Positions 1-64,000 of a stretch of DNA of 64,000 bases are shown piece after piece. The position numbers and the translations under genes were made by a program. The DNA comes from an uncultured virus (IMG/VR IMGVR_UViG_3300036781_000633) (taxonomy: Duplodnaviria > Heunggongvirae > Uroviricota > Caudoviricetes): the IMG/VR virus record IMGVR_UViG_3300036781_000633. One strand, written 5' to 3'. The notes under the pieces were generated by a model. The model was not told the origin of the DNA. It worked only from the letters and a program-made list of their open reading frames with translations, and ran no database searches. Within the stretch, counting starts at the first letter, position 1. The number at the start of each line of letters is the position of its first letter.

Positions 1-323
1 CGAACATCTACCCGATCTGGGCAGGCGGCGGAGCGACGCTTGCGACGAAACTCAATCTCTTCTGGCAGCAATTGATCAAGGCGCCGGATGTGTTCCCGGA
101 GACCAACATCAACAATCACCCGATCAGCAACTGGTGCACGCTGATCGCGGCCGTCACCGATCAGATCTCGAGCGCGCTGGTCGTATCCTTCGGTCAGTTT
201 GCCACCGCACAGCAGTACGTGTACCGAGTGTGCTACGTGGGCAATAGCCTCCACACCGCGAACCTCATCACGCTCGCGCAGACCAACGCCCTGCTGGCCG
301 CGTACAACGCCGCGTTCACCTGA
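1..323 (+). CDS. hypothetical protein, 5' truncated by the window edge
   Basis: Frame is open from position 3 (NIYPIWAGGG...) to TGA at 321-323. Confidence 0.6.
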   Translation, partial: NIYPIWAGGGATLATKLNLFWQQLIKAPDVFPETNINNHPISNWCTLIAAVTDQISSALVVSFGQFATAQQYVYRVCYVGNSLHTANLITLAQTNALLAAYNAAFT

Positions 324-896
324 TCAGCGCTTCAGGTATTGCTTCAGGAAGCGCTGGAAGTCGGGGTTGGAGAGACAGTCGGGATTCCGGGTGCGGCGGA
401 TCCGATCCATGATCTGCTCGGGGGTTGCGCGGCGGTTCAGCATCCCCAAGGCAACGCTGGCGACGAGTGCCGAGCGGTTGATCCCGGCCTGACAGGTGAC
501 CAGCACGGTCTTGCCGTTCGAGAGCGCGGTGGCGACCCACTGCCCGCCCACCAACGCATGGTCAGCTTCGAATCGTGAGAGGTTACTGTCGCGCAGGCGG
601 CAACGCAGGATCGCGCCGCGGTAGAACGGGAACTCCGGCTGGTACTCCACGGCGCAGAGCACGAGTGCTTGGAACTGCGGCAGATCGCGGTCGGTCGGCG
701 GCGCAGCTCCGACCCAGAGCCGCTTGGCGACGCAGTTCGCGTCGAGGGTCTCGAGCGCGTGGTTCGACATCTTCTTCCGCCGACGGTGAGCAGATAGCCA
801 CCCGCCGCGCTGACCGGGCGGGGCGGTCATGTGGCGCGTGCAGAACAGCGCGCCGAGCTCGCGGGGCGCACCGCAGCGCGGCGCGATACACGACAC
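324..896 (-). CDS. dual-specificity/tyrosine protein phosphatase family protein
   Basis: CX5R P-loop VLVTCQAGINRSALV; LWVG and C-terminal NPDF motifs typical of DSPs. Confidence 0.85.
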   Translation of the reverse strand: MSCIAPRCGAPRELGALFCTRHMTAPPGQRGGWLSAHRRRKKMSNHALETLDANCVAKRLWVGAAPPTDRDLPQFQALVLCAVEYQPEFPFYRGAILRCRLRDSNLSRFEADHALVGGQWVATALSNGKTVLVTCQAGINRSALVASVALGMLNRRATPEQIMDRIRRTRNPDCLSNPDFQRFLKQYLKR

Positions 897-897
897 G

Positions 898-1659
898 CTA
901 TGGCCGAATGTTCGCGGCGGTCCAGGCGATGCCCGCGTCGCCGCCGTCTGCCACCACGATGGCGCTGATATCCGCGTTGCCGATCGGTGAGGTCAGCGGA
1001 TAGCCGTGCTTGTTCCACTTGCCGTCGATCTTCCCACCGCCCTCGACGCCGACGCCTTGCCATCCCCAGAGCGTGGGTGGCTTGACATGCGGGTCCGCGC
1101 TCCACGTCCATCCGATGGAGTTGTAGATGTACGGCGGGAGGTCGGCCTCGTAGCAGGCCGTCCACAGCACACGGCATCCCATCGTGCTCGTGACCTTGTT
1201 GTCGCGCAGGTAGCTACCCGCATAGAGCATCGTGCCGCGTCCGGTGAGCCGGAAAATCTCGCCCTGGAAGGCGTGGACCCAGTCCTCGATCCGCGCGGCA
1301 CCGGGCAGCGTCGGGTTCTCGGCTTGCTCCATGTCGAGCTCGGGCCAGAGATCGCCGACTCCAAAGCCGCCCGCCTTCTCGATACGTCCGACCATCAGGT
1401 CCGCTTGCGCCACCGCGTTCTGCGACAAGATGCCGTAGTGCGTGCCGCCGCGGAACGCGTCGACGCCGTACCGCTCGCCGGCGGCCTGGGCGACGAGCGG
1501 CCAGTTCTCCACCGACCACGCGGGCGCGTAGTAGAGTCCCTCGCTGATCTTGAGCGACACGCCGCACCACGGGCGGCCGGCGGCGAAGAACTTTTGCCAC
1601 GTGGCGAGCCCGGAGTAGCCGTCGGGCGGGTACACATCGATCATCAGGCCGTCGGTCAT
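898..1659 (-). CDS. GH25-like muramidase (endolysin)
   Basis: Start re-assigned to MTDGLMIDV (ATGA-coupled to the upstream ORF); IDV, KISEG, LDME (DxE), MLY, LWTACY and WQ motifs match the GH25 pattern. Confidence 0.75.
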   Translation of the reverse strand: MTDGLMIDVYPPDGYSGLATWQKFFAAGRPWCGVSLKISEGLYYAPAWSVENWPLVAQAAGERYGVDAFRGGTHYGILSQNAVAQADLMVGRIEKAGGFGVGDLWPELDMEQAENPTLPGAARIEDWVHAFQGEIFRLTGRGTMLYAGSYLRDNKVTSTMGCRVLWTACYEADLPPYIYNSIGWTWSADPHVKPPTLWGWQGVGVEGGGKIDGKWNKHGYPLTSPIGNADISAIVVADGGDAGIAWTAANIRP

Positions 1660-1961
1660 CGTGCGACCGTCACTTTCGTATCGGCCTTCGCATGGCCCTT
1701 GATCTTTGCCTCCGCCTTGGCCTTGTCGTCGGCTTGGATCTCGAGGAGTTTCTTCTCGACCTTGTCGACCATCTCGCGGAAGTCGCCCCAGAGCGACATC
1801 GGCATGAACGCGGTCGATTCGACTTCGCGGTCCCGCTTGAACACCTTCACAAAGCAGAACGTGAGTTCGTTGTTTTTGAGGCGCCTCGAGATGCGGCACG
1901 TGATGCCGCTGACATCTGTGATGGTCGCTACTTCCTCGAATCGGCGCACTTCGTCAGGCAT
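1656..1961 (-). CDS. hypothetical protein, possibly PC4/SpoVG-like nucleic-acid binding
   Basis: 101 aa; beta-strand run followed by a helix; coupled to the lysin gene. Confidence 0.5.
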   Translation of the reverse strand: MPDEVRRFEEVATITDVSGITCRISRRLKNNELTFCFVKVFKRDREVESTAFMPMSLWGDFREMVDKVEKKLLEIQADDKAKAEAKIKGHAKADTKVTVAR

Positions 1962-2022
1962 GGGTAGAAGTCTACCCCTAGCGTGCGACAGCTGTGAACA
2001 TCCACAGATAGCGTGCCGATCC

Positions 2023-2868
2023 CTACCGACGCAGACGCTCGATCATCTTCTCGCCCACGGTATCGAGCTCGTCGCGGTTAACGGCGTCCACGTAGCCCAG
2101 CGCCGTTGTGACATTCGCCCAGGCCATGTGCGATTGCAGCTTGATAGCGGCGGCCGGGTCGCCAGCAAGCTCGCTGAGAAACATGGTCGCGTAGGTCCGT
2201 CGGAGCCGGTGCGGGTACACGTTCGGCATCGATAGATGCTTTCCGCACCGGTTCAGGTAGCGACGCACACGGTTGCCGCGCACCCGGGATGACGGGCTCG
2301 CGCTGACGAGCTCGCCGACCAGACGCCACTTCCCGTCTCGCATCGCGAGCAGCGCATCGATGGACTCGAGGATCGGCTTCGCGTTGAAGTCGAGACGCCG
2401 CGAGCCCTTCGCTTCGAAGATCAGCCGTCCGCTCTCGCGCGCGTTGCGGAGATCGCGCTTCTCGATCCGCAGCACGTCGCCGCACCGCAGCCCTCGAGCC
2501 GCCATGATCAGCACGACATGCCGACACGCCTCGTCGTCATCGCGCTCGCGCACGTGACGAACCAGGCGCGTCCAGTCGCCCTCCGCGAGTGGGATCTTCG
2601 GCGTCACGCGCCTCGGCGGCGGCAGCTTCAGATCCTTCAACTTCTTCGCGAGCTCGAGGTCCTCGGTGAAGTCGGCCCATGATGCGAGGCTCGCTCGAGC
2701 GAGTCGTCGCGTGTTCGGCGACAGCGACTTGTCGAGGAGCCGCGCGATCACGCCGCGGTCGTCATCGCGGCAGAGCTCGATGTTCGAACGGTAATGTCCG
2801 GCCGTGCCGTCGCTCCGGCCACGTTCGATCACCCACTGGGTGAACCGCTCAAGGTTCGCAGACGTCAT
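2023..2868 (-). CDS. tyrosine recombinase/integrase
   Basis: GLRCGDV (Arg I), HRLRRTYAT (HxxR) and W...TALGY (catalytic Tyr); start uncertain (2868 or slightly upstream). Confidence 0.9.
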   Translation of the reverse strand: MTSANLERFTQWVIERGRSDGTAGHYRSNIELCRDDDRGVIARLLDKSLSPNTRRLARASLASWADFTEDLELAKKLKDLKLPPPRRVTPKIPLAEGDWTRLVRHVRERDDDEACRHVVLIMAARGLRCGDVLRIEKRDLRNARESGRLIFEAKGSRRLDFNAKPILESIDALLAMRDGKWRLVGELVSASPSSRVRGNRVRRYLNRCGKHLSMPNVYPHRLRRTYATMFLSELAGDPAAAIKLQSHMAWANVTTALGYVDAVNRDELDTVGEKMIERLRR

Positions 2869-2896
2869 CTCCACGCGCCCATGATAGCCTCGAACC

Positions 2897-3742
2897 ATGA
2901 TGTCGTTGGTGTCAAACCCCGCTTGGGTGACCTCGGCCATCGCCGACTCTTTCGAGGATCTCGAGCGGAAGATCCCGGCCGAGTGGCTCCCAAAGCTGAC
3001 CGGCACCACGCGGGTCGGGCAGCGCACGATGGTCGCCTCGATGCGCGAGTATGGCTGTGGGGCGCATGGCTGCGTGCTGCCGACGCTCTCCGATGACGTC
3101 GTGCTGAAGGTCACCGATGACGAGAGCGAAGCGCAGTTCGCGATCAACCTCGCGCCTACCTTGGTCGCCCCGATCGTCGTCGAGTACTTCACGGTCGTCG
3201 CGCTGTCGGCGAAGCGCAAGGGGCAACCTCTCTATCTCCTGTGGCGCGAGTCTGCGACGAACGTCGGCGAGGTCGACGAGGTCGTCGGCATGGATGCGGA
3301 GATCGCCATCAACCGCCAGCACAAACTCGCGCAACAGGTCTACGTCGCTTTCCAGCAGCATCGACTCGATGCCGCCGCCGAGCTCGCCGAGCAGTGGGCA
3401 CAGGCCGCGCTCGAAATGGCTCGGTTCGACGCGATCAAGCCGCTCGCGCTGGGCATGGTGCAGATCTGGGAAGAGCAGTCCATCTTCTTCGGGGATCTCC
3501 ATGGCGGCAACCTGGGGATGGTCCAGCGCGACGGCGCTGACCTCTGGGTGATCACCGATCCAGGACACGTCGTCGTACTCGATGACGCCGCGACGAAGGT
3601 GATGGCTGCGCCATCGGTGGGACGGCAGCAGATCTCGGGATCGGCCGCGACGGTGCGCGGCCCGACGCGGCGCACGCATCACGGCTGGGAAGCCCCGGAG
3701 GCCGCTCGTCCGGCCACGGCGGCGACGAAGCGCCAGTATTGA
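2897..3742 (+). CDS. protein kinase-like fold enzyme
   Basis: Gly loop YGCGAHGCV, VVLKVT...E, catalytic loop GDLHGGN, DPG in place of DFG. Confidence 0.8.
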   Translation: MMSLVSNPAWVTSAIADSFEDLERKIPAEWLPKLTGTTRVGQRTMVASMREYGCGAHGCVLPTLSDDVVLKVTDDESEAQFAINLAPTLVAPIVVEYFTVVALSAKRKGQPLYLLWRESATNVGEVDEVVGMDAEIAINRQHKLAQQVYVAFQQHRLDAAAELAEQWAQAALEMARFDAIKPLALGMVQIWEEQSIFFGDLHGGNLGMVQRDGADLWVITDPGHVVVLDDAATKVMAAPSVGRQQISGSAATVRGPTRRTHHGWEAPEAARPATAATKRQY

Positions 3743-3773
3743 CTTCGCGTCCGGAGTCGTGGTGCCGTGAGGG

Positions 3774-4118
3774 ATGCGCGATGAGACCGCAATCCCGGCG
3801 CTCGACCTGATCTTGCTCACGTCGATCCGATCCATCACGGCCAAAAAGCCGTGCTTCCACGACAGCGGACACCGCGCACGCGAGCTTCGCGACCTCCGGA
3901 AGGATCCCCCCGGAGCCTTCGACACGAAGAAGTCGGTGAAGACCGCGGAGATTCTCGCAACCGCGATGAAGGTCGCGTCGCCAAGGCATCGGATCACGCT
4001 TCCGGATACGTCGCTACACGACCTGAACGACGCCCTGCAGCGACTCGAGGCGGACGGCTGGATCGCCAAGGCGAGCGGCGACGCGTATCACTACACGCAT
4101 GGCGTGGCGAAAAACTGA
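3774..4118 (+). CDS. hypothetical protein, possible winged-helix C-terminus
   Basis: C-terminal LNDALQRLEADGWI pattern. Confidence 0.5.
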   Translation: MRDETAIPALDLILLTSIRSITAKKPCFHDSGHRARELRDLRKDPPGAFDTKKSVKTAEILATAMKVASPRHRITLPDTSLHDLNDALQRLEADGWIAKASGDAYHYTHGVAKN

Positions 4119-4139
4119 ACGCGCCAGCGTAGTAGTCAC

Positions 4140-4769
4140 GTGGTCACTGGCAAGAAAGCAAAGTCGAAGCGCACGGCGGCACGTGCCTACCCGCAGATCG
4201 CTCCCACAGGCGAGCGGCCAGCACCGCCCGAGCTCAAGGCCCGCCGCAAGGACAAACTCGACGACTCGAGACAGCGCTGGCGAGAAGCCATCGCACGTAC
4301 GCGCGCGGCGCAGGCCGAAATCGACGCCCGCATCAAGGGCGTCCGCTTGGGAAAGGGACCTGGCGTGATCCGGGGCACCCCAAGAGCGCGCGCCGAGCCC
4401 GAGGAGATCGTGGACGTCATCCGCGAGCGGGGCACCCCAAGAGCGCGCGCCGAGCCCGAGGAGATCGTGGACGTCATCCGCGAGCGCGCGCCGATGGCGC
4501 CGCCAGTCGAGTACGATCGGTCGGCGATCCACCAGGAGGCAGCGCAGCAACCGCGACCGAAGATCCGGATCACGCGCCCGCCCGACGACTCCGATGGTCG
4601 CATCGGCCTGTCGAGATGCAGCCTGTGTGGGAAACCCGGCCACAACCGCAAGCGGCACACGCATGAACCGAAATGCCTCCACAACCTGCCGTGGTCGCTC
4701 TGTCGGCTCTGCCTCAGAACAGCGTCAACTGCTTCGGGTCCTTCAGTATCACTGCCCAGCGCTCCTTGA
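4140..4769 (+). CDS. basic protein with zinc knuckle and internal duplication
   Basis: CSLCGKPGHN zinc knuckle; 19-aa exact tandem repeat. Confidence 0.6.
   Translation: MVTGKKAKSKRTAARAYPQIAPTGERPAPPELKARRKDKLDDSRQRWREAIARTRAAQAEIDARIKGVRLGKGPGVIRGTPRARAEPEEIVDVIRERGTPRARAEPEEIVDVIRERAPMAPPVEYDRSAIHQEAAQQPRPKIRITRPPDDSDGRIGLSRCSLCGKPGHNRKRHTHEPKCLHNLPWSLCRLCLRTASTASGPSVSLPSAP
4371..4484 (+). repeat. perfect 57-bp tandem duplication (2 copies)
   Basis: 4371-4427 is identical to 4428-4484, encoding RGTPRARAEPEEIVDVIRE twice. Confidence 0.95.
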
Positions 4770-5070
4770 ACGTGTCGTACTCGGCTGCCGCCGCAGCTCC
4801 GCGTGAGCACTTCACCCGTACGGTCACCGGACAGCAGCATGCGTAGTACAGGCGATTGATGTCGCCTTCACGTCGACGAAGCGGGTTGATGGGGCGTCCG
4901 CACGCGACACACGGCATCTGCGCGAACATCGCCTCGTGCATCAACGGCTCGGGGACGTCCCGGAACTCGATACGGATCCTGGGGTCGTCGTGGCCGCCGT
5001 CGCGGTCGTATTTCTCGACGTGCAGATAAACGGAGAGCTTCAGCCACACTGGAATGTTGACGACGCTCAT
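4714..5070 (-). CDS. Cys-rich hypothetical protein
   Basis: MSVVNIP start; CVAC and CCC...C motifs. Confidence 0.55.
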   Translation of the reverse strand: MSVVNIPVWLKLSVYLHVEKYDRDGGHDDPRIRIEFRDVPEPLMHEAMFAQMPCVACGRPINPLRRREGDINRLYYACCCPVTVRVKCSRGAAAAAEYDTFKERWAVILKDPKQLTLF

Positions 5071-5479
5071 ACGATCAGAGGTAACACGCACCCCTGATGC
5101 TCGAGATGCGGATCCCCGTTCGGAACGCGCGCGCAAGCACAATCCGGACGCATTCCATCGTGAAGCGGTCACTGGCCAGTGAGATCTCCACCCTATTCCT
5201 AGTGTCCATAATCTTAGAGGACGCTACGGAGTCACCGTAATGGTGAGAGATCGCTCCAATGTGCGTAAACGCGCGGGAGTTTCTTGCGCGATCCGCATCT
5301 CCTGCACTACATGGGAATGACGATGTACCGATGGCCTCTTCTGTCCTGGTTCCTGATCGGCGAACTGATGGATGTGGCCGAGGCGATGGCGAGTGGCGAA
5401 TACTGGAAGGATGACCGAGGTCAGTTCGCCGAAGTCAGTGCCCACCACGCCGAACCATCCTTCTGGGAATGACCCGGAG

Positions 5480-6718
5480 ATGGCCGGTTACACCAGGGTC
5501 GGCGATGTCACGCGGTGGCTGCGCCTACGCGACCTCTCCTGTGAAACCCGCTGGCTCTGGCTCGCGCTCTTCACCGACTCGTCCCGCGTCATCCCCGGGC
5601 TCTGGCGCGGCGGCATCGGTGCGATGTCCGACCTCGCCAACTTCGATCGGCATCAGACCGTCCGCTGTCTCGATCAACTCCTCGAACACGACCTCATCGA
5701 GTACGACGCCACCCACGGCGTCCTCCGCTTGACCGAACTCCCCGATGCGTGGGAGTGGCCGATGAACGGTTCCACCCTCATCGCCTGGTGGCGGCGCTTC
5801 CTGGATGTACCCGCGTGTCCCGTACGTGATGCGCACCTGAAGCTCGTGTGGTGGCTGATCGAGACCGCGACCCGCGACAGCACGCTCCGCGCCGGCAGGA
5901 AGAACGAGATCTCCGCCGACATCCGCGAGACATGGGAGGCGACCTTCGGCCAGATCCCCATGCCGACCAAACGTCGCCAGGGCGTCAAGCGTCTGCTCGA
6001 CGAGGACACTTCGACCCCTGTCCAGCCCTCCCTTTTTGCAGCCTCTCCGGTTCCGACTCCAGTTCAACCGATCTTGTCGGCTGCCTCACCAAACACCACT
6101 GAACTGTTGGTCCGACACGGTGTCGACCACCCTGGGGAGAGGGAGAGGGACTCTTCTCCGGATCTGGGATCAGGGTCTTCTCTCTCTCCGGAGTCCGGAG
6201 AGCAAGTGCCGGACCAGATCCCAGAGCACACGCCGCCGCCGGGACCACCGCCGACACCCGTACGCGTAGCCACCGTGATCCCCATGGCGGAGTCCGAGTT
6301 CGCGATCCGCCGCAAGATGGGCGACGAGATCTGGGACAGCCTCAACGGCCGCCGTAACGCGCTCGCCATGGAGTTGGGGCTCGATCCACCGCGCGTTCTG
6401 CACGACCAACTGCCCGGACGTCGAGCGCTCGCCGAGCGCCTACGCGAGAGCGGAGACCATGCCCGTGATGACGCGGACCATGTCCTCGCGATCTGCGAGG
6501 CTGAGGCCCGCGCCAGCGGCTCGATGCAGTGGTTCGCGGGGTGCATGTTCGAACCGAAGTCGTGGGCGTTCAAGCTGGCGTTGACGCTCGCGGATGCGGT
6601 GCAAAACGGCAAGCGCGTCCGCGACCGGCAACAGAGCGCCAACGAAGTCGTCGGTGAGGTCTTCGCGGACCTCGCACGGCAGGAACAACTCGAATTGCAC
6701 CGAGGTGATACGTCATGA
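5480..6718 (+). CDS. phage replication initiator (lambda O/DnaD-like architecture)
   Basis: N-terminal wHTH-like region (LSCETRWLWLAL...CLDQLLEHDLIEYD), low-complexity linker, followed directly by a helicase-loader-like gene. Confidence 0.6.
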   Translation: MAGYTRVGDVTRWLRLRDLSCETRWLWLALFTDSSRVIPGLWRGGIGAMSDLANFDRHQTVRCLDQLLEHDLIEYDATHGVLRLTELPDAWEWPMNGSTLIAWWRRFLDVPACPVRDAHLKLVWWLIETATRDSTLRAGRKNEISADIRETWEATFGQIPMPTKRRQGVKRLLDEDTSTPVQPSLFAASPVPTPVQPILSAASPNTTELLVRHGVDHPGERERDSSPDLGSGSSLSPESGEQVPDQIPEHTPPPGPPPTPVRVATVIPMAESEFAIRRKMGDEIWDSLNGRRNALAMELGLDPPRVLHDQLPGRRALAERLRESGDHARDDADHVLAICEAEARASGSMQWFAGCMFEPKSWAFKLALTLADAVQNGKRVRDRQQSANEVVGEVFADLARQEQLELHRGDTS

Positions 6719-7308
6719 CGGCTCCCGAGACCGAGCAGATCTTCAAGCTCCTGATCCACACGTGGGCCACCCAGCGCGCGCGCATGTCGAAAGACGACCT
6801 CCGCGGCATGGCGCTCGCCTACGCCGCTGGCCTAGGAGACCTGGACTTCGCGCTCACCAAAGCGGCCGTCATCCGGCTCGCGCACACCCATGAGTGGATC
6901 CCCACCATCGCGGCGATCCGTGACGCGGTCGGCATCGTCGTGCACGGCCAGGTCATTACCGGCATGGAAGCGTGGGCGGCGGTCCACCATGCCCAGGTCA
7001 AGTACGGCAGCCACCGCACCCCTGGCGAGGACTTCAACTTCGACGATCCGATCACGAAGATCATCGTGAAGGGCATCGGCTGGCGCGAGATCTGCGCCAG
7101 CATGCGTCCGGATGCGATCCGTGACCGGTTCGTCTTCGCCTACGACCGGATCACGAAACAGGAGCGCACGGAGGCGCAGGCGTCGCCCGGCGCTGTCACA
7201 CCATCCCTGCCTCGAGCGCAGCGACACCAACTCGCCATCCACGCGAGCTCGGCCATCGCGGGCGTACTCGCGGACGTGGGTGATCGCATCGAATGGGAGG
7301 AGCCCTGA
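6715..7308 (+). CDS. replicative helicase loader/inhibitor-like protein (G39P-like)
   Basis: LGDLDF...WIPTIAAIRD and EAW...V...YG...IGWREIC pattern; overlaps the initiator stop. Confidence 0.65.
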   Translation: MTAPETEQIFKLLIHTWATQRARMSKDDLRGMALAYAAGLGDLDFALTKAAVIRLAHTHEWIPTIAAIRDAVGIVVHGQVITGMEAWAAVHHAQVKYGSHRTPGEDFNFDDPITKIIVKGIGWREICASMRPDAIRDRFVFAYDRITKQERTEAQASPGAVTPSLPRAQRHQLAIHASSAIAGVLADVGDRIEWEEP

Positions 7309-7634
7309 TGTTCGACCTCTACGAGTTCTGTCGCTACGGCGCCATCGCCATCCTCGCGTTCATGGTCGCGTGGCGGCATCCCCAACATGATCAGCACTGC
7401 CCGACGGCGTCGTACGTCAATGGCGTGCATCCGGTGGCCGAGCACGTCGGCGTCTACCAGTGCCTGCCAACCCCCGCGCTCCGCCACGAAGAGGAGACCG
7501 GACCGCACTACTACGTCCAGCCACCGCTACCAGGCGAGGACGATCCCGTCGAAGAGGGGATGATCGTCTGCACGGGTGGCCAGATCCCCATCCTCAAGAA
7601 CGAACGTACCGTCGGCTGCCAAGCAAGGCACTAG
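7308..7634 (+). CDS. small N-terminally anchored Cys-containing protein
   Basis: Hydrophobic N-terminus; GGAG RBS. Confidence 0.5.
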   Translation: MFDLYEFCRYGAIAILAFMVAWRHPQHDQHCPTASYVNGVHPVAEHVGVYQCLPTPALRHEEETGPHYYVQPPLPGEDDPVEEGMIVCTGGQIPILKNERTVGCQARH

Positions 7635-7643
7635 ACTTCCCGG

Positions 7644-8150
7644 ATGAGCGCGACGTGCGCCGCATGCATGCAGCCGATCACGCGCGAGCAGAAGTTTCTA
7701 CTCGAGGGCACGGAGTGCTTCCATCGCCGCTGCGTGCGCGGGATCGCCAACTCGCTCGCCACCCAACAGGAACAGACCATCAACGAGCTTCGCACGCGCG
7801 TGAGCCAACTCGACGCCAACGCGGCCTATCACCAGCGCCGGGCCGAGGACGCGCTGCGCGACTTCGGCGAGAGTCAGTCCAGCCTGCGAGAAATGAAGCA
7901 GACGCACAAGCGGCTCAAGACCGATCGGGACGAATGGCAGCGTGATTGCCGCAAGGCCGAGGACGAGAAGACCCGCCTCGCCAACGAGCTCGTGGAGGCA
8001 CGCGCCACGCTTGCGCGCATCCGCGCCGAGCTCGCCACCGCCCAGCAGCGCGGACTCGAGCAGGCCATGGCCGATCTCGCCGCCACGACTCCGGAGCGGA
8101 AGGAGGAAGATCCCACCGCCATCCGCTTCAGCTTGCTAGAGACCGACTGA
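7644..8150 (+). CDS. Zn-finger plus coiled-coil protein
   Basis: CAAC...HRRC then a heptad-rich helix. Confidence 0.6.
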   Translation: MSATCAACMQPITREQKFLLEGTECFHRRCVRGIANSLATQQEQTINELRTRVSQLDANAAYHQRRAEDALRDFGESQSSLREMKQTHKRLKTDRDEWQRDCRKAEDEKTRLANELVEARATLARIRAELATAQQRGLEQAMADLAATTPERKEEDPTAIRFSLLETD

Positions 8151-8188
8151 CCATGTTAACCGGGTGACTCCGAATTCCGAGGTGTACA

Positions 8189-8626
8189 TTGGCGAAGAGT
8201 GTTCGTACGCAGTTGGCGGACGCCCATCAGAGGGCGCGCGATCTTTCCAACGAGGTCCACACGCTGCAGGCAAAACTGCAGCCCTACGAGCGCCAAGTCG
8301 AGGCGCTCAAGCGACGCAACGTCGAGCTCCAGATGGAGTTGAATCGCGTCGCCGACGGGCCGATCCCGATGCTCCTGTGGTGCCCGCAGTGCCTCGAGCG
8401 TCACATCGACAAGGCGCTCGCGGACTCGCCGCATCACACGCATGCATGCCAGCACTGCGGCCACGTCTGGCGGCCGGCTATCGTTAGGACGGTTGGCGTC
8501 CAGTTCCTTCCCGGCTTCTACGATGGTACCGTTGCCAGTGGCAACCCGCGTACCCGGACGCATCCTGGAAGCGGAGAGAACATCCCGGTCACGGTGGATG
8601 GTACGGCGGTCTCGGAGCTGAAGTGA
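8189..8626 (+). CDS. coiled-coil plus Zn-ribbon phage protein
   Basis: CPQC...HHTHACQHC. Confidence 0.6.
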   Translation: MAKSVRTQLADAHQRARDLSNEVHTLQAKLQPYERQVEALKRRNVELQMELNRVADGPIPMLLWCPQCLERHIDKALADSPHHTHACQHCGHVWRPAIVRTVGVQFLPGFYDGTVASGNPRTRTHPGSGENIPVTVDGTAVSELK

Positions 8627-9138
8627 GCGACTCCGATTCCTACTGCTCGCCGCCAGAGATCGCGGACCCGCTCGAGCAGTTCGCGAACGGGCCGGTGTCG
8701 ATGGACCCGTTCTCGAATCCGTTCTCGTTGATCAAGGCTCGGCGCGCGCTGTTCGCGGGAGGTCTTCATCTGCCCTGGGGCGGCTACGAGAACGGCGACG
8801 GCGATGCCTTCGAGAACCCGCCGTACTCGAGACTGACGGTGTGTACCGATAAGGGCCTTCACGAGATGATGTCCGGAAATATCCACGAGCTCATCCGTCT
8901 GGTGACGGTGTCGACCTCCACGGAGTGGTGGAAGCGAGCGGTGACCTTTCGCAAGTACAACGTGCGGCTCCTATTCACGCGGCGGATCTCGTTCCTCTTG
9001 CCGTGCGCCGGGTCGCTGAAGAAGCGGAAGACCGCAAACGCGCGGCACGAGTCGGTGCTGATGTACTACGGCGCGAGAGCGGGTCGATTCGAGAAGTACT
9101 TCGCCCACCTGTCGCAGTGGACGAGGTGGGGACGATGA
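8623..9138 (+). CDS. phage-type DNA N6-adenine methyltransferase (Dam-like)
   Basis: NPPYS motif IV, MDPFS, STSTEWW, RISF. Confidence 0.75.
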   Translation: MSDSDSYCSPPEIADPLEQFANGPVSMDPFSNPFSLIKARRALFAGGLHLPWGGYENGDGDAFENPPYSRLTVCTDKGLHEMMSGNIHELIRLVTVSTSTEWWKRAVTFRKYNVRLLFTRRISFLLPCAGSLKKRKTANARHESVLMYYGARAGRFEKYFAHLSQWTRWGR

Positions 9139-9563
9139 GCGAGACGAGCGAGGCGAGGTGCTGTCCGCTGTCGGGTGGCGACCACGACGGCCCTGTCGCG
9201 TTCACGGAAGAGACTGTCACCGCGCGCAAGGAGCACAAGTGCTACGAGTGCCGTGGCGTTATCCCGAAGGGTGCACGCTACCTGAAGGAATCCGGGATCT
9301 GGGACGGGCGACCTGATCGATACAAGACCTGTCTTCTGTGTGCGGAGATTCGGACGCATTTTGCGTGTCAGGACGGCTGGCTCTACGGACAACTGTGGTC
9401 CGATCTCGAGGACAACTTTTTCCCGGACATGACGGCTGGTGGTCCGTGCATGGATGGACTGTCGCCCGCGGCGAAGCAATTCCTGATCGACAGGCGAATG
9501 GACTGGTACATGGACGATCAGGAGCACGATGGTGCGCCGCCACCACAGGAGCAGCATCCATGA
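9135..9563 (+). CDS. Zn-finger phage protein
   Basis: ARKEHKCYEC...KTCLLC. Confidence 0.65.
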   Translation: MSETSEARCCPLSGGDHDGPVAFTEETVTARKEHKCYECRGVIPKGARYLKESGIWDGRPDRYKTCLLCAEIRTHFACQDGWLYGQLWSDLEDNFFPDMTAGGPCMDGLSPAAKQFLIDRRMDWYMDDQEHDGAPPPQEQHP

Positions 9564-9790
9564 CCGGTGTCATGCGTCGCGCGATCATCCTTCTGGGTGA
9601 GGCGAGCGGTGGGCTCTACTCGGAGAACGTCGCGGAGAAGATGACGATGAACCAATTCCGCGCCAACGCGCTGCTATCCCAGTTGCGCGCGGTCGAGATC
9701 GTAGGCTCGATGCCGGTGGGGGACAGGGTGTGCTGGCACCTCACCGCCAAGGGCGTGGCGCTCTACCGGAAGATGGGCTTCGATGCGTAG
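9560..9790 (+). CDS. small winged-helix protein
   Basis: WHLTAKG C-terminal wing motif. Confidence 0.55.
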   Translation: MTGVMRRAIILLGEASGGLYSENVAEKMTMNQFRANALLSQLRAVEIVGSMPVGDRVCWHLTAKGVALYRKMGFDA

Positions 9791-9990
9791 CGCTCGCGCT
9801 CGGACGCCGCTACTTACCGAGCGGCAGCGCACGCAAGAGCTCGATCACGCACAGCAGCACGACCGCGACCCACAGCGGCGCCCGCCCCCAAGCGGCCACG
9901 ACCGCGCTGACGATAGCCAGGAGCGCGATGACGAGAATGACGGTCAACATGACGCGGGTACTGCTCGAACCGTGCCGATGGAGGTGAGCC

Positions 9991-11055
9991 GTGGGTGAGA
10001 CGACATCGATCTCGTGGACCGATGCGACCTGGAACGTTACGCGCGGATGCCGTCGCGTCTCGGCCGGTTGCCAGAATTGCTACGCCGAGCGTCAGGCGAA
10101 CCGCTTCTCGGGCCCGGGCGGCGCGTACGAGGGCCTGGTCAAGCTGAGGCCCAAGCGACAGTTCAAGATCGTGAACGGAGAGCCAACCGGCGACTTCCGA
10201 ACCGTTCACGAACCACGGTGGTCGGGCGAGACCAAGTTCGTCACCGAACATCTTGCGGATCCCCTTCGCTGGAAGCGCCCGCGACGGATCTTCGTCGACT
10301 CGATGTCGGACCTGTTCTACGAGGGCTTTTCTGACGAGCAGATCGCGGCGGTCTACGGCGTGATGCTCGTCGCCGCACAGCATACCTACCAGGTCTTAAC
10401 CAAGCGCCCGGAGCGAATGGCCTCATTCTTCGGGCGGTGGAGCGCCGACGATTGCATCGGCGCCATGGCGCGGACACAACTGCCGAATGGCCAATCGCTG
10501 CCGGGCCCGAAGCAATGGAACCGTCCGGCGAGGCGCGACTGGTACAGCGTCGAAACATGGCCGGCGCCGTGGATCTGGCACGGCGTCTCGGTCGAGGACC
10601 AAGACGCTGCTGACAAACGCATTCCCCATCTACTCGCAACGCCCAGCGTCGTCCGCTTCCTGAGTTGCGAGCCGTTACTCGGCCCGGTTGACCTGCGTCA
10701 CGTCCAGCACGAGCGCATGTTCGAGCTCGACGCGCTGACGGGCGATCATGGCGTCACGCGTCCTCTTGCCGGACGTGGCCCCAAGATCAATCAGGTGATC
10801 GCCGGCTGCGAGAGTGGACCTGGGGCTCGAGAGTGCGACGTCGAATGGCTTCGCTCGCTGCGCGATCAATGTCGGAGTGCTGGCACCGCATACTTCCTGA
10901 AGCAGGCGATCCCGGCTATTCACAGTATGAGTGCTGGTGCCGCGAGGCCGATTCCGATCAACATCGGCACCGGTGCGACGTGGAAGCACGGCATCGTCAT
11001 CGAGCTTCCGTACCTCGATGGGATCCAGCACGCCGAATTCCCAAGGGTGGACTGA
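9991..11055 (+). CDS. DUF5131 / phage Gp37-Gp68 family (radical-SAM-like)
   Basis: ISWTDATWN...GCRRVSAGCQNCYAE, FVDSMSDLF, QVLTKRPER, FLSCEPLLG, GCESG. Confidence 0.9.
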   Translation: MGETTSISWTDATWNVTRGCRRVSAGCQNCYAERQANRFSGPGGAYEGLVKLRPKRQFKIVNGEPTGDFRTVHEPRWSGETKFVTEHLADPLRWKRPRRIFVDSMSDLFYEGFSDEQIAAVYGVMLVAAQHTYQVLTKRPERMASFFGRWSADDCIGAMARTQLPNGQSLPGPKQWNRPARRDWYSVETWPAPWIWHGVSVEDQDAADKRIPHLLATPSVVRFLSCEPLLGPVDLRHVQHERMFELDALTGDHGVTRPLAGRGPKINQVIAGCESGPGARECDVEWLRSLRDQCRSAGTAYFLKQAIPAIHSMSAGAARPIPINIGTGATWKHGIVIELPYLDGIQHAEFPRVD

Positions 11056-11283
11056 CATGCCGTTGATCACCACGGAGGGCAAGGCTGATGTGCAGATCGG
11101 CACCAACCGAACACGCCGTCTCGTCACCCTGAGACTGGTGTCGTCCCCGAAAGGCGGCCAGGTGTGGTCGTCCGATCTCTTGCTCACACCACAGCAGACC
11201 GCCCACATCATCTCCGAGTTGCAGTCCGCGTTGGCATCGCTGCCGCCGGAGCCCCCGCCGACGCCGCCGGGAATCCCCGAGCG

Positions 11284-11526
11284 ATGAGCCGCGTCAAACT
11301 CGACAGCAAGGGTCGCGCGACGGCGCTCAAGGTCTACTGGAGTAAGCGCGAGCGCGCCCTGATCTACGACGGCGAGAAGCAGACCGGCGGCATGACCGCT
11401 GACGTGTTCGAGCGCATGCCGATCGTCTACGGCGATACGACATTCGTGAAGGAACTCGAGCGGAGCGGATATGACCTCACTACGCTAAGGCTGTCGGTCC
11501 AGCGGAAACCGATCGTGGACTCGTGA
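11284..11526 (+). CDS. hypothetical protein
   Basis: ATGA-coupled ORF in the early operon. Confidence 0.5.
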   Translation: MSRVKLDSKGRATALKVYWSKRERALIYDGEKQTGGMTADVFERMPIVYGDTTFVKELERSGYDLTTLRLSVQRKPIVDS

Positions 11527-11844
11527 ACGCGCAACCCGTGCTGATGGTCCCGTGCCAGCACTGCAGTGGTCGGGATCATGGCCGTCAGCGTCCGTGCCCG
11601 CAATGCGGTGGGTGGGGAGCGGTTCCGATCACCGCGCAGCAGATCCCCGTGAAGCGCAGTCGATGACAGACCATCGCCTTACCGTGTCTTCATGGCGGAC
11701 GATCGGAAGTGCGACCGGTGCTCGAAATCGTTCATCGTGCTCGTCGAGCTGGAGGGCGAACCGCGGTGGTTCCTCTGCATCCGGTGCTATCGCGAAGGCT
11801 TCCGCACCGAGGCCGAAGAGCACGCCCAGCGCCACGGGTGAACT

Positions 11845-12228
11845 GTGAAGCTCATCATTGCCGGCAGTCGCACGGTGCGGCCGACGCTCGAGCAGATACA
11901 CACGGCGGTCACGGCCTTCGCGGGCGAGAGCGGCAAGGTGGACGAGATCGTGAGCGGGTGCGCGGCCGGCGCCGACCAGGCAGGCGAGAACTACGCCGTC
12001 CACTATGAATACCCCGTCAAGAAATTCCCGGTGTCCGAGGCCGACCGCAAAAAGAACCCGTACCTCGCGCCGAAGTGGCGGAACCGCGCGATGGCCGAGT
12101 ACGCTGATGGCGCACTCGTGTTCTGGGATGGCGAGAGCGGCGGGAGCGCGGATATGGTGACCAGGATGGTCGCACGCAAGAAACCCGTCATCGTCGTGCC
12201 GACCCGGAAGTACAAGAAAGGCCAGTGA
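11845..12228 (+). CDS. YspA/SLOG-family protein
   Basis: KLIIAGSR, IVSGCAAGAD, RNRAMAEYADGALVFWDGESGGS. Confidence 0.85.
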   Translation: MKLIIAGSRTVRPTLEQIHTAVTAFAGESGKVDEIVSGCAAGADQAGENYAVHYEYPVKKFPVSEADRKKNPYLAPKWRNRAMAEYADGALVFWDGESGGSADMVTRMVARKKPVIVVPTRKYKKGQ

Positions 12229-12231
12229 ACC

Positions 12232-12429
12232 ATGCCGCGTCGCCGAGCTCGCAAGAATCCCGTCCACTACGCCATCGACTTCGAGAAGCTCGTACCGACG
12301 ATCAAGGAGACCGTTGCTCAAGTGTTGCACTCCCATCACATCGACATCCCGAAGAACATCCAGGATGAGATCGCGCGGAATACGGCGCAGGCTCTCATTG
12401 CGGAAGCGGACGACGAGATTGTCACGTGA
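12232..12429 (+). CDS. small protein with basic RKNP N-terminus
   Basis: MPRRRARKNPVHY. Confidence 0.5.
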   Translation: MPRRRARKNPVHYAIDFEKLVPTIKETVAQVLHSHHIDIPKNIQDEIARNTAQALIAEADDEIVT

Positions 12430-12637
12430 TGGAGTACCGCCTTCGCACGTCACTTCAGGACGGGCTGGCGACGACCCTGATGTGGAAGTGCTATCCGGAG
12501 TATCGCGACGGCTACAGCACATTGAACGCCGTGTTCCATCTCGTGTGGGACTTCCGTCGCGCGTGGGACCGCATGCACGCGCGGCAGCGACGCCGGGACC
12601 GCGAGACCACCGAGTGGGTGGACATCGGCGGCGAAGG

Positions 12638-13126
12638 ATGACTAGCAAGGAATGCTTACGCGAGGCCGCGCGTCGCGGTTACGTGGTCAAACCGGACGGC
12701 TCGGTAGCCGGTCCGCGAGGAAGTATAGCCTTTCGACGTACCAGTGATGGCTACCGAGCGATCTCGATGAAGGTTGACGGTAAAGTGAAGAACGTGCCGG
12801 TCCATCGGTTGGCAGCATTCCAAAAATTCGGAGACCGGATATTCGACCCTGGAATCGTTGTCCGGCATTTGAACGAAGACCATCTCGACAACTCCGTCGA
12901 TAACCTCGGAATTGGCACGCCCTCCGCCAATCAGATGGATAGAGATCCTGATGACCGCAGGGCCCATGCCATCAGATCATCACGCGCCCTGCGTCGATAC
13001 GACAACATGCTGGTCGCGGCGGTTCGGGCGGATCGGATCGCTGGTCTCGAATATCGGGATATCGCAGCGAAGCACGGCATCCCTCATACGACGGTGTTCC
13101 ATATGGTAAAGAAGGCGACCTATTAG
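12638..13126 (+). CDS. HNH endonuclease (homing type)
   Basis: VHRLAA...VVRHLNEDHLDNSVDNL...N, plus C-terminal HTH; visibly more AT-rich than its neighbours. Confidence 0.85.
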   Translation: MTSKECLREAARRGYVVKPDGSVAGPRGSIAFRRTSDGYRAISMKVDGKVKNVPVHRLAAFQKFGDRIFDPGIVVRHLNEDHLDNSVDNLGIGTPSANQMDRDPDDRRAHAIRSSRALRRYDNMLVAAVRADRIAGLEYRDIAAKHGIPHTTVFHMVKKATY

Positions 13127-13218
13127 CCGATCCCTGCCCCGTTGACCCCGTCCGGTCGCAGGGTTACGCTGCTGTGCAACGGCGCGTCTTCTCCGGTCCG
13201 CGCCCGCGGAGAACCAGC

Positions 13219-13917
13219 ATGGCGCGCGGACGTTTGAAGAAACGATTTGGTAAGCGGCGGTATACGGACAACCCGGCACCGCGCCGGAGTAACCCGCCGC
13301 TCCTGGCCGACCTCGTCGAATTCATCGCGCCCGGCTTCGCGGGCTTTGCGGCCACCCGCTTCCTGACCCGGATCGCCGCCGTCCAGGTCGAGAAGTGGAA
13401 ACCGTCCTGGGGAAAGCACGCCGGCGCTGTCGCATCGCTCGCGTCGTTCTTCTCGGCCTGGTTCCTCGCGCACCGCGTGAAGATGCTCGAGAAGTACCAC
13501 ACGCCGATCGTCGTCGGCTCCGGCATCGCCGCCGCGCAGTCGCTCATCCAACTCTACATCCCACGCCTGGGGTGGATGGTGAGCGACGCGACCCCCGAGC
13601 TCGATGATGTTGCCAGTGGCGTGACGTCGTCGACGTCGGGTGACACCACGACGCAGATGCTCACCGCGAACGGGTTCACCGCGAGCAATGACGACCCGAG
13701 CGACTACACGTTCAACGATGAGTACGACGCCGGGATCTTCTCGCGCGGAGACCAGGCGCAGCGCCAGCACCACCAACGGCAGCAGCAGCCGCCCGCCGCG
13801 GCGCCGACCGCCGCGACCGGTTCGAGCACGGATGACGACCTCCTCGCCGAGCTCGACATGCAGGACCAGGGCAGCGGCGGCGCAGGCGGCATCTTCAACG
13901 GCAACCTCGCGAGTTGA
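13219..13917 (+). CDS. membrane protein, paralog of the Arg-rich protein at 55469-56824
   Basis: Basic N-terminus with TDNP and RRSNP, three hydrophobic segments, acidic tail ending GIF. Confidence 0.7.
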   Translation: MARGRLKKRFGKRRYTDNPAPRRSNPPLLADLVEFIAPGFAGFAATRFLTRIAAVQVEKWKPSWGKHAGAVASLASFFSAWFLAHRVKMLEKYHTPIVVGSGIAAAQSLIQLYIPRLGWMVSDATPELDDVASGVTSSTSGDTTTQMLTANGFTASNDDPSDYTFNDEYDAGIFSRGDQAQRQHHQRQQQPPAAAPTAATGSSTDDDLLAELDMQDQGSGGAGGIFNGNLAS

Positions 13918-14285
13918 TCGTGAGCCTCGTCTGGTCGCCATGGACGTTGGCGCTGGCCGCTGGCGCGCTCGGTTACGTCGCCTACGATCAGCACCAGAAA
14001 CTCGTGGCCTCGCAACAGGTAGCGTACGCCGCGCAGCAGAGCGCGGCGGCACTGCAGGACAGGATCAACGCCATGGCGGAGACCGCGAGCGCGACGTCCG
14101 TGACCGACAAGGCGAAGGCGTGGTGGGATAGCTTCGCCGCGAACGCATCCGTCGACGACCTGAAGAACTTCCTGTCCCAGCTCGACTCGAAGTGGGTGCC
14201 GCTCGTGCTCCAACAGTGGAAGACCGACGGGCTCTCGCTCGCGTTCCTGATGGACTTGGCGAAGGACTTCGGCATCATCAGTTAG
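13914..14285 (+). CDS. N-terminally anchored membrane protein
   Basis: WTLALAAGALGYVAY followed by coiled coil. Confidence 0.6.
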   Translation: MIVSLVWSPWTLALAAGALGYVAYDQHQKLVASQQVAYAAQQSAAALQDRINAMAETASATSVTDKAKAWWDSFAANASVDDLKNFLSQLDSKWVPLVLQQWKTDGLSLAFLMDLAKDFGIIS

Positions 14286-14292
14286 GAGCCCC

Positions 14293-14673
14293 ATGTCGTA
14301 CACCCGCAAGCCGATGTCAGGGATTCAGTCGAGGGCGTACGGCTCGCGTGTAGCGACGCGCGCGCTCGCCGGCATCCAGTCGAGGCAGTCCGCGTCGCGC
14401 GTCGCGTCACGAGCGCTGGGCGGCCTGCTCGATTCGATCGACCCGCCGTTCCCGCCGCCGTTCGTAGGACCCGTGCCGGATCCGAACATGGATCAGGGGA
14501 CGTGGAACGCGGCGATGCTGGGCGCGATCCAGAACCAGTCGCTGTGGATGGAAAGCTGGGTCCGTCGCGATCAGACCCAGCGGTGGATGCAACTCGCGGC
14601 GACGGTGTCGATCCCGCTCTTCGCGCTGATCTGGAAGGCGATCCTTCACCGCCGCGCGCCGATCTCGCTCTGA
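14293..14673 (+). CDS. tail-anchored protein with MSY leader (putative virion protein)
   Basis: AGGAG RBS; MSYTRK...RALAG...RALGG; C-terminal TM plus basic residues. Confidence 0.65.
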   Translation: MSYTRKPMSGIQSRAYGSRVATRALAGIQSRQSASRVASRALGGLLDSIDPPFPPPFVGPVPDPNMDQGTWNAAMLGAIQNQSLWMESWVRRDQTQRWMQLAATVSIPLFALIWKAILHRRAPISL

Positions 14674-14685
14674 TAGGCTTCGGGC

Positions 14686-15417
14686 ATGCCGACCCATCGA
14701 GCCAAGAAGACGTACCTTCCACCGAAGACCGACGGTCTGTTCACCGTCCGCGACTCCCTCAAGGATGGCGGTAAGGTCTGGGGCCACAACCTCTCTTACA
14801 CCGACGCGACGAAACTCAAGGAGGAGGTCACCGGATCTCGAAGGTCCCGCTCGGCGCGGCTCGAGCCCCAGGAAGGGATGGCCGCGACGTTCCTCGGAGA
14901 GTTCGGCGACGGCACTCACCGATCGGAGAGCCCACGGACGTCAGCGCCGACCAAGCCGATGTATGGAGGCGGAGGAGGAGGCACGGGCGGCATTGCCGAC
15001 CTCAAGGTTGGCGAGACCACGCTCGAGCTCGCCAAGCAAGCCGCCCTCCGCGCCGCAGCTCCGATAGCCGCGGCGGCGCAAGCCCGCGCGAGCGCTCAGC
15101 GGCCGGCGCCGCTCCCACCGCCGGATGCTGTCGATATCGACATCCCAGACGGTGACAACGAGTACCTCGACGACGACGACATCGCTGGCCTCCTGGGAGA
15201 GGTCGGCGGCAGCGCCACCAGCGAGGACATCAAGCGCGCACACGCGCAAGCCGAGTCCGACTGGAAGGCATCCGACGCGAAGATGCGGGATCTCGAGCGT
15301 AAGCGTATGCCGATCCCGGACGAGCTCGTCGCATACGTCGGCCGCGTCCCGGAAGGCTACGCCAAGGGCGATGGCGGTCTGTGGTCGCCGTCCGCACCGG
15401 CTCCGCAAGCTGCGTAG
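14686..15417 (+). CDS. hypothetical protein
   Basis: 243-aa ORF continuing the operon. Confidence 0.6.
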   Translation: MPTHRAKKTYLPPKTDGLFTVRDSLKDGGKVWGHNLSYTDATKLKEEVTGSRRSRSARLEPQEGMAATFLGEFGDGTHRSESPRTSAPTKPMYGGGGGGTGGIADLKVGETTLELAKQAALRAAAPIAAAAQARASAQRPAPLPPPDAVDIDIPDGDNEYLDDDDIAGLLGEVGGSATSEDIKRAHAQAESDWKASDAKMRDLERKRMPIPDELVAYVGRVPEGYAKGDGGLWSPSAPAPQAA

Positions 15418-15491
15418 ATCCCTCCTTGCGCGCTGGGTATCATTCGGTGGTACTGTCTTGACATCCGGGCACCGCAACGCGAGGAATAGTC

Positions 15492-15845
15492 ATGGCATTT
15501 ACCGGCGTAGCAGTCTTCGAACAAGTCTCGGATCAGATCGTCCGCATCACGGGCCTTTCGCTCGCGGGTGCTGCGGTCGGGACCATCAGCCTCAAGGGCG
15601 GCTCCGGCAACGTGAAGCTGCCCGGCGCCTTCAAACCGGAGCCCTACGAGTACGATGGACACAACGTGTCCTTCGCCGCAGCGCTCGAGGTGTCCACGCG
15701 GCCCGCCGGATCGGTCGTCACATCGGTGCCGGTCGAGATCGTGAAGACCGGTACCGGTCCTGACGATTGGACTGCGACGCTGACCAACACGACGGTCGCG
15801 ACCGCCACCCCCGCGCTCGAGATCTACGTTCAGTTTCACACCTGA
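15492..15845 (+). CDS. small beta-rich protein, putative virion component
   Basis: GAGGA RBS; V/T/G-rich alternating strands. Confidence 0.6.
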   Translation: MAFTGVAVFEQVSDQIVRITGLSLAGAAVGTISLKGGSGNVKLPGAFKPEPYEYDGHNVSFAAALEVSTRPAGSVVTSVPVEIVKTGTGPDDWTATLTNTTVATATPALEIYVQFHT

Positions 15846-16528
15846 TCTGGGCGCGGCGATCCTGAATCAACTCGCCTACCGACGGTAGGAAGGGGACGAG
15901 TTCCGGCAGCGTCATCGCAAGATGGCGCTGTCAGCCTTTGGATCGAACGCGAGCTCGCGACACGTACCTCGAACGCAAGCCGGTCGAGCGCGTCCACGTC
16001 CAGTAGATCTGCCACCTTCATCGGGCGGTGTTGGTATCAGAGACGCGACTACAATGGGAGGGCACAACATCCCATGTGGCAGTGCCGTCTCGACCACGTC
16101 TGGCATCGCCGAGCCATCGGCATCCGCACCACCCGTTGTGGACGTCCGCTCAACGTCCACGTGCACTATCCGCTGCGTGCGGATAGTTACGTCGGCAAAC
16201 TCTGCGTGGATGGATGCTTCTCGGCATACGAGCTCGCCGAGCTTGCCGCCGCCGTGAACGCAAAGATCGAAGACGATTTCCGTCGAGAGTGCGAGCAACT
16301 ACAAGCCGACATCGACGAGGGCTACCGTCGGCATCTCGAGCGCCTCGAGCGCGAACGCAAAGATAGCGACAAGTAGCTACCCCGACGATGCCCCATGTCA
16401 GACATCGTGTCGGCGATACTGGAACGGATGACCAAGGCCGAGCGCGACGAGGACTTCTATTTCTGTATGAAGGTCCTCGGCCGCGGCGCTCGGCAGCGCG
16501 GCAACCATTGGGCGCGGTTCCGGATCGT

Positions 16529-16792
16529 CTACGCGCGATCCTGAACGAGCCGCTTGAGCCGGTCCTGATCGCTCGCGCGAATCAGCACACTCGTGCTGCC
16601 GCCAGCTATTTCGTCGATAGTGACCTTGAAGCCTTCCTCGTTGACCAGCGACTCGATGGCGTCGGCGAGCATCGACTTCGCATCGTCGCGCGTCTTGCCC
16701 TGCGTCATAACGGCAGCCTTGGACCACTCCGCCAGCCACCACTCGCCGTCCTGCCAGATCCGAGCGAGCATGTCGGTCCAGCGAGGCATCAC
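16529..16792 (-). CDS. HicB-like antitoxin domain protein
   Basis: WWLAEW...VMTQGKTRDDAKSMLADAI matches the HicB N-terminal pattern. Confidence 0.7.
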   Translation of the reverse strand: MMPRWTDMLARIWQDGEWWLAEWSKAAVMTQGKTRDDAKSMLADAIESLVNEEGFKVTIDEIAGGSTSVLIRASDQDRLKRLVQDRA

Positions 16793-18115
16793 GCGTCCGT
16801 GACCGACTGCCAGATGCGTGGGTCCTCTTCGGTCGCCCAGAACGACAGTGCGGCGCGCAAGTTGTCCACGCCGGCGAGCGGCAGGAACCCGCGTGCCACG
16901 GTCGACAGCATCCGCATCGGCTCGGTCACGTGGCCGTTGACGCTGGGCAGACGTCCGAAGCTAGAGGCCCAGGCTTCGTCGTAGCGCACGAGCTCAGCGC
17001 AGGTCCGCCGCATGACGTCGTTGTCCCAGGTGCGCGCGATCAGTGAGACCACGCCCAGGAGGCAGCGTGCGGCCGTGCGCGCCGACAGCGACTGCGGTGC
17101 GTTCGGGGACGTCACCGCCGCCGCTCGAGACTTCAGATCCGCATCCTTCCCGGTGGTCATCATGGCCTTTGGTCCTGTTCTCACCATGCACAGACGTGCA
17201 CGTGGTGTCAAGAGTTGCCACTGGCAATGGGGGCGGCGATCCCGCCGCGTGCCGTCGGGCATCCGCATCGCATCGATCCCCTCCAGTGGAATGTCTGCAT
17301 GCATTGGCCACAGCAGCACGAGCAGAACACCTTGGTCACCGTGCCGTGTTCCTGCACGATGACGCCTTCGACCGGCGTGGCCCTCGGGGTGCGCGCCAGG
17401 ATGTTCGCGCGGAACCGCTCGAGCCGGGTCGGCATCGTGAGCTCGCCCGCAAGCGCGGCCTCGACGACCTGCTCGGGGGCCTGGTCGACGGCGTCGGCAT
17501 ACGAGAGCAGCTTCGAGTAGAGCGCGTCGCTGATCGGGATGAAGATGACTTCGTTGTCCTGGAGAGACATGGCCTCAGTGTGAGGCGCCTCGTATCGAGT
17601 GGGAAGTGGCGAACGTTGTCGACGATGAGATCGCGGAGTCGATGTCTGTGCCTCTGCACCATGTGCGTAGATCGGAAATCGTCGCGGAGATCGCCAACAT
17701 CGATAACACCGAGTCGGATTCGTGAGCCCCATTTACGTTCGCGAGAAAGGTGCAGATCTCGGTGGAAGTAAGCGGACGGGCGTCGAGGCGGGGCATGGAA
17801 CTCCTAGTGAGCGCGACGCCCGAGGCGTGCACGCGGCAATGGGGACGGACTGGTAGCGTTGTCGTCGAAGGAAAGGTCGAAGTAATCGCGGTCGTGCTGA
17901 AATGCGGTCACCCACTGGAGTGGCCACTTCGGCATCGGGATCTCTCGCTCGTCGCTGAAGAGCACGAGGAAGAGGCCGTGGCACCGCTGGCATTCAGCCT
18001 GCGCGTAGAGCTCTCGCATGCGAACGCCGGTTCGTCGAAGACGATGTCCAAGGAGCGCACACACGATGGGTCTCCACATCGTCAATCTCTCGGGTGTATC
18101 ACGCCAGCGACGATG

Positions 18116-19078
18116 CTAGTTCGTCTTCGGTGGGACCGGGACCAGCGAGATCTCTACCGCTCGACGTCGGCGAAGCTCGTTGACGAGCTCGTTGACACAC
18201 TGGGTGAAGTCGGTCTTTAGGTCGGCGCTATTCGAGATCTGCGTCAGGATCAGGTGAATTTGGCCCCATCGCGACGGCTCTCGTTCGAGATGTCCCCGGC
18301 GAACATATTCGTGGGTCATGTCGAGGATCGCCTGGACGTCCTCGAGTAAGAACCCGTTGTCGAGGTACGTGCCGGTGAGCGGTGGCGCGATGGGGTGACG
18401 CTCGGTTCCCTTGTAGAGCGACGCGGCGATGTGGAGGCCATCGACAACGCCCTTGATTAGGTCTCGATTGTGGTGGTCATTCCAGCCCAACCCCTCGCGT
18501 TGCTTGTGGTGCGCCGCGATGGCCTTCTCGAGGATCGAGTCGAAGTTGCGGATCCGAGCGGCGGCGAGCACGAGCCGGTCGAAGCGGTTCGGCGACACGG
18601 CTTCGCCGAGCAGTCGTCCGCCCAGCGCGTTGGAGATGGTCTCGAGGTTGGCGCGGTCACGCTCGTGCTGCTGAGTCTGCTCGTCGTGTTTGCGCTGCAG
18701 AGCGGCGTAACGGTCAGCCCATTCCTGACCGATGGCGCTCGCCTTCTCGATGGCGGCCGTACGTGAAACGCGCGAGGCGCGGAACTCTTGGATCTCGTCC
18801 TTGTCGAACTGCTCTGTCCCACGGGATCGACGGACGTCGCTGAGTGCTGTCTCGATGTGAGCGAGTTTCTCGCGCAGGTCCGAATTAGCCGCCATGAGCG
18901 CGGCGGCGTCATCCTTGAGACTACTGCATCGCTTCATCCATTCGTCGACGGCGTCGCTCATGTCGGCGACGTCGACCCGTGATGAGTTCAACTTGCGCGC
19001 GAGCTTGCTACGTCGGAGTTTCTTCAGCTTGCGGCGGAGACGGCGGACCTTGTCACGGAGTGCGGCTTTGCTCGACAT
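18116..19078 (-). CDS. coiled-coil hypothetical protein
   Basis: 320 aa with long charged helices. Confidence 0.6.
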   Translation of the reverse strand: MSSKAALRDKVRRLRRKLKKLRRSKLARKLNSSRVDVADMSDAVDEWMKRCSSLKDDAAALMAANSDLREKLAHIETALSDVRRSRGTEQFDKDEIQEFRASRVSRTAAIEKASAIGQEWADRYAALQRKHDEQTQQHERDRANLETISNALGGRLLGEAVSPNRFDRLVLAAARIRNFDSILEKAIAAHHKQREGLGWNDHHNRDLIKGVVDGLHIAASLYKGTERHPIAPPLTGTYLDNGFLLEDVQAILDMTHEYVRRGHLEREPSRWGQIHLILTQISNSADLKTDFTQCVNELVNELRRRRAVEISLVPVPPKTN

Positions 19079-19595
19079 TGCGGGTCACCTCGGAGAGTTG
19101 CTGGTTGATCTGGATCTCAAGCTCGTCGGGCACCTGCCAGAACGACAGGGCACCCTTGCACGGGATCGGTATGAGTGGATGGATGTCGGTAAGCACCAGG
19201 CCGAGCGGGCCAAAGAACCACCGGTGTTGGTCGTCCGGTAGTCCGTGGAGTGGCGCATCTGCTGCGAAGATGCTGGATTGGCGCCCGTCGTCCTTGCGGA
19301 TGCAGCGCTCGAGCGTCGCCACGCCGATGATCGCGGATACCGGGAACAGCATTCGTGCACTCACGACCGGGTCGGATCGACGCTCACCAATAATCAGGTC
19401 CGGCACGTCCGCTCCGTAGATCTTGTCGATGAAGATATCCTCGACGGTCTCCATGTCGATCTCGCGGCTCGCGTGGATGGCGAAGCGCTGGCCTATCATC
19501 GACTTCGGATCATGGCGCCAGTCACGGTTCTCGATCCGCTTGATGCCGCTGGCAACCATCGTTGCCCACGGCTGGGTCAGCGTGAGCGCTCTCAT
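19053..19595 (-). CDS. ASCH domain protein
   Basis: MRALTLTQPWA...GIKRIENR, FAIHAS, IPCKGALSFW. Confidence 0.9.
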   Translation of the reverse strand: MRALTLTQPWATMVASGIKRIENRDWRHDPKSMIGQRFAIHASREIDMETVEDIFIDKIYGADVPDLIIGERRSDPVVSARMLFPVSAIIGVATLERCIRKDDGRQSSIFAADAPLHGLPDDQHRWFFGPLGLVLTDIHPLIPIPCKGALSFWQVPDELEIQINQQLSEVTRNVEQSRTP

Positions 19596-20093
19596 CCGGG
19601 AATGTCCCTCGGCTTGCCCGCGATGCCACGGCTGACCAAAACGGCGCAACGACGGACGGCGACCAATGCCTCGCGCGGATACCCACGGGTGTGGTCAACC
19701 TCAATGTCGAGCTCCTCGACGAGCTGGGCGAACGCCTTCTGGACTGCGGTGACAATCCGCGGTTCGACGTCCACGCTCTCGTTGGATGGAGCGAGTCGTT
19801 GTTTGCGGTGCGGTGGCGGTAGGTCGTCCTCTTCGCGCTGCGCGGCAGCAATGACATCCGGCAAGCTCGCGGGGACGATCGATTCCTCGTCGGCCTCGCC
19901 CCAATGCTTGTTGTAGACCGTGTCCCAGTCGGTCTGCTCGACCTCGGTGGCGATGTCTGGCGCGAGCGCCTTGATCGCTTCCCACACGCACCCGTTGGGA
20001 CCACGCGACTTGCCGACCGGGTAGCCCTGGTAGATGTGCATCATGAAGACGAGGCGCTCGACGGCCTTGTCGATGTCTTGGCGATTTGGCACG

Positions 20094-20918
20094 TCAGTAC
20101 TCGCTCGAGGCGACCATGCCGTACGGCATGTCGACCAGTGGGCCACCATCGTCGCCCTTGATCACGCACGCCTTGATGCGCGCCTCGTCGGTAATCTCAC
20201 CGACGCTGATCTCGTCTGTCTCGTCTGTCTCGCCTGCATCGATCAGGTGCTGGCAGATGAGACGGAGCGCGGTGATCGAGTCCTTGGCGATCACGGTAAA
20301 CGAAGCGCCGCCGTCGGAACCTTCCCAGTATCGACGCACCCGACCGCGGGGTTTGTTCACGGATGGGGTTCGGTGGGCGCCGCAATCGACAACGTATCCG
20401 ACGGACTGACAATCGGCGGCGGCGAGGGCCCAGGTAGCGAATGGACCGCTCGTGCCATCGCGGTGGTCTTCGATGTCCCACCAGTACCAACCTGGTCCGC
20501 CGTGGGGCTGGTGCACGGCGCGAAGCTCCTCGACGGCAGCTCGTGGCGTCGTCAGGAACGACATCGGCGCTGGGCGCGGTCGCGCATCGATGGCAGCCTC
20601 GAGCCGCTTGAACCGGGTACAGAACGCGTCGTCCATGCTTTTGGTGTCGCGCTCCAGTTGTTCGATGCGGCGGAGCACGTCGCCCGTCCACTGCGCGTTG
20701 ATCGTCCATACCCGATGCTCGTCGCCGGCATTTTTCTGCGTGGCTTCGACAATCTGCCGCTCGTAGTTCGCGAACTCCGAGGCGGCGAACGCTTCTAGGA
20801 ACGTCGAGGTCACAGCGAGCCGCCGCTCCGCGAAATCGGGGGGGCCACCATCTCGCACATCGTCGATAGCGAGGATGTCCTTCAGGAGGCGCTCAGCGTA
20901 GTCTTCGCTCGTCCTCAC
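20094..20918 (-). CDS. hypothetical protein
   Basis: 274-aa ORF coupled to its neighbours. Confidence 0.55.
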   Translation of the reverse strand: MRTSEDYAERLLKDILAIDDVRDGGPPDFAERRLAVTSTFLEAFAASEFANYERQIVEATQKNAGDEHRVWTINAQWTGDVLRRIEQLERDTKSMDDAFCTRFKRLEAAIDARPRPAPMSFLTTPRAAVEELRAVHQPHGGPGWYWWDIEDHRDGTSGPFATWALAAADCQSVGYVVDCGAHRTPSVNKPRGRVRRYWEGSDGGASFTVIAKDSITALRLICQHLIDAGETDETDEISVGEITDEARIKACVIKGDDGGPLVDMPYGMVASSEY

Positions 20919-21325
20919 CAGGGCACCACGCCGATGTCGATGACGGTGTTGCCGTTGGCGCGTTGCTCACGCCCCGCGACGGGATAGAGATTCGTGCGGC
21001 ACTCGAGCGACCGTTCGGCGTTCCGACGGTGCTCGTCGTTCGACATCGCGAGGTGCGCGAGGGCTTCGAGCATGAACGCCAAACGGGCGGACGGGTTGAG
21101 GACGCCGTGGTCGGTGTCATGCCATGACGGCTCCCCGAGTAGATCGCGGCCGAGCCGCTCGAGGTGCACCGGGGTGAAGTGACGCTTCCCGGCCTGATCG
21201 CCCGGCGCATGCGTCGCGTCGATGCCGTCGACGAGGAGACGGTACGTCGTCAAATGCTCCGGTTTCGTCGACCACGTCAGGTTCCCCACGAGCTCACCGC
21301 GCTTGAACATGATCACCAACATCAC
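20915..21325 (-). CDS. hypothetical protein
   Basis: AGGAG RBS upstream; AT-rich leader at 21330-21380. Confidence 0.55.
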   Translation of the reverse strand: MMLVIMFKRGELVGNLTWSTKPEHLTTYRLLVDGIDATHAPGDQAGKRHFTPVHLERLGRDLLGEPSWHDTDHGVLNPSARLAFMLEALAHLAMSNDEHRRNAERSLECRTNLYPVAGREQRANGNTVIDIGVVPW

Positions 21326-21377
21326 GTAACTCCTGGTAATTGTTATCTATGCGACCGTATGTGATGGCTAATTGCTA

Positions 21378-22403
21378 TTAGGTATCGCCAGAAACGTCAT
21401 CGGAATCAACCATTTCCGTCGGGAATAGCGGCAGCGTGCGGTTGTAGCGGGTCAAGCGACGAGGCTCGCCGCGCGCCGCGCACCACTCGTCCCACGGGAT
21501 GGTTTTGTCGAACGCGCCGACGATCCAGCGCGTGAACGACGCGAGCTCGTCGGTGCGGTGGAACATCATCGGGTACGGACGGGCGCCAAAGTCGCGCAGC
21601 ACGCGTCGTCGGTGCTCGCAATCGGCCAGCGTCTCGCCGGGCCAGTACCCGACGAGCATGTAGACCATGATGTGGTCCGGCTTCACGCCGTGCCGCACGA
21701 GCGCCTCGAGCCCCTTGATCAGCCGCCTTTCGTCCTTGCGGTTGTCCCACGCCGTGTAGATCCGCTTTTTCGCCATCGAGTCGTCGCGGTAGTCGACGCT
21801 CGCGATGGCCGCCGCAGTCTCGTCATTGAGCATCCGGGCGTTGATGCCCTGGTTGAAGGAGACGCGGAAGCCGCCGGCGCGGATCTCGGCGACGATCGAT
21901 GGCCAATTCGGGTTGCCGAAGAAGTCGTTGTCGAGGATCAGGAGCTCGCGCGGCCATGGGTCGCCGCGCCAGATGTCCGCGATGCGGCCGACCGAACGGA
22001 TCGCACCCTCCTTGCGCGGCACGACGCAGAACGAGCAACGTAGTCGGCACCCGCGCTGCGTGAACCCGATGGACTGACGCCACCGCGGATAGTCGGTGTA
22101 ATCGATGGGACCGTCGCCGATCCCGACGTCTGCGAGCGTCGTCGACAGATCCCAACCGGTGCCGCCCAGCACGATCGTCGGGTAGATGTGGCGAGCTCGC
22201 TCGGCCAGCGGCTTCGTGCGTTCGAAGATCAGCGATCCGTACACCCGATCCCATGTCTGGTCCCCGAACCGCGGCTCGAGCGCGTTGCCGTTGCCGGCCC
22301 GACGCAGTTCGACGGCGTCGCCGAGTCCGCGATGGTGCGCGGCGATCCGCATCAACGCGAGGTTCGGCAACTTGCCGTCCAACTGCAGCGCGAGCACGTT
22401 CAT
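21378..22403 (-). CDS. radical SAM enzyme with B12-binding-like N-terminal region
   Basis: PNLALMRI, TQRGCRLRCSFCVVP (CX3CX2C), LDNDF, VYMLVGY. Confidence 0.85.
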   Translation of the reverse strand: MNVLALQLDGKLPNLALMRIAAHHRGLGDAVELRRAGNGNALEPRFGDQTWDRVYGSLIFERTKPLAERARHIYPTIVLGGTGWDLSTTLADVGIGDGPIDYTDYPRWRQSIGFTQRGCRLRCSFCVVPRKEGAIRSVGRIADIWRGDPWPRELLILDNDFFGNPNWPSIVAEIRAGGFRVSFNQGINARMLNDETAAAIASVDYRDDSMAKKRIYTAWDNRKDERRLIKGLEALVRHGVKPDHIMVYMLVGYWPGETLADCEHRRRVLRDFGARPYPMMFHRTDELASFTRWIVGAFDKTIPWDEWCAARGEPRRLTRYNRTLPLFPTEMVDSDDVSGDT

Positions 22404-22834
22404 CAGGTCTCGTACGGTACGCACGGGGAGAGCGCGGAGACGGCATTCTCGAGGTCGATAAGGAGGCTCGCGTGCGACTCGCTCGCGAGGACTTCGCACC
22501 ACGTCGTCGACGACTCGTAGACCCGGACGCTGTGGAGGTACGGCAGATTGATCTTGGACAGGATCCACGCGCACAGCGCCTCCGTCGTCGGGCACGACAG
22601 CCCCGCGACCTGGTTCAGGACCTTGTGATCGAGCCGATCGTGAAGCGGTGCCCACGCCTTCGCGATCTGGGCGTAGTCGACGAGACATCCCGTGCGCGGA
22701 TCGACTGGCCCGACGAGGCGAAGCTCGACGATGTACGTGTGGCCGTGCATGTTGCGGCACTTGTGGCCCTCCGGCATCAACGGAAGGCTGTGCGCGGCGT
22801 CGAAGGTGAACCGCTTGGCGATGGTGGCGATCAT
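22403..22834 (-). CDS. queD: 6-carboxytetrahydropterin synthase
   Basis: FTFDAAHSL...KCRNMHGHTY, LDHKVLN, PTTE, VRVYES. Confidence 0.92.
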   Translation of the reverse strand: MIATIAKRFTFDAAHSLPLMPEGHKCRNMHGHTYIVELRLVGPVDPRTGCLVDYAQIAKAWAPLHDRLDHKVLNQVAGLSCPTTEALCAWILSKINLPYLHSVRVYESSTTWCEVLASESHASLLIDLENAVSALSPCVPYET

Positions 22835-23451
22835 TCGGTGGGCTCCACGAGTAACGAGGTTTGGGAAACGGCGCGGTGCACGCGCGACTGGTGCTTGAAG
22901 AAACGGCTCGCGCCCGAGCCGTCGATGCTGTTGCAGCCCGCCGCCATCGCGATGTGGATGCGGCGCATGGCGTTGACGCGCCCCATGTGGCACCAGGCGC
23001 CGCGAGATCGCGCGAGCGCGCACCACATCCCGGCGCTGCGCTCCTTGAAATCGTCGCCGCCGCCGATGAAGACGCCGACCTTGGAACCGAGCAGACCCTC
23101 GATATCGGCCGGTTCCATGTCGTCCTGCACTGGGATCAGTACGCGCTCGGTCTCGCCCTGGACCTCGGACAGCCACGACAGGCTGAATTCGAGTGACGCC
23201 TTGCCGCCGAACACGATATCCGGCACGACGACGAACCGGACGCGCTTACCAAACAGCTTCAGCGCGCGGCGGAATTTGACAGCGTCAAACGGCTTCTTGT
23301 TGCGTGTCGTCCACGCGCCGTTGTCGAGGCCGAGCTCGGTGAAGCCTTCGTCGCGGAGAACGCCTTGCGCGGAGATCAGTAACCCCCAACCCTTGGCGCG
23401 GATGCCGGCGAGGTTGCGTTTGGTCCCGGTGCGCACGGCGTACATGATCAC
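22831..23451 (-). CDS. TGT-fold (DpdA-like) base-exchange enzyme candidate
   Basis: LDNGAW, VVPDIV, IPVQ, HMGRVN and SIDGS resemble TGT-superfamily motifs; adjacent to queD. Confidence 0.55.
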   Translation of the reverse strand: MIMYAVRTGTKRNLAGIRAKGWGLLISAQGVLRDEGFTELGLDNGAWTTRNKKPFDAVKFRRALKLFGKRVRFVVVPDIVFGGKASLEFSLSWLSEVQGETERVLIPVQDDMEPADIEGLLGSKVGVFIGGGDDFKERSAGMWCALARSRGAWCHMGRVNAMRRIHIAMAAGCNSIDGSGASRFFKHQSRVHRAVSQTSLLVEPTE

Positions 23452-24344
23452 GTCTCTTCACCGTCGGGAGCGGTCTCACAGAGACCCCAGCGCATGCATC
23501 CACCAGTCGGTGACGGCGCGAACAGTTGCGACTGACGACCGCCGAAGTCCGTGCGCGCCCACTCGACCACCTTGTCGATCCCAGTAAAGCCCTGACGTTG
23601 CGTTTGAAAGAACGTCGCGTCCTCGGGATACGAATAACGGCCAGGCTTCTCAATGTTGCGCGCGCGACGGAGCTGCACCATCTCGCCCTCGAGCGCCCGA
23701 ATCTCATCGATCTTGTCCGGCCGATGCTCGGCGATCAGTCGGATCTCTTCCTTGTTTGCGAAGATGCAGGGATAGCAACCGACTCGGTCGTGGCCGCGCT
23801 GGTACAGCGGATTGACGGGCACACCGTGGCGCCGATGAATCATCAGCACGTCCTCGACGGTCCAAGCGATCAGCGGACGCCAGACGTAGCCACCCCACCG
23901 CTCGCGGGTGAACTTCGGGCCTTCGTCCTCCCATTCCGGCATCTGGGCGCGACGTGCGCTCTCCTGCGCGCGCACGCCCATCGTTGAGATGGACTCGATG
24001 CCGGTCTGTTCCTCGACGAGGTCGTGGTATCCGCGCAACGGCTCGAGTTTGAGCTCGCGCGTACAGAACCGTTGCATGCGTCCCGGGAAGCCTGCGCGAT
24101 GCCGTACGCGAGCGCGCATGCCACCGTCGACGCCGACGACATCGATCGTGATCGCGAGTTGCTCGCGCAACAGATCGAGGTACGCGTAGGTCTCGTCGGC
24201 CTCCCACCCGGTGTCCGCGAACACGAACCGCGCCGAGATTTCGGCTTCGCGGAGCGCGAGGATCAGGGCCGTCGAATCCTTGCCACCGGACACCGATGCG
24301 ATGACCTGTAGCCCGGCACCGTCTGGCGGGATCGTGAGCGTCAC
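23448..24344 (-). CDS. PAPS-reductase/PP-loop family protein
   Basis: SVSGGKDS, FADTGWE, CTRELKLEP, GVRAQESARR, RVGCYPCI. Confidence 0.9.
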   Translation of the reverse strand: MTLTIPPDGAGLQVIASVSGGKDSTALILALREAEISARFVFADTGWEADETYAYLDLLREQLAITIDVVGVDGGMRARVRHRAGFPGRMQRFCTRELKLEPLRGYHDLVEEQTGIESISTMGVRAQESARRAQMPEWEDEGPKFTRERWGGYVWRPLIAWTVEDVLMIHRRHGVPVNPLYQRGHDRVGCYPCIFANKEEIRLIAEHRPDKIDEIRALEGEMVQLRRARNIEKPGRYSYPEDATFFQTQRQGFTGIDKVVEWARTDFGGRQSQLFAPSPTGGCMRWGLCETAPDGEET

Positions 24345-24525
24345 GGGATTTGCTCCACGAGCTCGTGTGGAAGGTCGGCAAAGATCTTCGGACACCGCGC
24401 AGTGGTGGCGAAGCGACCATACGCACCCGTGTGGCTGAAGGTGCCGTGACAAACGCCATCGCAGTCACCGACGTGGTCGAAGTTCTTCTCGACCGGCGCC
24501 TTGCACGCGATGCAGCGGTATCCTG

Positions 24526-24879
24526 TCATCGTTCCTCCGTCATCAGCCCCATCAGGGACCGCTGGGCTGTGCGCTTCGCCTGCAATTCGGCGTACGCGGG
24601 GTTGAGGTCGAAGCCAATCCACCGCCGCCCGTGCTTCTCGGCGACCTCGCCCACGGTGCCGCTACCGAAGAACGGGTCGAGCACCAGGTCGCCGGCGCGA
24701 CTGCCGGCAAGGATGCACGGCTCGATGAGTTTCGGTGGGAAGGTGGCGAAGTGAGCCTCGCTGTATGGCGTCGCGGCGACCGACCAGACCGAGCGCTTGT
24801 TCGCGCCAGCGATGTTGCCGTTCTGGGCGTGAAAGCCACGGACCGGAGGTTGCCGGGGCGGTACGGCTCTCGGCCTCGC
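24526..24879 (-). pseudogene. C-terminal fragment of a beta-class N4/N6 DNA methyltransferase with no in-frame start
   Basis: Translated by hand (not in the ORF track): NKRSVWSV...HFATFPPKLIEPCILAGS...VLDPFFGSGTVGEVA...WIGFDLN; it follows directly after a TAG in the same frame. Confidence 0.85.
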
Positions 24880-25239
24880 CTACGCGGCATTTTTGTCCTC
24901 CGACTTGGGAGGCTCTCGAGCAGGCGGCACCGACGGCCGACCCTTGATGCGCGATGCGGTGAACTCCGGAACCATCTCGCGCTCCACGATGTAGTCCTCG
25001 GTGGTGCCGTCAGGAAGGCGGACGCGAAACTCGAGCGGCCACGAGGACTCCCAGCCATCACGGTTGGAGTGGAAGTGGTCCGCGCACATCTGCGCGGCGT
25101 CCCTCGCGTCCGTCGCCCACTTATCACTCGCGAGTATTTGCTCGATGTACCCGCCCGTCGTGCTCGGCTTGTCGGCGAAGTCGATACCGTCTAACTCGTC
25201 GTCTTCCCAGGACAGACACCACACGCGGTAATTGCTCAT
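24880..25239 (-). CDS. hypothetical phage protein
   Basis: MSNYRVW start with GAGG RBS. Confidence 0.6.
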   Translation of the reverse strand: MSNYRVWCLSWEDDELDGIDFADKPSTTGGYIEQILASDKWATDARDAAQMCADHFHSNRDGWESSWPLEFRVRLPDGTTEDYIVEREMVPEFTASRIKGRPSVPPAREPPKSEDKNAA

Positions 25240-25537
25240 CGCGCTTCCTCGATAGCCTTCTGGATGCCGCGCGGCTCGACGATATGCGAGATGTGATTGT
25301 CCTGCACTTCGCGTATCACGGTGACGAAAACACCCGGGCTTGTCTCCACTTGGACGTGGATAATGCTTGGTGAGGTCGGTATGGTGACGAGTCGGATCGC
25401 ACCAAGACGTTGCTTGATGGCAACCCACGCGCGATGGACGGCGATTGCGTAGAGCTCGAAGTCCTTTGATGCCATCGCCGACTCGCAGAAGTTGAGACCG
25501 TGGCTGATGACATCGTTGAGTCGGTCGATCTGTTCTT

Positions 25538-26083
25538 TCAAGGCTGGTTCTCCCAGGTGACGCGGTGAAACTCCTCAGCGGAGTAGAAACTCCACTTGGT
25601 GACATCCTTGGCTTGCGCATCGGCGCTCACGCCAAGCAGGTATTCGAGCGAGACAGTCAGCTTGCGCTCGTACAGCCAGATCCCGTGGAGCCCAGCATCC
25701 AGGATCTCGCGCGAGCACTGCCAGCACGATGGCGGTCCGCCAGCTACGAGCTCGCCATTCTCGACCTTCACATGCAGTAGGCGGAACTCCGAACGGTTGC
25801 CCCGGTACTCGACCGCTCGACGCACCGCTCGAGCTTCAGCGTGAACCGCCCACTGGTTGCAGATACGTTCGCACCGCCCGTCCCCGTCATACGACGAGCA
25901 TTCGAATGGCGGTGGCGGGCCATTGCTGTACGCGCCGATGATCTCCGGGACCGTATCCTTGCCGCGCGGGCCATCGAGCATGTAGTACACGGCGACGCCG
26001 CGCTTGGACTTCGCGCAGACGGACGAGCGCGCCGCAGTGACCGCAGCAGCGATCACCTCGTCAAACGGGTGGAGTCTTGCCAT
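25538..26083 (-). CDS. dCMP/cytidine deaminase family protein
   Basis: SVCAKSKRG, NGPP, HAE, PSCWQC. Confidence 0.8.
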   Translation of the reverse strand: MARLHPFDEVIAAAVTAARSSVCAKSKRGVAVYYMLDGPRGKDTVPEIIGAYSNGPPPPFECSSYDGDGRCERICNQWAVHAEARAVRRAVEYRGNRSEFRLLHVKVENGELVAGGPPSCWQCSREILDAGLHGIWLYERKLTVSLEYLLGVSADAQAKDVTKWSFYSAEEFHRVTWENQP

Positions 26084-26402
26084 TACGCTGGCCTCGCATC
26101 CAGGCGCGGTCCGCCCATGCATGAGCACTCGGCGAACCCGCACCGTTCGCACACAAGACGGAGTGAGGCCACGTGATCCGGGCAGTAGTACTCCACCAAG
26201 TTCGCGCGAACTACCCGCCGCCATCCGACGGTGACGGCCGCGTCGTTCAATGCGGTACGAAAATTGTTCGCGCGGCGCGCGTTGCCGGTCAGGAGGTCCA
26301 TGTGTTCCTTCGAGATCGGATTTAGTGGCGCCACCTCGAGTGTCAACTCCACGTTGCAAATTGCGCATGTAATCGAGTCCGACTCGCTCTCGATGCTGAA
26401 AG

Positions 26403-26978
26403 TCATTGGGCCCCCCTCCATCGCATCGGCTCGGCATCATCCGGTTGATACAATGGGTGCGCCGGGGTGCCGTCGTTGTTCTCCTTCAAGCACGTGAGCT
26501 CGCCACCGATCAGCTTGCACACCGCCGCGCACCGCTCGCGGAAGTATGCGCGCTCGAGCTTCTTCCCGGCACCGGCCCCGGAGCCCCAGGCGGCGACCAC
26601 GCGACCACCAGAGAGTCGCGCTTCCTGCACCGCCTTGGTGATGTAGTGGTCGTTGTCGGGCCCAACGATGCGGCCGTGGTCCTTCCAGCCCTGGCTCCAG
26701 GCCCACCACATCTTCTTCGGATCGGTGGAGCGGAACCCGAACACGTTGACGATCACGGTCCGATGGAATCCCCACAGCCGCGTGTATTTCTTGCACTTGC
26801 GGATGGTGTTGTCGTCGTGGTCGGCGTCCGCGGTGGACGGGTTGAGCATCACGAATGCGCACGTGATCGGCATGATCACGGCATGGTTGGCCGAGACGGT
26901 GGGTTCACGCGTCAACCAGTAGCGGTACACGCCGTCCGAGCTGAAGACCGCCTCGCCTTGGGGAAAGAGGCCGTTCAC
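26403..26978 (-). CDS. DUF1643 family protein
   Basis: YRYWLTR, MLNPSTAD, NVF...STDP, AAWG, PAHPLY. Confidence 0.88.
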   Translation of the reverse strand: MNGLFPQGEAVFSSDGVYRYWLTREPTVSANHAVIMPITCAFVMLNPSTADADHDDNTIRKCKKYTRLWGFHRTVIVNVFGFRSTDPKKMWWAWSQGWKDHGRIVGPDNDHYITKAVQEARLSGGRVVAAWGSGAGAGKKLERAYFRERCAAVCKLIGGELTCLKENNDGTPAHPLYQPDDAEPMRWRGAQ

Positions 26979-27580
26979 GGCACGTCCTTGATTTCATCGA
27001 AGGTCTGGCACAGCACTCGGTAGCCGCCGGCATAACGCTTCACTTGTCGAAGCGTGCCCCGCAACACGCGATGCTGCATGTCGCGGGTGGCGACCACCGT
27101 GGTCTGCGTGAGGTCGATGTCGCCATCTCGGCCATCGCCGAACAGGTCCGGGATCACGGCGACGCCGCCTTGCCACTGGCACAGTGCTGAATTCGCTCGA
27201 CCATCATGTTCTGGCCATGCGCGCTGCACCGGAACAGCACAGCCTTGCAGTTGCAGAGGATCCATCGGCTCGCCGTCTCGCGGCAGCCCGGTACGTCGCA
27301 CGGATGCTTCGCCAGCAAGATCAGACGCTCACTCACATTCCACCGCGCTTGCGAAGGTTGCGGATCACCATGCGGATGTGGGCTCGGTAGTTTCGAATCG
27401 GCGCGACCTTGTGCTTGATCAGAAGGTTGGCCATCCCTTCGATGAAGTCGGTGGCGTCCAGGAGCGCGCCCCGCGTCATGACGAGTCTGTTCTCGAGCTC
27501 GTGCTCCACGAAGCCCACCCGTTGCCGGACGGTCGCCAGGGCTTCGTCTACGCGCTCGATCGGCGTCGGCGTCCGATTCT

Positions 27581-27922
27581 TCACGCGGCCTCCTTGAGGC
27601 GCCTAGCGGCCTGTAGAGCCTCCTCGTGACGCTGCGGACACCCGGCGCGGTTGTGTCCGGGCTCGTCGCAGTACCCGCACCGATAGATCACGGTGCGCTT
27701 GCTGCCCGCCTTCCGGTACCGGACGGTGCGGATCGCATTGGCCTCCGCGCAACTCGGACACCGCACGCCGGTACGACCAGTGATCGCCGCCGGACAGTCG
27801 AGGCAGACAAGGCGGGCGAACCTCGACTCGCGCCATCGTCGACGCCAGCACGTCATGCAGGTGCAGGACACTTCGTGGATGATGCGCGGACGGCGGAGGC
27901 GAGCTTGAAGCGCGCCGGTCAC
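27581..27922 (-). CDS. multi-Zn-finger protein
   Basis: Several CxxC pairs and CGYCDEPGHNRAGC. Confidence 0.6.
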   Translation of the reverse strand: MTGALQARLRRPRIIHEVSCTCMTCWRRRWRESRFARLVCLDCPAAITGRTGVRCPSCAEANAIRTVRYRKAGSKRTVIYRCGYCDEPGHNRAGCPQRHEEALQAARRLKEAA

Positions 27923-28356
27923 CGGAACCTCCGGCGGAACGAGTTCTTGATCGCTTCACGTTGGTGGGAATGGAACATGCCGCCGTCTTCGGCGATCAGG
28001 TCGTCGACCCAGCCCCGGATCTCGTCGGACGGGTACGTCCGCACTTCGAGTTTGCCCAGCAGCATCGAGATGGTCTTCAGGTAGACCGACGCGATGTCCG
28101 GTTGGCCGTCATCGCTCTCGTAGTACGCGATGTCCGTATCGCCGCCGAGTCGCGTGAACGTGATCGCCGCCCGATATCGAATGCGGTCCATCGGCCCCGC
28201 ACGCGGCACGGGCTCGAGCCAAGACTCCCTCGTGATGCGAACTCGCGTGTGACCGCTCACGACCTCGAACCATGGCTCTGTGTGCACGACTGGTTCGACG
28301 CGCGCGACCGGTGTAACCGCTGGCTTGTTCTTCGCCTTCGTGGTCTTCGCTTTCAC
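27919..28356 (-). CDS. hypothetical protein
   Basis: GTGA-coupled to the ATPase gene. Confidence 0.55.
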   Translation of the reverse strand: MKAKTTKAKNKPAVTPVARVEPVVHTEPWFEVVSGHTRVRITRESWLEPVPRAGPMDRIRYRAAITFTRLGGDTDIAYYESDDGQPDIASVYLKTISMLLGKLEVRTYPSDEIRGWVDDLIAEDGGMFHSHQREAIKNSFRRRFR

Positions 28357-30191
28357 GGGCGTCGCTCTCCCTCTTCGAATAGTTCATCGGCCGCGCGCAC
28401 GTAACCCGGCGCGGTGATCGTGATGATGTCGAGGCTCGCGAGATGAGCCATGCCGCTCGTGACGCTGCCGCCTGGCTTGTAGCCAGCGAGATCGCGCGCC
28501 ATCTCGCGCGCAATGGCGCCTGGGTACCGGTCGCAGATGACCCGGAACATCTTCCGCTCGACCTTGTCGAGTTTCCTCTCGAAGTGCTCGCGCAGCGCGA
28601 CGCCGACCGGCATCAGCGTGTATGGCCCGAGCGCCTGGAGACCGCGCGGCGTGATGACGAGGAGGTCGTTATTCGGGACCGCCCATTGCTCGCGGACGAG
28701 CGTGGCGAGCGCGCTGGTGACCGAACCGCCCTCCGCGTAACCGCTGTAGATGCGCACCTGCCTCCGGGTCAGACCGGAGGGACGCGCCGCGAGCACGGAC
28801 AGCATGGCGCGCTCGACCTTCGAGGTCGGGTTGGCGAGTGCGTACCCGGGCACGTTCTTCGATGGCCCAGGGATCGTCGCTGGCTTATTCTTCTTGCGCT
28901 CCACGCGACATGGCGGCGGCTCGCGGAGTGTCTCCGGTGGATGGGATGGACCAATCCACTGCGTAAGAACATCGTGGATGTCGCCCAACGGCACTGCGAT
29001 CTCGCGGATGCTAGCGAGCGCGTATTTCAGCCTCGCGTTGTCATCAGTGAGCCTCGACAACGCCTCCGTAGATTTGTTGAGTTTGGTGGTCAATAACGTC
29101 ACGGCTGCTTCGAGCTCGGCCTCGCGATTCTTGCCGTCCTGCACGAACGCGTGATGGAGTGGGTCGCCTTTCGACTGCCCCCAACCGGCCACGATGACCT
29201 TGCCATCCGTCACCTTCGTGATCCTGGCGAAGGACGGCACTGCCTTCTCGCCGATCTCGAGCTCCTCCATTGCCCGCTTGAGCTCATCGAGGTTGACCGG
29301 TCGCATCTTCACTGGCTGGTCGCTGTGCTCCTTCGCGTCCGGCGTCGCGCTCGCATCGAAGGTGGTCTTCGGCAGCACGTTGACGCGCTGGCAGATCTTT
29401 AGCCACTCCGGGCTCCACAGGATGCACTGCCCGCGCGGCAAGCTCGCGAGCTGCTTCAGCGCGGTGTTGACCTCGGGCAGTTCCTTTGCTTCCGCCCACT
29501 CCTTGATGGCCTTCCGCTCCTGGGACCCGGGCAGTTGGAACGCGGCGATGACCTCGGCCTGGTTGAGGACGTCCTTGTTCACGGACTGCGGACGCTGATC
29601 GAGCATCGACACCCCGATGCCGTAGTTGCGGCCAAGCCGGACGAGGTCCTCCATCGCGCCCAGCATCCGTTCCTGTCCCTTCATCACGCGCTGAGGAACG
29701 ATGGTGTGCGCCTCCTCGAGCACGATGTGCACGGGCGAGCGTGACGATTTCTTCTCGTGAAAGAACTCCTCCGCCCAGTCGGTCAGGAACCGCTGGCGCT
29801 GGCCCTTGCGCATGTCGGAGAGGTCGAGCACGGCGCTCGAGCCGGTGTCGACCAGCGTGCTCGCGATGAGCGCTCCGGCCTCGTGGGACAGCAGGATGTC
29901 GCCGTGCTGGCCGCCGATCACCGGGATCGAGAAGCCGTTGGCGCCATCGCCCTCGGTGCCGAGCCGCAATCCCCACCATGTACCGACGACGTCGACGATG
30001 ACGACCTGGATCTTGTGGCCGAGGAGCTGCTCGACGAACCGGCCGCAACAATACGTTTTGCCCGACCCTCGTTTGCCGAGGAACGCGAACACCTGTGTCG
30101 CGGAAATCGTCGGCGACATCTGGACGATTTGCGAGTCGTCCTCGTTCGTCTGAAACACGCGTACAGTGTCTGGGTCAACTCGGAGCATCAC
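28353..30191 (-). CDS. HerA/FtsK-superfamily ATPase with C-terminal wHTH-like repeats
   Basis: Walker A GKRGSGKT, Walker B IVLEEAH, GRNYGIG Arg-finger region, QRPQ motif. Confidence 0.88.
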   Translation of the reverse strand: MMLRVDPDTVRVFQTNEDDSQIVQMSPTISATQVFAFLGKRGSGKTYCCGRFVEQLLGHKIQVVIVDVVGTWWGLRLGTEGDGANGFSIPVIGGQHGDILLSHEAGALIASTLVDTGSSAVLDLSDMRKGQRQRFLTDWAEEFFHEKKSSRSPVHIVLEEAHTIVPQRVMKGQERMLGAMEDLVRLGRNYGIGVSMLDQRPQSVNKDVLNQAEVIAAFQLPGSQERKAIKEWAEAKELPEVNTALKQLASLPRGQCILWSPEWLKICQRVNVLPKTTFDASATPDAKEHSDQPVKMRPVNLDELKRAMEELEIGEKAVPSFARITKVTDGKVIVAGWGQSKGDPLHHAFVQDGKNREAELEAAVTLLTTKLNKSTEALSRLTDDNARLKYALASIREIAVPLGDIHDVLTQWIGPSHPPETLREPPPCRVERKKNKPATIPGPSKNVPGYALANPTSKVERAMLSVLAARPSGLTRRQVRIYSGYAEGGSVTSALATLVREQWAVPNNDLLVITPRGLQALGPYTLMPVGVALREHFERKLDKVERKMFRVICDRYPGAIAREMARDLAGYKPGGSVTSGMAHLASLDIITITAPGYVRAADELFEEGERRP

Positions 30192-30960
30192 GGATCCCGG
30201 TGAAAGGTTCGGCGTCTCTCCGCCGTGTCACGCTGGATCCCTCAGCGTTCGCAGTGCCTGCGGGGTCGGCCAGCGCTCTATCTGAAAGCGCCAACGTCCC
30301 GCTTAACGACCGGTCGGGTCGGACGAATCAGGGCGTGCTCTGCACCGCCCGCGAGGACTCTCGGAGTTGCTGGTCTGTGTAGCAAGCGGGCGTCGTGATC
30401 TTGCCCTTCTCGTCTTGGATCGGTGTGATCCGATGCTCGGCGCATCCCTTCGTGCAGGGATATTTCTCCTGCAGGTTGGCGAGGTGCGCAAGAAAACAGC
30501 GCTGGTGCCTCTGCGATCCGTAGTTCGGGTCGGCGTTCATGGCTTGCCCCGTGTATGGCGCGCCGGTATGACATCGTTCCGCAGATGACGAAGTCTGGTC
30601 GCACGGCCCTCGTCGTACTCCGCGCGACGCTTCAGGAGCCGGATGTCGCCCTGAATGATGAATGCCCACGTGCCCCAGATGACGGCCTGGGACGCCAGTG
30701 CGATGGCAGTGATCAGCGTGTCGCCCCAGACGAAGGCGAACGCCGTCCAGAACGCCATGATGCCGGTGACCAGCCGACCCTGGCGGAGACGGCGAAGCTC
30801 GACGTGGTCCTGGTAGTCCGTCACTTGCGGTCTCCAGGGCGCCATACGGGCTCCCGCTTGACCACCACGGGCTTGGCCCGCGCCATCGCCTGGTTGTGGC
30901 TCTCACCGGTGCGGTGCATCCCTCCGCACATGGTGCAGGACCAGAAGCCATCGCTGGGCA

Positions 30961-31788
30961 TCACCAGGTCACTCCATTCCGCCGATCGTCGGCCTCCACC
31001 TCAGGAGCGCGCTCGCTCAGGAGGCGAATGTCGGCGGGCTTGTCGAGGTCGAACGTGTAGTCGTCGCACACCATGTACCCGCGCTCTTCGGCCGGCAGGC
31101 ACGCGGCGATGGCGACGTCGCGCACCGCCCACCACCATCGCCGCATCTGGCCGCACTGGTAGACATCATCGACCTTGGGGTGCCTTGCGAGCGCTTCGCG
31201 CAGCGTCTCGAGCATGACCGTGCGGCTCGTATCCCACGCGATGCCCCAGAGCTCGCCACCGGAGGTCGAGAGGTCGCTCGTGCCTACGAAGCGGATCGCT
31301 GCGGCAGGATCGAGCAACATCCGCATGCAGTCCCACGAGTAGACAACGTCCCCCAGGAGCACCACGCACCGATCCGAGCTCAGGACGGTTCCCGTGCGCT
31401 CGCGCTTCAGGTCGAAGTACTCGCCCAGCCCGCGGAGGCTGGAGTTCCCGGGATCGGGGAGCGACACGAACTCCGGCATGTACCTGACCGTCAACCGAGT
31501 GCCGACGCCAAAGTGCGTCTGTCCGTCCTCGGAAGAAACGATCACCGGATGCTTCGCATAGTGCTCGGCAATGCTCGGCCACCCGACGACCGTGGTGACA
31601 TGGACCTCGTTTGCGAGTAGCAAGGCGAGTTGGCGGAGTGTGCGCGTGAGGATGGACACTCCGTACTTGTGGATCCCGGTCGCGACCGGTATCTGCAGGC
31701 AGACAAGTTGCTTGGGGGTGTGCGGCAGTTCGAACATCGGCAGCCGCGTCTGTGCGCCCTGCGCGAGGATGATGACGTGGGTGGTCAC
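30961..31788 (-). CDS. sugar nucleotidyltransferase-like (GT-A fold) protein
   Basis: VIILAQGAQTRL...PKQL, ILTRTLRQL, LLGDVVY, FDLDKPAD. Confidence 0.75.
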   Translation of the reverse strand: MTTHVIILAQGAQTRLPMFELPHTPKQLVCLQIPVATGIHKYGVSILTRTLRQLALLLANEVHVTTVVGWPSIAEHYAKHPVIVSSEDGQTHFGVGTRLTVRYMPEFVSLPDPGNSSLRGLGEYFDLKRERTGTVLSSDRCVVLLGDVVYSWDCMRMLLDPAAAIRFVGTSDLSTSGGELWGIAWDTSRTVMLETLREALARHPKVDDVYQCGQMRRWWWAVRDVAIAACLPAEERGYMVCDDYTFDLDKPADIRLLSERAPEVEADDRRNGVTW

Positions 31789-32300
31789 CAGAACCCTCCG
31801 GCGTGGAGCACGTACGCGAAGAATGCGATGTACCCCAGATAGCCGAGGATGATCGCGGTCACCTGTCCGGCGGACTTCCTCCAATCGCGAAGCTCGTTAA
31901 CGGAGAACCAGACGAACATGATCACCAACGTGATGATGACCGTCCACTGCGGCCACCCGAAGTCGTTCATCGGACGAACACCGGAGGCTGAACGATCTGC
32001 GGCGCGGTGTTGGCGAGGCTGGGCGCAGCGGCGGCGACCTCGGTGATCGCGGCGAGTAGCATGTTGACGAGGTGGACGGCCTCGCTGACAGTCATCATCG
32101 AATCGAGTTGCGGAACCTCTTTGCGGTCGCGCGAGATCATGCCGACGATGATTCTGGTCTCGGGATACATCAGGTCCGGGCTCACGTTTGCCATCACGCC
32201 GACGCGGCCGTCGTACATCGGACCCGCGTCGTTCACGAACCGTAGCGACTCGACATCGCCGTACGACACGAACACGCCGTCGCCGTTGATGTCGCGATGC

Positions 32301-32663
32301 TCACTGTTCGCCATAGCTGTCCTCCTCCTCCTCGTCGTCGTCACCGTTCTCGTCGTCATCATCTTCCCAGGGCTCGCATTCCTTCATGTCGGCCTGGTCG
32401 AACGTGCTCTCTGCGCTCTCGAGCGCCCGGGATGCGGCGCCGACCGATTCGAGCGCGGCATCGACGAGCTCGGCCCGCTCCTTGCCCGCCTTGTCGTCGT
32501 CAGGGTTGACGAAGATGGCGATACACTCGTCGATGGCATCGATAGCGGCCTGCGCGCTCGCGCGAGCGGCGGCGAGCCGAGCCATGACGAAGTCGCGCGG
32601 GGTGATCTCTAGATCGCTGACCACCTGGATGCTGCGGCGCTTGGTCTTGGTCTTGGGGCTCAT
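32301..32663 (-). CDS. helical protein with acidic tail
   Basis: D/E-rich C-terminus. Confidence 0.55.
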   Translation of the reverse strand: MSPKTKTKRRSIQVVSDLEITPRDFVMARLAAARASAQAAIDAIDECIAIFVNPDDDKAGKERAELVDAALESVGAASRALESAESTFDQADMKECEPWEDDDDENGDDDEEEEDSYGEQ

Positions 32664-33117
32664 CCGATTGTGCCCCGCCGGACGAAGCACAACCGACCGA
32701 CAAGCAACTGCATCGTCGCGACATCCTGGCTCACGCCATCGGCAATGCCATTCGGCGTGCCGGTGGAAAACCACACCCACGTCTCGCCTTCATTGTCGAG
32801 AAAGTGGCCCGCCACGCGCTTGCCCTGTTCGCTGAGATCCCCTACCCACTCGCGGACGGCATCGAGCGCCTCGAGCTTCGACAGCACCACGCGTTGCTCT
32901 GGAGGCGCAAGCGCCACCTCTGACTGCGGTCGGCAGTACGTGACGATGAAGCAACGTCCGTCCGCTTCACCGAGATGGCCGATCTGGTGCCGCCCCCAGC
33001 CGCGGCGACGCGCCTCCTGCAACGCATCGCGGCACGAGGAGTCCCAGATCTTTCCGTTCTCTTCCTGCTCCTTGAACTCGGCACAACGGACGAGTCCGCG
33101 AATCATCTCAAGCACGG

Positions 33118-33444
33118 TCATCGACGCCCCCTTCCGAGTAGCCGGTTGACCATGCCTGCCCCAACGGTGCGCGCGGGCTGCGCGGGCGGATTCGGATCGC
33201 GCGGTCGTCCATGGGTGCGCGGGTCCTTGCGCACGGACACGACCTTCACGTCCTGGATGCCGACAACCTCCATCGAATACCCGCAGTGCTCGCACACCAC
33301 CTGATGGCCGGTATCGAGGAGCTGCTGATCGTTCAGGGCGCGGAAGTCCTCGGGCTGTCCGCAGTGCGGGCACGGCACGCGGTGAATCGGCCCCTGGGTG
33401 ACCGGTGGAAGTTGCTGTGGCTTTCCGGGCAACGGTCGCGGCAT
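33118..33444 (-). CDS. Zn-ribbon protein
   Basis: CPHC...CEHC. Confidence 0.55.
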   Translation of the reverse strand: MPRPLPGKPQQLPPVTQGPIHRVPCPHCGQPEDFRALNDQQLLDTGHQVVCEHCGYSMEVVGIQDVKVVSVRKDPRTHGRPRDPNPPAQPARTVGAGMVNRLLGRGRR

Positions 33445-33695
33445 GTCAGATCTCCTTGAGCAGTCCCAGGTGACGGTATAGTACCCGCCTGACGAGGGCG
33501 GCCTCGGACATCATCTCGGCGTCGGTTTGTCGGTCCAGCAGTTCCTTCGCTTCCAGCGAGATGCGGGTCTGCACCAGTGCCGTCTCCGGATTCGCCCGGG
33601 ATCTCTTCTTGGTCGGTTTGGCCACGTGATGCGTTTTGATGTGTCTCGCATCATCTTGCGTTCGTCAAGGTCGATGTGCAAGATGCTTTTCACCC

Positions 33696-34160
33696 ATGCC
33701 GATCCCGTTCGCTATCCAACGCAAGTACGCGGCTTTCTACATCGAGGGCCGCGAGTCGTCGAAGCTTCGATGTGACGTGGACGAGGAAGATCTGGCCGCG
33801 CGCGTGCTCGACGGTAAGATCTCCGTGCATGACGCATGCGTCGCCGCCGCCGAGAACGCCGCCAAGCCGCTCGAGGTCGACCGCCGCAAGCGGACGTGGC
33901 TCGCCGACAACGAGGACGCGATCAAGGATGCGAACGACTGCGCGAGCGACGGGAAGATGGAACCGAAGTGGGGCGACGAGGCGTACAGCCACTACCTGCA
34001 CGGCAAGATTGACGAGCTCGCGATGATGCTCGAGAGCGACGTGGTCGAGGCGATGAGCCACGAACTCTTCGATGACGACAATGAGGAAGGGGAAGAGGAT
34101 GGCGACAGCGAGGCTGAAGACGAGAACGAGGACAGCGAGGAGGACGAGGACGACGAATAG
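33696..34160 (+). CDS. highly acidic protein
   Basis: Ends in a ~28-residue stretch that is mostly D/E. Confidence 0.6.
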   Translation: MPIPFAIQRKYAAFYIEGRESSKLRCDVDEEDLAARVLDGKISVHDACVAAAENAAKPLEVDRRKRTWLADNEDAIKDANDCASDGKMEPKWGDEAYSHYLHGKIDELAMMLESDVVEAMSHELFDDDNEEGEEDGDSEAEDENEDSEEDEDDE

Positions 34161-34615
34161 CCACGCGTGCGTCGTGTGCCTGAAGCGCACCACGCATCCC
34201 ACGCTGTGCGCCGATTGCTTCGACGCGTATCAAGAGACTGACGGTATGGACATGCTCGCCGTGGTCGCGTGGGCGGCCGAGCGGGCTAGACGCTCACTTG
34301 AACGGCAGTTCCGCGGCCTCGGCGCCGAGACCCGGGCGCTCCGAGACGAGCTTCGTGAGTACCGGCGAGCGCTTGAGGACTAGTTCGTTGGCATCAGCTT
34401 GAAGTCAGCCCCGCTGGCGAGTGATGCACCGCACGAGCAATGCGTCGGGACGAGTTGACGAGCCAAGACGTGGTACGAGATCGGATCCGGTCGATGCTCG
34501 GGATCATCGACCGTCTCCGCTAGCCGACACACGACGAAACAGGGCTGGTTGTCGATCAGAGGCACGCACCATGCTGCGACGACCGGCCACTGCGTTCGCG
34601 GCGTGTGCCAAGAGT

Positions 34616-35236
34616 TCACGAACCGCCGACGATGAGCGAACCCTGCGCGGGCTCGGCCCGTCGCACGAGCCCGACGCAATCGATGTCTTCGATGCCGAAG
34701 AACTGCTCGAGCATGATCCGATGGTGGCCCTGGCTGGCTATCGACATCATCTTGAAGACACCCTCGGGGGTCATCGAGAGCACGCCCTGCATCTCGTGAC
34801 CGCTCGCGAGATGGACGGCGACCTCGGGCAGCGCGGGCGCCTGGCCTTGGACCGCGGTGCCATCCGGGTTCTCGAGCTTGGGCGCCTCGCTGAATAGCCG
34901 GTCGATCAGCTTCCGCATGGGGGCGTGACGGTCGAGCATCGCCGCCTTGACCATGCTTATCCCACCGGCCATGCCGGCGAGACCAGGATCAGTGCCGGCG
35001 AACACCCACGCGTAGTCGGCGAGGATCTGTTCTTTCAACGGACGGAGGATCTCGGCGACGCCGAGATCGAGGTGGCTCGAGATGGCATCAACGATCTGTT
35101 CGGGGTTGAGGCCCACGCTGGTCATCACGCGGAGGAGTTCCATCACCGCCTCGATGGCCTTGGCAGAGTTCACTGCGCATTCCGCGATCATTCGCCGCCG
35201 CTCCAACTCGTTGGGCATCGTCTCGGTCGTCGTCAT
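34616..35236 (-). CDS. hypothetical protein
   Basis: ATGA-coupled to the GT4 gene. Confidence 0.6.
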   Translation of the reverse strand: MTTTETMPNELERRRMIAECAVNSAKAIEAVMELLRVMTSVGLNPEQIVDAISSHLDLGVAEILRPLKEQILADYAWVFAGTDPGLAGMAGGISMVKAAMLDRHAPMRKLIDRLFSEAPKLENPDGTAVQGQAPALPEVAVHLASGHEMQGVLSMTPEGVFKMMSIASQGHHRIMLEQFFGIEDIDCVGLVRRAEPAQGSLIVGGS

Positions 35237-36453
35237 TTCAAACCTTCCAGATAGCCGAGCGCTTGCTTCGCCACTGCGGCGTACCCGTAGCGCTCGATCG
35301 GGTTGTAGAAGCACGTGATACACCGGCTCGGCTGTTCGAAGCTCGACCGCATGAACGACGACAGTGACATCAGGTCCGGCTCATGCCACAGGCACCGTGA
35401 CGTCAGTCCCTGCACGCCGCCCACCGCGAGCCCGTACATCTCCGGCCGATCCTTCGGTCCCGGGGTGATCGCCACGTCGAGCTCGGCGGGCGTGTACGCC
35501 GCCGGGTACAGATCGGCCGTGGTGCCACCATTGCTGGCGAGGTAGTCGTCACTCCCCTGACCAAAGGGCGCGATGATGTGCCGTCCCGCGAGCATTGCCT
35601 CGAACGCGGGCAGGTTCCACGCCTCACCGCGGCTCGCCGACACGAAGCAGTCGACCTCGTCCCGATGAAACGCGATCATCTCCTCGTCCGTCACGTACCG
35701 ATTATTGAACTCGATCCGGGGGATCTCCGACTGCGGGATCCCAGTGGCATGGATCGCCGCCATGAATTGACGATCGGTCACGCCCGCGCACGAGAGCATC
35801 AGTCGCACACGCTCCCCGGCCTTGAACGTGTGCGTGTACGCCTTGATGACACCTCCGATGTTCTTGCGACCCGACCACGCACCCACGTAGTAAAACGTGA
35901 ACGCTCGGTCACCCTTGTCCTCTTGGCGGTCGAGTCGCGCGCCGAGCGACTCCTCGTCGAAGCAATGCGGCAGCACCCGGTATTCTGGTCCGTGAGGCGC
36001 CGATCCGTCAGGTGGCGTAGCGTCCTTGGGGACATACGACAGGCCACGCAGCGAGGACGAACTCGGCGACCACACCGCGTCGAACTCAGCCAAACCCGAC
36101 GTCACCTCCTCAGGGGCTGCGAGCGCCTCCCAGGTCGTGTAGGCGACCGTCTGGGCGCCGTATAAATCATGGCCAGGGCTCGTGCATTGCTGCTGGGCGA
36201 TCTCGAGCACGCGCTTACAGTCGAGCGGCAATGTGTGGACGATGATGGCGTGCGGGTTGACGAGCAGTTCATTGTCTTTTCGGAGAAACCTTGCCAGTGG
36301 CAAGGACGCACCAGCGAGGCTGACCTGGGCAGCGGGTGCGAGCGGACGGATGTCGAGCTCGGCGCCAGCGCGATGGAGCGCGAGGCAGAACGCGTTGGCG
36401 GCTTTGCCGTATCCGGTGCGCTGACCGACGTGGCCGTAGTAACGAATCTTCAT
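35233..36453 (-). CDS. GT4-family glycosyltransferase
   Basis: TGYG N-terminus, RKN, FVSASRGEAWNLPAFEAM (EX7E). Confidence 0.88.
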   Translation of the reverse strand: MKIRYYGHVGQRTGYGKAANAFCLALHRAGAELDIRPLAPAAQVSLAGASLPLARFLRKDNELLVNPHAIIVHTLPLDCKRVLEIAQQQCTSPGHDLYGAQTVAYTTWEALAAPEEVTSGLAEFDAVWSPSSSSLRGLSYVPKDATPPDGSAPHGPEYRVLPHCFDEESLGARLDRQEDKGDRAFTFYYVGAWSGRKNIGGVIKAYTHTFKAGERVRLMLSCAGVTDRQFMAAIHATGIPQSEIPRIEFNNRYVTDEEMIAFHRDEVDCFVSASRGEAWNLPAFEAMLAGRHIIAPFGQGSDDYLASNGGTTADLYPAAYTPAELDVAITPGPKDRPEMYGLAVGGVQGLTSRCLWHEPDLMSLSSFMRSSFEQPSRCITCFYNPIERYGYAAVAKQALGYLEGLK

Positions 36454-37001
36454 GAGTCCCCCGGAAAGAGAATCTTCCGCAACAGGGCGACCCCGTCGGC
36501 GCGACCGGGACCCTGCGGAATCGCCATCGTGATCGGCTTGGCGCCGACGCCGCGCCACCACTGCGCATCGGCCTCGCTGCCGCACACCAGCGCCTGGTAC
36601 TTCATCGCGCTGAAGACTTCGAGTTTGGATGCGGGGTACACACCCGGCGGAACGATGAGGATATTGCGATGGCCTGCGGTGTAGATCTCGACGTCACCTG
36701 ACGTGGTCTCCGCCGGTCGCGATCCGTCACGAGATGGCGGGATGCGGATCGAGAGGTGCCATGCCCAGCGCTGGGGTGGGCAGCACACGACGTTGACGTA
36801 CGGACCGTCGATGGCGACCATGCCCAGCCCTATGTGCGCCGTCCAGTCACCCATGAATCCCTGTTGGTTCGTGGGGAGCACGCGAATCCCATTGTTCGGG
36901 ATGGCCACCATCGCCTCAAGCCAGCGTCTTGCGGCAAGTCCGATCATGGAGTTGTCGGTCTGCGCCCAGTAACGAATGAACAACGAGCCCGGCGATGGCA
37001 T
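36450..37001 (-). CDS. hypothetical protein, possibly a GT-B N-terminal-like domain
   Basis: FIRYW...IGLAARRWLEAM resembles the start of the neighbouring GT4. Confidence 0.45.
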   Translation of the reverse strand: MPSPGSLFIRYWAQTDNSMIGLAARRWLEAMVAIPNNGIRVLPTNQQGFMGDWTAHIGLGMVAIDGPYVNVVCCPPQRWAWHLSIRIPPSRDGSRPAETTSGDVEIYTAGHRNILIVPPGVYPASKLEVFSAMKYQALVCGSEADAQWWRGVGAKPITMAIPQGPGRADGVALLRKILFPGDS

Positions 37002-37008
37002 CAGTGCA

Positions 37009-37785
37009 TCACGGGTGGCCGAACGTTTCCGGCGCAGCGATGAAGAGATCCTTCACGTACGCGACAGGGAAGTCCTCGCAGGTGGTCCAGTGGCCCTCCC
37101 CGGTGAGGATGTACCCGCCATGGCGATGTCGCCGGTCCTTCGAAACGACGGGCCGCGCCCACACGTTGCTCTGGTGCTGGATGCAGACGAAGCGCCGCGC
37201 CTGGCCAGTGCCGAGGTCGTGCTCGCGGATGCCGAGCCGCCGGTACAGCTTGCCGGTGAGCTCGCTATCGATGCCGCGCGCGACCGACTCGTCCCAGCCC
37301 CCGACCTTTCGCACGCCAGCGGCGTCGTAGTTGCGAGCTCGGCCGGTCATCGGTCCCGAGGCGTCCTTGACCCCGGTCCACCGCACGACGTCTCCGGTGG
37401 AGAGGTGGAGTTGCCGGAATTCCCTCACGCTCGAGAGGAGGTGACCATCCTCGTAGGCGGCGCACGCCTCGAGCGCACGTAGGGGGCTCTGGATGTCGTC
37501 ATCATCGGCGACGAGGAGGAGGTTGCCGCTCGCATTGCTGAGGGCGAGGTTGCGTTTCTTGGCGCAGGTCTGCGCCGTAGTCACCAAGTCCATGACTACA
37601 TCGCAGTCGGCCAGCACGCGCTCGGCCTCGTGGTCCCGGTCGTGCCGCACGATAATGATCTCAACCCCCCAGCCCTCGGGCATCTTGCACGCGAGGATGG
37701 AATCGAGCGCTGCACGCAGCAACGCCGGGCGATAGTGCGTGGCGACGATCCACGACGCCACGCGCTGGTCTGGCCGGAGAGCCAT
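37009..37785 (-). CDS. GT2-family glycosyltransferase
   Basis: IVATHYRPALLRAALDSIL, KRNLAL, VADDDD, GGWDE. Confidence 0.85.
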   Translation of the reverse strand: MALRPDQRVASWIVATHYRPALLRAALDSILACKMPEGWGVEIIIVRHDRDHEAERVLADCDVVMDLVTTAQTCAKKRNLALSNASGNLLLVADDDDIQSPLRALEACAAYEDGHLLSSVREFRQLHLSTGDVVRWTGVKDASGPMTGRARNYDAAGVRKVGGWDESVARGIDSELTGKLYRRLGIREHDLGTGQARRFVCIQHQSNVWARPVVSKDRRHRHGGYILTGEGHWTTCEDFPVAYVKDLFIAAPETFGHP

Positions 37786-38660
37786 CCAACACGTCTATCA
37801 CGGGAGTGCGGCGGGTGTGGATTTACGCGGGCTCGGGCAGATCCCGGGCAGATGTACAATGGGTCATGGACGATGCCGTGGTGGTCGACGAGCCCGAACC
37901 GGTCGTGGACAAGCGTCCGACGCGCCCCAATCCACCGCTGGCGAAATCCGAGGAACACGAGCGCCTAGTGATCGACTTCGCGCTCCCCGAGGCCGCCGCG
38001 CTGTTCTTGGAGGCGTGCGCACGGTCGATCCGCGAGCAGTCACGGGTGGTGCTGATTATCGAGCGACCCGGTCAGGACGGGAAGAACGCGACGCGTTGAC
38101 CGGCGAAGGCGGGATGGAACCACCGGATGGGACCATCCACCCATTGTTCGACGGTGTGCAACGGATAACCGGGCTTGGAGTAGTCGCGCTCGACGGATCT
38201 CACTCGCATGCGCGCCATGAAGAGCCGGGGCCGGAAATCGAGCAACGTGATGCTCTCGCCATCGGGATACGAGATGGTCTTGCCAATCGCAAGGTCTTCA
38301 CCGGAACGAGAGTCAACAATGCGCATCACGATCTCCTTACGATGTCCGACGGATAGCCTTCACACCAAAGTAGGCGGTCCAACCGAACCAGAATAGCCGC
38401 CACCCGCCGCCGTGGGCACCCGCCATGTACGCGCCCAGCAGCGCAGTGGCGATGTCGATGCGTCCACCCGATGGCAGGACCTCGGCATCACCGACATACA
38501 TCAGGTTGGAGACGCCTCGAGCGATGGGGTTGTCGGTGCGGATCTCCATGGTCACCCTCCTCGAACGAGCTCGTTGTCATCTTCGCCCTCGTCTTCGACG
38601 ATCAGAACTGCGGCGATACTGACGAAGAACATGAGAGCGAATAGCGCGGGCATCGAAGCG

Positions 38661-38948
38661 TCAGTTGAGAGTAACGTAGTTACCGAGGTTAGCCACGACC
38701 CCGTATGTACCGTCGCTAAGGATCACGAACCACGGCGGCGGGCCACCGGGAAACAATCCTGAGATGTCAGTGAAAAACGGCGTCGTGTACCCACCGGAAT
38801 TCAAGACGCCTGTCGCAGCGATCTGCGCCATCATTGGCGATAGGATATTCATGATGAACAAGGTCGCGATGTCTCCTTGTTCGAGTTGCTGTGCCCAACC
38901 AGTTCGCATCGGTCCGCTAGTCTCCTGAATTTGATAGAGCTTACTCAT
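38661..38948 (-). CDS. hypothetical protein downstream of the spike gene
   Basis: MSKLYQ ORF, lower GC. Confidence 0.45.
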   Translation of the reverse strand: MSKLYQIQETSGPMRTGWAQQLEQGDIATLFIMNILSPMMAQIAATGVLNSGGYTTPFFTDISGLFPGGPPPWFVILSDGTYGVVANLGNYVTLN

Positions 38949-38979
38949 GAGCGTGATTCTATCCCGCTTCGTTATCGTG

Positions 38980-41043
38980 TCAGGAGTTGAAAATATACAC
39001 GAGTCCGTTGGTGCCGTTGCCACCATGTAGCCCGGCTCCGCTCCCGGTGCCGCCGGTACCGGCATTGACCTGCGGGGTTGGCAGGAGATTCGTCGGCGTG
39101 GTGGTCACGATCACGACGAGCCCGCCGCCGCCGCCGCCGCCGCCGCCGGGATTGACGCCGCCACCCGCATTGCCGCCGTTGCCGCCGTTGGCTTGAATCT
39201 GCAGCGAGCTACTGATCGTCCGAAAAATGAGCGCCACGCAACCACCCGGACCGCCGCCGCCGCCGCCGCCGCCGGAACCGGCACCGCCACCACAGCCGCC
39301 GCCGCCTGCATTGCCGCCAGCCCAGATTTGAACAGCCGCTGAATTCGGGACAAAAAACGAGAAGCACTGAGGCGCGAAAAGACTCGTGCCGAGTGCTGTG
39401 TACGGTGTCGCGCTTCCACCATTACCCCCAATAGCAGTCCCCGAACCGCCGCCGCCGCCCGCGCCAACACCGGTTGCATTGCCGCCCGACGAATTGCCGC
39501 CGGTTCCCGTGAATCCTTCGTACAAATTTCCGGGATTGAGTGTGCCGACACCTCCTCCAGCGCCCGTCGTGCCGCCGGCACCGCCTGGCTGCAGCGTCCG
39601 CATGTAGACGCTTCCCGGGACCGGTGAGGTTCCGGCCACGCCTCCCACATTCGCCGCGCCACCATTGCCGCCGTTGCCACCACTACATTGCAGGAGACCC
39701 GGCCCGGCGGCATTGCCAGATCCGAAGACGCGCCATCCCGCCGTCTTGACGGTGATGCCCACATTGATCGTCATGTTGTGCGGACGCAGATCGCGCGTCA
39801 TCGTGTAGACGTTCGCGACCGGCACCATGCCAGCGACGGTAGCGATGCCGTCGAAGACAAGATCTCCGTCTCCACCCGTGCCGAAGATGCCTGCGGCCGA
39901 TGCTGATGCCGTCGTCGCGCCGACTTGACCGATGCCTCGCCATCGAGCGCTCGCACCGTCATAGATCAGGATGACGACGGAACCCGGGCCGATGAGCAGC
40001 GACACCGCGCCCGGCAATATGAAGCGATTCGCCGCCGCTGACCCGGTGTCTTCGTTGGTCAGCGTGATGTTGAGCGACGTATCGATGTTCTCGAGCACGA
40101 GCATCCGGCCATCGACCTGCGCCACGAGACCGGTCAGGGTCGCCGATCCACTCAACGCCTGACGCAGCACGCCTGCCACCGCCAACCCGACCGGGTTGTA
40201 GTCGTTCACCGAGCCTGTGATCGCCGCCGGGCTGGTCACGGTGTTGATCTGCACGAACGGGACGGCCTGCGTCATGTTCTCGGCGATCCACCGCGCTGTG
40301 GTGCCATCGTAGAGGAACGTGATCGCGCCGTCGGTCAGGAGCTCCCATGTGCCGCCACCGGGCATCGAGAACCGGTTCGCGGCCGTGGAGTTGGTGTCCT
40401 CGCTGGTGATCGTCAGGATCCCAGTTCCGAGGTTCTGGATCGTGATGCGGCGGCCGGCGCCTTGGGCGGTCAGCCCCGACAGGATGGCGACGACGCCCAC
40501 ATTGACCGCTTGGCGGATCGTCGCGGCGTTGGCGAGTCCCGCCGGGTTGTAGTTGTTCGCCAGCCCTGCCGGCAAGCTCGCCGGCGTGATCGCTCCAGAG
40601 AACGTAACCGCCCCCGTGACGATGAGGCTCGGCAGCGTGGTCGAGCTCGTGCTCGCGAGCATCTTCCAGCGCGATGTCGTGGTGTCATACCGGAGCCAGC
40701 ACGCGGAGCCCGGCGTCAGGACAGCGATGGCCGCGCCGGGAAGGTCGAAGCGGTTCGCCGCCGCCGAGCCCACATCCTCGTTGGTCAGGGTAACGTTGCC
40801 GACGTTGGCGGCGAGCGCGTAGAGGACCACCATCCGCCCGACGGGCTGGGCGGCGAGGCCCGTGATCGATGCCGCCGAGCTCGCCGTGAGGTTGACGACG
40901 ACGATGGAGGCGAGGTTGGCCGGAGCGAAATCGTTCTGGGTGGTGCCGCCCAGATCGGCAGATGTGGTGGTGCCCAAGAGCGACAGCGCCGTGATGTTGG
41001 CGAGCGCGAGGTCCGCAACATCGGCAGTCAGTGGCTTGGACAT
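38980..41043 (-). CDS. spike/fibre protein: three internal repeats plus Gly-rich C-terminal domain
   Basis: Three N(D/N)xxP...EDxxSxAANRF...YD units, then FGTGGDGD and poly-Gly runs. Confidence 0.75.
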   Translation of the reverse strand: MSKPLTADVADLALANITALSLLGTTTSADLGGTTQNDFAPANLASIVVVNLTASSAASITGLAAQPVGRMVVLYALAANVGNVTLTNEDVGSAAANRFDLPGAAIAVLTPGSACWLRYDTTTSRWKMLASTSSTTLPSLIVTGAVTFSGAITPASLPAGLANNYNPAGLANAATIRQAVNVGVVAILSGLTAQGAGRRITIQNLGTGILTITSEDTNSTAANRFSMPGGGTWELLTDGAITFLYDGTTARWIAENMTQAVPFVQINTVTSPAAITGSVNDYNPVGLAVAGVLRQALSGSATLTGLVAQVDGRMLVLENIDTSLNITLTNEDTGSAAANRFILPGAVSLLIGPGSVVILIYDGASARWRGIGQVGATTASASAAGIFGTGGDGDLVFDGIATVAGMVPVANVYTMTRDLRPHNMTINVGITVKTAGWRVFGSGNAAGPGLLQCSGGNGGNGGAANVGGVAGTSPVPGSVYMRTLQPGGAGGTTGAGGGVGTLNPGNLYEGFTGTGGNSSGGNATGVGAGGGGGSGTAIGGNGGSATPYTALGTSLFAPQCFSFFVPNSAAVQIWAGGNAGGGGCGGGAGSGGGGGGGGPGGCVALIFRTISSSLQIQANGGNGGNAGGGVNPGGGGGGGGGLVVIVTTTPTNLLPTPQVNAGTGGTGSGAGLHGGNGTNGLVYIFNS

Positions 41044-41297
41044 GAGACCCGGTTATGAAGCGGGCGGCTCCGTCCACGATCCGCTCTCGGGCGGATCTTG
41101 GGTGGCGTGGGGGACGGGAATGTCGTGCCCTTGCAGGACGTCGTGACCGCTGCGGATGAAGTCCTCAGGGAGGAAGCGCACGGCGATCACGAGCCCACCG
41201 TCCGGCTGCACCGAGACCACGTAAGCATCTCGAGTGCGATGTGGCTCGCCGTCGGAGTCGACAAAATGGAAGAGGACTCTGTCTCCGGGATTCGGCA

Positions 41298-43526
41298 TCA
41301 GCCTGCGACCTCGATGGTGAAGACGACATTTTTGGGGTTGGTGGCGGGTGCCTGGGACTTCGTGAGAACGACGGAGAGCGCGTCACCTGCAACCACCGTA
41401 GTGCCGCCGGTGGGACCGCCGACCGCAGTGGTAAATGCGATCACGATGCTGCCAGACTGCGCCACGTTATTTTTCCGGACGGTGTAAGTGATGTTGCCGG
41501 CGCCAGTGCCGACGACCTGGTGCACGCGCCAGTTGCGGATCGCGGCGGGTCTTGGCATGCGCGGCTCGATCGTCGTTGCGCTCGCGACCGCCAGATCTGA
41601 ACCGGGGGCCAGGAATAGCGCCGTGAGCGCAGCTCCGGTATCAATCACGCCGAACTGAATCTCGTGCGGCCCCACGCCGATCCAACCACCCGTGCCACCC
41701 GAGACACCAGCACCGGTCTCCTTGACGAAGAGCGTAGTAGCGACGCCGCCGCCCTGGTCGGTGACCATTGACCCAGCGGGTGCCGACACGTTGGCGACCG
41801 GCGTGGTGGCCGTGATCGCAATCTGCGTCCCCGGTTCGGCATTGCCCGAGCCGGTGACGCCGACATTCGTAGTAGGCGGCGCCATCGTCGCAGTCGAGCC
41901 GCCGATGAGAAGATTGTCCGCGCAGTACCGCCATCCCGCGAAGACCGCTCCGCCGCTCGAGACCCACTCGACGACCGTGGCGGTCCCCGGGTTTCGCACG
42001 TAGCACGACCGAACGGACGCATCGGTTAGATTATCGGCATTCGAAGCCCCGACTTGGATGCCAGACACCGTGTTCGCGGCAGAGCCGACGTCGGGGACCA
42101 CGAGCTCGCCCGAGTACGCGATGTGACTGGTCGCCCCAAGAGCGCCGCTCCGGTATTTCAACGCGACCGTCGGATTGACCGAGATCAGCCCTGACCAGAC
42201 GTTCCCGGACAACACCACCTGGCTGCCGCCTTGCGAATCGAAGAACCCGGCACCATTGCCGACCGCACCACAACTCGCCCCGCGGACCACGTTGTCCATA
42301 ACGGTCATCTGAAGCGGATCGGTCGTGGTGGCGATCAACGCGACTGGGATCCGAGCAAGAGTGGCATCCGTGACGTTGAAGGAGTTCGCGATCAGGGCGA
42401 GATTGGTGATCGAGTCCTGGAGCGAGATCGCCCCGGCGGCCGTGGTTGGCGAATCGAGGACGAGGACGTTGCCGATCAGGATGTGGCGGTCGACGAGTTG
42501 TCCGACGATGTCGCCGCCGTGCGCGATGGTGTTGTAGCCCGCGATGAGTCGAGTGGCTGCCGCACCCGACGTCCCGCCCAGCGTGAACGCCGGCGAGCCC
42601 TGGGAGTTGTGGTCGAGTTGGTTGCCGATGATGTCGATGTCGGTGATTTGCGCGGTACCCGATGGCTCGAAGTCGATCAACTGACCGTTCAGGACACCGG
42701 TCATGAAGTTGTAGGCGATCATCACGCGTGTGACGCCGCGCTGGAAACTCACGATCGACCGGCTGCCGCGCAGTCCGGTGCCCGGATCGTGGCCGTCGCA
42801 CGAATTGTAGAACACGCGCGTATCGTTCGTCGGAACGCCCGTGTCACCGGCGAGCCGAATCTGATCGCCGTGCGCCTGGCCGAAATAGCAGCCGATGACA
42901 TCGCAATCCTGCGTCCCCGAGCCCGCCGGATCCGCAATGGCGCCTTGGGGCTGGATCAGGTGGTTCTGGTTCGTCGCCTCGACGTTGGTGGCGAGCGCCG
43001 AGTCCATGAACAGGCTGATGAAGCGAATGCCCTTGGTGAAGTTGTGGAGCCGGAACAACACGGTCGACGTCGCGTGCTGGTCGCCCGAGATCCGAATCTG
43101 GCTGGCCTTGCCGTCGCCCAGAAACGTCAGGTTCTGGACGTTCGACACGGACAGGAGATCCTGGGTGCCAGCGTTCGGCTTGAGCACCGCGAACTGCCCG
43201 GGCGGCACGTAGATGGTCCCGCCGCCGGCCGCCTGCGCCGCCGCGATAGCCGCATTGATCGCCGCCCGGTTATCCGTGACACCATCACCGACCGCGCCGA
43301 AATCGACGATGTTGAAGATCCGGAGGTCGTAGTTCTGGCGCGACCAGCCCGCGATGTCGTGTGGCGAGGTCTTCAGGTAGATCTCGTGCTGGCTGCCGCT
43401 CGCGCGCAAGAGCCACGACGCGAGCGGTGCCGACGGAACCGGCTCGGTGACGTCGGGCGCCGTCGCGCTGCCGATCCAGTCAGCGAGGAGTGTATGGGCT
43501 CGGTCCGCGGATAACTCCTTGGCCAT
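41298..43526 (-). CDS. beta-helix (pectate-lyase-3-like) spike/depolymerase
   Basis: NIVDFGAVGDGVTDNRAAINAAI...IYVPPG; Asn-ladder repeats. Confidence 0.85.
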   Translation of the reverse strand: MAKELSADRAHTLLADWIGSATAPDVTEPVPSAPLASWLLRASGSQHEIYLKTSPHDIAGWSRQNYDLRIFNIVDFGAVGDGVTDNRAAINAAIAAAQAAGGGTIYVPPGQFAVLKPNAGTQDLLSVSNVQNLTFLGDGKASQIRISGDQHATSTVLFRLHNFTKGIRFISLFMDSALATNVEATNQNHLIQPQGAIADPAGSGTQDCDVIGCYFGQAHGDQIRLAGDTGVPTNDTRVFYNSCDGHDPGTGLRGSRSIVSFQRGVTRVMIAYNFMTGVLNGQLIDFEPSGTAQITDIDIIGNQLDHNSQGSPAFTLGGTSGAAATRLIAGYNTIAHGGDIVGQLVDRHILIGNVLVLDSPTTAAGAISLQDSITNLALIANSFNVTDATLARIPVALIATTTDPLQMTVMDNVVRGASCGAVGNGAGFFDSQGGSQVVLSGNVWSGLISVNPTVALKYRSGALGATSHIAYSGELVVPDVGSAANTVSGIQVGASNADNLTDASVRSCYVRNPGTATVVEWVSSGGAVFAGWRYCADNLLIGGSTATMAPPTTNVGVTGSGNAEPGTQIAITATTPVANVSAPAGSMVTDQGGGVATTLFVKETGAGVSGGTGGWIGVGPHEIQFGVIDTGAALTALFLAPGSDLAVASATTIEPRMPRPAAIRNWRVHQVVGTGAGNITYTVRKNNVAQSGSIVIAFTTAVGGPTGGTTVVAGDALSVVLTKSQAPATNPKNVVFTIEVAG

Positions 43527-45682
43527 TAGATGAGCTCCATCGTCGCAATCGCATTGGTCTGTCCGGCCGCCACGACGCCCGCCTTGACCACTGAGATCGA
43601 CAGCAGGTCTCCGGCCACGACCGTGAAGGAATGCGTGACGTCGCTGACGTTGGTGGGTGCCGCCGCCGCGTTGTCGGCGGAGACGGTCAGCGTGGTATCG
43701 ACGCCGTTCTTGCGTACCGTCCAGGTGACCGCACCTGCCGTGGTCCCGGTGCCTTGGATGCGCAGGAAGAGGTTGCGCACCGTACCCGGTCGAGTGACCG
43801 CCATCTGGATCTCAGTGGCGGTCGGTAGCGTGATGTACCCGGGCGCCATATAGACGGCAGTGGCGACGGTCGTCGTGGTGGCAACACCGAACGTGAGGAT
43901 GTCGCCGCCGATGCCGATCCACCCGGTGTTGCCGGTGCCGCTCTCCTTGTAGTAGACGGTCGTCGAGTCGCCGCCCGAACGGTTCAGGTACATCGAGCCG
44001 ATGCGCGCGGTAATCGCGGCCTCGGGCGTTCCGATGCCGGTCAAGAGTTGCGAGCCGAACGTGCCACCGTTCCATCCGATGATCGGATAGACCGTCGCGG
44101 TACCCGTCAGATTGATATCGCCCGTGCTCGAGTCGAAGTTGTTCGCGGCATACATCAACTTGCCGGTAAAGGACGCCTCGGCTCCGTTCTTCTCGAGGCC
44201 GTATGCCATCTGGTCGCCGAAGTTGCCGTTGACGGCGACATTGTTGATGGTCGAGCCGTTGATCTTCAGCAGCACGCCCGCCGCGAACGTCCCGGCGGCT
44301 GCCGTGATCTGGTTGCCTGCGATCAGCGTGTCGTCGACGACCGCCGTGGTCGCGTCGATCTCGATGCCGTAGACCGTGGTCGCGCCCGCGGTGTTCGTGT
44401 TGCGACAGAGATTGTTTCCGATCGACACCACCTTGATGTCGGCGGCGAGAATGAAGCCCGCGGAGGCAACCTCGTTGATCAGCATGTTGTTGCCGATACG
44501 AAGCCGGGTCGGCGTCTGGCCACCGGAAGTCTCAAGGCTGATACAGACCCCCGCCGAGGATCCGCCCGAACGGTCGATCGTGTTGCCCGAGAAGGCGAGA
44601 TCGGTCACGAGCCCGAACATGCGCCACGCCGCATTGCCGCTGGCAAACGCGCCCGACGTCTGGACGTTGCCCACAACGGTGGCTTGGATGGTCTGCGACA
44701 TCTCGACGAAGCCGCCGAAGATGATGTTGTTGGAGAACGTCGCGATGGAGACGAGCGTGGTCGTGGGACCGACCACTTGCATCGCGAGTTTGTCCGCGCC
44801 CGTGTGGATGAGCTCGTTGTTGCTGACGACGAGGCTCGAGATCGCGACATCCGTGGTGGAGTCGACGACAATCTCGCGCAGGCAGTTCGTCAGGTAGTTC
44901 TCGGTGACGAACGCATACGACACACCCTCCTTGATGTGGATGCCGTACTCGCCGACGCCATCAAACAGGCACTCGGCCACCCAGACGCGCTGGATGAGGT
45001 TCGCGGCGGCACCACGAAAGCGGACCCCGTCGCCCGACCCCGCGACCATGCCGGTGAACTTGCACCGGATGACGGAGATATCGAGCATGTTGCCGGCACC
45101 GAGCACCGTCGACGCATGGATGAGGTTGTCCGAGGTCGCGGGGTTGGTGACGCCGGATCCGTCGAGGACCATATCCATGAAGCGGATCGCCGAGCACGAG
45201 CCGCGAAGCTGGAACAGGTCCCAGGCGGCGGCGCCCGCGTTGCCGGACATCTTGATCACGGTCCCAAGCCCGGCGCCGACGAGTTGCATGTTCGTCGCGC
45301 CGTTCAAGATGAAGGAGTAGCCCAGCACGCCGTTCTGCGAGCACAGATACGTACCGCGCGGAAAGTAGACCTGGCCCTTGTTCGTGGACGCCTGGCACGC
45401 GTCGATAGCGGCCTGGATGGCGACCCGATCATCGGTGATGCCGTCGCCGACCGCGCCGTAGTCGCGGACGTTGTACCAGGCGAAGCTGTTCGCGAGCTTG
45501 GTCCACGCGGTGGCGGCAGCACCGGTCTTGAGCCACGCCTCGCCGATGGCTCCGCCGTTCTGGCGGAGGTAGAACGATGCGAGTTGCGCCGCGAGACCGC
45601 CGCCCGCGCTCGGATCGGCCGTCCCCGAGAGGAGGTCGACGATCTTGAGGCGGATTTGGTCGGCGGAAAGGATCTTGCTCAC
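43526..45682 (-). CDS. second beta-helix spike/depolymerase
   Basis: NVRDYGAVGDGITDDRVAIQAAI...VYFPRGTY; many xxGN/NN repeats. Confidence 0.85.
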   Translation of the reverse strand: MSKILSADQIRLKIVDLLSGTADPSAGGGLAAQLASFYLRQNGGAIGEAWLKTGAAATAWTKLANSFAWYNVRDYGAVGDGITDDRVAIQAAIDACQASTNKGQVYFPRGTYLCSQNGVLGYSFILNGATNMQLVGAGLGTVIKMSGNAGAAAWDLFQLRGSCSAIRFMDMVLDGSGVTNPATSDNLIHASTVLGAGNMLDISVIRCKFTGMVAGSGDGVRFRGAAANLIQRVWVAECLFDGVGEYGIHIKEGVSYAFVTENYLTNCLREIVVDSTTDVAISSLVVSNNELIHTGADKLAMQVVGPTTTLVSIATFSNNIIFGGFVEMSQTIQATVVGNVQTSGAFASGNAAWRMFGLVTDLAFSGNTIDRSGGSSAGVCISLETSGGQTPTRLRIGNNMLINEVASAGFILAADIKVVSIGNNLCRNTNTAGATTVYGIEIDATTAVVDDTLIAGNQITAAAGTFAAGVLLKINGSTINNVAVNGNFGDQMAYGLEKNGAEASFTGKLMYAANNFDSSTGDINLTGTATVYPIIGWNGGTFGSQLLTGIGTPEAAITARIGSMYLNRSGGDSTTVYYKESGTGNTGWIGIGGDILTFGVATTTTVATAVYMAPGYITLPTATEIQMAVTRPGTVRNLFLRIQGTGTTAGAVTWTVRKNGVDTTLTVSADNAAAAPTNVSDVTHSFTVVAGDLLSISVVKAGVVAAGQTNAIATMELI

Positions 45683-45690
45683 GGGCTACC

Positions 45691-46146
45691 TCATGCTTGG
45701 AAGATCAGAAACGAGAGGATGTCGCCGGCGGTCAGGTTCGCGCTGGTGATGACCCGGAACGTGGTCGTGGTGCGATCTCCCGCGAGCGTGTCGGGCAGAT
45801 CGAGGACCGGGATCAGCGTGACGCCCTTGGGCGACCAGTAGATCTCGTACGTGTCGTTCGGTAGCGCTGCTCCGGTGATGTTGACATTGAAGTCCGAGCC
45901 CTCGCCGCCCGTCGCGACGTAGTCCGTGGCGCGGAGGTTGGTGTTCTCCGCGATGAGCTTCGTCCACGCGGTGTTCGCACCACCGGTCTTGAAGTAGATG
46001 CCCGGGGTGTCGGTGCGCATCAGAAGCGAACCGAGCGGAGCTGCATAGCCGCCACCCGCCGTCGGGTCCGAGTTGATGGACGCGATGGTGGGCGTGACCG
46101 TACCGTTGGGATAGGCGACGACGGCGGATGCGAATGTTTTGGACAT
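45691..46146 (-). CDS. spike adaptor-like protein
   Basis: Shares its N-module with the spikes and its C-module with 46204-47070. Confidence 0.65.
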   Translation of the reverse strand: MSKTFASAVVAYPNGTVTPTIASINSDPTAGGGYAAPLGSLLMRTDTPGIYFKTGGANTAWTKLIAENTNLRATDYVATGGEGSDFNVNITGAALPNDTYEIYWSPKGVTLIPVLDLPDTLAGDRTTTTFRVITSANLTAGDILSFLIFQA

Positions 46147-46203
46147 GTGATCTCCCTGTACCCTTGGGTGTGAACCCCTACGCCACCCTGTGAGCCAGCG
46201 CGA

Positions 46204-47070
46204 TCACGTCGGATCGACCGCCTCGAAGTAGATGGTATCGCCAGCAGTGAGTGCCCCGGTGGTGATGCACCGGAACAGCAGCGTCGTCCGATCTCCGGCG
46301 AGGATGTCGGGAAAATCGAAGTCGACGATCATGTTGACGCCCTGGCACGTGCCGCTGACGAGATACGAGTCATTCGCTCGAGCGACGGGGAGGTTGACGC
46401 TGAAGTCCGAGCCTTCCGCGCCGGTCGCGTGGTAGAGGAACCGCTGCGAGTTGCCGCCACCGCCACCGCCACCGCCCTGATCATTGGTCGCGCCGACGTT
46501 GGCGATGGGCGTGCCGGGGTTGACGGTCGGCGTGCCGACGCGCCGGGCTCGCATCCAGTGCGCGGTGAACTCCGAGCTCTGGAGACCGGGCTGGTTGAAC
46601 GACATCACGGTGCCCCAGGCGGTCGTGCCGTCCTCGGACTCCTCGATCAGCACGGTGCCGCGGAACGCGCTGCCGACCTGCACGCTCTTGAATAGCCCCA
46701 GGCTCGAGGTGTCGACGGCCGCGCCGACGCCATCGGCGGCCGGCACGGGGATCGCCGCGAAGCCGGTACCGTCATCGGAGCCGCCGCAATCGACCTCGGG
46801 CGTACCGCCAGCTCGCGAGTTGAACGCGGACACGCGGGTCCGCAGCCAGTGCGCGGCGACCTGGATGGTCACCTGGCCGGGATTGGGGAACGACGCGACG
46901 GCGACCCATGTGCCCGCCTGCAGCGGATCGAGGTTCGCCTCGACGGCGATGATCGCGGCCAGATCGCCCGAGACCACGAGGGTCTTGAACGATCCGAACG
47001 AGCTCACGTCGACGGGCGTACCGGCGCCGTTCGCCGACGGAGTGGGGAGGTTGACGAATTGATTGGCCAT
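46204..47070 (-). CDS. beta-rich virion protein with two internal repeats
   Basis: PSANGAGTPVDVSSFGSFK versus PAADGVGAAVDTSSLGLFK. Confidence 0.65.
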   Translation of the reverse strand: MANQFVNLPTPSANGAGTPVDVSSFGSFKTLVVSGDLAAIIAVEANLDPLQAGTWVAVASFPNPGQVTIQVAAHWLRTRVSAFNSRAGGTPEVDCGGSDDGTGFAAIPVPAADGVGAAVDTSSLGLFKSVQVGSAFRGTVLIEESEDGTTAWGTVMSFNQPGLQSSEFTAHWMRARRVGTPTVNPGTPIANVGATNDQGGGGGGGGNSQRFLYHATGAEGSDFSVNLPVARANDSYLVSGTCQGVNMIVDFDFPDILAGDRTTLLFRCITTGALTAGDTIYFEAVDPT

Positions 47071-47073
47071 GGG

Positions 47074-47700
47074 TCAGCGCCTCCAGAGAAACCACAGCAG
47101 CGCCGCGGCGCCGCCGAGAAGGATGATCGAACCGATCGAGCCGCTGGTGACGGTCGCTTCCGCGAGCCAGTCGACCGGGTCCATGATGATGTCGAAACCG
47201 GTCTGGCCGTGCGCGTAGTCGGGGATCGGCACGTCGCGGACCTCCCAGTGGGTGTGGTTTGCGCCCGAGGTGGTGCCGACCTGATCGCCGCCTTGGAACG
47301 ACTGACCGACCGGCGCCATGTCCTGGTTGGCCGGATCGAGGTGCCCGAGCAGATGCGTCTTTCCGCTGACGCCCTCGAGCAGGATGATCCACGGCCCGTA
47401 GCCGCCGAACGGCGAGCTTGAGCCATCGGCGGCGGCGATCACCGTGGAGTTCTCGGGCGCGACGACGGGCGTGCCCGCCATCCCGAACACGTCGAGGCCC
47501 GGGTGCTTGCACGGGTACGAGCCGACGCCGCACGAGCCATCGGCGGGCGAGTTGCGCGCCTCGAGATAGCCGCCGTGGCTCCCCTGGATCAGTGGGTAGA
47601 TCGGTGGCTGCGGCTTGCCGTACTCGGGCGGCAACGTCGGGATGTCCGCGTTGCCGAGCGCCTGGTACGCGCGGCCTGCGCGCTCGAGCACGTAGGCCAT
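47074..47700 (-). CDS. M23 peptidase with C-terminal membrane anchor
   Basis: HPGLD (HxxxD), GTPVVAP, HLD, HTHWEVR (HxH), DPVDWL; TM plus RR tail. Confidence 0.88.
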   Translation of the reverse strand: MAYVLERAGRAYQALGNADIPTLPPEYGKPQPPIYPLIQGSHGGYLEARNSPADGSCGVGSYPCKHPGLDVFGMAGTPVVAPENSTVIAAADGSSSPFGGYGPWIILLEGVSGKTHLLGHLDPANQDMAPVGQSFQGGDQVGTTSGANHTHWEVRDVPIPDYAHGQTGFDIIMDPVDWLAEATVTSGSIGSIILLGGAAALLWFLWRR

Positions 47701-48878
47701 CAACGCCCCCGCGGTTTGATCTCGGCGCGCGTGCGTGGATAGTACGCCGCATCGAAGGCAGCCCGTTCCTCCCACGCCTTCACGCGCGCCCGGTCGGACT
47801 CGTCGGCCGCCGCCACGCGCGAGCGATGGGCCGCGACCTGACGCTGTTCGTCGGCCTTGAAGTCACCGAGGCTCATCGCGTAGCGGGGCGCCTCCCCGAA
47901 GTCATCCGCGCGGATCCTGTCCGCGTGCCGCGTGATGGCTCGCCATGCGCTGTCCGAGAGTTGCGGCAGCATGTCGCGTGCATCGGCGACGTACTCGGAG
48001 TGGTCGGGATCCTTGATGGCGCGGCCGTTCGCGAGCCCCTCGGCCCACATCTCGCCCGTGATCATCCCGTCCTTCAGCCTGAACTCACCCTCGATGTAGC
48101 GCAGCGCGCTCGCGAGCTCGTCGATGGTCGGAACCCGGGTGTGCCACGATGGATTGCGGCGATCTCGTCGCCGCTTGCTCGGGTTATTGCGCAGCGTCAT
48201 CTCTTGCCGCGCGGCATCGACGACCGAGTCGAGCGAGCCCTCGTGGAGCATCACGCGCGCCTGATCCTCGTCCATGTCGCCTTCGTTCAAGGCCACCGGG
48301 AAGTACTGGAACAGGAAAAAGTTGTCGCCCTGGTCTTCGTCCTCGACGATGTAATAGTCGCCGTCGACGCGGTTCGGATCGTTCGACGGCCCGAGATGCC
48401 ATGCTGGACTCGACCAGTCGGCGTTGAGGCCCGCGAAGGTCGGCTTGAGGTTCGCGGATTTCATCACATTCGCGATGTCGCGGCGCGCCGTCTTGCGGCC
48501 CCGCTTCCGCTGCGGTTGCACCGCGTGACGCGTCTCGCCCTCCCAGGTCAGATCCTGGCCATCGAACTCGACGTCGAAGATCGGGACCGCGTAGTTCGCC
48601 ATCCCGCGGACGCTCTCGCCCTGGGACATCTTCCACACGCCTTCGCCGAACGCGCGCGGGTTGGGGAACAGGTGCTCCACGGCGCGCCACATCTGATCGA
48701 CCGTCTGCGAGGCTCCATCGGAGAGGAGATCGAGTAGATCCTTGGCCGCGTCGTACGCGCCGGGCGGCGTCGCCGGTGCGCGCGACCTCGAGTAGCCGCG
48801 CCATGCAAGCACCCACAGCGAGTCGGCAATGCCACTAAGCACCTGACTCTCGACACTGGCGGACTTGCGGCTTGGCAT
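47700..48878 (-). CDS. hypothetical multi-domain protein with RRNP linker
   Basis: LRNNPSKRRRDRRNPS separates the domains. Confidence 0.6.
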   Translation of the reverse strand: MPSRKSASVESQVLSGIADSLWVLAWRGYSRSRAPATPPGAYDAAKDLLDLLSDGASQTVDQMWRAVEHLFPNPRAFGEGVWKMSQGESVRGMANYAVPIFDVEFDGQDLTWEGETRHAVQPQRKRGRKTARRDIANVMKSANLKPTFAGLNADWSSPAWHLGPSNDPNRVDGDYYIVEDEDQGDNFFLFQYFPVALNEGDMDEDQARVMLHEGSLDSVVDAARQEMTLRNNPSKRRRDRRNPSWHTRVPTIDELASALRYIEGEFRLKDGMITGEMWAEGLANGRAIKDPDHSEYVADARDMLPQLSDSAWRAITRHADRIRADDFGEAPRYAMSLGDFKADEQRQVAAHRSRVAAADESDRARVKAWEERAAFDAAYYPRTRAEIKPRGR

Positions 48879-48884
48879 GGCTGG

Positions 48885-49367
48885 CTATGCGTCCTTCGCG
48901 ATGTTCTTGTCGATGGCGACCTTCCACCGGCAGAGGCCGAGCCCGAACTCCATCCGGCGGACGTGGCCCTCAAGCTCCCACGTGCACTCGAACGCTTCGA
49001 TCGAGATCGTGCCCGCGTTGTCGGGCCCACCGGTGGTCTCGTACTCGATGTGCTTGCGCTGGCCCGGGATAGTCAGCGTATTGCGACATCGCGGGCAGAT
49101 CAGGTGGACGAACGGCGGTTCGCCGGCGACGTGATAGACGTCGGCCGTCATCACGAAGTCCTTGTACTGGATCAGCGGATGGCAGACGGCGGACTCGGAC
49201 AGTCGCATCGTCGATTGCATGCCCGCATGACTGGTCATTCCCGTCGGGTCGGGCGCGTCACCCGCGAGCTGCACCATCTCGCGCTTGTGCGGGCGCGCGA
49301 GCGCGGACGGCTCGTCGCCCAGGAGGCGGCGGACCGACGGATCGGAGAGGTTGATGTTGAGCGACAT
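48885..49367 (-). CDS. Cys-containing hypothetical protein
   Basis: CPRC...C...C. Confidence 0.6.
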   Translation of the reverse strand: MSLNINLSDPSVRRLLGDEPSALARPHKREMVQLAGDAPDPTGMTSHAGMQSTMRLSESAVCHPLIQYKDFVMTADVYHVAGEPPFVHLICPRCRNTLTIPGQRKHIEYETTGGPDNAGTISIEAFECTWELEGHVRRMEFGLGLCRWKVAIDKNIAKDA

Positions 49368-49410
49368 ATCGAATCCCCGGAGAGGGTTTAAAAGGACGAA
49401 ACACGTCGAG

Positions 49411-49686
49411 CTACGCCGCCGACTCGCTGCGCGCCTTGCGCTTTTTCATCATCATGAAGGCCAGGACGCCGATGCCGCCGATCAGGATGATCGTCGTCGT
49501 CGACGGACCTTGCTGCGCGGCGTACGCCGCCTGGAGGTCGGCCGCTTGCTGCTGCTGCGCGCCGATGGTCCGCTGGGTGGTCCCGAACCAGTTCACGACA
49601 CCGCCCACCGCGCTGCCGATGGTGTCGAGGATGCCGCCCATGCCGGAGTAGCCGGGGCGCGAGATCAGGTTGGACTTGACGAACAT
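49411..49686 (-). CDS. small tail-anchored membrane protein
   Basis: GYSGMGG; TTTIILIGGIGVLAFMMMKKRK. Confidence 0.7.
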   Translation of the reverse strand: MFVKSNLISRPGYSGMGGILDTIGSAVGGVVNWFGTTQRTIGAQQQQAADLQAAYAAQQGPSTTTIILIGGIGVLAFMMMKKRKARSESAA

Positions 49687-49689
49687 GAC

Positions 49690-50109
49690 CTACGCCTCTT
49701 TCTTCTTGCCCATCACCATTACGAGCACGATGGCGGCGCCGCCCAGTAGGAGGACGGTGCCCATATCGGGGCCGGTGGACGGCGGGACCGGGTAGTACGG
49801 CATCGTCGGGGTGGCCGTGCCGAAAATTCCCTTCAGCGCGGAACCGACACCGTCCCAGAATCCGCCGGTGGGGCCGCTCGAGGAGGAGGACGAGCCCGAG
49901 CTCGACGACGCCGGGGGCGCGGGGGGCGGCGTGCCGCCGGTCTCGACGCCATAGGCATTGATGTCGCCGGTGACGTCGTCGCCCATGTTGCGCGGCCACG
50001 TCGTGACACCGGCGCTACCGAATCCCTTCAGCGCGCGACGCATCGCGGGCGAGCGCTTCACGGCGCGCTTCCAGGAAGTAACGGCTCCTTGGTTGTCCTT
50101 CAGGTACAT
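49690..50109 (-). CDS. small tail-anchored membrane protein
   Basis: Basic leader then MGD; TVLLLGGAAIVLVMVMGKKK. Confidence 0.7.
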   Translation of the reverse strand: MYLKDNQGAVTSWKRAVKRSPAMRRALKGFGSAGVTTWPRNMGDDVTGDINAYGVETGGTPPPAPPASSSSGSSSSSSGPTGGFWDGVGSALKGIFGTATPTMPYYPVPPSTGPDMGTVLLLGGAAIVLVMVMGKKKEA

Positions 50110-50110
50110 G

Positions 50111-50416
50111 TCAGCCCTCGCTTGCGACCGGCGTGGTCGACGCGGGGTGCGTCGTCCTGGCCGTGTGGTGATCGGTGGTGTGCTTGCCCTTGCGGACGTG
50201 CTTGATGACGAGGAACGCCGCGAGCGCGATGCCCCCGATGACCACGTAGGTCATCATCGGCGATGACGTGTCGGGGTTGATGGTGCCGGGCGGAACGGCC
50301 GCGGGTGGAGCGACGGGCGGCAGCGCGAGACCACCGGCCATCGTGCCGGCGGGCGCACCAGTCGTGATCCCACCTGCAGCGGCAGCGGTCACCGTGCCCA
50401 TCGCGAGATAGCTCAC
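50111..50416 (-). CDS. small tail-anchored membrane protein
   Basis: GTG start MSYLAMG; YVVIGGIALAAFLVIKHVRK. Confidence 0.65.
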   Translation of the reverse strand: MSYLAMGTVTAAAAGGITTGAPAGTMAGGLALPPVAPPAAVPPGTINPDTSSPMMTYVVIGGIALAAFLVIKHVRKGKHTTDHHTARTTHPASTTPVASEG

Positions 50417-50823
50417 TTCTTCCTCCGCAAGAGGAAGTACGCGCCCAGCCCCAAGCCGCCGAGCAGCAGCACCGACGTGACCGGGAATCCCGAGCTCGAC
50501 ACCGCGCCGGTGGTCGGGTCGACGGTACCGACCACATTGCCATTGGCATCCACGCACTCGGTGGTGGTGCCATCGACGCTCGGGACAACGCGCGCGCACT
50601 GCGACGCGACGGTAGGCGCAGGATTGAGCGCCCACCCGAACGCGCCCTGGATCGCCTGCGTGATCACGTTCTGATCGGCGGCCGTCGGGGTGGGCGACGG
50701 CGGCAGCGGGTTGCCGTTCGAGTCGCACGGCGTGCCGCCGCAGTCATACGACGGCGTGCCGAGCGTCGACGAGACGGTGGCGCCGAGCGCGCCCATGCTC
50801 CGGCGCTTGTGGAAGTAGCTCAC
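50413..50823 (-). CDS. small tail-anchored membrane protein
   Basis: GTG start MSYFHKRRSMGALGA; VLLLGGLGLGAYFLLRRKK. Confidence 0.7.
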   Translation of the reverse strand: MSYFHKRRSMGALGATVSSTLGTPSYDCGGTPCDSNGNPLPPSPTPTAADQNVITQAIQGAFGWALNPAPTVASQCARVVPSVDGTTTECVDANGNVVGTVDPTTGAVSSSGFPVTSVLLLGGLGLGAYFLLRRKK

Positions 50824-51140
50824 GCGCCACCCTTGCGGAAGAACAGATACCAGGCGCCGACGCCGAGCCCGGCGACGATGCAGATCGTCCGTAGCGGGAG
50901 CGCCGGAGCCTGGGCGGTCGACGTCGACGTGGATGTCGAGGTGGTGGCATCCGGTGGGAGCGGAGTTGGAGGCATCGGGATCGGAGGCATCGGCACCGGC
51001 GGTGTGTACACCGGGTCGGTCGGCTGGATGAGTCCGGGCGGGACAATGCCGGTGTCGCCGCCGTTGCTGCCAGGGACGGCACCGAACCCCTGCATGCCGT
51101 TGGGCCATCCTCGGCCGCCCTTTTTCAGGAAGTAACTCAC
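50820..51140 (-). CDS. Pro-rich tail-anchored membrane protein
   Basis: GTG start MSYFLKK...GFGA; IVAGLGVGAWYLFFRK. Confidence 0.7.
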   Translation of the reverse strand: MSYFLKKGGRGWPNGMQGFGAVPGSNGGDTGIVPPGLIQPTDPVYTPPVPMPPIPMPPTPLPPDATTSTSTSTSTAQAPALPLRTICIVAGLGVGAWYLFFRKGGA

Positions 51141-51823
51141 GCGCCACCCCCTGGCCTTTTGCGAAGGAAGAGAAACCACAGCGCGCCGCCGGCCGCCGCG
51201 AGCAGCGCGAGGTTGGTGAGGTTCGTCGACGATGCGCCGCCGCTCGCATCGAGATTGTCATCGGGCGGAGCGGTCGTATCCGTGGGCGGCGGAGGTGGCG
51301 CATCCGGTGGCGGGATCGTCGTGGATGTGTCGCCGCCGCCACCGCCGCCGGACGTGACTGTGCCGCCGCCGCCCGAGCCGCCGGACGTGGTCGCCGTACC
51401 CGGCGGGGTCACGCACTGGAGGAGCTTCGAATCGTACACGTAGCCTGGCTGGCACGAGACCGGCTGCTGTCCGGGCGGCGAGACGATGTTGAACTGGCTC
51501 GGGCCCGACATCGATCCGGTGACGCGCATCGGGCCAACGATCGAGGTCGCGCGCGCGGTCACGGCTGCACCGCGCATGCTCGGGCCGCCAGTGCCGCCGG
51601 CAGGACCACCGCCGATGTCCGATCCCTTCGCGTGCGTCTGGCTGGCCGTGGTGACGATCGATACAGCGCCCAGCGATCCCATCATGCCGATCATGCGCCG
51701 GTCGCGTCGAAGCGATGCCCTGGCGGCGTGGGCACGGCGAGCTCGGCGCGCGGGGTTCCGATCGTACGCGGCGATGGCGCCGGGACCGCGAGTGTGGGCG
51801 TTCTGATCGCGTTCGTACGACAT
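51137..51823 (-). CDS. tail-anchored membrane protein
   Basis: MSY, Arg-rich leader, MGSLGA; LALLAAAGGALWFLFLRKR. Confidence 0.7.
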   Translation of the reverse strand: MSYERDQNAHTRGPGAIAAYDRNPARRARRAHAARASLRRDRRMIGMMGSLGAVSIVTTASQTHAKGSDIGGGPAGGTGGPSMRGAAVTARATSIVGPMRVTGSMSGPSQFNIVSPPGQQPVSCQPGYVYDSKLLQCVTPPGTATTSGGSGGGGTVTSGGGGGGDTSTTIPPPDAPPPPPTDTTAPPDDNLDASGGASSTNLTNLALLAAAGGALWFLFLRKRPGGGA

Positions 51824-52152
51824 CAGTGGTGACCTCCGTGGTGCCCGCCGCCATGTCCGCCGTGCCCGCCGTGCCCGCCGCCATGATGGTGGCCGCGGTG
51901 ACCGCTACGGGCGGTGCCGATGCCGACGCCGACCGGGTACGCCACGTAGTCGTATCCCGACGAGCCATCGTCGTCGAAGTACTCGGCATCCTCGTCGGGC
52001 ACCACGATCACCTGGACCTGCGGAGCGGTGGCCGCTGCGGCGGCGCTATCGATGCCGGCGAGCGTGAACGGCTGCCCCTTCACCTTGGTGAAGATGAAGC
52101 GGTAGCCGACGTAGGCACCGACGCCGATCAGGAGGAGGGCAGGCAGTTTCAT
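51823..52152 (-). CDS. N-anchored membrane protein with His/Gly tail
   Basis: Ends GHRGHHHGGGHGGHGGHGGGHHGGHH. Confidence 0.65.
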   Translation of the reverse strand: MKLPALLLIGVGAYVGYRFIFTKVKGQPFTLAGIDSAAAAATAPQVQVIVVPDEDAEYFDDDGSSGYDYVAYPVGVGIGTARSGHRGHHHGGGHGGHGGHGGGHHGGHH

Positions 52153-52155
52153 GGT

Positions 52156-52542
52156 TCAGTCCTTCCCGAGCTCGTAGCCGATGAGCATCGGCAAGCCGAT
52201 GATGACGGCGGCAGCGAGCGGGTACACCCACGGGTTTTGCTGCGCGTACACGTACCAACGCAGCGGGTAGACCGCCCTGTTCAGGCCAACGCCACCGGGC
52301 AGGCCGTCCGGGGTCTCTGGGCAGTTCGGGACCGGCTGTCCGCCCTGGATAGCGTGGAGCTGCCCGACGTGGCAGAGGACCTCAGGGAGATACGGATCGG
52401 ATGCGATATCGAGGCCCGCACCGATACTGTTCTCGATGCTCGAGATCACGCTCGACAGATCGCCCATTCCGAACATCGGACCGAGTCCTCCGTTGGTGAG
52501 CGCCCTGCGTCGACGACGAATGCTCTTGCGCGTGTATCCCAT
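52156..52542 (-). CDS. tail-anchored membrane protein
   Basis: MGYTRKSIRRRRR...GMGD; C-terminal TM. Confidence 0.7.
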   Translation of the reverse strand: MGYTRKSIRRRRRALTNGGLGPMFGMGDLSSVISSIENSIGAGLDIASDPYLPEVLCHVGQLHAIQGGQPVPNCPETPDGLPGGVGLNRAVYPLRWYVYAQQNPWVYPLAAAVIIGLPMLIGYELGKD

Positions 52543-52682
52543 GATGATCATCCCTACTGGAGTTGCCCCGAGGACGCCCCGTCGCTCTGGGACGGCACGT
52601 CTCTCCGGGTTATTTATGTCGGCTCTTCAACCAACTTCGCGACGCCTTGCGTCGACGAAGCGACCTCAGGGCAACTCCAGAA

Positions 52683-53330
52683 TCAGGACCTCCTCTTCAA
52701 TGCGCCCTTGACCATGTCGCCGATCCCCATCTCCTTCCACGCGAACCACGAGATGACGACGATGCCTCCGGCCTTGAGCCAGAAGCCGTAGTCCGTGCAC
52801 GCGCCCGCCTCGATACACGCGGTCTGCTCCTGATCCTTGGCGACGTCGGCGGCGGTCTTGATCGCGGTCGTGATCCCGATCAGGAGGCCACCGACGATCA
52901 GCACCGGCCACAGCCATGGATGCGTCGCGCCAACGCCCGACAGCGCGGACTGATCCGCGGTCGGCTGGACGGACATGTCCGTCTGCATGGCCGTCATCGG
53001 AACCTTCCCTGACAGCGCGGTCTGCGCGAGTTGCACGGCTCCATTCGGGTTGACCGACAGGTTCGGGTTGGGGAGCACGACGCCCGGCATGAGCTCGGTC
53101 AGGAGGGCGTTCAACTTGTCGGCGAGATCCTGCTCGTTGGCGAGGTTGCGCGCGTTCGCGATCACGCGCTGCGCGTAGCCCAGCGGCTTGCGGATCTTCG
53201 TGATCGTCCCCGACATGACGCTGTCGTTGATCGCGCGCACACGAAGCCACTGCGCGAGCGCGCGCTTCATGCCGTTCAACTGCTGCTGGGCGGTCGAGAC
53301 ATCGGTGGTGCTGATCGCGGTGCTGGCCAT
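52683..53330 (-). CDS. membrane protein with two TM segments
   Basis: WLWPVLIVGGLLIGI and FWLKAGGIVVISWFAW. Confidence 0.7.
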   Translation of the reverse strand: MASTAISTTDVSTAQQQLNGMKRALAQWLRVRAINDSVMSGTITKIRKPLGYAQRVIANARNLANEQDLADKLNALLTELMPGVVLPNPNLSVNPNGAVQLAQTALSGKVPMTAMQTDMSVQPTADQSALSGVGATHPWLWPVLIVGGLLIGITTAIKTAADVAKDQEQTACIEAGACTDYGFWLKAGGIVVISWFAWKEMGIGDMVKGALKRRS

Positions 53331-53332
53331 GG

Positions 53333-53965
53333 CTACCTTCCGTAGATCCACAGCGCAGCCACGACGGCCGCGCCGATGAGGATGGTGGTGGTGTCGATCC
53401 CGGCGATGGTCGACGATGCGGCCTTGGCGACCCCGTGGAGATCGGCGTAGGTCGCGATGGTCGCCGTGATCGAGTCGATGCTGCCGTTGACGAAGCTCAC
53501 CGGATCCGACCAGCCCTGATTGACCTGGCTGATCAGCGCCGCCGCACCCGCCTTGTCCACGGTGGACTTCGCGTTGCTGTACGCGTCGGTCGCGCGGCGC
53601 TGCACGAGTGTCATCGCTGCCATCGCAACGCCCTGATCGATGGTGCCATTCGTCGGGAAGCCGCTCGCGCCCACGTTGAAGCCGGTCAACTGGTACGCGG
53701 CCGGGGTCGTCGGGTCGAGGAACCGGTTGATCTGAAGGATCAACGTGTTCGCCTTGTCGGCCGACGGTGCCGTGTTCGAGCTCGCCGCCGCGGCGACGCA
53801 CGAATTCGAGCCCCAGTCCCATACCTGCCCCACGTTGCAGACCTGACTGTCGAGATCACTTCCCGCCTGGTCGAGGTCGTCGCCTAGGATTCGGCGCGCA
53901 CTCGTCCGGCCTCGTCGGACGAACCGGCGAGGACGGCGAGCGCCAGCGGTCGAGGCATAGGACAT
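53333..53965 (-). CDS. tail-anchored membrane protein
   Basis: MSY, Arg-rich leader, ILGDD; TTTILIGAAVVAALWIYGR. Confidence 0.7.
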   Translation of the reverse strand: MSYASTAGARRPRRFVRRGRTSARRILGDDLDQAGSDLDSQVCNVGQVWDWGSNSCVAAAASSNTAPSADKANTLILQINRFLDPTTPAAYQLTGFNVGASGFPTNGTIDQGVAMAAMTLVQRRATDAYSNAKSTVDKAGAAALISQVNQGWSDPVSFVNGSIDSITATIATYADLHGVAKAASSTIAGIDTTTILIGAAVVAALWIYGR

Positions 53966-53969
53966 GGGA

Positions 53970-54608
53970 TCAGAGGTTGACGATGCGATAGCCGATCAGA
54001 TCGACGTGGAGGATGCCGGCGGTCGGCGGCGTGGCCGCATCCCAGGTGAACGCGTTGTACGTCGGGAAGAACTGGATCGCCGCGTTGGGCGACCACAGCG
54101 TGGGGACCGGGCAGGGGACGATGTTGTCCGGCCTCGAGAAGATGGGACCGCGAGGTGCGTTCTGGAGGAACCGTTGCGCGCCGCCGTCCTGCATCTCGTA
54201 CATGATGTCGATGATGTCGGTCGTGACTTGCTGCGTCGGTAGCGGGAAGCTCGAGACCGGGCGCCACCGGCCGAAGTTCGTAGCGTTCGTCGGCGCGGTC
54301 GGACGCCACAGCGCCATCGGGTAGTGCGTCATGATGAACGGACCATCCTGCGAGATCTGGATGGTGACCGGCTGTCCGCGCGAGCCGAGATCCGCCGCCG
54401 TGAACGCCACGTCGCCAGAGAATGTCGACTCGATGCGGCGACCCGGGATCGCGTCGATCTCTTCGACGACCGACCGTGGGCGGCTCTGCAGTTCCTGCAT
54501 CGCCTGGATCAGCCACGTGATCTGATTCGACTGCGCGCCGAGTTTGTTGTTCAGGGCGCGCAGGTACGCGGCGTGGGCGTTGATCTTTTGATCGGTCGGG
54601 TTCGGCAT
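53970..54608 (-). CDS. putative capsid protein 2 (single jelly-roll candidate)
   Basis: Soluble; N-terminal coiled coil then a beta-rich domain ending LHVDLIGYRI. Confidence 0.45.
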   Translation of the reverse strand: MPNPTDQKINAHAAYLRALNNKLGAQSNQITWLIQAMQELQSRPRSVVEEIDAIPGRRIESTFSGDVAFTAADLGSRGQPVTIQISQDGPFIMTHYPMALWRPTAPTNATNFGRWRPVSSFPLPTQQVTTDIIDIMYEMQDGGAQRFLQNAPRGPIFSRPDNIVPCPVPTLWSPNAAIQFFPTYNAFTWDAATPPTAGILHVDLIGYRIVNL

Positions 54609-54752
54609 TCTCTTCTCCGAGAAGGGATCTCGTCGACCTGGGTCGGCGGTGACTTACTCGCCGCTGTCGGCGGTGAACATCTCGGAGCAATGCGGGTCGT
54701 TGGCGGCTCGTCGGCCGGATCAGGTACCGGCGAGCCTGGTCGCAGGTCTGGA

Positions 54753-55328
54753 CTACTGGACGTCGCGCGTCTGGAGGCCATCGAGCATGTACTTGATGTC
54801 CTTCTGGTCGTCGGTTGCGCCAGCGTTCAGAAGATCGAGCGCCGAGTTCGTGCCCATGTCGAAGAAGTCCGCGGAGGCCGCGAAGTTCTGCCGAACGGGA
54901 ACGATGATCGGGCGCGCGAGCTTCAGGATCGAGCCCTGCTCCGGGGTGCCGAGCGAGAAGATCGAGTTGGTCGCATCGAAGCCCCAGATGCCGCCACCGG
55001 CCGGGTGATACCAGCAAGGGGCAACGAACATCGGCTTGTTGCCGACGATCAGGGTCCAGAACAACTGGGAGGCGACCCCCAGGTAGTTCGCCCGACGGTT
55101 GGTGCCGTCGAAGTAGAGCCAGCAGCGGAGCGCCAGGATCACGTACGTCTGATCCGACGCCAGCTGACCGGCGACCTGGAGGTTGGTCAGCGCGAGCTGT
55201 CCAACGTTGGAGTTTCCGAACAGCTTCGTGCTGCTCGTGATCGGCGTCGCGGGATCGCCGGTCGTGCGGATGAGCGTGTCGTACACCGGCTGGTGTAGAC
55301 GCTCGCGGTAACCATGGAGACGGGGCAT
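54753..55328 (-). CDS. putative major capsid protein (single jelly-roll candidate)
   Basis: 191 aa, beta-rich, AAGGA RBS; QPVYDT, TNLQVAGQL, PIIVPVRQNF, YMLDGLQTR; flanked by non-coding spacers. Confidence 0.55.
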   Translation of the reverse strand: MPRLHGYRERLHQPVYDTLIRTTGDPATPITSSTKLFGNSNVGQLALTNLQVAGQLASDQTYVILALRCWLYFDGTNRRANYLGVASQLFWTLIVGNKPMFVAPCWYHPAGGGIWGFDATNSIFSLGTPEQGSILKLARPIIVPVRQNFAASADFFDMGTNSALDLLNAGATDDQKDIKYMLDGLQTRDVQ

Positions 55329-55468
55329 CGTGGAGTCCTTGTGCTGTACGTTTGATTCGACGCCGAGGGAATCCCGGAACGTCAGGCAGGTGCCTCCTGC
55401 CACACCACGTCGCACCTCGTCACAATTCTGGTCGTAGCGGACGCCTTGCCACTAGCAAGGCATCATTG

Positions 55469-56824
55469 TTAGAAACCGCCGCGGAAGATGCCCTGGTTCA
55501 GGGAACCGGGGTTGTCGTACTGGCTGCCCGCACCCGGGATCTGTTGGGTGAAGGAGCGAGCCGGCACCGGAGCCACGAACTGACGACCCGGCACCTGCAT
55601 CAGCATCGAGTTGCTCGAGACGCCCCCGAGCATATCGTTGCCGAGGTCCTCTTCGACGCCGAGCTCTTCTTCGACGCCGAGCTCCTCTTCGACGCCGAGT
55701 TCCTGCATCGCATCCGAGCCCACCGCGATGTAGTCGCTGAGGGCCAGGTTGTCGTTGATCGGCGACACGTAGTCGCCCACCGCGATGTAGTCGCCCACGC
55801 CGACGTACTCGCCCACGCCGATCATCGACTTGATCGAAGCCGGCATGAACGCCGACACGAGCGTATCGAGGACGTTGAGGGCCGAGCCCAGCATGGCCGC
55901 GTTGCGGTACTTGCCGAGCGCGCTGACCTTCTCGGTCAGGAAGCCGACGCCGAAGAGCGAGCCGATGGCGAGCACCGGGGCCTGCAGCGACCCCAGGTTC
56001 GACACGCCCGGGATCATCGGACCGATCTTGCTGACGATCAGCCGCGACGCGTAGAGGCCGAGCAACACCGGGAGCGCATCCTTCGCGACCTGCATCAGGC
56101 CCGAGATGCTCGGGTTGCGCCGGTAACGACGGCTGTACCGATGGTGCAGCGCGCGACGGCCACGCCGACGCGACCGGCGATGCGTGCGGCGCGCCCGACG
56201 CCGACGTCGGCGCGACGGGTTGCCCAGCATCGTGCCATGACGTCCCTTGGCCATCACGATGGTCGCGCTCGACCGACGCCGACGACGGATCCGGCGGGTC
56301 TTCCGTGCCCGACGCCGACGACGACGCGGGCTGCGACGTGCCCGGCGGCGACGCCGACGGGTGGTCTTCCGCGACCGACGGGCGCGTCGACGACGACGCT
56401 TCGGGGCGGCGGTTGCCTTCCGGCGACGGCGGCGACGCTTCGGGGCGGCAGTCGACTTGCGACGACGCCGACGACGCTTGGGCGACGCCGAGGCGCGGCG
56501 ACGACGGCGATGAACTGCGCGACGTGCCTTGCGCGCGCGACGGGGCTTGCGACGACGAGCCATCTTGCTCACTCCTTTACGGCGCGCCTTGCGCCGGGAA
56601 ACCTTGGTTGCACGCTTCGCCTTGCGCGCTCGAGCGCGAGCTCGGCGCTTTCGGACAACGCCACCGCCCGCGCGCTTTTTGCGCCAGTACGCCGCTAGTG
56701 CCTTGGGCATCTTGCCCTTGCGGGAGCGGCGAGCGGGATTGACCTTGCCAATCCGTGCTCGACCACGCACCACGGCGCCTCTGCGTCCTCTCCTCCGCGG
56801 TCCGTTTACGAACAAAATCGGCAT
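55469..56824 (-). CDS. protamine-like Arg-rich membrane protein (putative genome-condensing core protein)
   Basis: About 230 aa of Arg/Lys runs, hydrophobic segments, VG(E/D)Y repeats and ELGVEE x3. Confidence 0.7.
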   Translation of the reverse strand: MPILFVNGPRRRGRRGAVVRGRARIGKVNPARRSRKGKMPKALAAYWRKKRAGGGVVRKRRARARARKAKRATKVSRRKARRKGVSKMARRRKPRRARKARRAVHRRRRRASASPKRRRRRRKSTAAPKRRRRRRKATAAPKRRRRRARRSRKTTRRRRRRARRSPRRRRRRARKTRRIRRRRRSSATIVMAKGRHGTMLGNPSRRRRRRARRTHRRSRRRGRRALHHRYSRRYRRNPSISGLMQVAKDALPVLLGLYASRLIVSKIGPMIPGVSNLGSLQAPVLAIGSLFGVGFLTEKVSALGKYRNAAMLGSALNVLDTLVSAFMPASIKSMIGVGEYVGVGDYIAVGDYVSPINDNLALSDYIAVGSDAMQELGVEEELGVEEELGVEEDLGNDMLGGVSSNSMLMQVPGRQFVAPVPARSFTQQIPGAGSQYDNPGSLNQGIFRGGF

Positions 56825-57107
56825 AGCTCTCCAGGTCCTCGTTTGTCCCCATGACCCGGAGAGGTGCATGGCGGGGCGACTCCGGATTAGGTCGACATAT
56901 AAGGAAGGTGACGTCAACCCCCTCTGTGGAAGTTTCCACCCGGACATACCGCGATTCCGCACCGTTTGCCGGGTCACGGTTTCGGATGCCAATTACCGAG
57001 CGCTCACGGTGCCGGGATCGGTTTTCGATGGCTGATCGACTGCGTTATGGGATCGTGAGATAAGAAGATCTCGCAACCCGAATATTTTCACCCACAAGGA
57101 TCGACCC

Positions 57108-57452
57108 ATGGCCATGCATGCCGCAACACGTGCTCATTCGAACGTCCTAGACTTCGACGCACGGGTGAAGGATCTCCGCTCTCGCACGGCCAAAGAAGTC
57201 GCGGAGGACCTGGAAGTGCAAGTCCGAACCGTCGACGGCGCGTGGCACCAGAAGGCAATCGGTGGGAAGAGGTCGAAGTGCGGGGAACAAGATCTCACGC
57301 ACGTCGACAATCGCTACTGTCCGGTCCGTGCAGAGAGTTATCTGGGGAGGCTCTGCAGCGATGGTTGCTTCTCCGAGTACGAGATCACAGTCTTGAAGCC
57401 GGCCGCCGAAGAGAAGGCCCGCGAAGAAGACGAGACCGATCAGCGACGCTGA
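57108..57452 (+). CDS. small Cys-containing protein divergent from the capsid operon
   Basis: AAGGA RBS; AT-richer upstream region. Confidence 0.55.
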   Translation: MAMHAATRAHSNVLDFDARVKDLRSRTAKEVAEDLEVQVRTVDGAWHQKAIGGKRSKCGEQDLTHVDNRYCPVRAESYLGRLCSDGCFSEYEITVLKPAAEEKAREEDETDQRR

Positions 57453-57517
57453 CGCGATTCGAGGTGCGCGCTGTTACTTCAACGCCGACCATCTGAACGT
57501 GGTCGGCGTTGTCGTCT

Positions 57518-58126
57518 CTACTCGCCGCCGATTCCGCAGCGTAGCTTGATGTATCCCGCGACGAGCGCGGCAAGCACGGTGATAGCCGCGCCCAACCACT
57601 TGAGCTTCGTCCGGCGCGACGTTTTCTTCGCGTCCAGATCGTCGTCGATCTTCGCGCTCTTCTTTTTTGTCCCGAGGGCAATCTCGGACAGCGCGCGCTT
57701 GTGGCGTCGTTCCTCCGCACGTTCGATAGAGCCGGCGAGGCCATCGAGTTTGCCAACGACCTCGTGGGTCAGCGCGGTGTTCTCGAGCAGATGCTCATGC
57801 ATCGCGTCGGCCTTGCGGTCGAGGCGGTCGATGTCAGATTTTTGGGCGAGGAGTTGCGCCTGGGTCTCCTTGCGGAGTTGCTCGACACCATCGAGCGTCG
57901 ACTTCGTTTGGCGCTGCGCGACGCGCGCGCGCATCTCGACCTTCTCGATCGTTGGGACTCGGGGATCGGCCAGAGCGCGCTCCATCTCGCGGAACGCGGG
58001 CGATCCGAGCGGCGGGGTCTTGCCCTCGAATGGATCGGTCAGCCGAGGCGGCTCGCCAAGCGCTCTCCGCACACCGGTCGGTGGTGTGCGGGGTCGGTTC
58101 TGATCGCGTCGATCGTCATCGGTCAT
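57518..58126 (-). CDS. coiled-coil protein with C-terminal TM
   Basis: Heptad helices; WLGAAITVLAALVAGYI. Confidence 0.65.
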   Translation of the reverse strand: MTDDDRRDQNRPRTPPTGVRRALGEPPRLTDPFEGKTPPLGSPAFREMERALADPRVPTIEKVEMRARVAQRQTKSTLDGVEQLRKETQAQLLAQKSDIDRLDRKADAMHEHLLENTALTHEVVGKLDGLAGSIERAEERRHKRALSEIALGTKKKSAKIDDDLDAKKTSRRTKLKWLGAAITVLAALVAGYIKLRCGIGGE

Positions 58127-58137
58127 GGTACTGCTCC

Positions 58138-58623
58138 TCAGCCGACGATGCCGCGGCCCTCTACGCGAAGACTACCGCCCCAGATCATCGCAAGCACCTT
58201 CGACTTGCCCTCGACGACGTACAGGCACCGGCCGTCCCCCGGAGACGCGTAGAGCTCGCATCGGGTGCACTCGGCTTCGATCTCCTCGCCGTTCTTCTCG
58301 AACGAGAACCCCAAGCTCTTGCCAAGGAGCACGAGTGCCTCGGCGTTCGCGAACTCCGGCGGCACGTCGGTGTCAGCCTTGCCGTCGGTCAGGCATAGCT
58401 TCACGCCCGGATCGATCTCGTGGATGTACGACAGGGGGCGCCTGGGCTTCTTGAGCGTCGCCGGGTCGACCTTGCCGCTCTCGTACGTCACCCACTTCGC
58501 CGGACCCGCGAGCCGCACGCGCTTGGGGATCGCGAAGCCGTCCTTGAACTCGCCGATCTTCTTCGGCTCGTAACGGTTGAACCGTTTGTACAAAGCAACG
58601 GCATCTCTCGGCGCTTCCCTCAC
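58138..58623 (-). CDS. hypothetical soluble protein in the structural module
   Basis: GTG start coupled to the upstream stop; ends GRGIVG. Confidence 0.6.
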   Translation of the reverse strand: MREAPRDAVALYKRFNRYEPKKIGEFKDGFAIPKRVRLAGPAKWVTYESGKVDPATLKKPRRPLSYIHEIDPGVKLCLTDGKADTDVPPEFANAEALVLLGKSLGFSFEKNGEEIEAECTRCELYASPGDGRCLYVVEGKSKVLAMIWGGSLRVEGRGIVG

Positions 58624-59381
58624 GTCGATACTCCGGCGCCCTTCCTTCGCGTTTTGCCGAACTGCATCAGCACCCACCCCGCGCCGCCGATGATCACGAT
58701 CCACTTCGCGTAGGTCCAGATGTCGGTGAGGTCTCCGCTGACGTGATAAACGAGGTCGCCGACGTTCGCGACGACGCCTGCGATCTTCGACACGATGCCC
58801 CACACCACATTGAACCCGGCCTGGAACGTGCCGATCACGGACGCGAGCCACGGCATGTTGCACGTGAGGTACGCTGCCGTCGCGATGGCGTTGTACGACG
58901 CCTGCATCGAGTCGATCACGTACTGCTTCAGTCCCGGCGAATCGATGACGGTCGCGCCCTGTTGGATGGCCGCGTTGTACTGCGCAGTGAGCTCGAGCCC
59001 CTTCTGGGTCTGCGCGGTGATCGCGTTGTACGCGTCCATCGTCTTCTGCTGCGAATCGCTACTGGGAAGCGGCGCCTTGATCAGCGCGTCCTTCGCTGAC
59101 GCCGCGAGTTGGTAGGCAGCGAGGATGGCGGCGTTGAAGTCGTCGGGCGTGTAGTAGCCGCTCGGCTGCCACTGCGCGTTCGTCTGATCGACCGTCGCCT
59201 GCAGCGTGGCCATCTGCGCGGTCATCTGCGTCTGGCACTGCGAGTCCCGGAACGCGCTCGAGAGCCCGATGCTGCCGGTGACGCCGCTGAGAACGTCTCC
59301 GATGTCGTCGAGGATGCCGCTCAAGGCGCTCTTCCTTGAACGCGCGTGCGGCCGGCGCCGCCGAGTCATTGCATAGCTCAT
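58620..59381 (-). CDS. helical tail-anchored membrane protein
   Basis: MSYAMTRRRR...ALSGI; WIVIIGGAGWVLMQFGKTRRK. Confidence 0.7.
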   Translation of the reverse strand: MSYAMTRRRRPHARSRKSALSGILDDIGDVLSGVTGSIGLSSAFRDSQCQTQMTAQMATLQATVDQTNAQWQPSGYYTPDDFNAAILAAYQLAASAKDALIKAPLPSSDSQQKTMDAYNAITAQTQKGLELTAQYNAAIQQGATVIDSPGLKQYVIDSMQASYNAIATAAYLTCNMPWLASVIGTFQAGFNVVWGIVSKIAGVVANVGDLVYHVSGDLTDIWTYAKWIVIIGGAGWVLMQFGKTRRKGAGVST

Positions 59382-59689
59382 CGGAGCCCCTTCCATGCGA
59401 AGTACGCGATCACGCCGCCGACGATCCACGTCCACGGGCTCGAGATGTCGACATCCCCCAGTGCGCCCGCCGACCCCATCGTAGCGATCCGTCCCATCGG
59501 CATCGCACCAGAGCCGACCTTGCGCGCGTCCGGCGGCACCCGCCACGCCGCCTGGTCTGGCGTCGCGCCGAGCGGCGAGCGCCCGAGGCGAACCGGTGGC
59601 GATCCGGCGTGCGTGCCGTTACCCGGGGCGTCCGACTGGTAGTAGTCGTACGACCGCGTGTCCGGCTTATATACGGAGTACGTGGTCAC
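59378..59689 (-). CDS. small tail-anchored membrane protein
   Basis: ALGD; WTWIVGGVIAYFAWKGLR. Confidence 0.7.
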   Translation of the reverse strand: MTTYSVYKPDTRSYDYYQSDAPGNGTHAGSPPVRLGRSPLGATPDQAAWRVPPDARKVGSGAMPMGRIATMGSAGALGDVDISSPWTWIVGGVIAYFAWKGLR

Positions 59690-59692
59690 GGA

Positions 59693-60139
59693 TTACGGTT
59701 TCTTGAACAGCGACCAGAGCGTGAGGGCTCCTAGCGCGAGGCTGCCCCACATGAACAGATCGTCCATCGAGTCCGAGAACTTGATCGACAGCTTCCCGCC
59801 GCCGCATCCACCCCCGCCGCCGCATCCACATCCGCAGTCCCCCATCCCGCTCATGCTGCGCTTCATCGAAGTAGTCGGGACGTACGTGCGCGCCTGACCG
59901 GCTGGGCTCCGGATGTACGACGGCGCCTTGATGTCACCCAGCGCGGCCCCCATCGGCATGACCTCCGGTGCGCCCGGCTTGGGCAGCACGAGGGTCTTGT
60001 CACCGAACACCGAGCCCTCGAGCGTGGCGCCACCGAGCGAGCCCAGCGACTTGGCATCGGCTGCGCGCGCCTGAACGGGCGGACCGTTCCGCCACGACAT
60101 CGGGCCGCCTTGCTTCTGAAACGCGTAGCCGTATTTCAT
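59693..60139 (-). CDS. small tail-anchored membrane protein
   Basis: Multiple LG/MG sites, GMGDCGCGC, C-terminal TM. Confidence 0.7.
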   Translation of the reverse strand: MKYGYAFQKQGGPMSWRNGPPVQARAADAKSLGSLGGATLEGSVFGDKTLVLPKPGAPEVMPMGAALGDIKAPSYIRSPAGQARTYVPTTSMKRSMSGMGDCGCGCGGGGGCGGGKLSIKFSDSMDDLFMWGSLALGALTLWSLFKKP

Positions 60140-60156
60140 CTGAGAACTCCCCGTGG

Positions 60157-60531
60157 TTAGCGAACGAAGAACAGGTAGGCGGCAAGCAGGCCACCGCCGA
60201 TCAGAAGGTATGTCGTCGTCGACATGCCCTGCGATCCGAACGGCGTACAGATCCCGCTCGCGTTGAGGCCCTGACCGGGCGGGCAAGCGTTCACGCAGTT
60301 GCCGTAAAAGGACGAGTAGACCGCACCCGCGCCGCAGTTGCCCGGGACCGGAGCTCCGGCGGGGGCGATGACGGGATCGGCGACGATGTTGCCGTTCATG
60401 TCGACGGCACCCATCGACGTCGCCGGCCGATAGCTGCGAGCCTGCCCGGACGGCGTGCGGAGGATGTCGCCCATCGAGGTGGTCGGGCGATAGCGGCGAG
60501 CTTGGCCCACCGGGGTTCGGAGAATGCTCAT
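60157..60531 (-). CDS. Cys-rich tail-anchored membrane protein with duplicated leader
   Basis: ILRTPxGQARxYRPxTSMG twice; TTTYLLIGGGLLAAYLFFVR. Confidence 0.7.
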   Translation of the reverse strand: MSILRTPVGQARRYRPTTSMGDILRTPSGQARSYRPATSMGAVDMNGNIVADPVIAPAGAPVPGNCGAGAVYSSFYGNCVNACPPGQGLNASGICTPFGSQGMSTTTYLLIGGGLLAAYLFFVR

Positions 60532-61280
60532 CGTCGGCTGCCTTTCGTAGTCGAGCGTCTCTTCGAGGCGGCGCTCCTGCCCATCAACTGATAGATGACG
60601 AAGCCGCCGACCGCGACGACCGCGACTTGCTGGATCGTGGAGAGGCCACCGAAGGCGCCCAGGATGTCGCCGGCAGCGCTCGCACCTGGCGGCTTGAGCG
60701 TCAGGCCGGACTTCGTGTTGATGCTGCCGCTCGAGGTTGCCTGGGGAACCGTCGCGGGCGCGCCGATGTTGTTCGCGAACATCGTGACCTGGTTGGCGAT
60801 CACGTCACAGCTCGAGGCGACGCCGACACACGAGGAGGTGTCACCGCCAACCGTCTGGCCGGACGCGCTCTGGACCTGCTTCAGCAGCGTGATCGTCGCC
60901 GGGCCGATGTCGCCGTCGACCGTGATCTTGTTGAACCCCTTCACGAACGCGACGCGGTTCATCTGCGACTGGAGGTTTTTCGCGGCGTTGAGCGCCGGAA
61001 AGTCGACCGCCTTGCAGACGCCGCCCATGTTCTTCCAGTCCGAGGAGGAGATCGATCCACCGCTCTGCAACTGGTCGGCGTTGTCGCCGGGGTTGCCGGT
61101 GATGTTGATGTCGCCCGATGACGATCCGCCGGAGTCGACGCATCCACCGGCCGCATCCGACCACACTTGAGCCCCGGAACAGAACACGTCGGTCATGTCA
61201 TCCGATGCGGCGTCGCCCATTCGGATGAGATTGACCGACGATCCTCGATCGTTGATGGGGCGACTGTTGCGTAGGTACAT
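60528..61280 (-). CDS. tail-anchored protein with peptidoglycan-binding-like motif
   Basis: LQSQMN...VDGDIGPAT; MGD site; C-terminal TM. Confidence 0.7.
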   Translation of the reverse strand: MYLRNSRPINDRGSSVNLIRMGDAASDDMTDVFCSGAQVWSDAAGGCVDSGGSSSGDINITGNPGDNADQLQSGGSISSSDWKNMGGVCKAVDFPALNAAKNLQSQMNRVAFVKGFNKITVDGDIGPATITLLKQVQSASGQTVGGDTSSCVGVASSCDVIANQVTMFANNIGAPATVPQATSSGSINTKSGLTLKPPGASAAGDILGAFGGLSTIQQVAVVAVGGFVIYQLMGRSAASKRRSTTKGSRR

Positions 61281-61325
61281 GGAGCGTTGCCTCGGTTGAG
61301 TTACGAGCGAAACACGGGTGGGCGG

Positions 61326-61808
61326 TCAGGCCGCGCGCCTCTTCTTAGAAAAGTGACGATAGACGAAGTACCCGGCGACAGCGTACGTGATGATCCCGCC
61401 TGGCACGTCCGGCAGGAAGTCCAGGAAGCCCTCCAGGCTGTTCAGGAGGTGGGGATCCGGCGGCGTCGGGCGGAGTCGCTTGACCGCCTGCACGCTATAT
61501 GGCGGCGCGCCGGTCGCCGAGCTCGTGCGCGCGAGTAGCGTGCTGACGTTGTCGATCCATGGCAGCGACATCCAGCCTGGCCCTACGACCTGCGCGAGCG
61601 CATCCGCGGTGTCGTCGTCGAGGTAGCCGGTGACCGGTACGCCCAGGTGTTCCTGGATCCGCTTCACCATCAGGATGATCTGCGGGCTCTTCGGGTCGGA
61701 CGTAGCCGGCGCCGAGAATGAGTCCTGAACCATCATCGTCGCGTTGAAGTCACCGACGCCCAGCTGCTTCAGCAGCGAGCGGACGTTGCGGTTGTCGTAG
61801 TTGGTCAT
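61326..61808 (-). CDS. tail-anchored protein with peptidoglycan-binding-like motif
   Basis: VKRIQEHLGVPVTGYLDDDTADAL; C-terminal TM plus KKRR. Confidence 0.7.
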   Translation of the reverse strand: MTNYDNRNVRSLLKQLGVGDFNATMMVQDSFSAPATSDPKSPQIILMVKRIQEHLGVPVTGYLDDDTADALAQVVGPGWMSLPWIDNVSTLLARTSSATGAPPYSVQAVKRLRPTPPDPHLLNSLEGFLDFLPDVPGGIITYAVAGYFVYRHFSKKRRAA

Positions 61809-61828
61809 GGCGTCCTTGCGAGTGGCAA

Positions 61829-62206
61829 TCAGTCCTTCGAGATCATGTACACCGCGAAGATCCCGACGCCGCCGAGAAGGAGCAGCGTGGTCGTATCGAG
61901 GCCGGATGGCGCCGGATATGGGGCGCCCGGCGTGTTCGGCCGCAAAGCATTACCAAAGAGCCCGCCGATAACCCCCCAGATCGGATTACTTGATGATGAC
62001 GAGCTCGAGCCGCCCGAGCTGGCATATGGGGTCGCACCCGGAATCGGCGTGCTCGAGATGACGTTGCCGCTCGCGTCGATGCACTCGTTCTGCGTGCCGT
62101 CGATGGAGACGGCCATGCGCGCACACGTATCTCCGAGCGCGCCGCGCAGTGACGTGGTGGGGCGAAAGCGTCGGGCGGAACCGCGGGGGCTCGGTAGGTA
62201 GCTCAT
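61829..62206 (-). CDS. small tail-anchored membrane protein
   Basis: MSYLPSPRGSARRFRPTTSLRGALGD; TTTLLLLGGVGIFAVYMISK. Confidence 0.7.
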   Translation of the reverse strand: MSYLPSPRGSARRFRPTTSLRGALGDTCARMAVSIDGTQNECIDASGNVISSTPIPGATPYASSGGSSSSSSSNPIWGVIGGLFGNALRPNTPGAPYPAPSGLDTTTLLLLGGVGIFAVYMISKD

Positions 62207-64000
62207 TTCACGGTTCCTCCGGCGGCCGCAGCCGCCTTTTTCTTGCGATTCGACTTCTTCGCCAACGCAGCAGCCAGCACGGCGCCACCGCCAAGGAGAG
62301 CGATCAGCGTCCAGTTCGTCGGATGTGGGATCGGGATGCACTGGCTGATCCCGTTCCACATGTACCCGTCCGGACAGGTGGGAACCTGCGTCCCACCGCA
62401 GAGTGCCGAGCCGACGGTGACCCCGGCACCCGCCGCCGCCCCATAGACTGGGTTCGCCTTGCCTGCACCCTGCGCCGCAGCATTCGCGGCGCCCGGTTGC
62501 GTCAACACGCTGCACGCGAGACCACCGACGGCCGCGACGGCATCATTGACGGCGGTCAACACTGCCTGCGCGGCATCCGAGAGCTTCGAGGGGACGTAAG
62601 CAATCAGGTCCCACAACGGTTGCCACCAAGGCTTCTGCGGCAGCGGCGCGAAGATGAGGCGCATGAACGCGGGCGGGTACGTCACCGTTTGGCTGCCGTC
62701 CGGGTTGGCGGTCACCGTGTATGGATTGCTCATGATGAACATCCACATGCCCCAGTCTTTGTCGTCGGCGTTCGAGTGTTTGACGCCCTGGCGATCTATC
62801 GTGCTTGGCATCACGTCGTAGATCGGCGGATCAGATCCGTCTGATCGAAACTTCACCGCCGGTACCGCCGTGAACTGTTGCGAGTCATAGGACAGCGTGC
62901 CGTCGCTGTTCTGCGTGATGAGGTTCATGTCGAACGTGTTGCCACCTTCGACCGTCATGTCAGGCGTCAGGCCGATGGCGGCGTAGAAGTCGGCAGCCGT
63001 CGGAGACTGGTAGACCAGGTTCACCAGTTTTGCGCCCGGATCGCCAGCGTTGCACCCGCGCGAGCCACAATGGTAGTAGGAGCCCGACTGGGGCGAGCCC
63101 GGGCCGACGAGCTGACTGGCGGGCCATGCGGTTTTATACGCGCCGTTGTCGCCAAGCGGCCTCGTCAACTGCTTCAGCATCCACGGGCGGGCCGCCGCTG
63201 GGATCTGATTGGGCGTCGCGAAATCGACCGCGTACGAGCCGTGGGCAGGATCAAACTTGAACGGTCCCACGGTGATCTCGGTCGGCGACACCACCGTGTT
63301 CGAGGTCGAGATCGACGACACGTTCGTGAGCCCGCCTGCGGCGGCGCTCGTGGCGGCAGCGCTGGTGGCTCCCAGGCTGCGTCGTGCGGCGCGCTTGAAT
63401 AAACCGGCCATGGGTGCCGCGGAGCCCATGGCCGAACAGCCGGTGTATCCCGTGCAGCCGCTCAGGCCGCTCGGTCGCTTGCCCTGACCGCGAAGCGTGA
63501 GCTCGGCGATCATGCCCGCCGACATCGCTCGAGACAGCCCGGCGTGGAGTGCCTGCGCGGAGTTCATGCCCTGGCGGCGGAGATCGCGGGCGATCTTTCC
63601 GGTCCGCGCCTCGAGCGACGGGTCGATCGTCGCCAGTGTCTTCTTCAGGTACTTCGCGCGCTGGTTCGTCGGCAGCATCTGCATGCGCGCGAGGATGTTC
63701 GTGGCGGCGGCCTGACCGTACGACGGGAATGGGTCCGGCATCGGCGCGTCGCCGGCGATCCCGCCCAGCCCGTGGAGCGCTTGGCCACCTTGGTGGACAG
63801 GATGGAGTGGCTTCGCCTTGCCGATCCCCAGGATCGCGCGGAGCCATCCGAATGCGTCGGCCGCGCCCATCGACACCGCCTGGCCTTCGTTCGCTGGCAT
63901 GCCGATAGCGGGCGCGACCATGGTGATCTTCTGCGTGCCGCCGCTGTTCGGGACCCGCCGGTCGGAGAGGACCTGGGGGCGGCGGTTCAGGTAGTGGGGG
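62203..64000 (-). CDS. large tail-anchored virion protein, 5' truncated by the window edge
   Basis: Frame stays open past 63921 to the window end; ends WTLIALLGGGAVLAAALAKKSNRKKK. Confidence 0.7.
   Translation of the reverse strand, partial: PHYLNRRPQVLSDRRVPNSGGTQKITMVAPAIGMPANEGQAVSMGAADAFGWLRAILGIGKAKPLHPVHQGGQALHGLGGIAGDAPMPDPFPSYGQAAATNILARMQMLPTNQRAKYLKKTLATIDPSLEARTGKIARDLRRQGMNSAQALHAGLSRAMSAGMIAELTLRGQGKRPSGLSGCTGYTGCSAMGSAAPMAGLFKRAARRSLGATSAAATSAAAGGLTNVSSISTSNTVVSPTEITVGPFKFDPAHGSYAVDFATPNQIPAAARPWMLKQLTRPLGDNGAYKTAWPASQLVGPGSPQSGSYYHCGSRGCNAGDPGAKLVNLVYQSPTAADFYAAIGLTPDMTVEGGNTFDMNLITQNSDGTLSYDSQQFTAVPAVKFRSDGSDPPIYDVMPSTIDRQGVKHSNADDKDWGMWMFIMSNPYTVTANPDGSQTVTYPPAFMRLIFAPLPQKPWWQPLWDLIAYVPSKLSDAAQAVLTAVNDAVAAVGGLACSVLTQPGAANAAAQGAGKANPVYGAAAGAGVTVGSALCGGTQVPTCPDGYMWNGISQCIPIPHPTNWTLIALLGGGAVLAAALAKKSNRKKKAAAAAGGTVK

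Follow-up and report, generated by a model that had tools for sequence, protein, structure and literature searches.

Why should proteins with differing bodies, encoded close together in an uncultured bacterial virus, begin almost alike? The 64,000-nucleotide stretch analysed here (the window) belongs to a genome of 83.9 kb, over whose 133 called genes we ran a single rule: an M-[STAG]-Y or M-Y start followed by [MLFIV]-G-[DAGNS] at most 62 residues in. Of the 27 genes lying between 47.0 and 62.3 kb, 11 comply, and of the 101 in other parts of the genome none does (Fisher p 5e-9), with one further member (14293, plus strand) among the five genes at 13.2-15.9 kb, and incomplete variants occur in six more genes (49411, 48885, 59378, 59693, 60157 and 62203). 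The leader is thus enriched over other genes and is confined to late/structural genes; the original prediction of about 15 such proteins was a fair count (11 + 1 full, six incomplete), and the nine N-termini quoted with it are all present, on the minus strand. In 366 genes from 12 related loci an M[STAG]?Y start option occurs 105 times, compared with 14-30 for F, H, W, M or N at position 2/3 (F 15, H 25 and W 14 being controls of similar frequency), although genes came from an in-house codon-bias caller, their starts were picked from the available ATG or GTG codons, and orthologues do not count as independent cases. A Shine-Dalgarno-like purine run precedes most tagged starts, and three of the starts are GTG (50416, 50823 and 51140). 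The 76 tagged proteins fall into 30 BLAST clusters, one of them an M23 peptidase, so the bodies behind the leader do differ as had been claimed. Position-2 codons are varied (AGC, TCG, ACG, ACC, GCG and others), which argues for selection at the protein level.

The leader is also conserved among homologues, as the original prediction expected. Relatives were found with a 191-aa capsid-protein candidate (54753..55328, minus strand) as query; this is the most conserved protein of the virus, has 654 homologues and is itself without a leader, and its structure model is too poor to name a fold. The tag is retained in relatives at 30-80% identity in this protein, and the group at 30% identity carries it on 17 of 133 genes. 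In the relative G001 (54 of 133 proteins matched, 30-76% identity), the M-x-Y start and the site persist in the orthologues, while spacer length and sequence vary. Between orthologues the gap separating the N-terminal Tyr from the site can be as short as 2 or as long as about 55 residues, and minimal leaders of 5-8 residues exist, such as MYLPMGD and MSYIRPMGD, in which the compact unit spans 6-9 residues. At the site itself the logo gives G30/A23/S15/P12 % at -2, L39/M35/V18 % at -1 and D59/A25 % at +1, the preceding G being fixed by the search pattern. The acidic turn described after the site is borne out, mean charge being +2.9 for the leader and -1.8 for the next 20 residues. The leader signal is therefore real, conserved and protein-level; the accompanying idea that basic leaders do the recruiting is weakened, since 24 of 76 leaders hold only 0-1 K/R and the basic stretch is accordingly optional.

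On the minus strand, with a slash marking the site, a leader or variant leader and a C-terminal anchor are found together in the M23 peptidase at 47074..47700 (MAYVLERAG..ALGNA, leader MAYVLERAGRAYQALG/NA; Pfam PF01551, E 7.7e-8; orthologues begin MTYTRIRRCALGA and MTYARAVQALGA) and in the proteins at 49411..49686 (variant MFVKSNLISRPGYSGMG/G; orthologues begin MAYMRN..GYSGVGD), 49690..50109 (MYLKDNQ..WPRNMG/DD), 50413..50823 (GTG start; MSYFHKRRSMGALGA, MSYFHKRRSMG/ALGA), 50820..51140 (GTG start; MSYFLKKGGRGWPNGMQGFG/A), 51137..51823 (a long leader with 12 K/R, MSYERD..RRDRRMIGMMGSLG/A; G001 orthologue MSYMRDPD..RGALGL), 52156..52542 (MGYTRKSIRRRRR..PMFGMG/D), 53333..53965 (MSYASTAGARRPRR..ARRILG/DD), 60157..60531 (two tandem 20-aa units, ILRTPxGQARxYRPxTSMG[DA]) and 61829..62206 (MSYLPSPRG..ALGD, leader MSYLPSPRGSARRFRPTTSLRGALG/D). 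The plus-strand member at 14293..14673 has a C-terminal anchor as well as an MSYTRKPMSG.. leader with two repeats that end in ALAG/ALGG, and its G001 orthologue begins MYFRKQQRALSG..SLGDD. Also on the minus strand, the protein at 50111..50416 (GTG start; MSYLAMG/T, without a basic stretch) has one membrane segment, that at 58620..59381 (MSYAMTRRRR.., leader MSYAMTRRRRPHARSRKSALSG/ILDD, variant site [LM]SG) a weak C-terminal anchor, and that at 60528..61280 (MYLRNSRP..RMGD, leader MYLRNSRPINDRGSSVNLIRMG/DA) a membrane segment close to the C-terminus. The variant at 59693..60139 (minus strand) reads MKYGYAF..KSLGSLGG and holds PMGAALGD and SMSGMGD internally; in the variant at 48885..49367 (minus strand; MSLNINLSDPSVRRLLG/DE, G001 orthologue ..RVQQMLGG) no anchor was found. 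Overall a C-terminal membrane anchor is predicted in 52 of 76 tagged proteins versus 50 of 290 others (odds ratio 10.4). From gene position and these anchors we infer that the tagged proteins are virion membrane proteins, in a particle that would contain a membrane.

Copies of the four-residue motif extend beyond the leaders. In leaders it exceeds shuffled sequences 10-fold, elsewhere in the proteins of the block it occurs 81 times against 38.3 in shuffles (2.1-fold), and in 163 non-structural proteins it stands at expectation (19 against 22.4). Several proteins contain tandem units ending [SG][LM]G, which look like peptide arrays parted by sites. The 678-aa membrane protein encoded from 62203 to the window's end at 64000 (minus strand; begins MAYNLPPAWDPGF), whose gene continues to 64239, belongs to a family in which the element [GAS][LM]G[DA] recurs inside the protein at two aligned, conserved positions. 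The 451-aa protein at 55469..56824 (minus strand) contains a 240-aa protamine-like region, 51% R+K and ending ..YRRNPSISGL, beyond which the C-terminal part is hydrophobic and acidic. Six of the 12 orthologues have NPG[LI]GD or NPAGGD at the boundary of this Arg-rich domain (among full-length relatives, 5 of 11; 6 of 13 compared rows), and in the virus itself the boundary is the degenerate site NPSISGL.

No cognate protease had been recognized within the window. The flanking sequence supplies a candidate 252 bases past its end, a transglutaminase-like enzyme encoded at 64252-64848 of the joined sequence (L001:19038-19631). Pfam Transglut_core matched one of seven orthologues (E 2.7e-6), and C119, H157 and D174 are invariant across 25 sequences. 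In the PDB the structure model (pLDDT 82.6) best matches two putative cysteine proteases, 3kd4 and 3isr, followed by PNGase, TglA and LapG. Transglutaminases, N-acetyltransferases, the cell-wall isopeptidases PeiP and PeiW, psiM2 pseudomurein endoisopeptidase and inactive Rad4 are also among the matches. Pfam prohead-protease and adenain families matched 0 of 132 proteins at E <= 0.01, and this Cys-His-Asp enzyme is the best protease candidate for the tag. That it is a protease and acts on the motif we infer; the co-occurrence of enzyme and motif lies inside one virus family and so is not independent evidence for the link. One relative's enzyme carries a probable intein immediately before C119.

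Our best explanation, held tentatively and at a little under even confidence, is that M-[STAG]-Y ... [GASP]-[LMV]-G-[DA] serves as a common N-terminal assembly tag on C-tail-anchored proteins, one that probably directs them to the virus particle and may be cut by the neighboring cysteine enzyme. Tagged N-terminal domains would stay cytoplasmic on the host membrane, the side that would come to face outward on the lipid layer of the particle, and [LM]-G-[DA] would there be recognized, and probably cut after Gly, by the conserved enzyme, itself presumed cytoplasmic. The same enzyme may cut the two linkers of the 678-aa protein and detach the 240-aa protamine-like domain from the carrier that is bound to the membrane, in the manner of adenovirus core precursors. 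Several observations weigh against cutting. Judging from the matches to the structure model, a transglutaminase-like fold is not specific to proteases, since PNGase, transglutaminases and others share it; removing only 5-8 residues looks pointless, and such a leader may be a single binding motif; the enzyme's own N-terminus, like the Arg-rich boundary in this virus, holds only a degenerate site. Enrichment of the motif in structural-protein bodies, where it is not depleted, fits extra cut sites and a repeated docking motif equally.

The strongest rival, which we regard as a serious though less probable alternative, is that the tag is never cut and that Y..R.P..[LM]GD is a docking or sorting motif at the cytoplasmic end of tail-anchored proteins. 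Its partner would be the capsid shell, a 570-aa coiled-coil scaffold-like protein or another lattice, such that viral membrane proteins are gathered beneath the growing shell and host proteins excluded, with tandem units adding avidity. The compact minimal unit, the tandem repeats, the twofold enrichment in structural-protein bodies, the strong tie between tag and membrane anchor and the putative status of the protease activity all suit docking. The variable distance between Tyr and site, however, ill suits one binding pocket, and the motif falls at domain boundaries, as cut sites do. In the family of the 52156..52542 protein, where all 10 aligned orthologues retain M1, Y3 and the site Gly, the conserved body begins directly at the site without a linker, and under docking a conserved Cys-His-Asp enzyme heading the operon would have no task.

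It is improbable that the leader is only a general contact element without a specific partner, in which Tyr and Arg/Lys lie on acidic lipid or DNA and set topology and [LM]G is simply a helix-breaking hinge. The charge reversal at the site and RR in 32 of 71 leaders are consistent with such contacts, and the separate protamine-like protein implies that charge neutralization matters to this virus. Nevertheless, the leaders poor in basic residues retain Tyr and the site, in the distant group 7 of 17 leaders have 0-1 K/R with Y...GLG kept, and a fixed Tyr 2/3 with a four-residue logo is more specific than a charge patch requires.

Equally doubtful is the notion that the enzyme hydrolyzes the cell wall during entry or lysis, in the manner of PeiW/PeiP or NlpC/P60-type lysins, and is unrelated to the tag, any cutting of which would fall to another enzyme, for example a host protease or the M23 peptidase with its anchor. 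The pseudomurein-type fold matches point this way, as does the M23 protein, which is itself tagged and belongs to enzymes that cut next to Gly. Against this, the genome already encodes wall-active proteins (GH25, M23, a weak PG-binding match and a transglycosylase-like protein recognized by a motif read by eye, with no family match), and the candidate enzyme showed no membrane segment by hydropathy and no signal sequence or wall-binding domain by eye. All five distant relatives encode it, compared with 2 of 5 for M23, both under the cut-off, and M23 occurs in 0 of 2 complete genomes that keep the tag. That the tag has no function of its own is very improbable, for although three adjacent small genes (50111-51140) begin MSYL/MSYF and could be duplicates, origins as a duplication relic, an RNA-level translation signal or an ordinary Sec/Tat/lipoprotein signal are largely refuted by the 30 unrelated clusters, enzymes included, by the diverse synonymous codons, by maintenance over 30-80% divergence and by an export-signal scan of 71 leaders (hydropathy >=1.8 over a 12-residue window in the first 60 residues, 5; Tat-like pattern, 0; lipobox, 1).

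We found no published description of such a tag, but related systems exist. In phage T4 the capsid targeting sequence (CTS), a single fixed decapeptide cut at L/I-X-E, is removed by gp21, an assemblin-type serine protease. The tag described here is instead bipartite, varies in length and has [LM]-G-[DA] at its end, its candidate enzyme is of the transglutaminase-like cysteine type and its cargo is membrane-anchored. The likeness, going by an excerpt of PMC3012670, is that T4 internal proteins share this CTS, so that diverse proteins with only a short N-terminal sequence in common are brought into the assembling particle. In SPN3US, according to part of the account in PMC10052503, gp245 strips N-terminal propeptides off eight head proteins, and cuts 14 sites in nine substrates at A-X-E, with several sites per long propeptide. 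Together these excerpted reports (PMC3012670, PMC10052503) make the statement that no described phage system has this many substrates overstated. Giant-phage head maturation (SPN3US gp245, phiKZ gp175), as far as the excerpts describe it, likewise uses short-motif sites, several per protein; it differs in motif and protease family, has no common extreme N-terminus and has as substrates a tailed phage's soluble head and ejection proteins.

The adenovirus protease (AVP) has the adenain fold with the order His-Glu-Cys. The enzyme here has the order Cys-His-Asp in a transglutaminase-like fold, the host is bacterial, and the hydrophobic residue adjoins the Gly rather than lying three places before the cut. 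The precursors compared are pVI, pVII, pX/Mu and pTP. AVP sites are, in the excerpted text of PMC4246237, similarly Gly-centred with a hydrophobic residue upstream (IVGL/G and a Met-Arg-Gly-Gly substrate). Adenovirus also resembles this virus in having basic DNA-binding core proteins as precursors and many substrates per particle. LapG, a periplasmic, calcium-dependent enzyme with one substrate, clips an N-terminal retention piece of the adhesin LapA at a small-residue site. The model of our candidate places it in the same fold family, with LapG entries 4fgq, 4fgo and 4u65 among its matches, although identity is 14-18%, no Pfam LapG-family match was obtained and the candidate is taken as cytoplasmic.

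Many small membrane proteins in a late operon and small beta-rich capsid-protein candidates recall PRD1, PM2, Sphaerolipoviridae and Portogloboviridae. To our knowledge no shared leader or maturation protease has been described for these membrane-containing bacterial and archaeal viruses, and our literature searches found none. Their genomes differ in size, the present one being four to eight times larger, and comparison with their capsid proteins gave neither a sequence match nor a fold match that could be relied on. None of the predicted proteins was recognized as an HK97-type capsid, portal or terminase, hallmarks of tailed phages such as T4. A packaging ATPase was not found either, which together with a nucleoprotein core is a likeness to Portogloboviridae as excerpted in PMC8459092. 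A conserved 212-aa beta-rich protein without a leader (53970..54608, minus strand; ending ..GYRIVNL), for which no family match was obtained, is present in 17 of 17 loci and is possibly a second capsid protein.

Our analysis highlights a short N-terminal tag, M-[STAG]-Y or M-Y followed by a [GASP]-[LMV]-G-[DA] site, on the late, mostly membrane-anchored proteins of this uncultured virus. All of the N-termini quoted in the original prediction were located in the sequence, three starts are GTG (50416, 50823 and 51140), in line with its claim of several such starts, and two genes (59381 and 62206) reach an MSY start only after upstream extension. We called genes, chose starts and predicted membrane segments by simple rules of our own. 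When one rule (a start option reading M[STAG]Y or MY, then [MLFIV]G[DAGNS] within 62 residues) was applied to the 133 genes called with a codon-bias gene caller, 11/27 genes at 47.0-62.3 kb matched it versus 0/101 others (p 5e-9), which bears out the supposed enrichment over other genes. Beyond the range originally considered, 1/5 genes at 13.2-15.9 kb (14293) also matched, and incomplete versions of the tag occur in six more genes. Across 12 close loci, Tyr stands at position 2 or 3 in 105/366 genes, with counts of 14-30 for F, H, W, M and N; 76 genes carry the site as well, and they fall into 30 separate BLAST clusters. The site lies 5-60 residues into the protein and shows G, A, S or P at -2, L (39%), M (35%) or V (18%) at -1, then Gly, and D (59%) or A (25%) at +1, with a net charge of +2.9 before it and -1.8 after it. 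The original prediction gave the basic stretch of the leader the role of recruiting proteins; the stretch itself stands as an optional feature, and its recruiting role is weakened because it is not obligatory, with 0-1 K/R in 24/76 leaders.

Comparison with relatives shows the tag in homologues as had been proposed. The complete 82.6-kb relative G001 has 54/133 proteins in common with our virus, at 30-76% identity and in unchanged order, and its orthologues preserve both start and site around a changed spacer: MSYERYRRRLPFQAMGD stands in G001 versus MGYTRKSIRRRRR..GMGD in our virus, MTYLRKAPPRRYVRRRSLGDD versus MSYAMTRRRR..LSGILDD, and, in the M23 peptidase leader, MTYTRIRRCALGA versus MAYVLERAGRAYQALGNA. 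From 15 further loci on viral contigs, 14 were analysed (L014 was replaced by the rotated G001 region), and start and site are likewise kept in these. The tag is kept even in a distant group of five loci, whose genomes span 95-179 kb and whose capsid protein is only 30% identical (MSYQFFRGLGDD, MSYANFPVGDD). Position 2 is encoded by varied codons (AGC, AGT, TCG, TCC, ACG, ACC, GCG, GCC and others), and in a ten-orthologue alignment of the protein starting at 52156 only ten columns are invariant, M1, Y3 and the site Gly among them. Judged from the relatives and the codons, the tag is conserved and under selection at the protein level.

With few exceptions the tagged proteins close with a C-terminal hydrophobic helix, which often contains Gly-Gly and has a Thr-rich stretch before it, and a few K/R follow. 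By eye the layout reads [ST]TT, Gly-Gly-containing helix, K/R; in this general arrangement it recalls the C-terminal sorting signals served by sortases, exosortases or rhombosortases, in which an LPXTG, PEP or GlyGly motif precedes a C-terminal helix and a basic tail. In the close loci this anchor is present in 52/76 tagged versus 50/290 untagged proteins, an odds ratio of 10.4 that is to be read with the orthologues not being independent and p-values across loci being inflated. By a plain hydropathy rule, a membrane segment is predicted for 17/33 proteins of the two late blocks (C-terminal in 13) and for 14/100 of the others. In the simplest topology, the N-terminal domain would lie in the cytoplasm and be held by a tail anchor. 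We are fairly sure that the tag is a functional address of these tail-anchored late proteins. A small protein encoded at 51823-52152 (-) and kept in six related loci has the opposite topology to its tail-anchored neighbours, with an N-terminal membrane helix and a His/Gly-rich C-terminal tail (..HRGHHHGGGHGGHGGHGGGHHGGHH), and may bind metal.

A search of the flanking contig for a protease, as originally proposed, yielded a candidate of 198 aa, encoded at 64252-64848 of the joined sequence (L001:19038-19631). Its start lies 252 bases beyond the end of the window, and its G001 orthologue is 60% identical. The Pfam family Transglut_core matched 1/7 orthologues (E 2.7e-6) and left the virus's own protein unmatched, the relative with a probable intein fell below the cut-off (E 0.0048), and a sequence-profile search of the PDB with the enzyme returned nothing. 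The residues C119, H157 and D174, in Cys-His-Asp order, show no variation in either of two sequence sets, one of 7 and one of 25. The AlphaFold2 model (pLDDT 82.6) had as its top Foldseek matches in the PDB 3kd4 (E 4.5e-5) and 3isr (1.3e-4), both putative cysteine proteases, followed by PNGase, TglA, LapG, PeiP/PeiW, Rad4 and transglutaminases; the psiM2 isopeptidase was the only additional named match in a viral structure library. On the model, the enzyme belongs to the transglutaminase-like fold group, with a predicted papain-like core. It shows no membrane segment by hydropathy and no signal sequence by eye, and it is present in 5/5 distant relatives. The M23 peptidase is excluded by its distribution, being found in 2/5 distant relatives, both below cut-off, and in 0/2 complete genomes.

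Inteins usually occupy key sites in essential proteins, and one relative (L017:1466-2956, +) carries an insert of about 310 residues immediately before C119. The insert begins with Cys, ends in ..VSN followed by Cys and weakly matches LAGLIDADG_3 (E 0.0013); it is probably an intein. At the start of the enzyme gene (L009-L013, G001), 5/7 relatives have ..[SA]G[LMG]G in frame ahead of the conserved YGG..LFW.PD. In two relatives the frame must begin upstream of ..SG[LG]G↓YG.., as no start codon is available there, and therefore a short N-terminal extension with a site-like end is probably translated. This could be a self-processing site, though the pattern is only suggestive. A complex prediction of enzyme residues 30-198 with residues 1-60 of the 52156 protein, run without controls, gave no answer (score 0.04, mark 0.32) and counts neither for nor against contact.

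The late block also encodes a 451-aa protein (55472-56824, -) of which the first 240 residues are 51% Arg+Lys, with repeats of the KRRRRRRK(A/S)TAAP kind, and followed by hydrophobic sequence and acidic repeats (GVGDYIAVGDY, LGVEEE x3). Eleven related loci retain the protein, and its basic region there measures 183-335 residues. The basic region ends in ..YRRNPSISGL in our virus and in NPG[LI]GD or NPAGGD in 6/13 alignment rows, the hydrophobic domain comes next, and an Asn-Pro pair marks the boundary of the Arg-rich domain in 13/13 rows. The protein looks like a protamine-like, putatively DNA-condensing polypeptide on a membrane-bound carrier.

The [GASP][LMV]G[DA] element is 10-fold enriched in leaders relative to shuffles. 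Depletion of the motif from mature protein bodies was tested and enrichment was seen instead: the remaining sequence of the block proteins holds 81 copies versus 38.3 in shuffles (2.1-fold), and 163 non-structural proteins show no enrichment (19 versus 22.4 expected). In the family of the 678-aa protein the element recurs at two aligned places (e.g., QPAGMGDDAP and LGAMGDDTAG). Several proteins contain tandem units, every one of them closing with [SG][LM]G (e.g., 60157-60531 and 14293-14673), as do proteins of the distant group (AYYKNxYNQxINGLG x2; MRQPGSVHEGSLG x3). Because the element marks domain boundaries, ends repeated peptide units and borders the protamine-like domain, and because it travels with the conserved Cys-His-Asp enzyme, we lean, on balance, towards its being a cut site of the transglutaminase-like enzyme. 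The main rival is that the element is a docking motif that is left uncut, which would explain equally well both the compact minimal leaders and the enrichment within protein bodies. The reading of the leaders as Sec, Tat or lipoprotein signal peptides is rejected, as a hydrophobic window (12-residue hydropathy >= 1.8) occurs in only 5/71 leaders, a Tat-like motif in 0/71 and a lipobox in 1/71.

Among the functionally nearest systems is the capsid targeting sequence of T4 (PMC3012670). As in that system, an N-terminal targeting sequence is common to several putative particle proteins here (11/27 versus 0/101); the difference is that no assemblin-like/ClpP-like prohead serine protease, HK97-fold capsid, portal or terminase was found here (Pfam, 132 proteins; PHROGs, 71 proteins). 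Giant phage SPN3US removes propeptides from nine substrates at the motif A-X-E (PMC10052503). The T4-type and giant-phage enzymes cut after Glu (L/I-X-E or A-X-E), whereas the site here is [GASP]-[LMV]-G-[DA]. Adenain, the adenovirus protease (AVP), is a C5 peptidase with the catalytic order His, Glu/Asp, Cys; in contrast, there is no Pfam adenain match here, and in the candidate the order runs Cys119, His157, Asp174, within a transglutaminase-like fold. AVP sites read (M/I/L)-X-G-G↓X or (M/I/L)-X-G-X↓G, whereas here L/M/V immediately precedes Gly with a small residue before it, so that the likeness is in kind only. That likeness lies in the Gly-centred sites and basic core precursors of AVP (PMC4246237). 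Protease family, site and capsid genes alike fail these comparisons, and the system belongs to none of the three, T4, giant-phage or AVP. With the transglutaminase-like cysteine peptidases (PF01841 clan, LapG-like), the candidate has in common the conserved Cys-His-Asp order and the modelled core fold.

We infer that the tagged proteins belong to the particle, and that it contains a lipid layer, from where their genes lie, how many proteins are anchored, and the absence both of tailed-phage genes and of any conserved packaging ATPase. The full picture that might be drawn from these elements is tentative, and we regard it as rather unlikely to hold in its entirety: a two-part address code, the N-terminal M-S-Y...[LM]GD and the C-terminal Gly-Gly helix with its basic tail, would steer a dozen unrelated proteins to the lipid layer in large bacterial viruses that lack a tail and form a widespread lineage not yet described. 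A transglutaminase-like cysteine protease would then trim the tags and free a genome-condensing protamine-like polypeptide, so that core maturation of the adenovirus kind would have evolved independently in a virus showing no packaging motor. A short tag on a dozen unrelated membrane proteins would allow a direct test of how membrane-containing viruses get their own proteins into the particle membrane and keep host proteins out. If the enzyme cuts the tag, this would be a bacterial parallel of adenovirus core maturation and, to our knowledge, the first known transglutaminase-like viral maturation protease. At the level of search listings, we found neither this virus group nor any transglutaminase-like virion protease described in the literature.

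Window positions 17730-64000 correspond to C12:83855-37585 of the source record (G000) and positions 1-17700 to the opposite end of the same 83.9-kb contig; because the window is a rotated copy spanning both contig ends, the contig evidently closes on itself. A 57-base difference from the contig between positions 4001 and 6001 makes the window a slightly different copy of the record. GC content is 62-70%. Family searches (PHROGs on 71 late-region proteins; Pfam on 132 proteins, E <= 0.01) gave very few matches in the late region. They identified three pectate-lyase or depolymerase-like spike proteins (38983-45682), the M23 peptidase (47077-47700), a weak PG-binding match, and early or accessory genes for an integrase, GH25, Dam, QueD-like, PAPS-reductase-like and ParB proteins; these same searches found no terminase, portal, HK97-type capsid or prohead protease. 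The only P-loop protein is HerA/FtsK-like (28356-30158, -; weak Pfam matches) and is rejected as a packaging motor, as G001 has no orthologue; no conserved packaging motor is visible among the 132 proteins and in the comparison with G001.

The most conserved protein of the virus is the capsid candidate of 191 aa (54756-55328), which has 654 public homologues, nearly all of exactly 191 aa, on contigs of 72-104 kb, and which is absent from all 50,697 GenBank phage records. On these sequences, this is a family often met in public metagenomes; its genomes measure about 80 kb, and it has no cultured member. The capsid gene occurs in 0/40 genomes related to the source record, and four MAG bins that contain relatives are labelled as four different phyla. 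The AlphaFold2 model of the 191-aa protein (20 sequences; pLDDT 47.6) was too poor for a fold search, and a PDB sequence-profile search gave nothing meaningful (best E 0.16, transporters). The ESM Atlas returned unnamed viral clusters only, with a weak lead (0.77) to the PM2 P2 / PRD1 P3 jelly-roll families, and gave no match for the 212-aa protein (53970-54608), a possible second capsid protein.

A tyrosine integrase and a ParB-like protein occur together in one genome (window 2026-3219, -; L001:4399-5445, -), and therefore the virus may be temperate or maintained as a plasmid; 40 related genomes yielded no integrated copy. A gene set of the 7-deazaguanine DNA modification type, at 21381-24344 (-) and 9991-11052 (+), comprises a radical SAM protein, a QueD-like PTPS (E 9e-31) and a PAPS-reductase-like protein (E 6e-28), plus DUF5131 (E 1e-70). 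The spikes, of 687, 742 and 718 aa, and a 151-aa protein (38980-46146, -) have a similar N-terminus, MSKxL(S/T)AD.., and look like interchangeable receptor-binding proteins that share one adaptor.

Follow-up and report, generated by a model that had tools for sequence, protein, structure and literature searches.

A conserved polyarginine protein with a probable membrane domain, encoded among the structural genes of a group of large uncultured viruses

The window (the whole stretch of 64,000 nucleotides that was analysed) is part of a circular virus genome of 83,855 bp (contig C12), whose complete relatives measure 76–86 kb and which probably represents a group of large, uncultured soil bacterial viruses with Myxococcota as hosts. 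On the minus strand, an open frame at 55469..56992 contains a gene for a polycationic and helix-bearing protein, which was delimited to 55469..56824 from the ORF list, the conserved start and the homologs. The start is an ATG at 56824 with a GGAG 4 nt 5′ of it, yielding a long form of 451 aa; across nine loci, the long form begins at a GTG lacking a Shine-Dalgarno box in seven, which weighs against the reading preferred below. In all eight related loci the open frame reaches a common N-terminus, (M/V)P(I/G)L(F/Y)VNG, and homology searches returned 75 homologs at E ≤ 2e-32 and 204 cluster representatives at E ≤ 1e-3. Comparison of two of the loci (L007 and L009) revealed 25, 24 and 57 differences at codon positions 1, 2 and 3, respectively, in the 162 codons 5′ of Met88, and 20, 22 and 57 in the 145 codons 3′ of it, so that third positions are the most variable in the gene. 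Together, the open conserved frame (8/8 loci) and these codon-position differences rule out a true start near 56110. The preliminary description of this DNA had allowed that the arginine-rich part might be untranslated or lacking from homologs; both doubts fall away, since this part is translated by the evidence above and is found across the family, with an N-extension of at least 100 aa in 87 of the 120 representatives tabulated (204 found in total). The gene is real, its arginine-rich half is under coding constraint and its architecture is conserved.

The polycationic N-half (residues 1–238; 56111..56824, minus strand) contains 100 R and 23 K and no D or E, giving a net charge of +123. Arginine-rich runs over about 230 aa, punctuated by NP motifs, had been described previously and were found as such, with NP dipeptides at residues 29, 202 and 237, of which N202-P203 and N237-P238 are invariant in an eight-sequence alignment. 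Tandem Repeats Finder detected a 39-bp repeat at 56391..56479 (2.3 copies, 84% matches) encoding APKRRRRRRK(S/A)TA units. The share of CGT among arginine codons was 0.37 in the N-half versus 0.09 for nine further genes in the window, and was also higher in the N-half of all eight relatives (9/9 loci in total). Among the 87 N-extensions mentioned above, the share of R and K ranged from 0.32 to 0.54 (median 0.43), with a median D and E share of 0.006. The family thus carries a long, Arg/Lys-rich and acid-free stretch that is conserved in kind across relatives, a feature of viral genome-condensing polycations.

Within this N-half, an internal AAGGAG box is followed after 8 nt by an in-frame ATG, Met88 (56561..56577, minus strand). 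In 9/9 loci an AGGAG or AAGGA box lies 7–10 nt 5′ of this conserved ATG ('MA(K/R)..'), making it likely, as far as can be read from the sequence, that a nested short form of 364 aa is produced as well. About 90 nt 5′ of the start of the long form lies a box, GGGGTTGAC (56913..56921, minus strand), that resembles a promoter and may function as one; it has two matches in the window where 0.44 would be expected, and a GGGGGTTGAC(T)TAAGT-type box precedes the gene in 8/9 loci.

The remainder of the protein opens with a conserved helical hydrophobic domain (residues 239–337; 55814..56110, minus strand), for which AlphaFold2 with 64 sequences modelled helices at 3–33, 37–62, 70–89 and 92–98 (C-domain numbering) with a pLDDT of 92–97. 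The hydrophobic helices reported earlier were recovered in that three of them are predicted confidently, but their strength as transmembrane segments is marginal: the window protein has a 19-residue Kyte-Doolittle mean of 1.53 at best, the family median being 1.57 over 64 members, 26 of which reach 1.6. Because of this borderline hydropathy, transmembrane helices are not clear-cut. Helix 2 is the only helix without conserved charges, over a stretch of ca. 24 residues, helices 1 and 3 containing conserved K, R and D. The previously claimed membrane domain is probable as a prediction, with both the hydropathy and the charges inside helices 1 and 3 weighing against it.

Downstream of the helices, both repeat sets noted before were confirmed and shown to be tandem arrays. 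The DY repeats (GEYVGVGDYIAVGDY..SDYIAVG; 55712..55813, minus strand) were delimited by composition and Tandem Repeats Finder (18 bp × 3.1 at 55767–55821) and comprise, in order, GVGEY, VGVGDY, IAVGDY and SDYIAVG, with Y and G columns that are invariant or almost so. They are followed by the acidic ELG(V/L)EE repeat in three units (55640..55711, minus strand; 18 bp × 3.6 at 55640–55704), with no variation in the L, G and E columns among 16 sequences. The alignment further delimited a conserved C-terminal tail of the type VP..PVPARSFT..YDNP..GIFxGGF (55472..55639, minus strand), which in the window protein reads VPARSFT..GIFRGGF and has P421, R423, S424, F425, D437, G445 and F447 invariant in 16 sequences. 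Both the DY repeats and the tail were modelled as disordered. It had been suggested that the acidic tail neutralises the arginine-rich half of its own chain; residues 336–451 carry a net charge of –15 versus +123 in the N-half, and this idea was therefore rejected.

Searches for relatives of the 451-aa protein gave no family at E ≤ 0.01 in Pfam, PHROGs or NCBIfam. When 64 members of the C-domain were scanned at E ≤ 1, no family recurred in more than two of them, the matches being scattered single ones to membrane proteins, and the fold search with the C-domain model was unspecific (best BFVD match E 0.35; best PDB match a potassium channel, Z 7.2). A tblastn search of 50,697 phage records yielded no match to the C-domain or to the 191-aa protein encoded next to it. 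An Atlas look-up returned viral clusters without names, with P2_N, P2_C and P3_C as the nearest named ones at 0.76–0.77, to be taken as leads only. The literature search found no account of a polycationic core protein in phages, nor of this virus group. The likeness to adenovirus pVII and mu put forward in the preliminary description accordingly shrinks to a functional analogy, there being no Pfam, PHROGs or NCBIfam match.

The gene directly downstream in 8/8 loci (54753..55328, minus strand; 74–81% identity) encodes a 191-aa jelly-roll-like protein that, from its all-beta model and its homologs, is a candidate major capsid protein. It has 654 homologs, the 120 listed ones being 72–94% identical and nearly all 191 aa long, and judging from these comparisons it is the most conserved gene of the virus family. 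The model is an eight-strand all-beta sandwich of moderate confidence (pLDDT 65.6), and its best viral capsid match is 6oj0_T of Sulfolobus polyhedral virus 1 (SPV1; Z 8.1, rmsd 3.3 over 124 residues), next to matches with nucleoplasmin (Z 8.7), phage cement proteins (Z ~7) and picornavirus VP2/VP3 (Foldseek E ~2e-4, low TM). Further on, a conserved 212-aa protein (53970..54608, minus strand; 8/8 loci, 56–71% identity) is a possible second capsid protein; when the profile of its family was compared with that of the 191-aa family, no relation was found (probability 0.3%). The polyarginine gene thus always lies directly upstream of this pair, the best conserved of the structural genes (8/8 relatives). 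Neither the 191-aa and 212-aa families nor a 623-aa and a 198-aa protein had relatives among PDB sequences in profile searches; a role of the 198-aa protein, encoded upstream, as maturation protease found no support in Pfam or PDB. Besides the 212-aa and 623-aa proteins, the conserved proteins of the module include one of 678 aa and one of ca. 245 aa (58620–59396).

These genes belong to a structural module (38980..64000, minus strand) that, by hydropathy and annotation, is rich in C-termini composed of a transmembrane helix and a short basic tail. Hydrophobic segments were predicted in 12 of its 28 genes, compared with 5 of the other 65 genes of the window (Fisher p 1.6e-4), and C-terminal anchors in 8 of 28 versus 2 of 65 (p 8.6e-4). 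This enrichment recurs in 8/8 relatives, and a transmembrane helix with a basic tail behind it forms the C-terminus of at least 12 module proteins. Pfam and PHROGs scans also placed an M23 peptidase (47074–47775), a PG_binding protein (61326–61808) and pectate-lyase-like spikes (41298–45682) in the module. The company of a virion-type M23 peptidase and a PG_binding protein, and the combination of hydrophobic helices with an extreme polycation, could suit a DNA-delivery (pilot or ejection) protein, the helices of which would enter the host membrane while the polyarginine half carries DNA across, much as arginine-rich cell-penetrating peptides (poly-Arg) cross membranes. We consider this role unlikely, given that +123 is far above what a pilot would need and that the high CGT codon bias and the place beside capsid-like genes suggest a high-copy protein. 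Delivery of this kind would be compatible with condensation of the genome by the same protein rather than its exclusive alternative.

The type of virion was approached through the hallmark genes. No portal and no HK97 capsid family was found when all ORFs called on C12 were scanned with Pfam and PHROGs, and the sole 'terminase' match was that of phrog_2666 ('terminase large subunit') to a 612-aa HerA-like ATPase, a label that is unspecific since it matched 14 of 14 control genomes. Six-frame searches with Terminase_6N (PF03237), Phage_capsid (PF05065) and Phage_portal (PF04860) gave matches on two other contigs (C26 and C108) only and none on C12, and TerL_ATPase (PF03354) matched nowhere in the genome. 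At the level of HMMs and with one structural protein folded, the terminase, portal and HK97-fold capsid by which Caudoviricetes are recognised were thus not detected on C12, which makes a membrane-containing virion plausible on sequence grounds. A group-conserved packaging ATPase of the FtsK/HerA type, as in Varidnaviria-like viruses, was not found either: the HerA-like ATPase is the only sizeable P-loop ATPase of C12, lies outside the structural module and was present in 0 of 5 complete relatives by a protein search that may miss distant relatives (phrog_2666 matched one of the five weakly). Not being conserved, it was rejected as the packaging enzyme of the group.

Because cement or decoration proteins of tailed phages come within about 1 Z of the SPV1 match, a tailed virion with undetected hallmarks has to be weighed. 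The polyarginine protein might then belong to a divergent, membrane-less tailed phage and be internal or scaffold-like, with the jelly-roll neighbours as decoration proteins. Protease-scaffold gene pairs with a nested in-frame start are known from lambda (C/Nu3) and herpesviruses (UL26/UL26.5), and the internal Shine-Dalgarno box and ATG in 9/9 loci, the conserved C-terminal tail, the fold match of the 191-aa protein to phage cement proteins and the matches of the spikes to PHROGs 'tail spike' families are all consistent with such a protein. However, C12 is without a match to the tested terminase, portal and HK97 capsid families, three of the four of which match elsewhere in this genome, on other contigs; membrane-anchored proteins are strongly overrepresented in the module; and the module has no conserved transmembrane-free protein as large as an HK97 capsid protein. 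We therefore regard this explanation as quite improbable.

Our preferred reading, to which we assign a probability of roughly one half, is that the polyarginine protein resides in the virion, condenses the genome there and is tethered at a viral membrane. It would be a structural protein of a circular, ca. 84-kb, probably membrane-containing, non-tailed soil bacterial virus, in which the N-half (+123) would bind the viral DNA by its phosphate backbone and condense or charge-neutralise the packaged genome. By a charge estimate, it would take ca. 1,360 copies to neutralise the full 83,855 bp, while 360 copies would suffice for about a quarter. The helical domain would anchor the protein in or at the viral membrane, and the C-terminal part, with its DY repeats, three ELGxEE units and invariant tail, would probably dock onto another structural component, possibly the capsomers. 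The gene likely has two products, the long form of 451 aa and a form of 364 aa from Met88 that would share the same anchor and tail.

For this reading, the topology of the +123 domain presents a puzzle. By the positive-inside rule and PRD1-type budding, this domain would stay on the cytoplasmic face and point to the capsid instead of the DNA lumen. The same rule and PRD1-type membrane acquisition, together with the basic tails of at least 12 module proteins, by which one membrane face would be lined positive, favour a matrix or lipid-facing polycation between shell and membrane, whose partners would be anionic lipid head groups or acidic surfaces of the capsid and which would shape the membrane with no DNA contact. 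Yet a need for +123 per chain is implausible for any lipid or capsid surface, and if the basic tails share the face of the N-half, the simplest view is that this face meets DNA. Moreover, the ectodomains in the module (M23, PG_binding, Cys pairs) look extracytoplasmic and fit an outward orientation, and we hold a matrix role to be very unlikely.

Equally slim are the odds of an intracellular tether outside the virion, which would fix viral or host DNA at the membrane for replication, segregation or host shut-off, on the model of phi29 p16.7, a membrane tether of DNA. The membrane-type helical domain and the non-specific polycation would suit this function, and the genome encodes ParB and an integrase, which point to a temperate or plasmid-like lifestyle. 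Nevertheless, the gene is fixed between structural genes in 8/8 relatives, has its own conserved promoter-like box outside the replication module and encodes a conserved, repeat-bearing C-terminal tail.

Genome condensation at the viral membrane suggests a built-in protamine for DNA packing in these viruses, which has not been described for phages. Phage DNA is generally held to be naked, packed by a motor and under pressure, protein-condensed genomes being known from eukaryotic and some archaeal viruses. If the reading holds, bacterial viruses too would condense their genomes by protein, through an abundant and conserved family with +100 or more charges and a membrane-type anchor, which would mark a large uncultured soil virus group without any of the tailed-phage hallmarks tested here. 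More tentatively, and with considerable doubt, these might be membrane-containing bacterial viruses (ca. 76–86 kb) of a lineage not yet described, with a protein-condensed dsDNA core instead of a terminase- or FtsK-type motor, in which a single membrane-linked polyarginine protein of two nested sizes would couple genome, membrane and jelly-roll shell. Such an arrangement would be the equivalent, in bacterial viruses, of the SPV1 and adenovirus nucleoprotein cores.

Among known systems, the adenovirus proteins pVII, mu (pX) and V are arginine-rich as well and condense the genome in an icosahedral dsDNA virion of the jelly-roll lineage, DNA condensation by the protein described here being a proposal. 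They are, however, small and soluble proteins of a eukaryotic virus that lack a hydrophobic domain and are cleaved by a viral protease, whereas the present protein, from a bacterial virus, measures 451 aa, combines a conserved helical anchor with a tail of acidic repeats and has no Pfam match. In phages, protein J of phiX174 likewise joins a basic N-part, which binds the packaged DNA, to a hydrophobic C-end, which tethers it inside the capsid, but J is shorter than 40 aa and serves a small ssDNA virus without a membrane. Membrane-anchored proteins encoded among structural genes are shared with PRD1-type Tectiviridae, the structural operons of which encode many small proteins of this kind, including a wall-degrading enzyme with a C-terminal anchor. 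These internal-membrane phages have genomes of 10–15 kb, in contrast to the ca. 80 kb of the present group, and we know of no polycationic core protein in them; from the text of a tectivirus review (PMC6356626) the terms condens-, DNA-binding, basic, nucleoprotein and histone are absent.

Outside the bacterial viruses, ascovirus P64 (64 kDa, pI 12.2) is, according to its abstract, an unusually large two-domain virion protein as well, with a basic repeat domain that condenses genomic DNA (PMC6163548). Its basic domain is C-terminal, membrane-type helices and an acidic tail are not mentioned in that abstract, and the host is an insect (PMC6163548). Baculovirus P6.9 binds DNA and packs the viral genome in the manner of a protamine (PMC12159748, PMC5899202), but differs in being small, soluble, regulated by phosphorylation and devoid of an anchor domain. 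In SPV1 (Portogloboviridae), two single-jelly-roll proteins form a shell over an inner lipid layer, subcapsomer proteins bridge membrane and shell, and the circular dsDNA is compacted to form a core by the nucleocapsid protein VP1 (PMC8459092). The 191-aa jelly-roll-like neighbour resembles chain 6oj0_T of its capsid (Z 8.1) at the level of the fold only, and SPV1 differs from the present virus in being archaeal, in its 20-kb genome and in that VP1 forms a filament with A-form DNA (PMC8459092).

The gene of the polycationic protein lies in a minus-strand ORF spanning 55469..56992, in which the conserved start codon, an ATG at 56824 with GGAG 4 bases upstream, yields a product of 451 residues (55469..56824). 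Residues 1–238 (the N-half) comprise 100 Arg, 23 Lys and no Asp or Glu (net charge +123), with NP dipeptides at residues 29, 202 and 237. They are followed by hydrophobic helices (residues 239–337) and then, in order, by GVGEY, VGVGDY, IAVGDY, SDYIAVG, three copies of ELGVEE and a tail with GIFRGGF at its end. Tandem Repeats Finder located arrays at 55640–55704 (18 bp, 3.6 copies), 55767–55821 (18 bp, 3.1 copies) and 56391–56479 (39-bp unit, 2.3 copies, coding for APKRRRRRRK). At the coordinates it gave, the preliminary description of the protein was correct.

Because third-codon G+C was only 0.60–0.70 in the N-half versus 0.93–1.00 in the C-terminal half, translation of the Arg-rich part could be doubted. 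However, in all eight related loci (seven on IMG/VR contigs, the eighth on a contig of a Myxococcales MAG) the frame was open across 232–330 Arg/Lys-rich codons back to a shared N-terminus, (M/V)P(I/G)L(F/Y)VNG. Moreover, two of these loci (L007 and L009) differed at codon positions 1/2/3 by 25/24/57 over the 162 codons before an internal Met, 20/22/57 over the 145 codons following it and 34/17/76 within the C-domain, a third-position excess that marks a coding frame. Of 1.84 billion cluster representatives, a profile search with the C-domain retrieved 204 at E≤1e-3; among the 120 tabulated from 150 listed (the 30 omitted all being ≤292 aa), 87 were extended N-terminally by 100 residues or more, and these extensions had an R+K fraction of 0.32–0.54 (median 0.43) and a D+E fraction with a median of 0.006. 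The representatives with shorter extensions look like truncated gene calls, as exemplified by homolog P0002, which begins 23 codons inside the frame visible in related locus L005. The low third-position G+C itself stems from codon choice, since CGT accounted for 37 of the 100 Arg codons in the window N-half versus 19 of 221 in nine other genes, and its share was higher in the N-half of all eight relatives (0.12–0.29 vs 0.06–0.15). Open frame, codon-position differences, family-wide extension and codon choice thus show that the Arg-rich part is translated and present in homologs, against both findings that the preliminary description had named as refuting it (an untranslated Arg-rich part, or homologs lacking it).

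An AGGAG or AAGGA box was found 7–10 nt ahead of a conserved in-frame ATG ('MA(K/R)..') in nine of nine loci (the window and its eight relatives), and such boxes were otherwise scarce within the Arg-rich half. In the window, AAGGAG stands 8 nt ahead of the ATG at 56563 (minus strand; Met88), which would probably give rise to a second, nested product of 364 aa that retains the anchor and tail. The long form starts with ATG in the window and in related locus L012, and with GTG in the other seven loci, where it is preceded by GATCTC and lacks a Shine-Dalgarno box. Either start may be in use. In 8/9 loci, a GGGGGTTGAC(T)TAAGT-type promoter-like box was present upstream of the gene (56913–56921 in the window). 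The gene is separated from an upstream gene for a 202-aa coiled-coil, anchored protein by a gap of ~690 bp (56825–57517), which holds a putative plus-strand ORF of uncertain reality (57108–57452, 114 aa) and, at its downstream end, the conserved promoter-like box.

The AlphaFold2 model of the C-domain (64 sequences) contained helices at 3–33, 37–62, 70–89 and 92–98 (C-domain numbering) with pLDDT values of 92–97. The DY repeats, acidic repeats and tail scored 44–62 and are predicted to be disordered when alone. Despite this low pLDDT, the DY and acidic repeats rank among the most conserved alignment columns, as expected of a region folding on a partner. The transmembrane strength of the helices is only borderline: maximum 19-residue hydropathy was 1.53 in the window protein (family median 1.57), with 26 of 64 members reaching 1.6. 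Helices 1 and 3 carry conserved charged or polar residues (K11, R24 and K29; N80 and D83), leaving helix 2 as the sole helix without conserved charges, over a span of ~24 residues. Fold searches revealed no structural relative of the C-domain. The acidic tail had been proposed to neutralise the Arg-rich half, but residues 336–451 have a net charge of –15 against +123, so that self-neutralisation is impossible; the observations behind the earlier reading were confirmed, and its interpretation is supported in part only.

Gene order around the target was kept in relatives. Directly downstream lie the genes for a 191-aa protein (54753..55328, minus strand; 74–81% identity among relatives) and a 212-aa protein (53970..54608, minus strand; 56–71%), which by sequence comparison are the best conserved of the virus group. 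The 191-aa protein yielded 654 homologs, and the 120 matches listed had 72–94% identity and, with few exceptions, a length of exactly 191 aa. In its model (pLDDT 65.6), eight strands form a sandwich accompanied by one helix; for this model, Foldseek top-ranked picornavirus VP2/VP3 jelly rolls (E ~2e-4, low TM-scores), and comparison with representative PDB chains returned nucleoplasmin (Z 8.7), SPV1 6oj0_T (Z 8.1, rmsd 3.3, 124 residues) and tailed-phage cement proteins (Z ~7). The predicted fold is jelly-roll-like, and the role of the protein is not settled. Sub-threshold matches to Pfam DUF7592 occurred in 24 of 32 family members (best E 3e-5, ~28 residues).

Within the structural module (38980..64000, minus strand), 12/28 genes encode a hydrophobic segment versus 5/65 in the remaining window (Fisher p 1.6e-4), and 8/28 versus 2/65 a C-terminal anchor (p 8.6e-4); in the eight relatives, 6–11 of 19–27 genes encode a hydrophobic segment. 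At least 12 module proteins terminate in a hydrophobic helix and a short basic tail (e.g. ..LLRRKK, ..MGKKKEA, ..MMMKKRKAR), and the N-domains of anchored proteins include an M23 peptidase, a PG_binding domain and paired cysteines. Two of the anchored proteins (53333–53965 and 60528–61280) have in common a C-x3-QVW-x6-C motif, located close to the N-terminus. In relatives, the N-terminal ~195 residues of a 288-aa protein (46204–47070, minus strand) belong to much longer fusion proteins (L005, 843 aa; L012, 705 aa), an arrangement suggestive of a conserved adaptor whose receptor-binding parts can be exchanged. Upstream of the module, locus L004 encodes a 623-aa coiled-coil, Gln-rich protein (17230–19101) without family match and a 198-aa protein (19138–19734) with a Cys..His..Asp pattern reminiscent of transglutaminase-like peptidases (both within G000:C12:34829–37333); neither Pfam nor the PDB gave a match for these ideas.

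The window spans the ends of C12, an 83,855-bp contig binned into a 3.79-Mb MAG (G000; G+C 0.645 vs 0.653 for the MAG): window position 17729 corresponds to C12:9 and 17730 to C12:83855, and the element is therefore circular or terminally redundant. Five related IMG/VR records of 75.6–86.4 kb, all with direct terminal repeats, have a completeness rating of 100%. By BLAST, window 1–17729 aligns in two pieces whose overlap is 59 bases on the contig (13252–13310) and only 2 on the window, which seems to carry one extra tandem copy of a ~57-bp unit at ~4371–4486. C12 encodes an integrase, ParB, DNA methyltransferases, glycosyltransferases, a GH25 muramidase, an M23 peptidase, two pectate-lyase-like spikes and a depolymerase-like protein. 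In the non-structural part, genes at 21378–24452 (minus strand) and 9991–11055 (plus strand) encode a radical-SAM protein, a PAPS-reductase-like protein, DUF5131 and several DNA methyltransferases, a set suggestive of roles in DNA modification.

No called ORF of C12 matched a portal or HK97 capsid family. Six-frame searches with Terminase_6N, Phage_capsid and Phage_portal matched only contigs C26 and C108 of the same MAG, and these matches show that the method works in this genome; TerL_ATPase matched nowhere in it. C26 (Terminase_6N, Phage_portal) and C108 (Terminase_6N, Phage_capsid) carry ordinary tailed-phage genes of separate prophage-like elements. The only large P-loop ATPase of C12 is HerA-like (HerA/FtsK-type, 612 aa; 28353–30191, minus strand), lies outside the structural module, weakly matched the STIV B204 packaging NTPase (E 0.024) and gave the sole 'terminase' match, to phrog_2666, which is non-specific since it matches 14/14 control genomes. 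Because protein searches found this ATPase in none of the five complete relatives (phrog_2666 giving one weak match in the five), no conserved packaging enzyme of the group appears recognisable.

The simplest model has a membrane-containing, probably non-tailed virion in which the basic tails and the giant polycation would line one face of the membrane, and DNA would meet that face; at +123 per chain, charge neutralisation of the entire genome (83,855 bp) would take a computed ~1,360 copies, and 360 copies would cover roughly one quarter. An odd number of membrane-crossing helices would place the C-terminal repeats on the opposite side, in a position to dock on capsomers. This arrangement, which we infer, faces a topological difficulty, because under the positive-inside rule and PRD1-type membrane acquisition the cytoplasmic face ends up capsid-facing. 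The membrane might be acquired differently from the PRD1-type model; the other way round the difficulty, a polycation facing the capsid shell as a matrix or lipid-facing layer, we consider improbable. That no conserved packaging ATPase is recognisable would fit condensation-driven encapsidation as in SPV1, whose virion has a lipid layer inside a shell of two single-jelly-roll proteins, together with subcapsomer proteins and a core of VP1 and DNA (PMC8459092).

The target represents a new, conserved protein family, in which a known kind of function would operate in a new setting, function and virion type being predicted from sequence. Adenovirus pVII and mu belong to the known functional class of viral genome-condensing proteins. 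So do SPV1 VP1 (PMC8459092), baculovirus P6.9 (PMC12159748, PMC5899202) and ascovirus P64 (PMC6163548). Scans of PHROGs, Pfam and NCBIfam did not support membership of the target in the sequence families of pVII/mu, P6.9, P64 or VP1. In the literature searched, neither a comparable phage protein nor this virus group was described, and the words condens-, DNA-binding, basic, nucleoprotein and histone were absent from a review of membrane-containing phages (PMC6356626). Across 50,697 phage records, neither the C-domain nor the 191-aa protein occurred in a cultured phage. Four studies, including two that may be its source, have soil metagenomes with DNA near-identical to the window, and three MAG labels, Kofleriaceae (twice) and Myxococcales (once), hint through binning alone at hosts among the Myxococcota.
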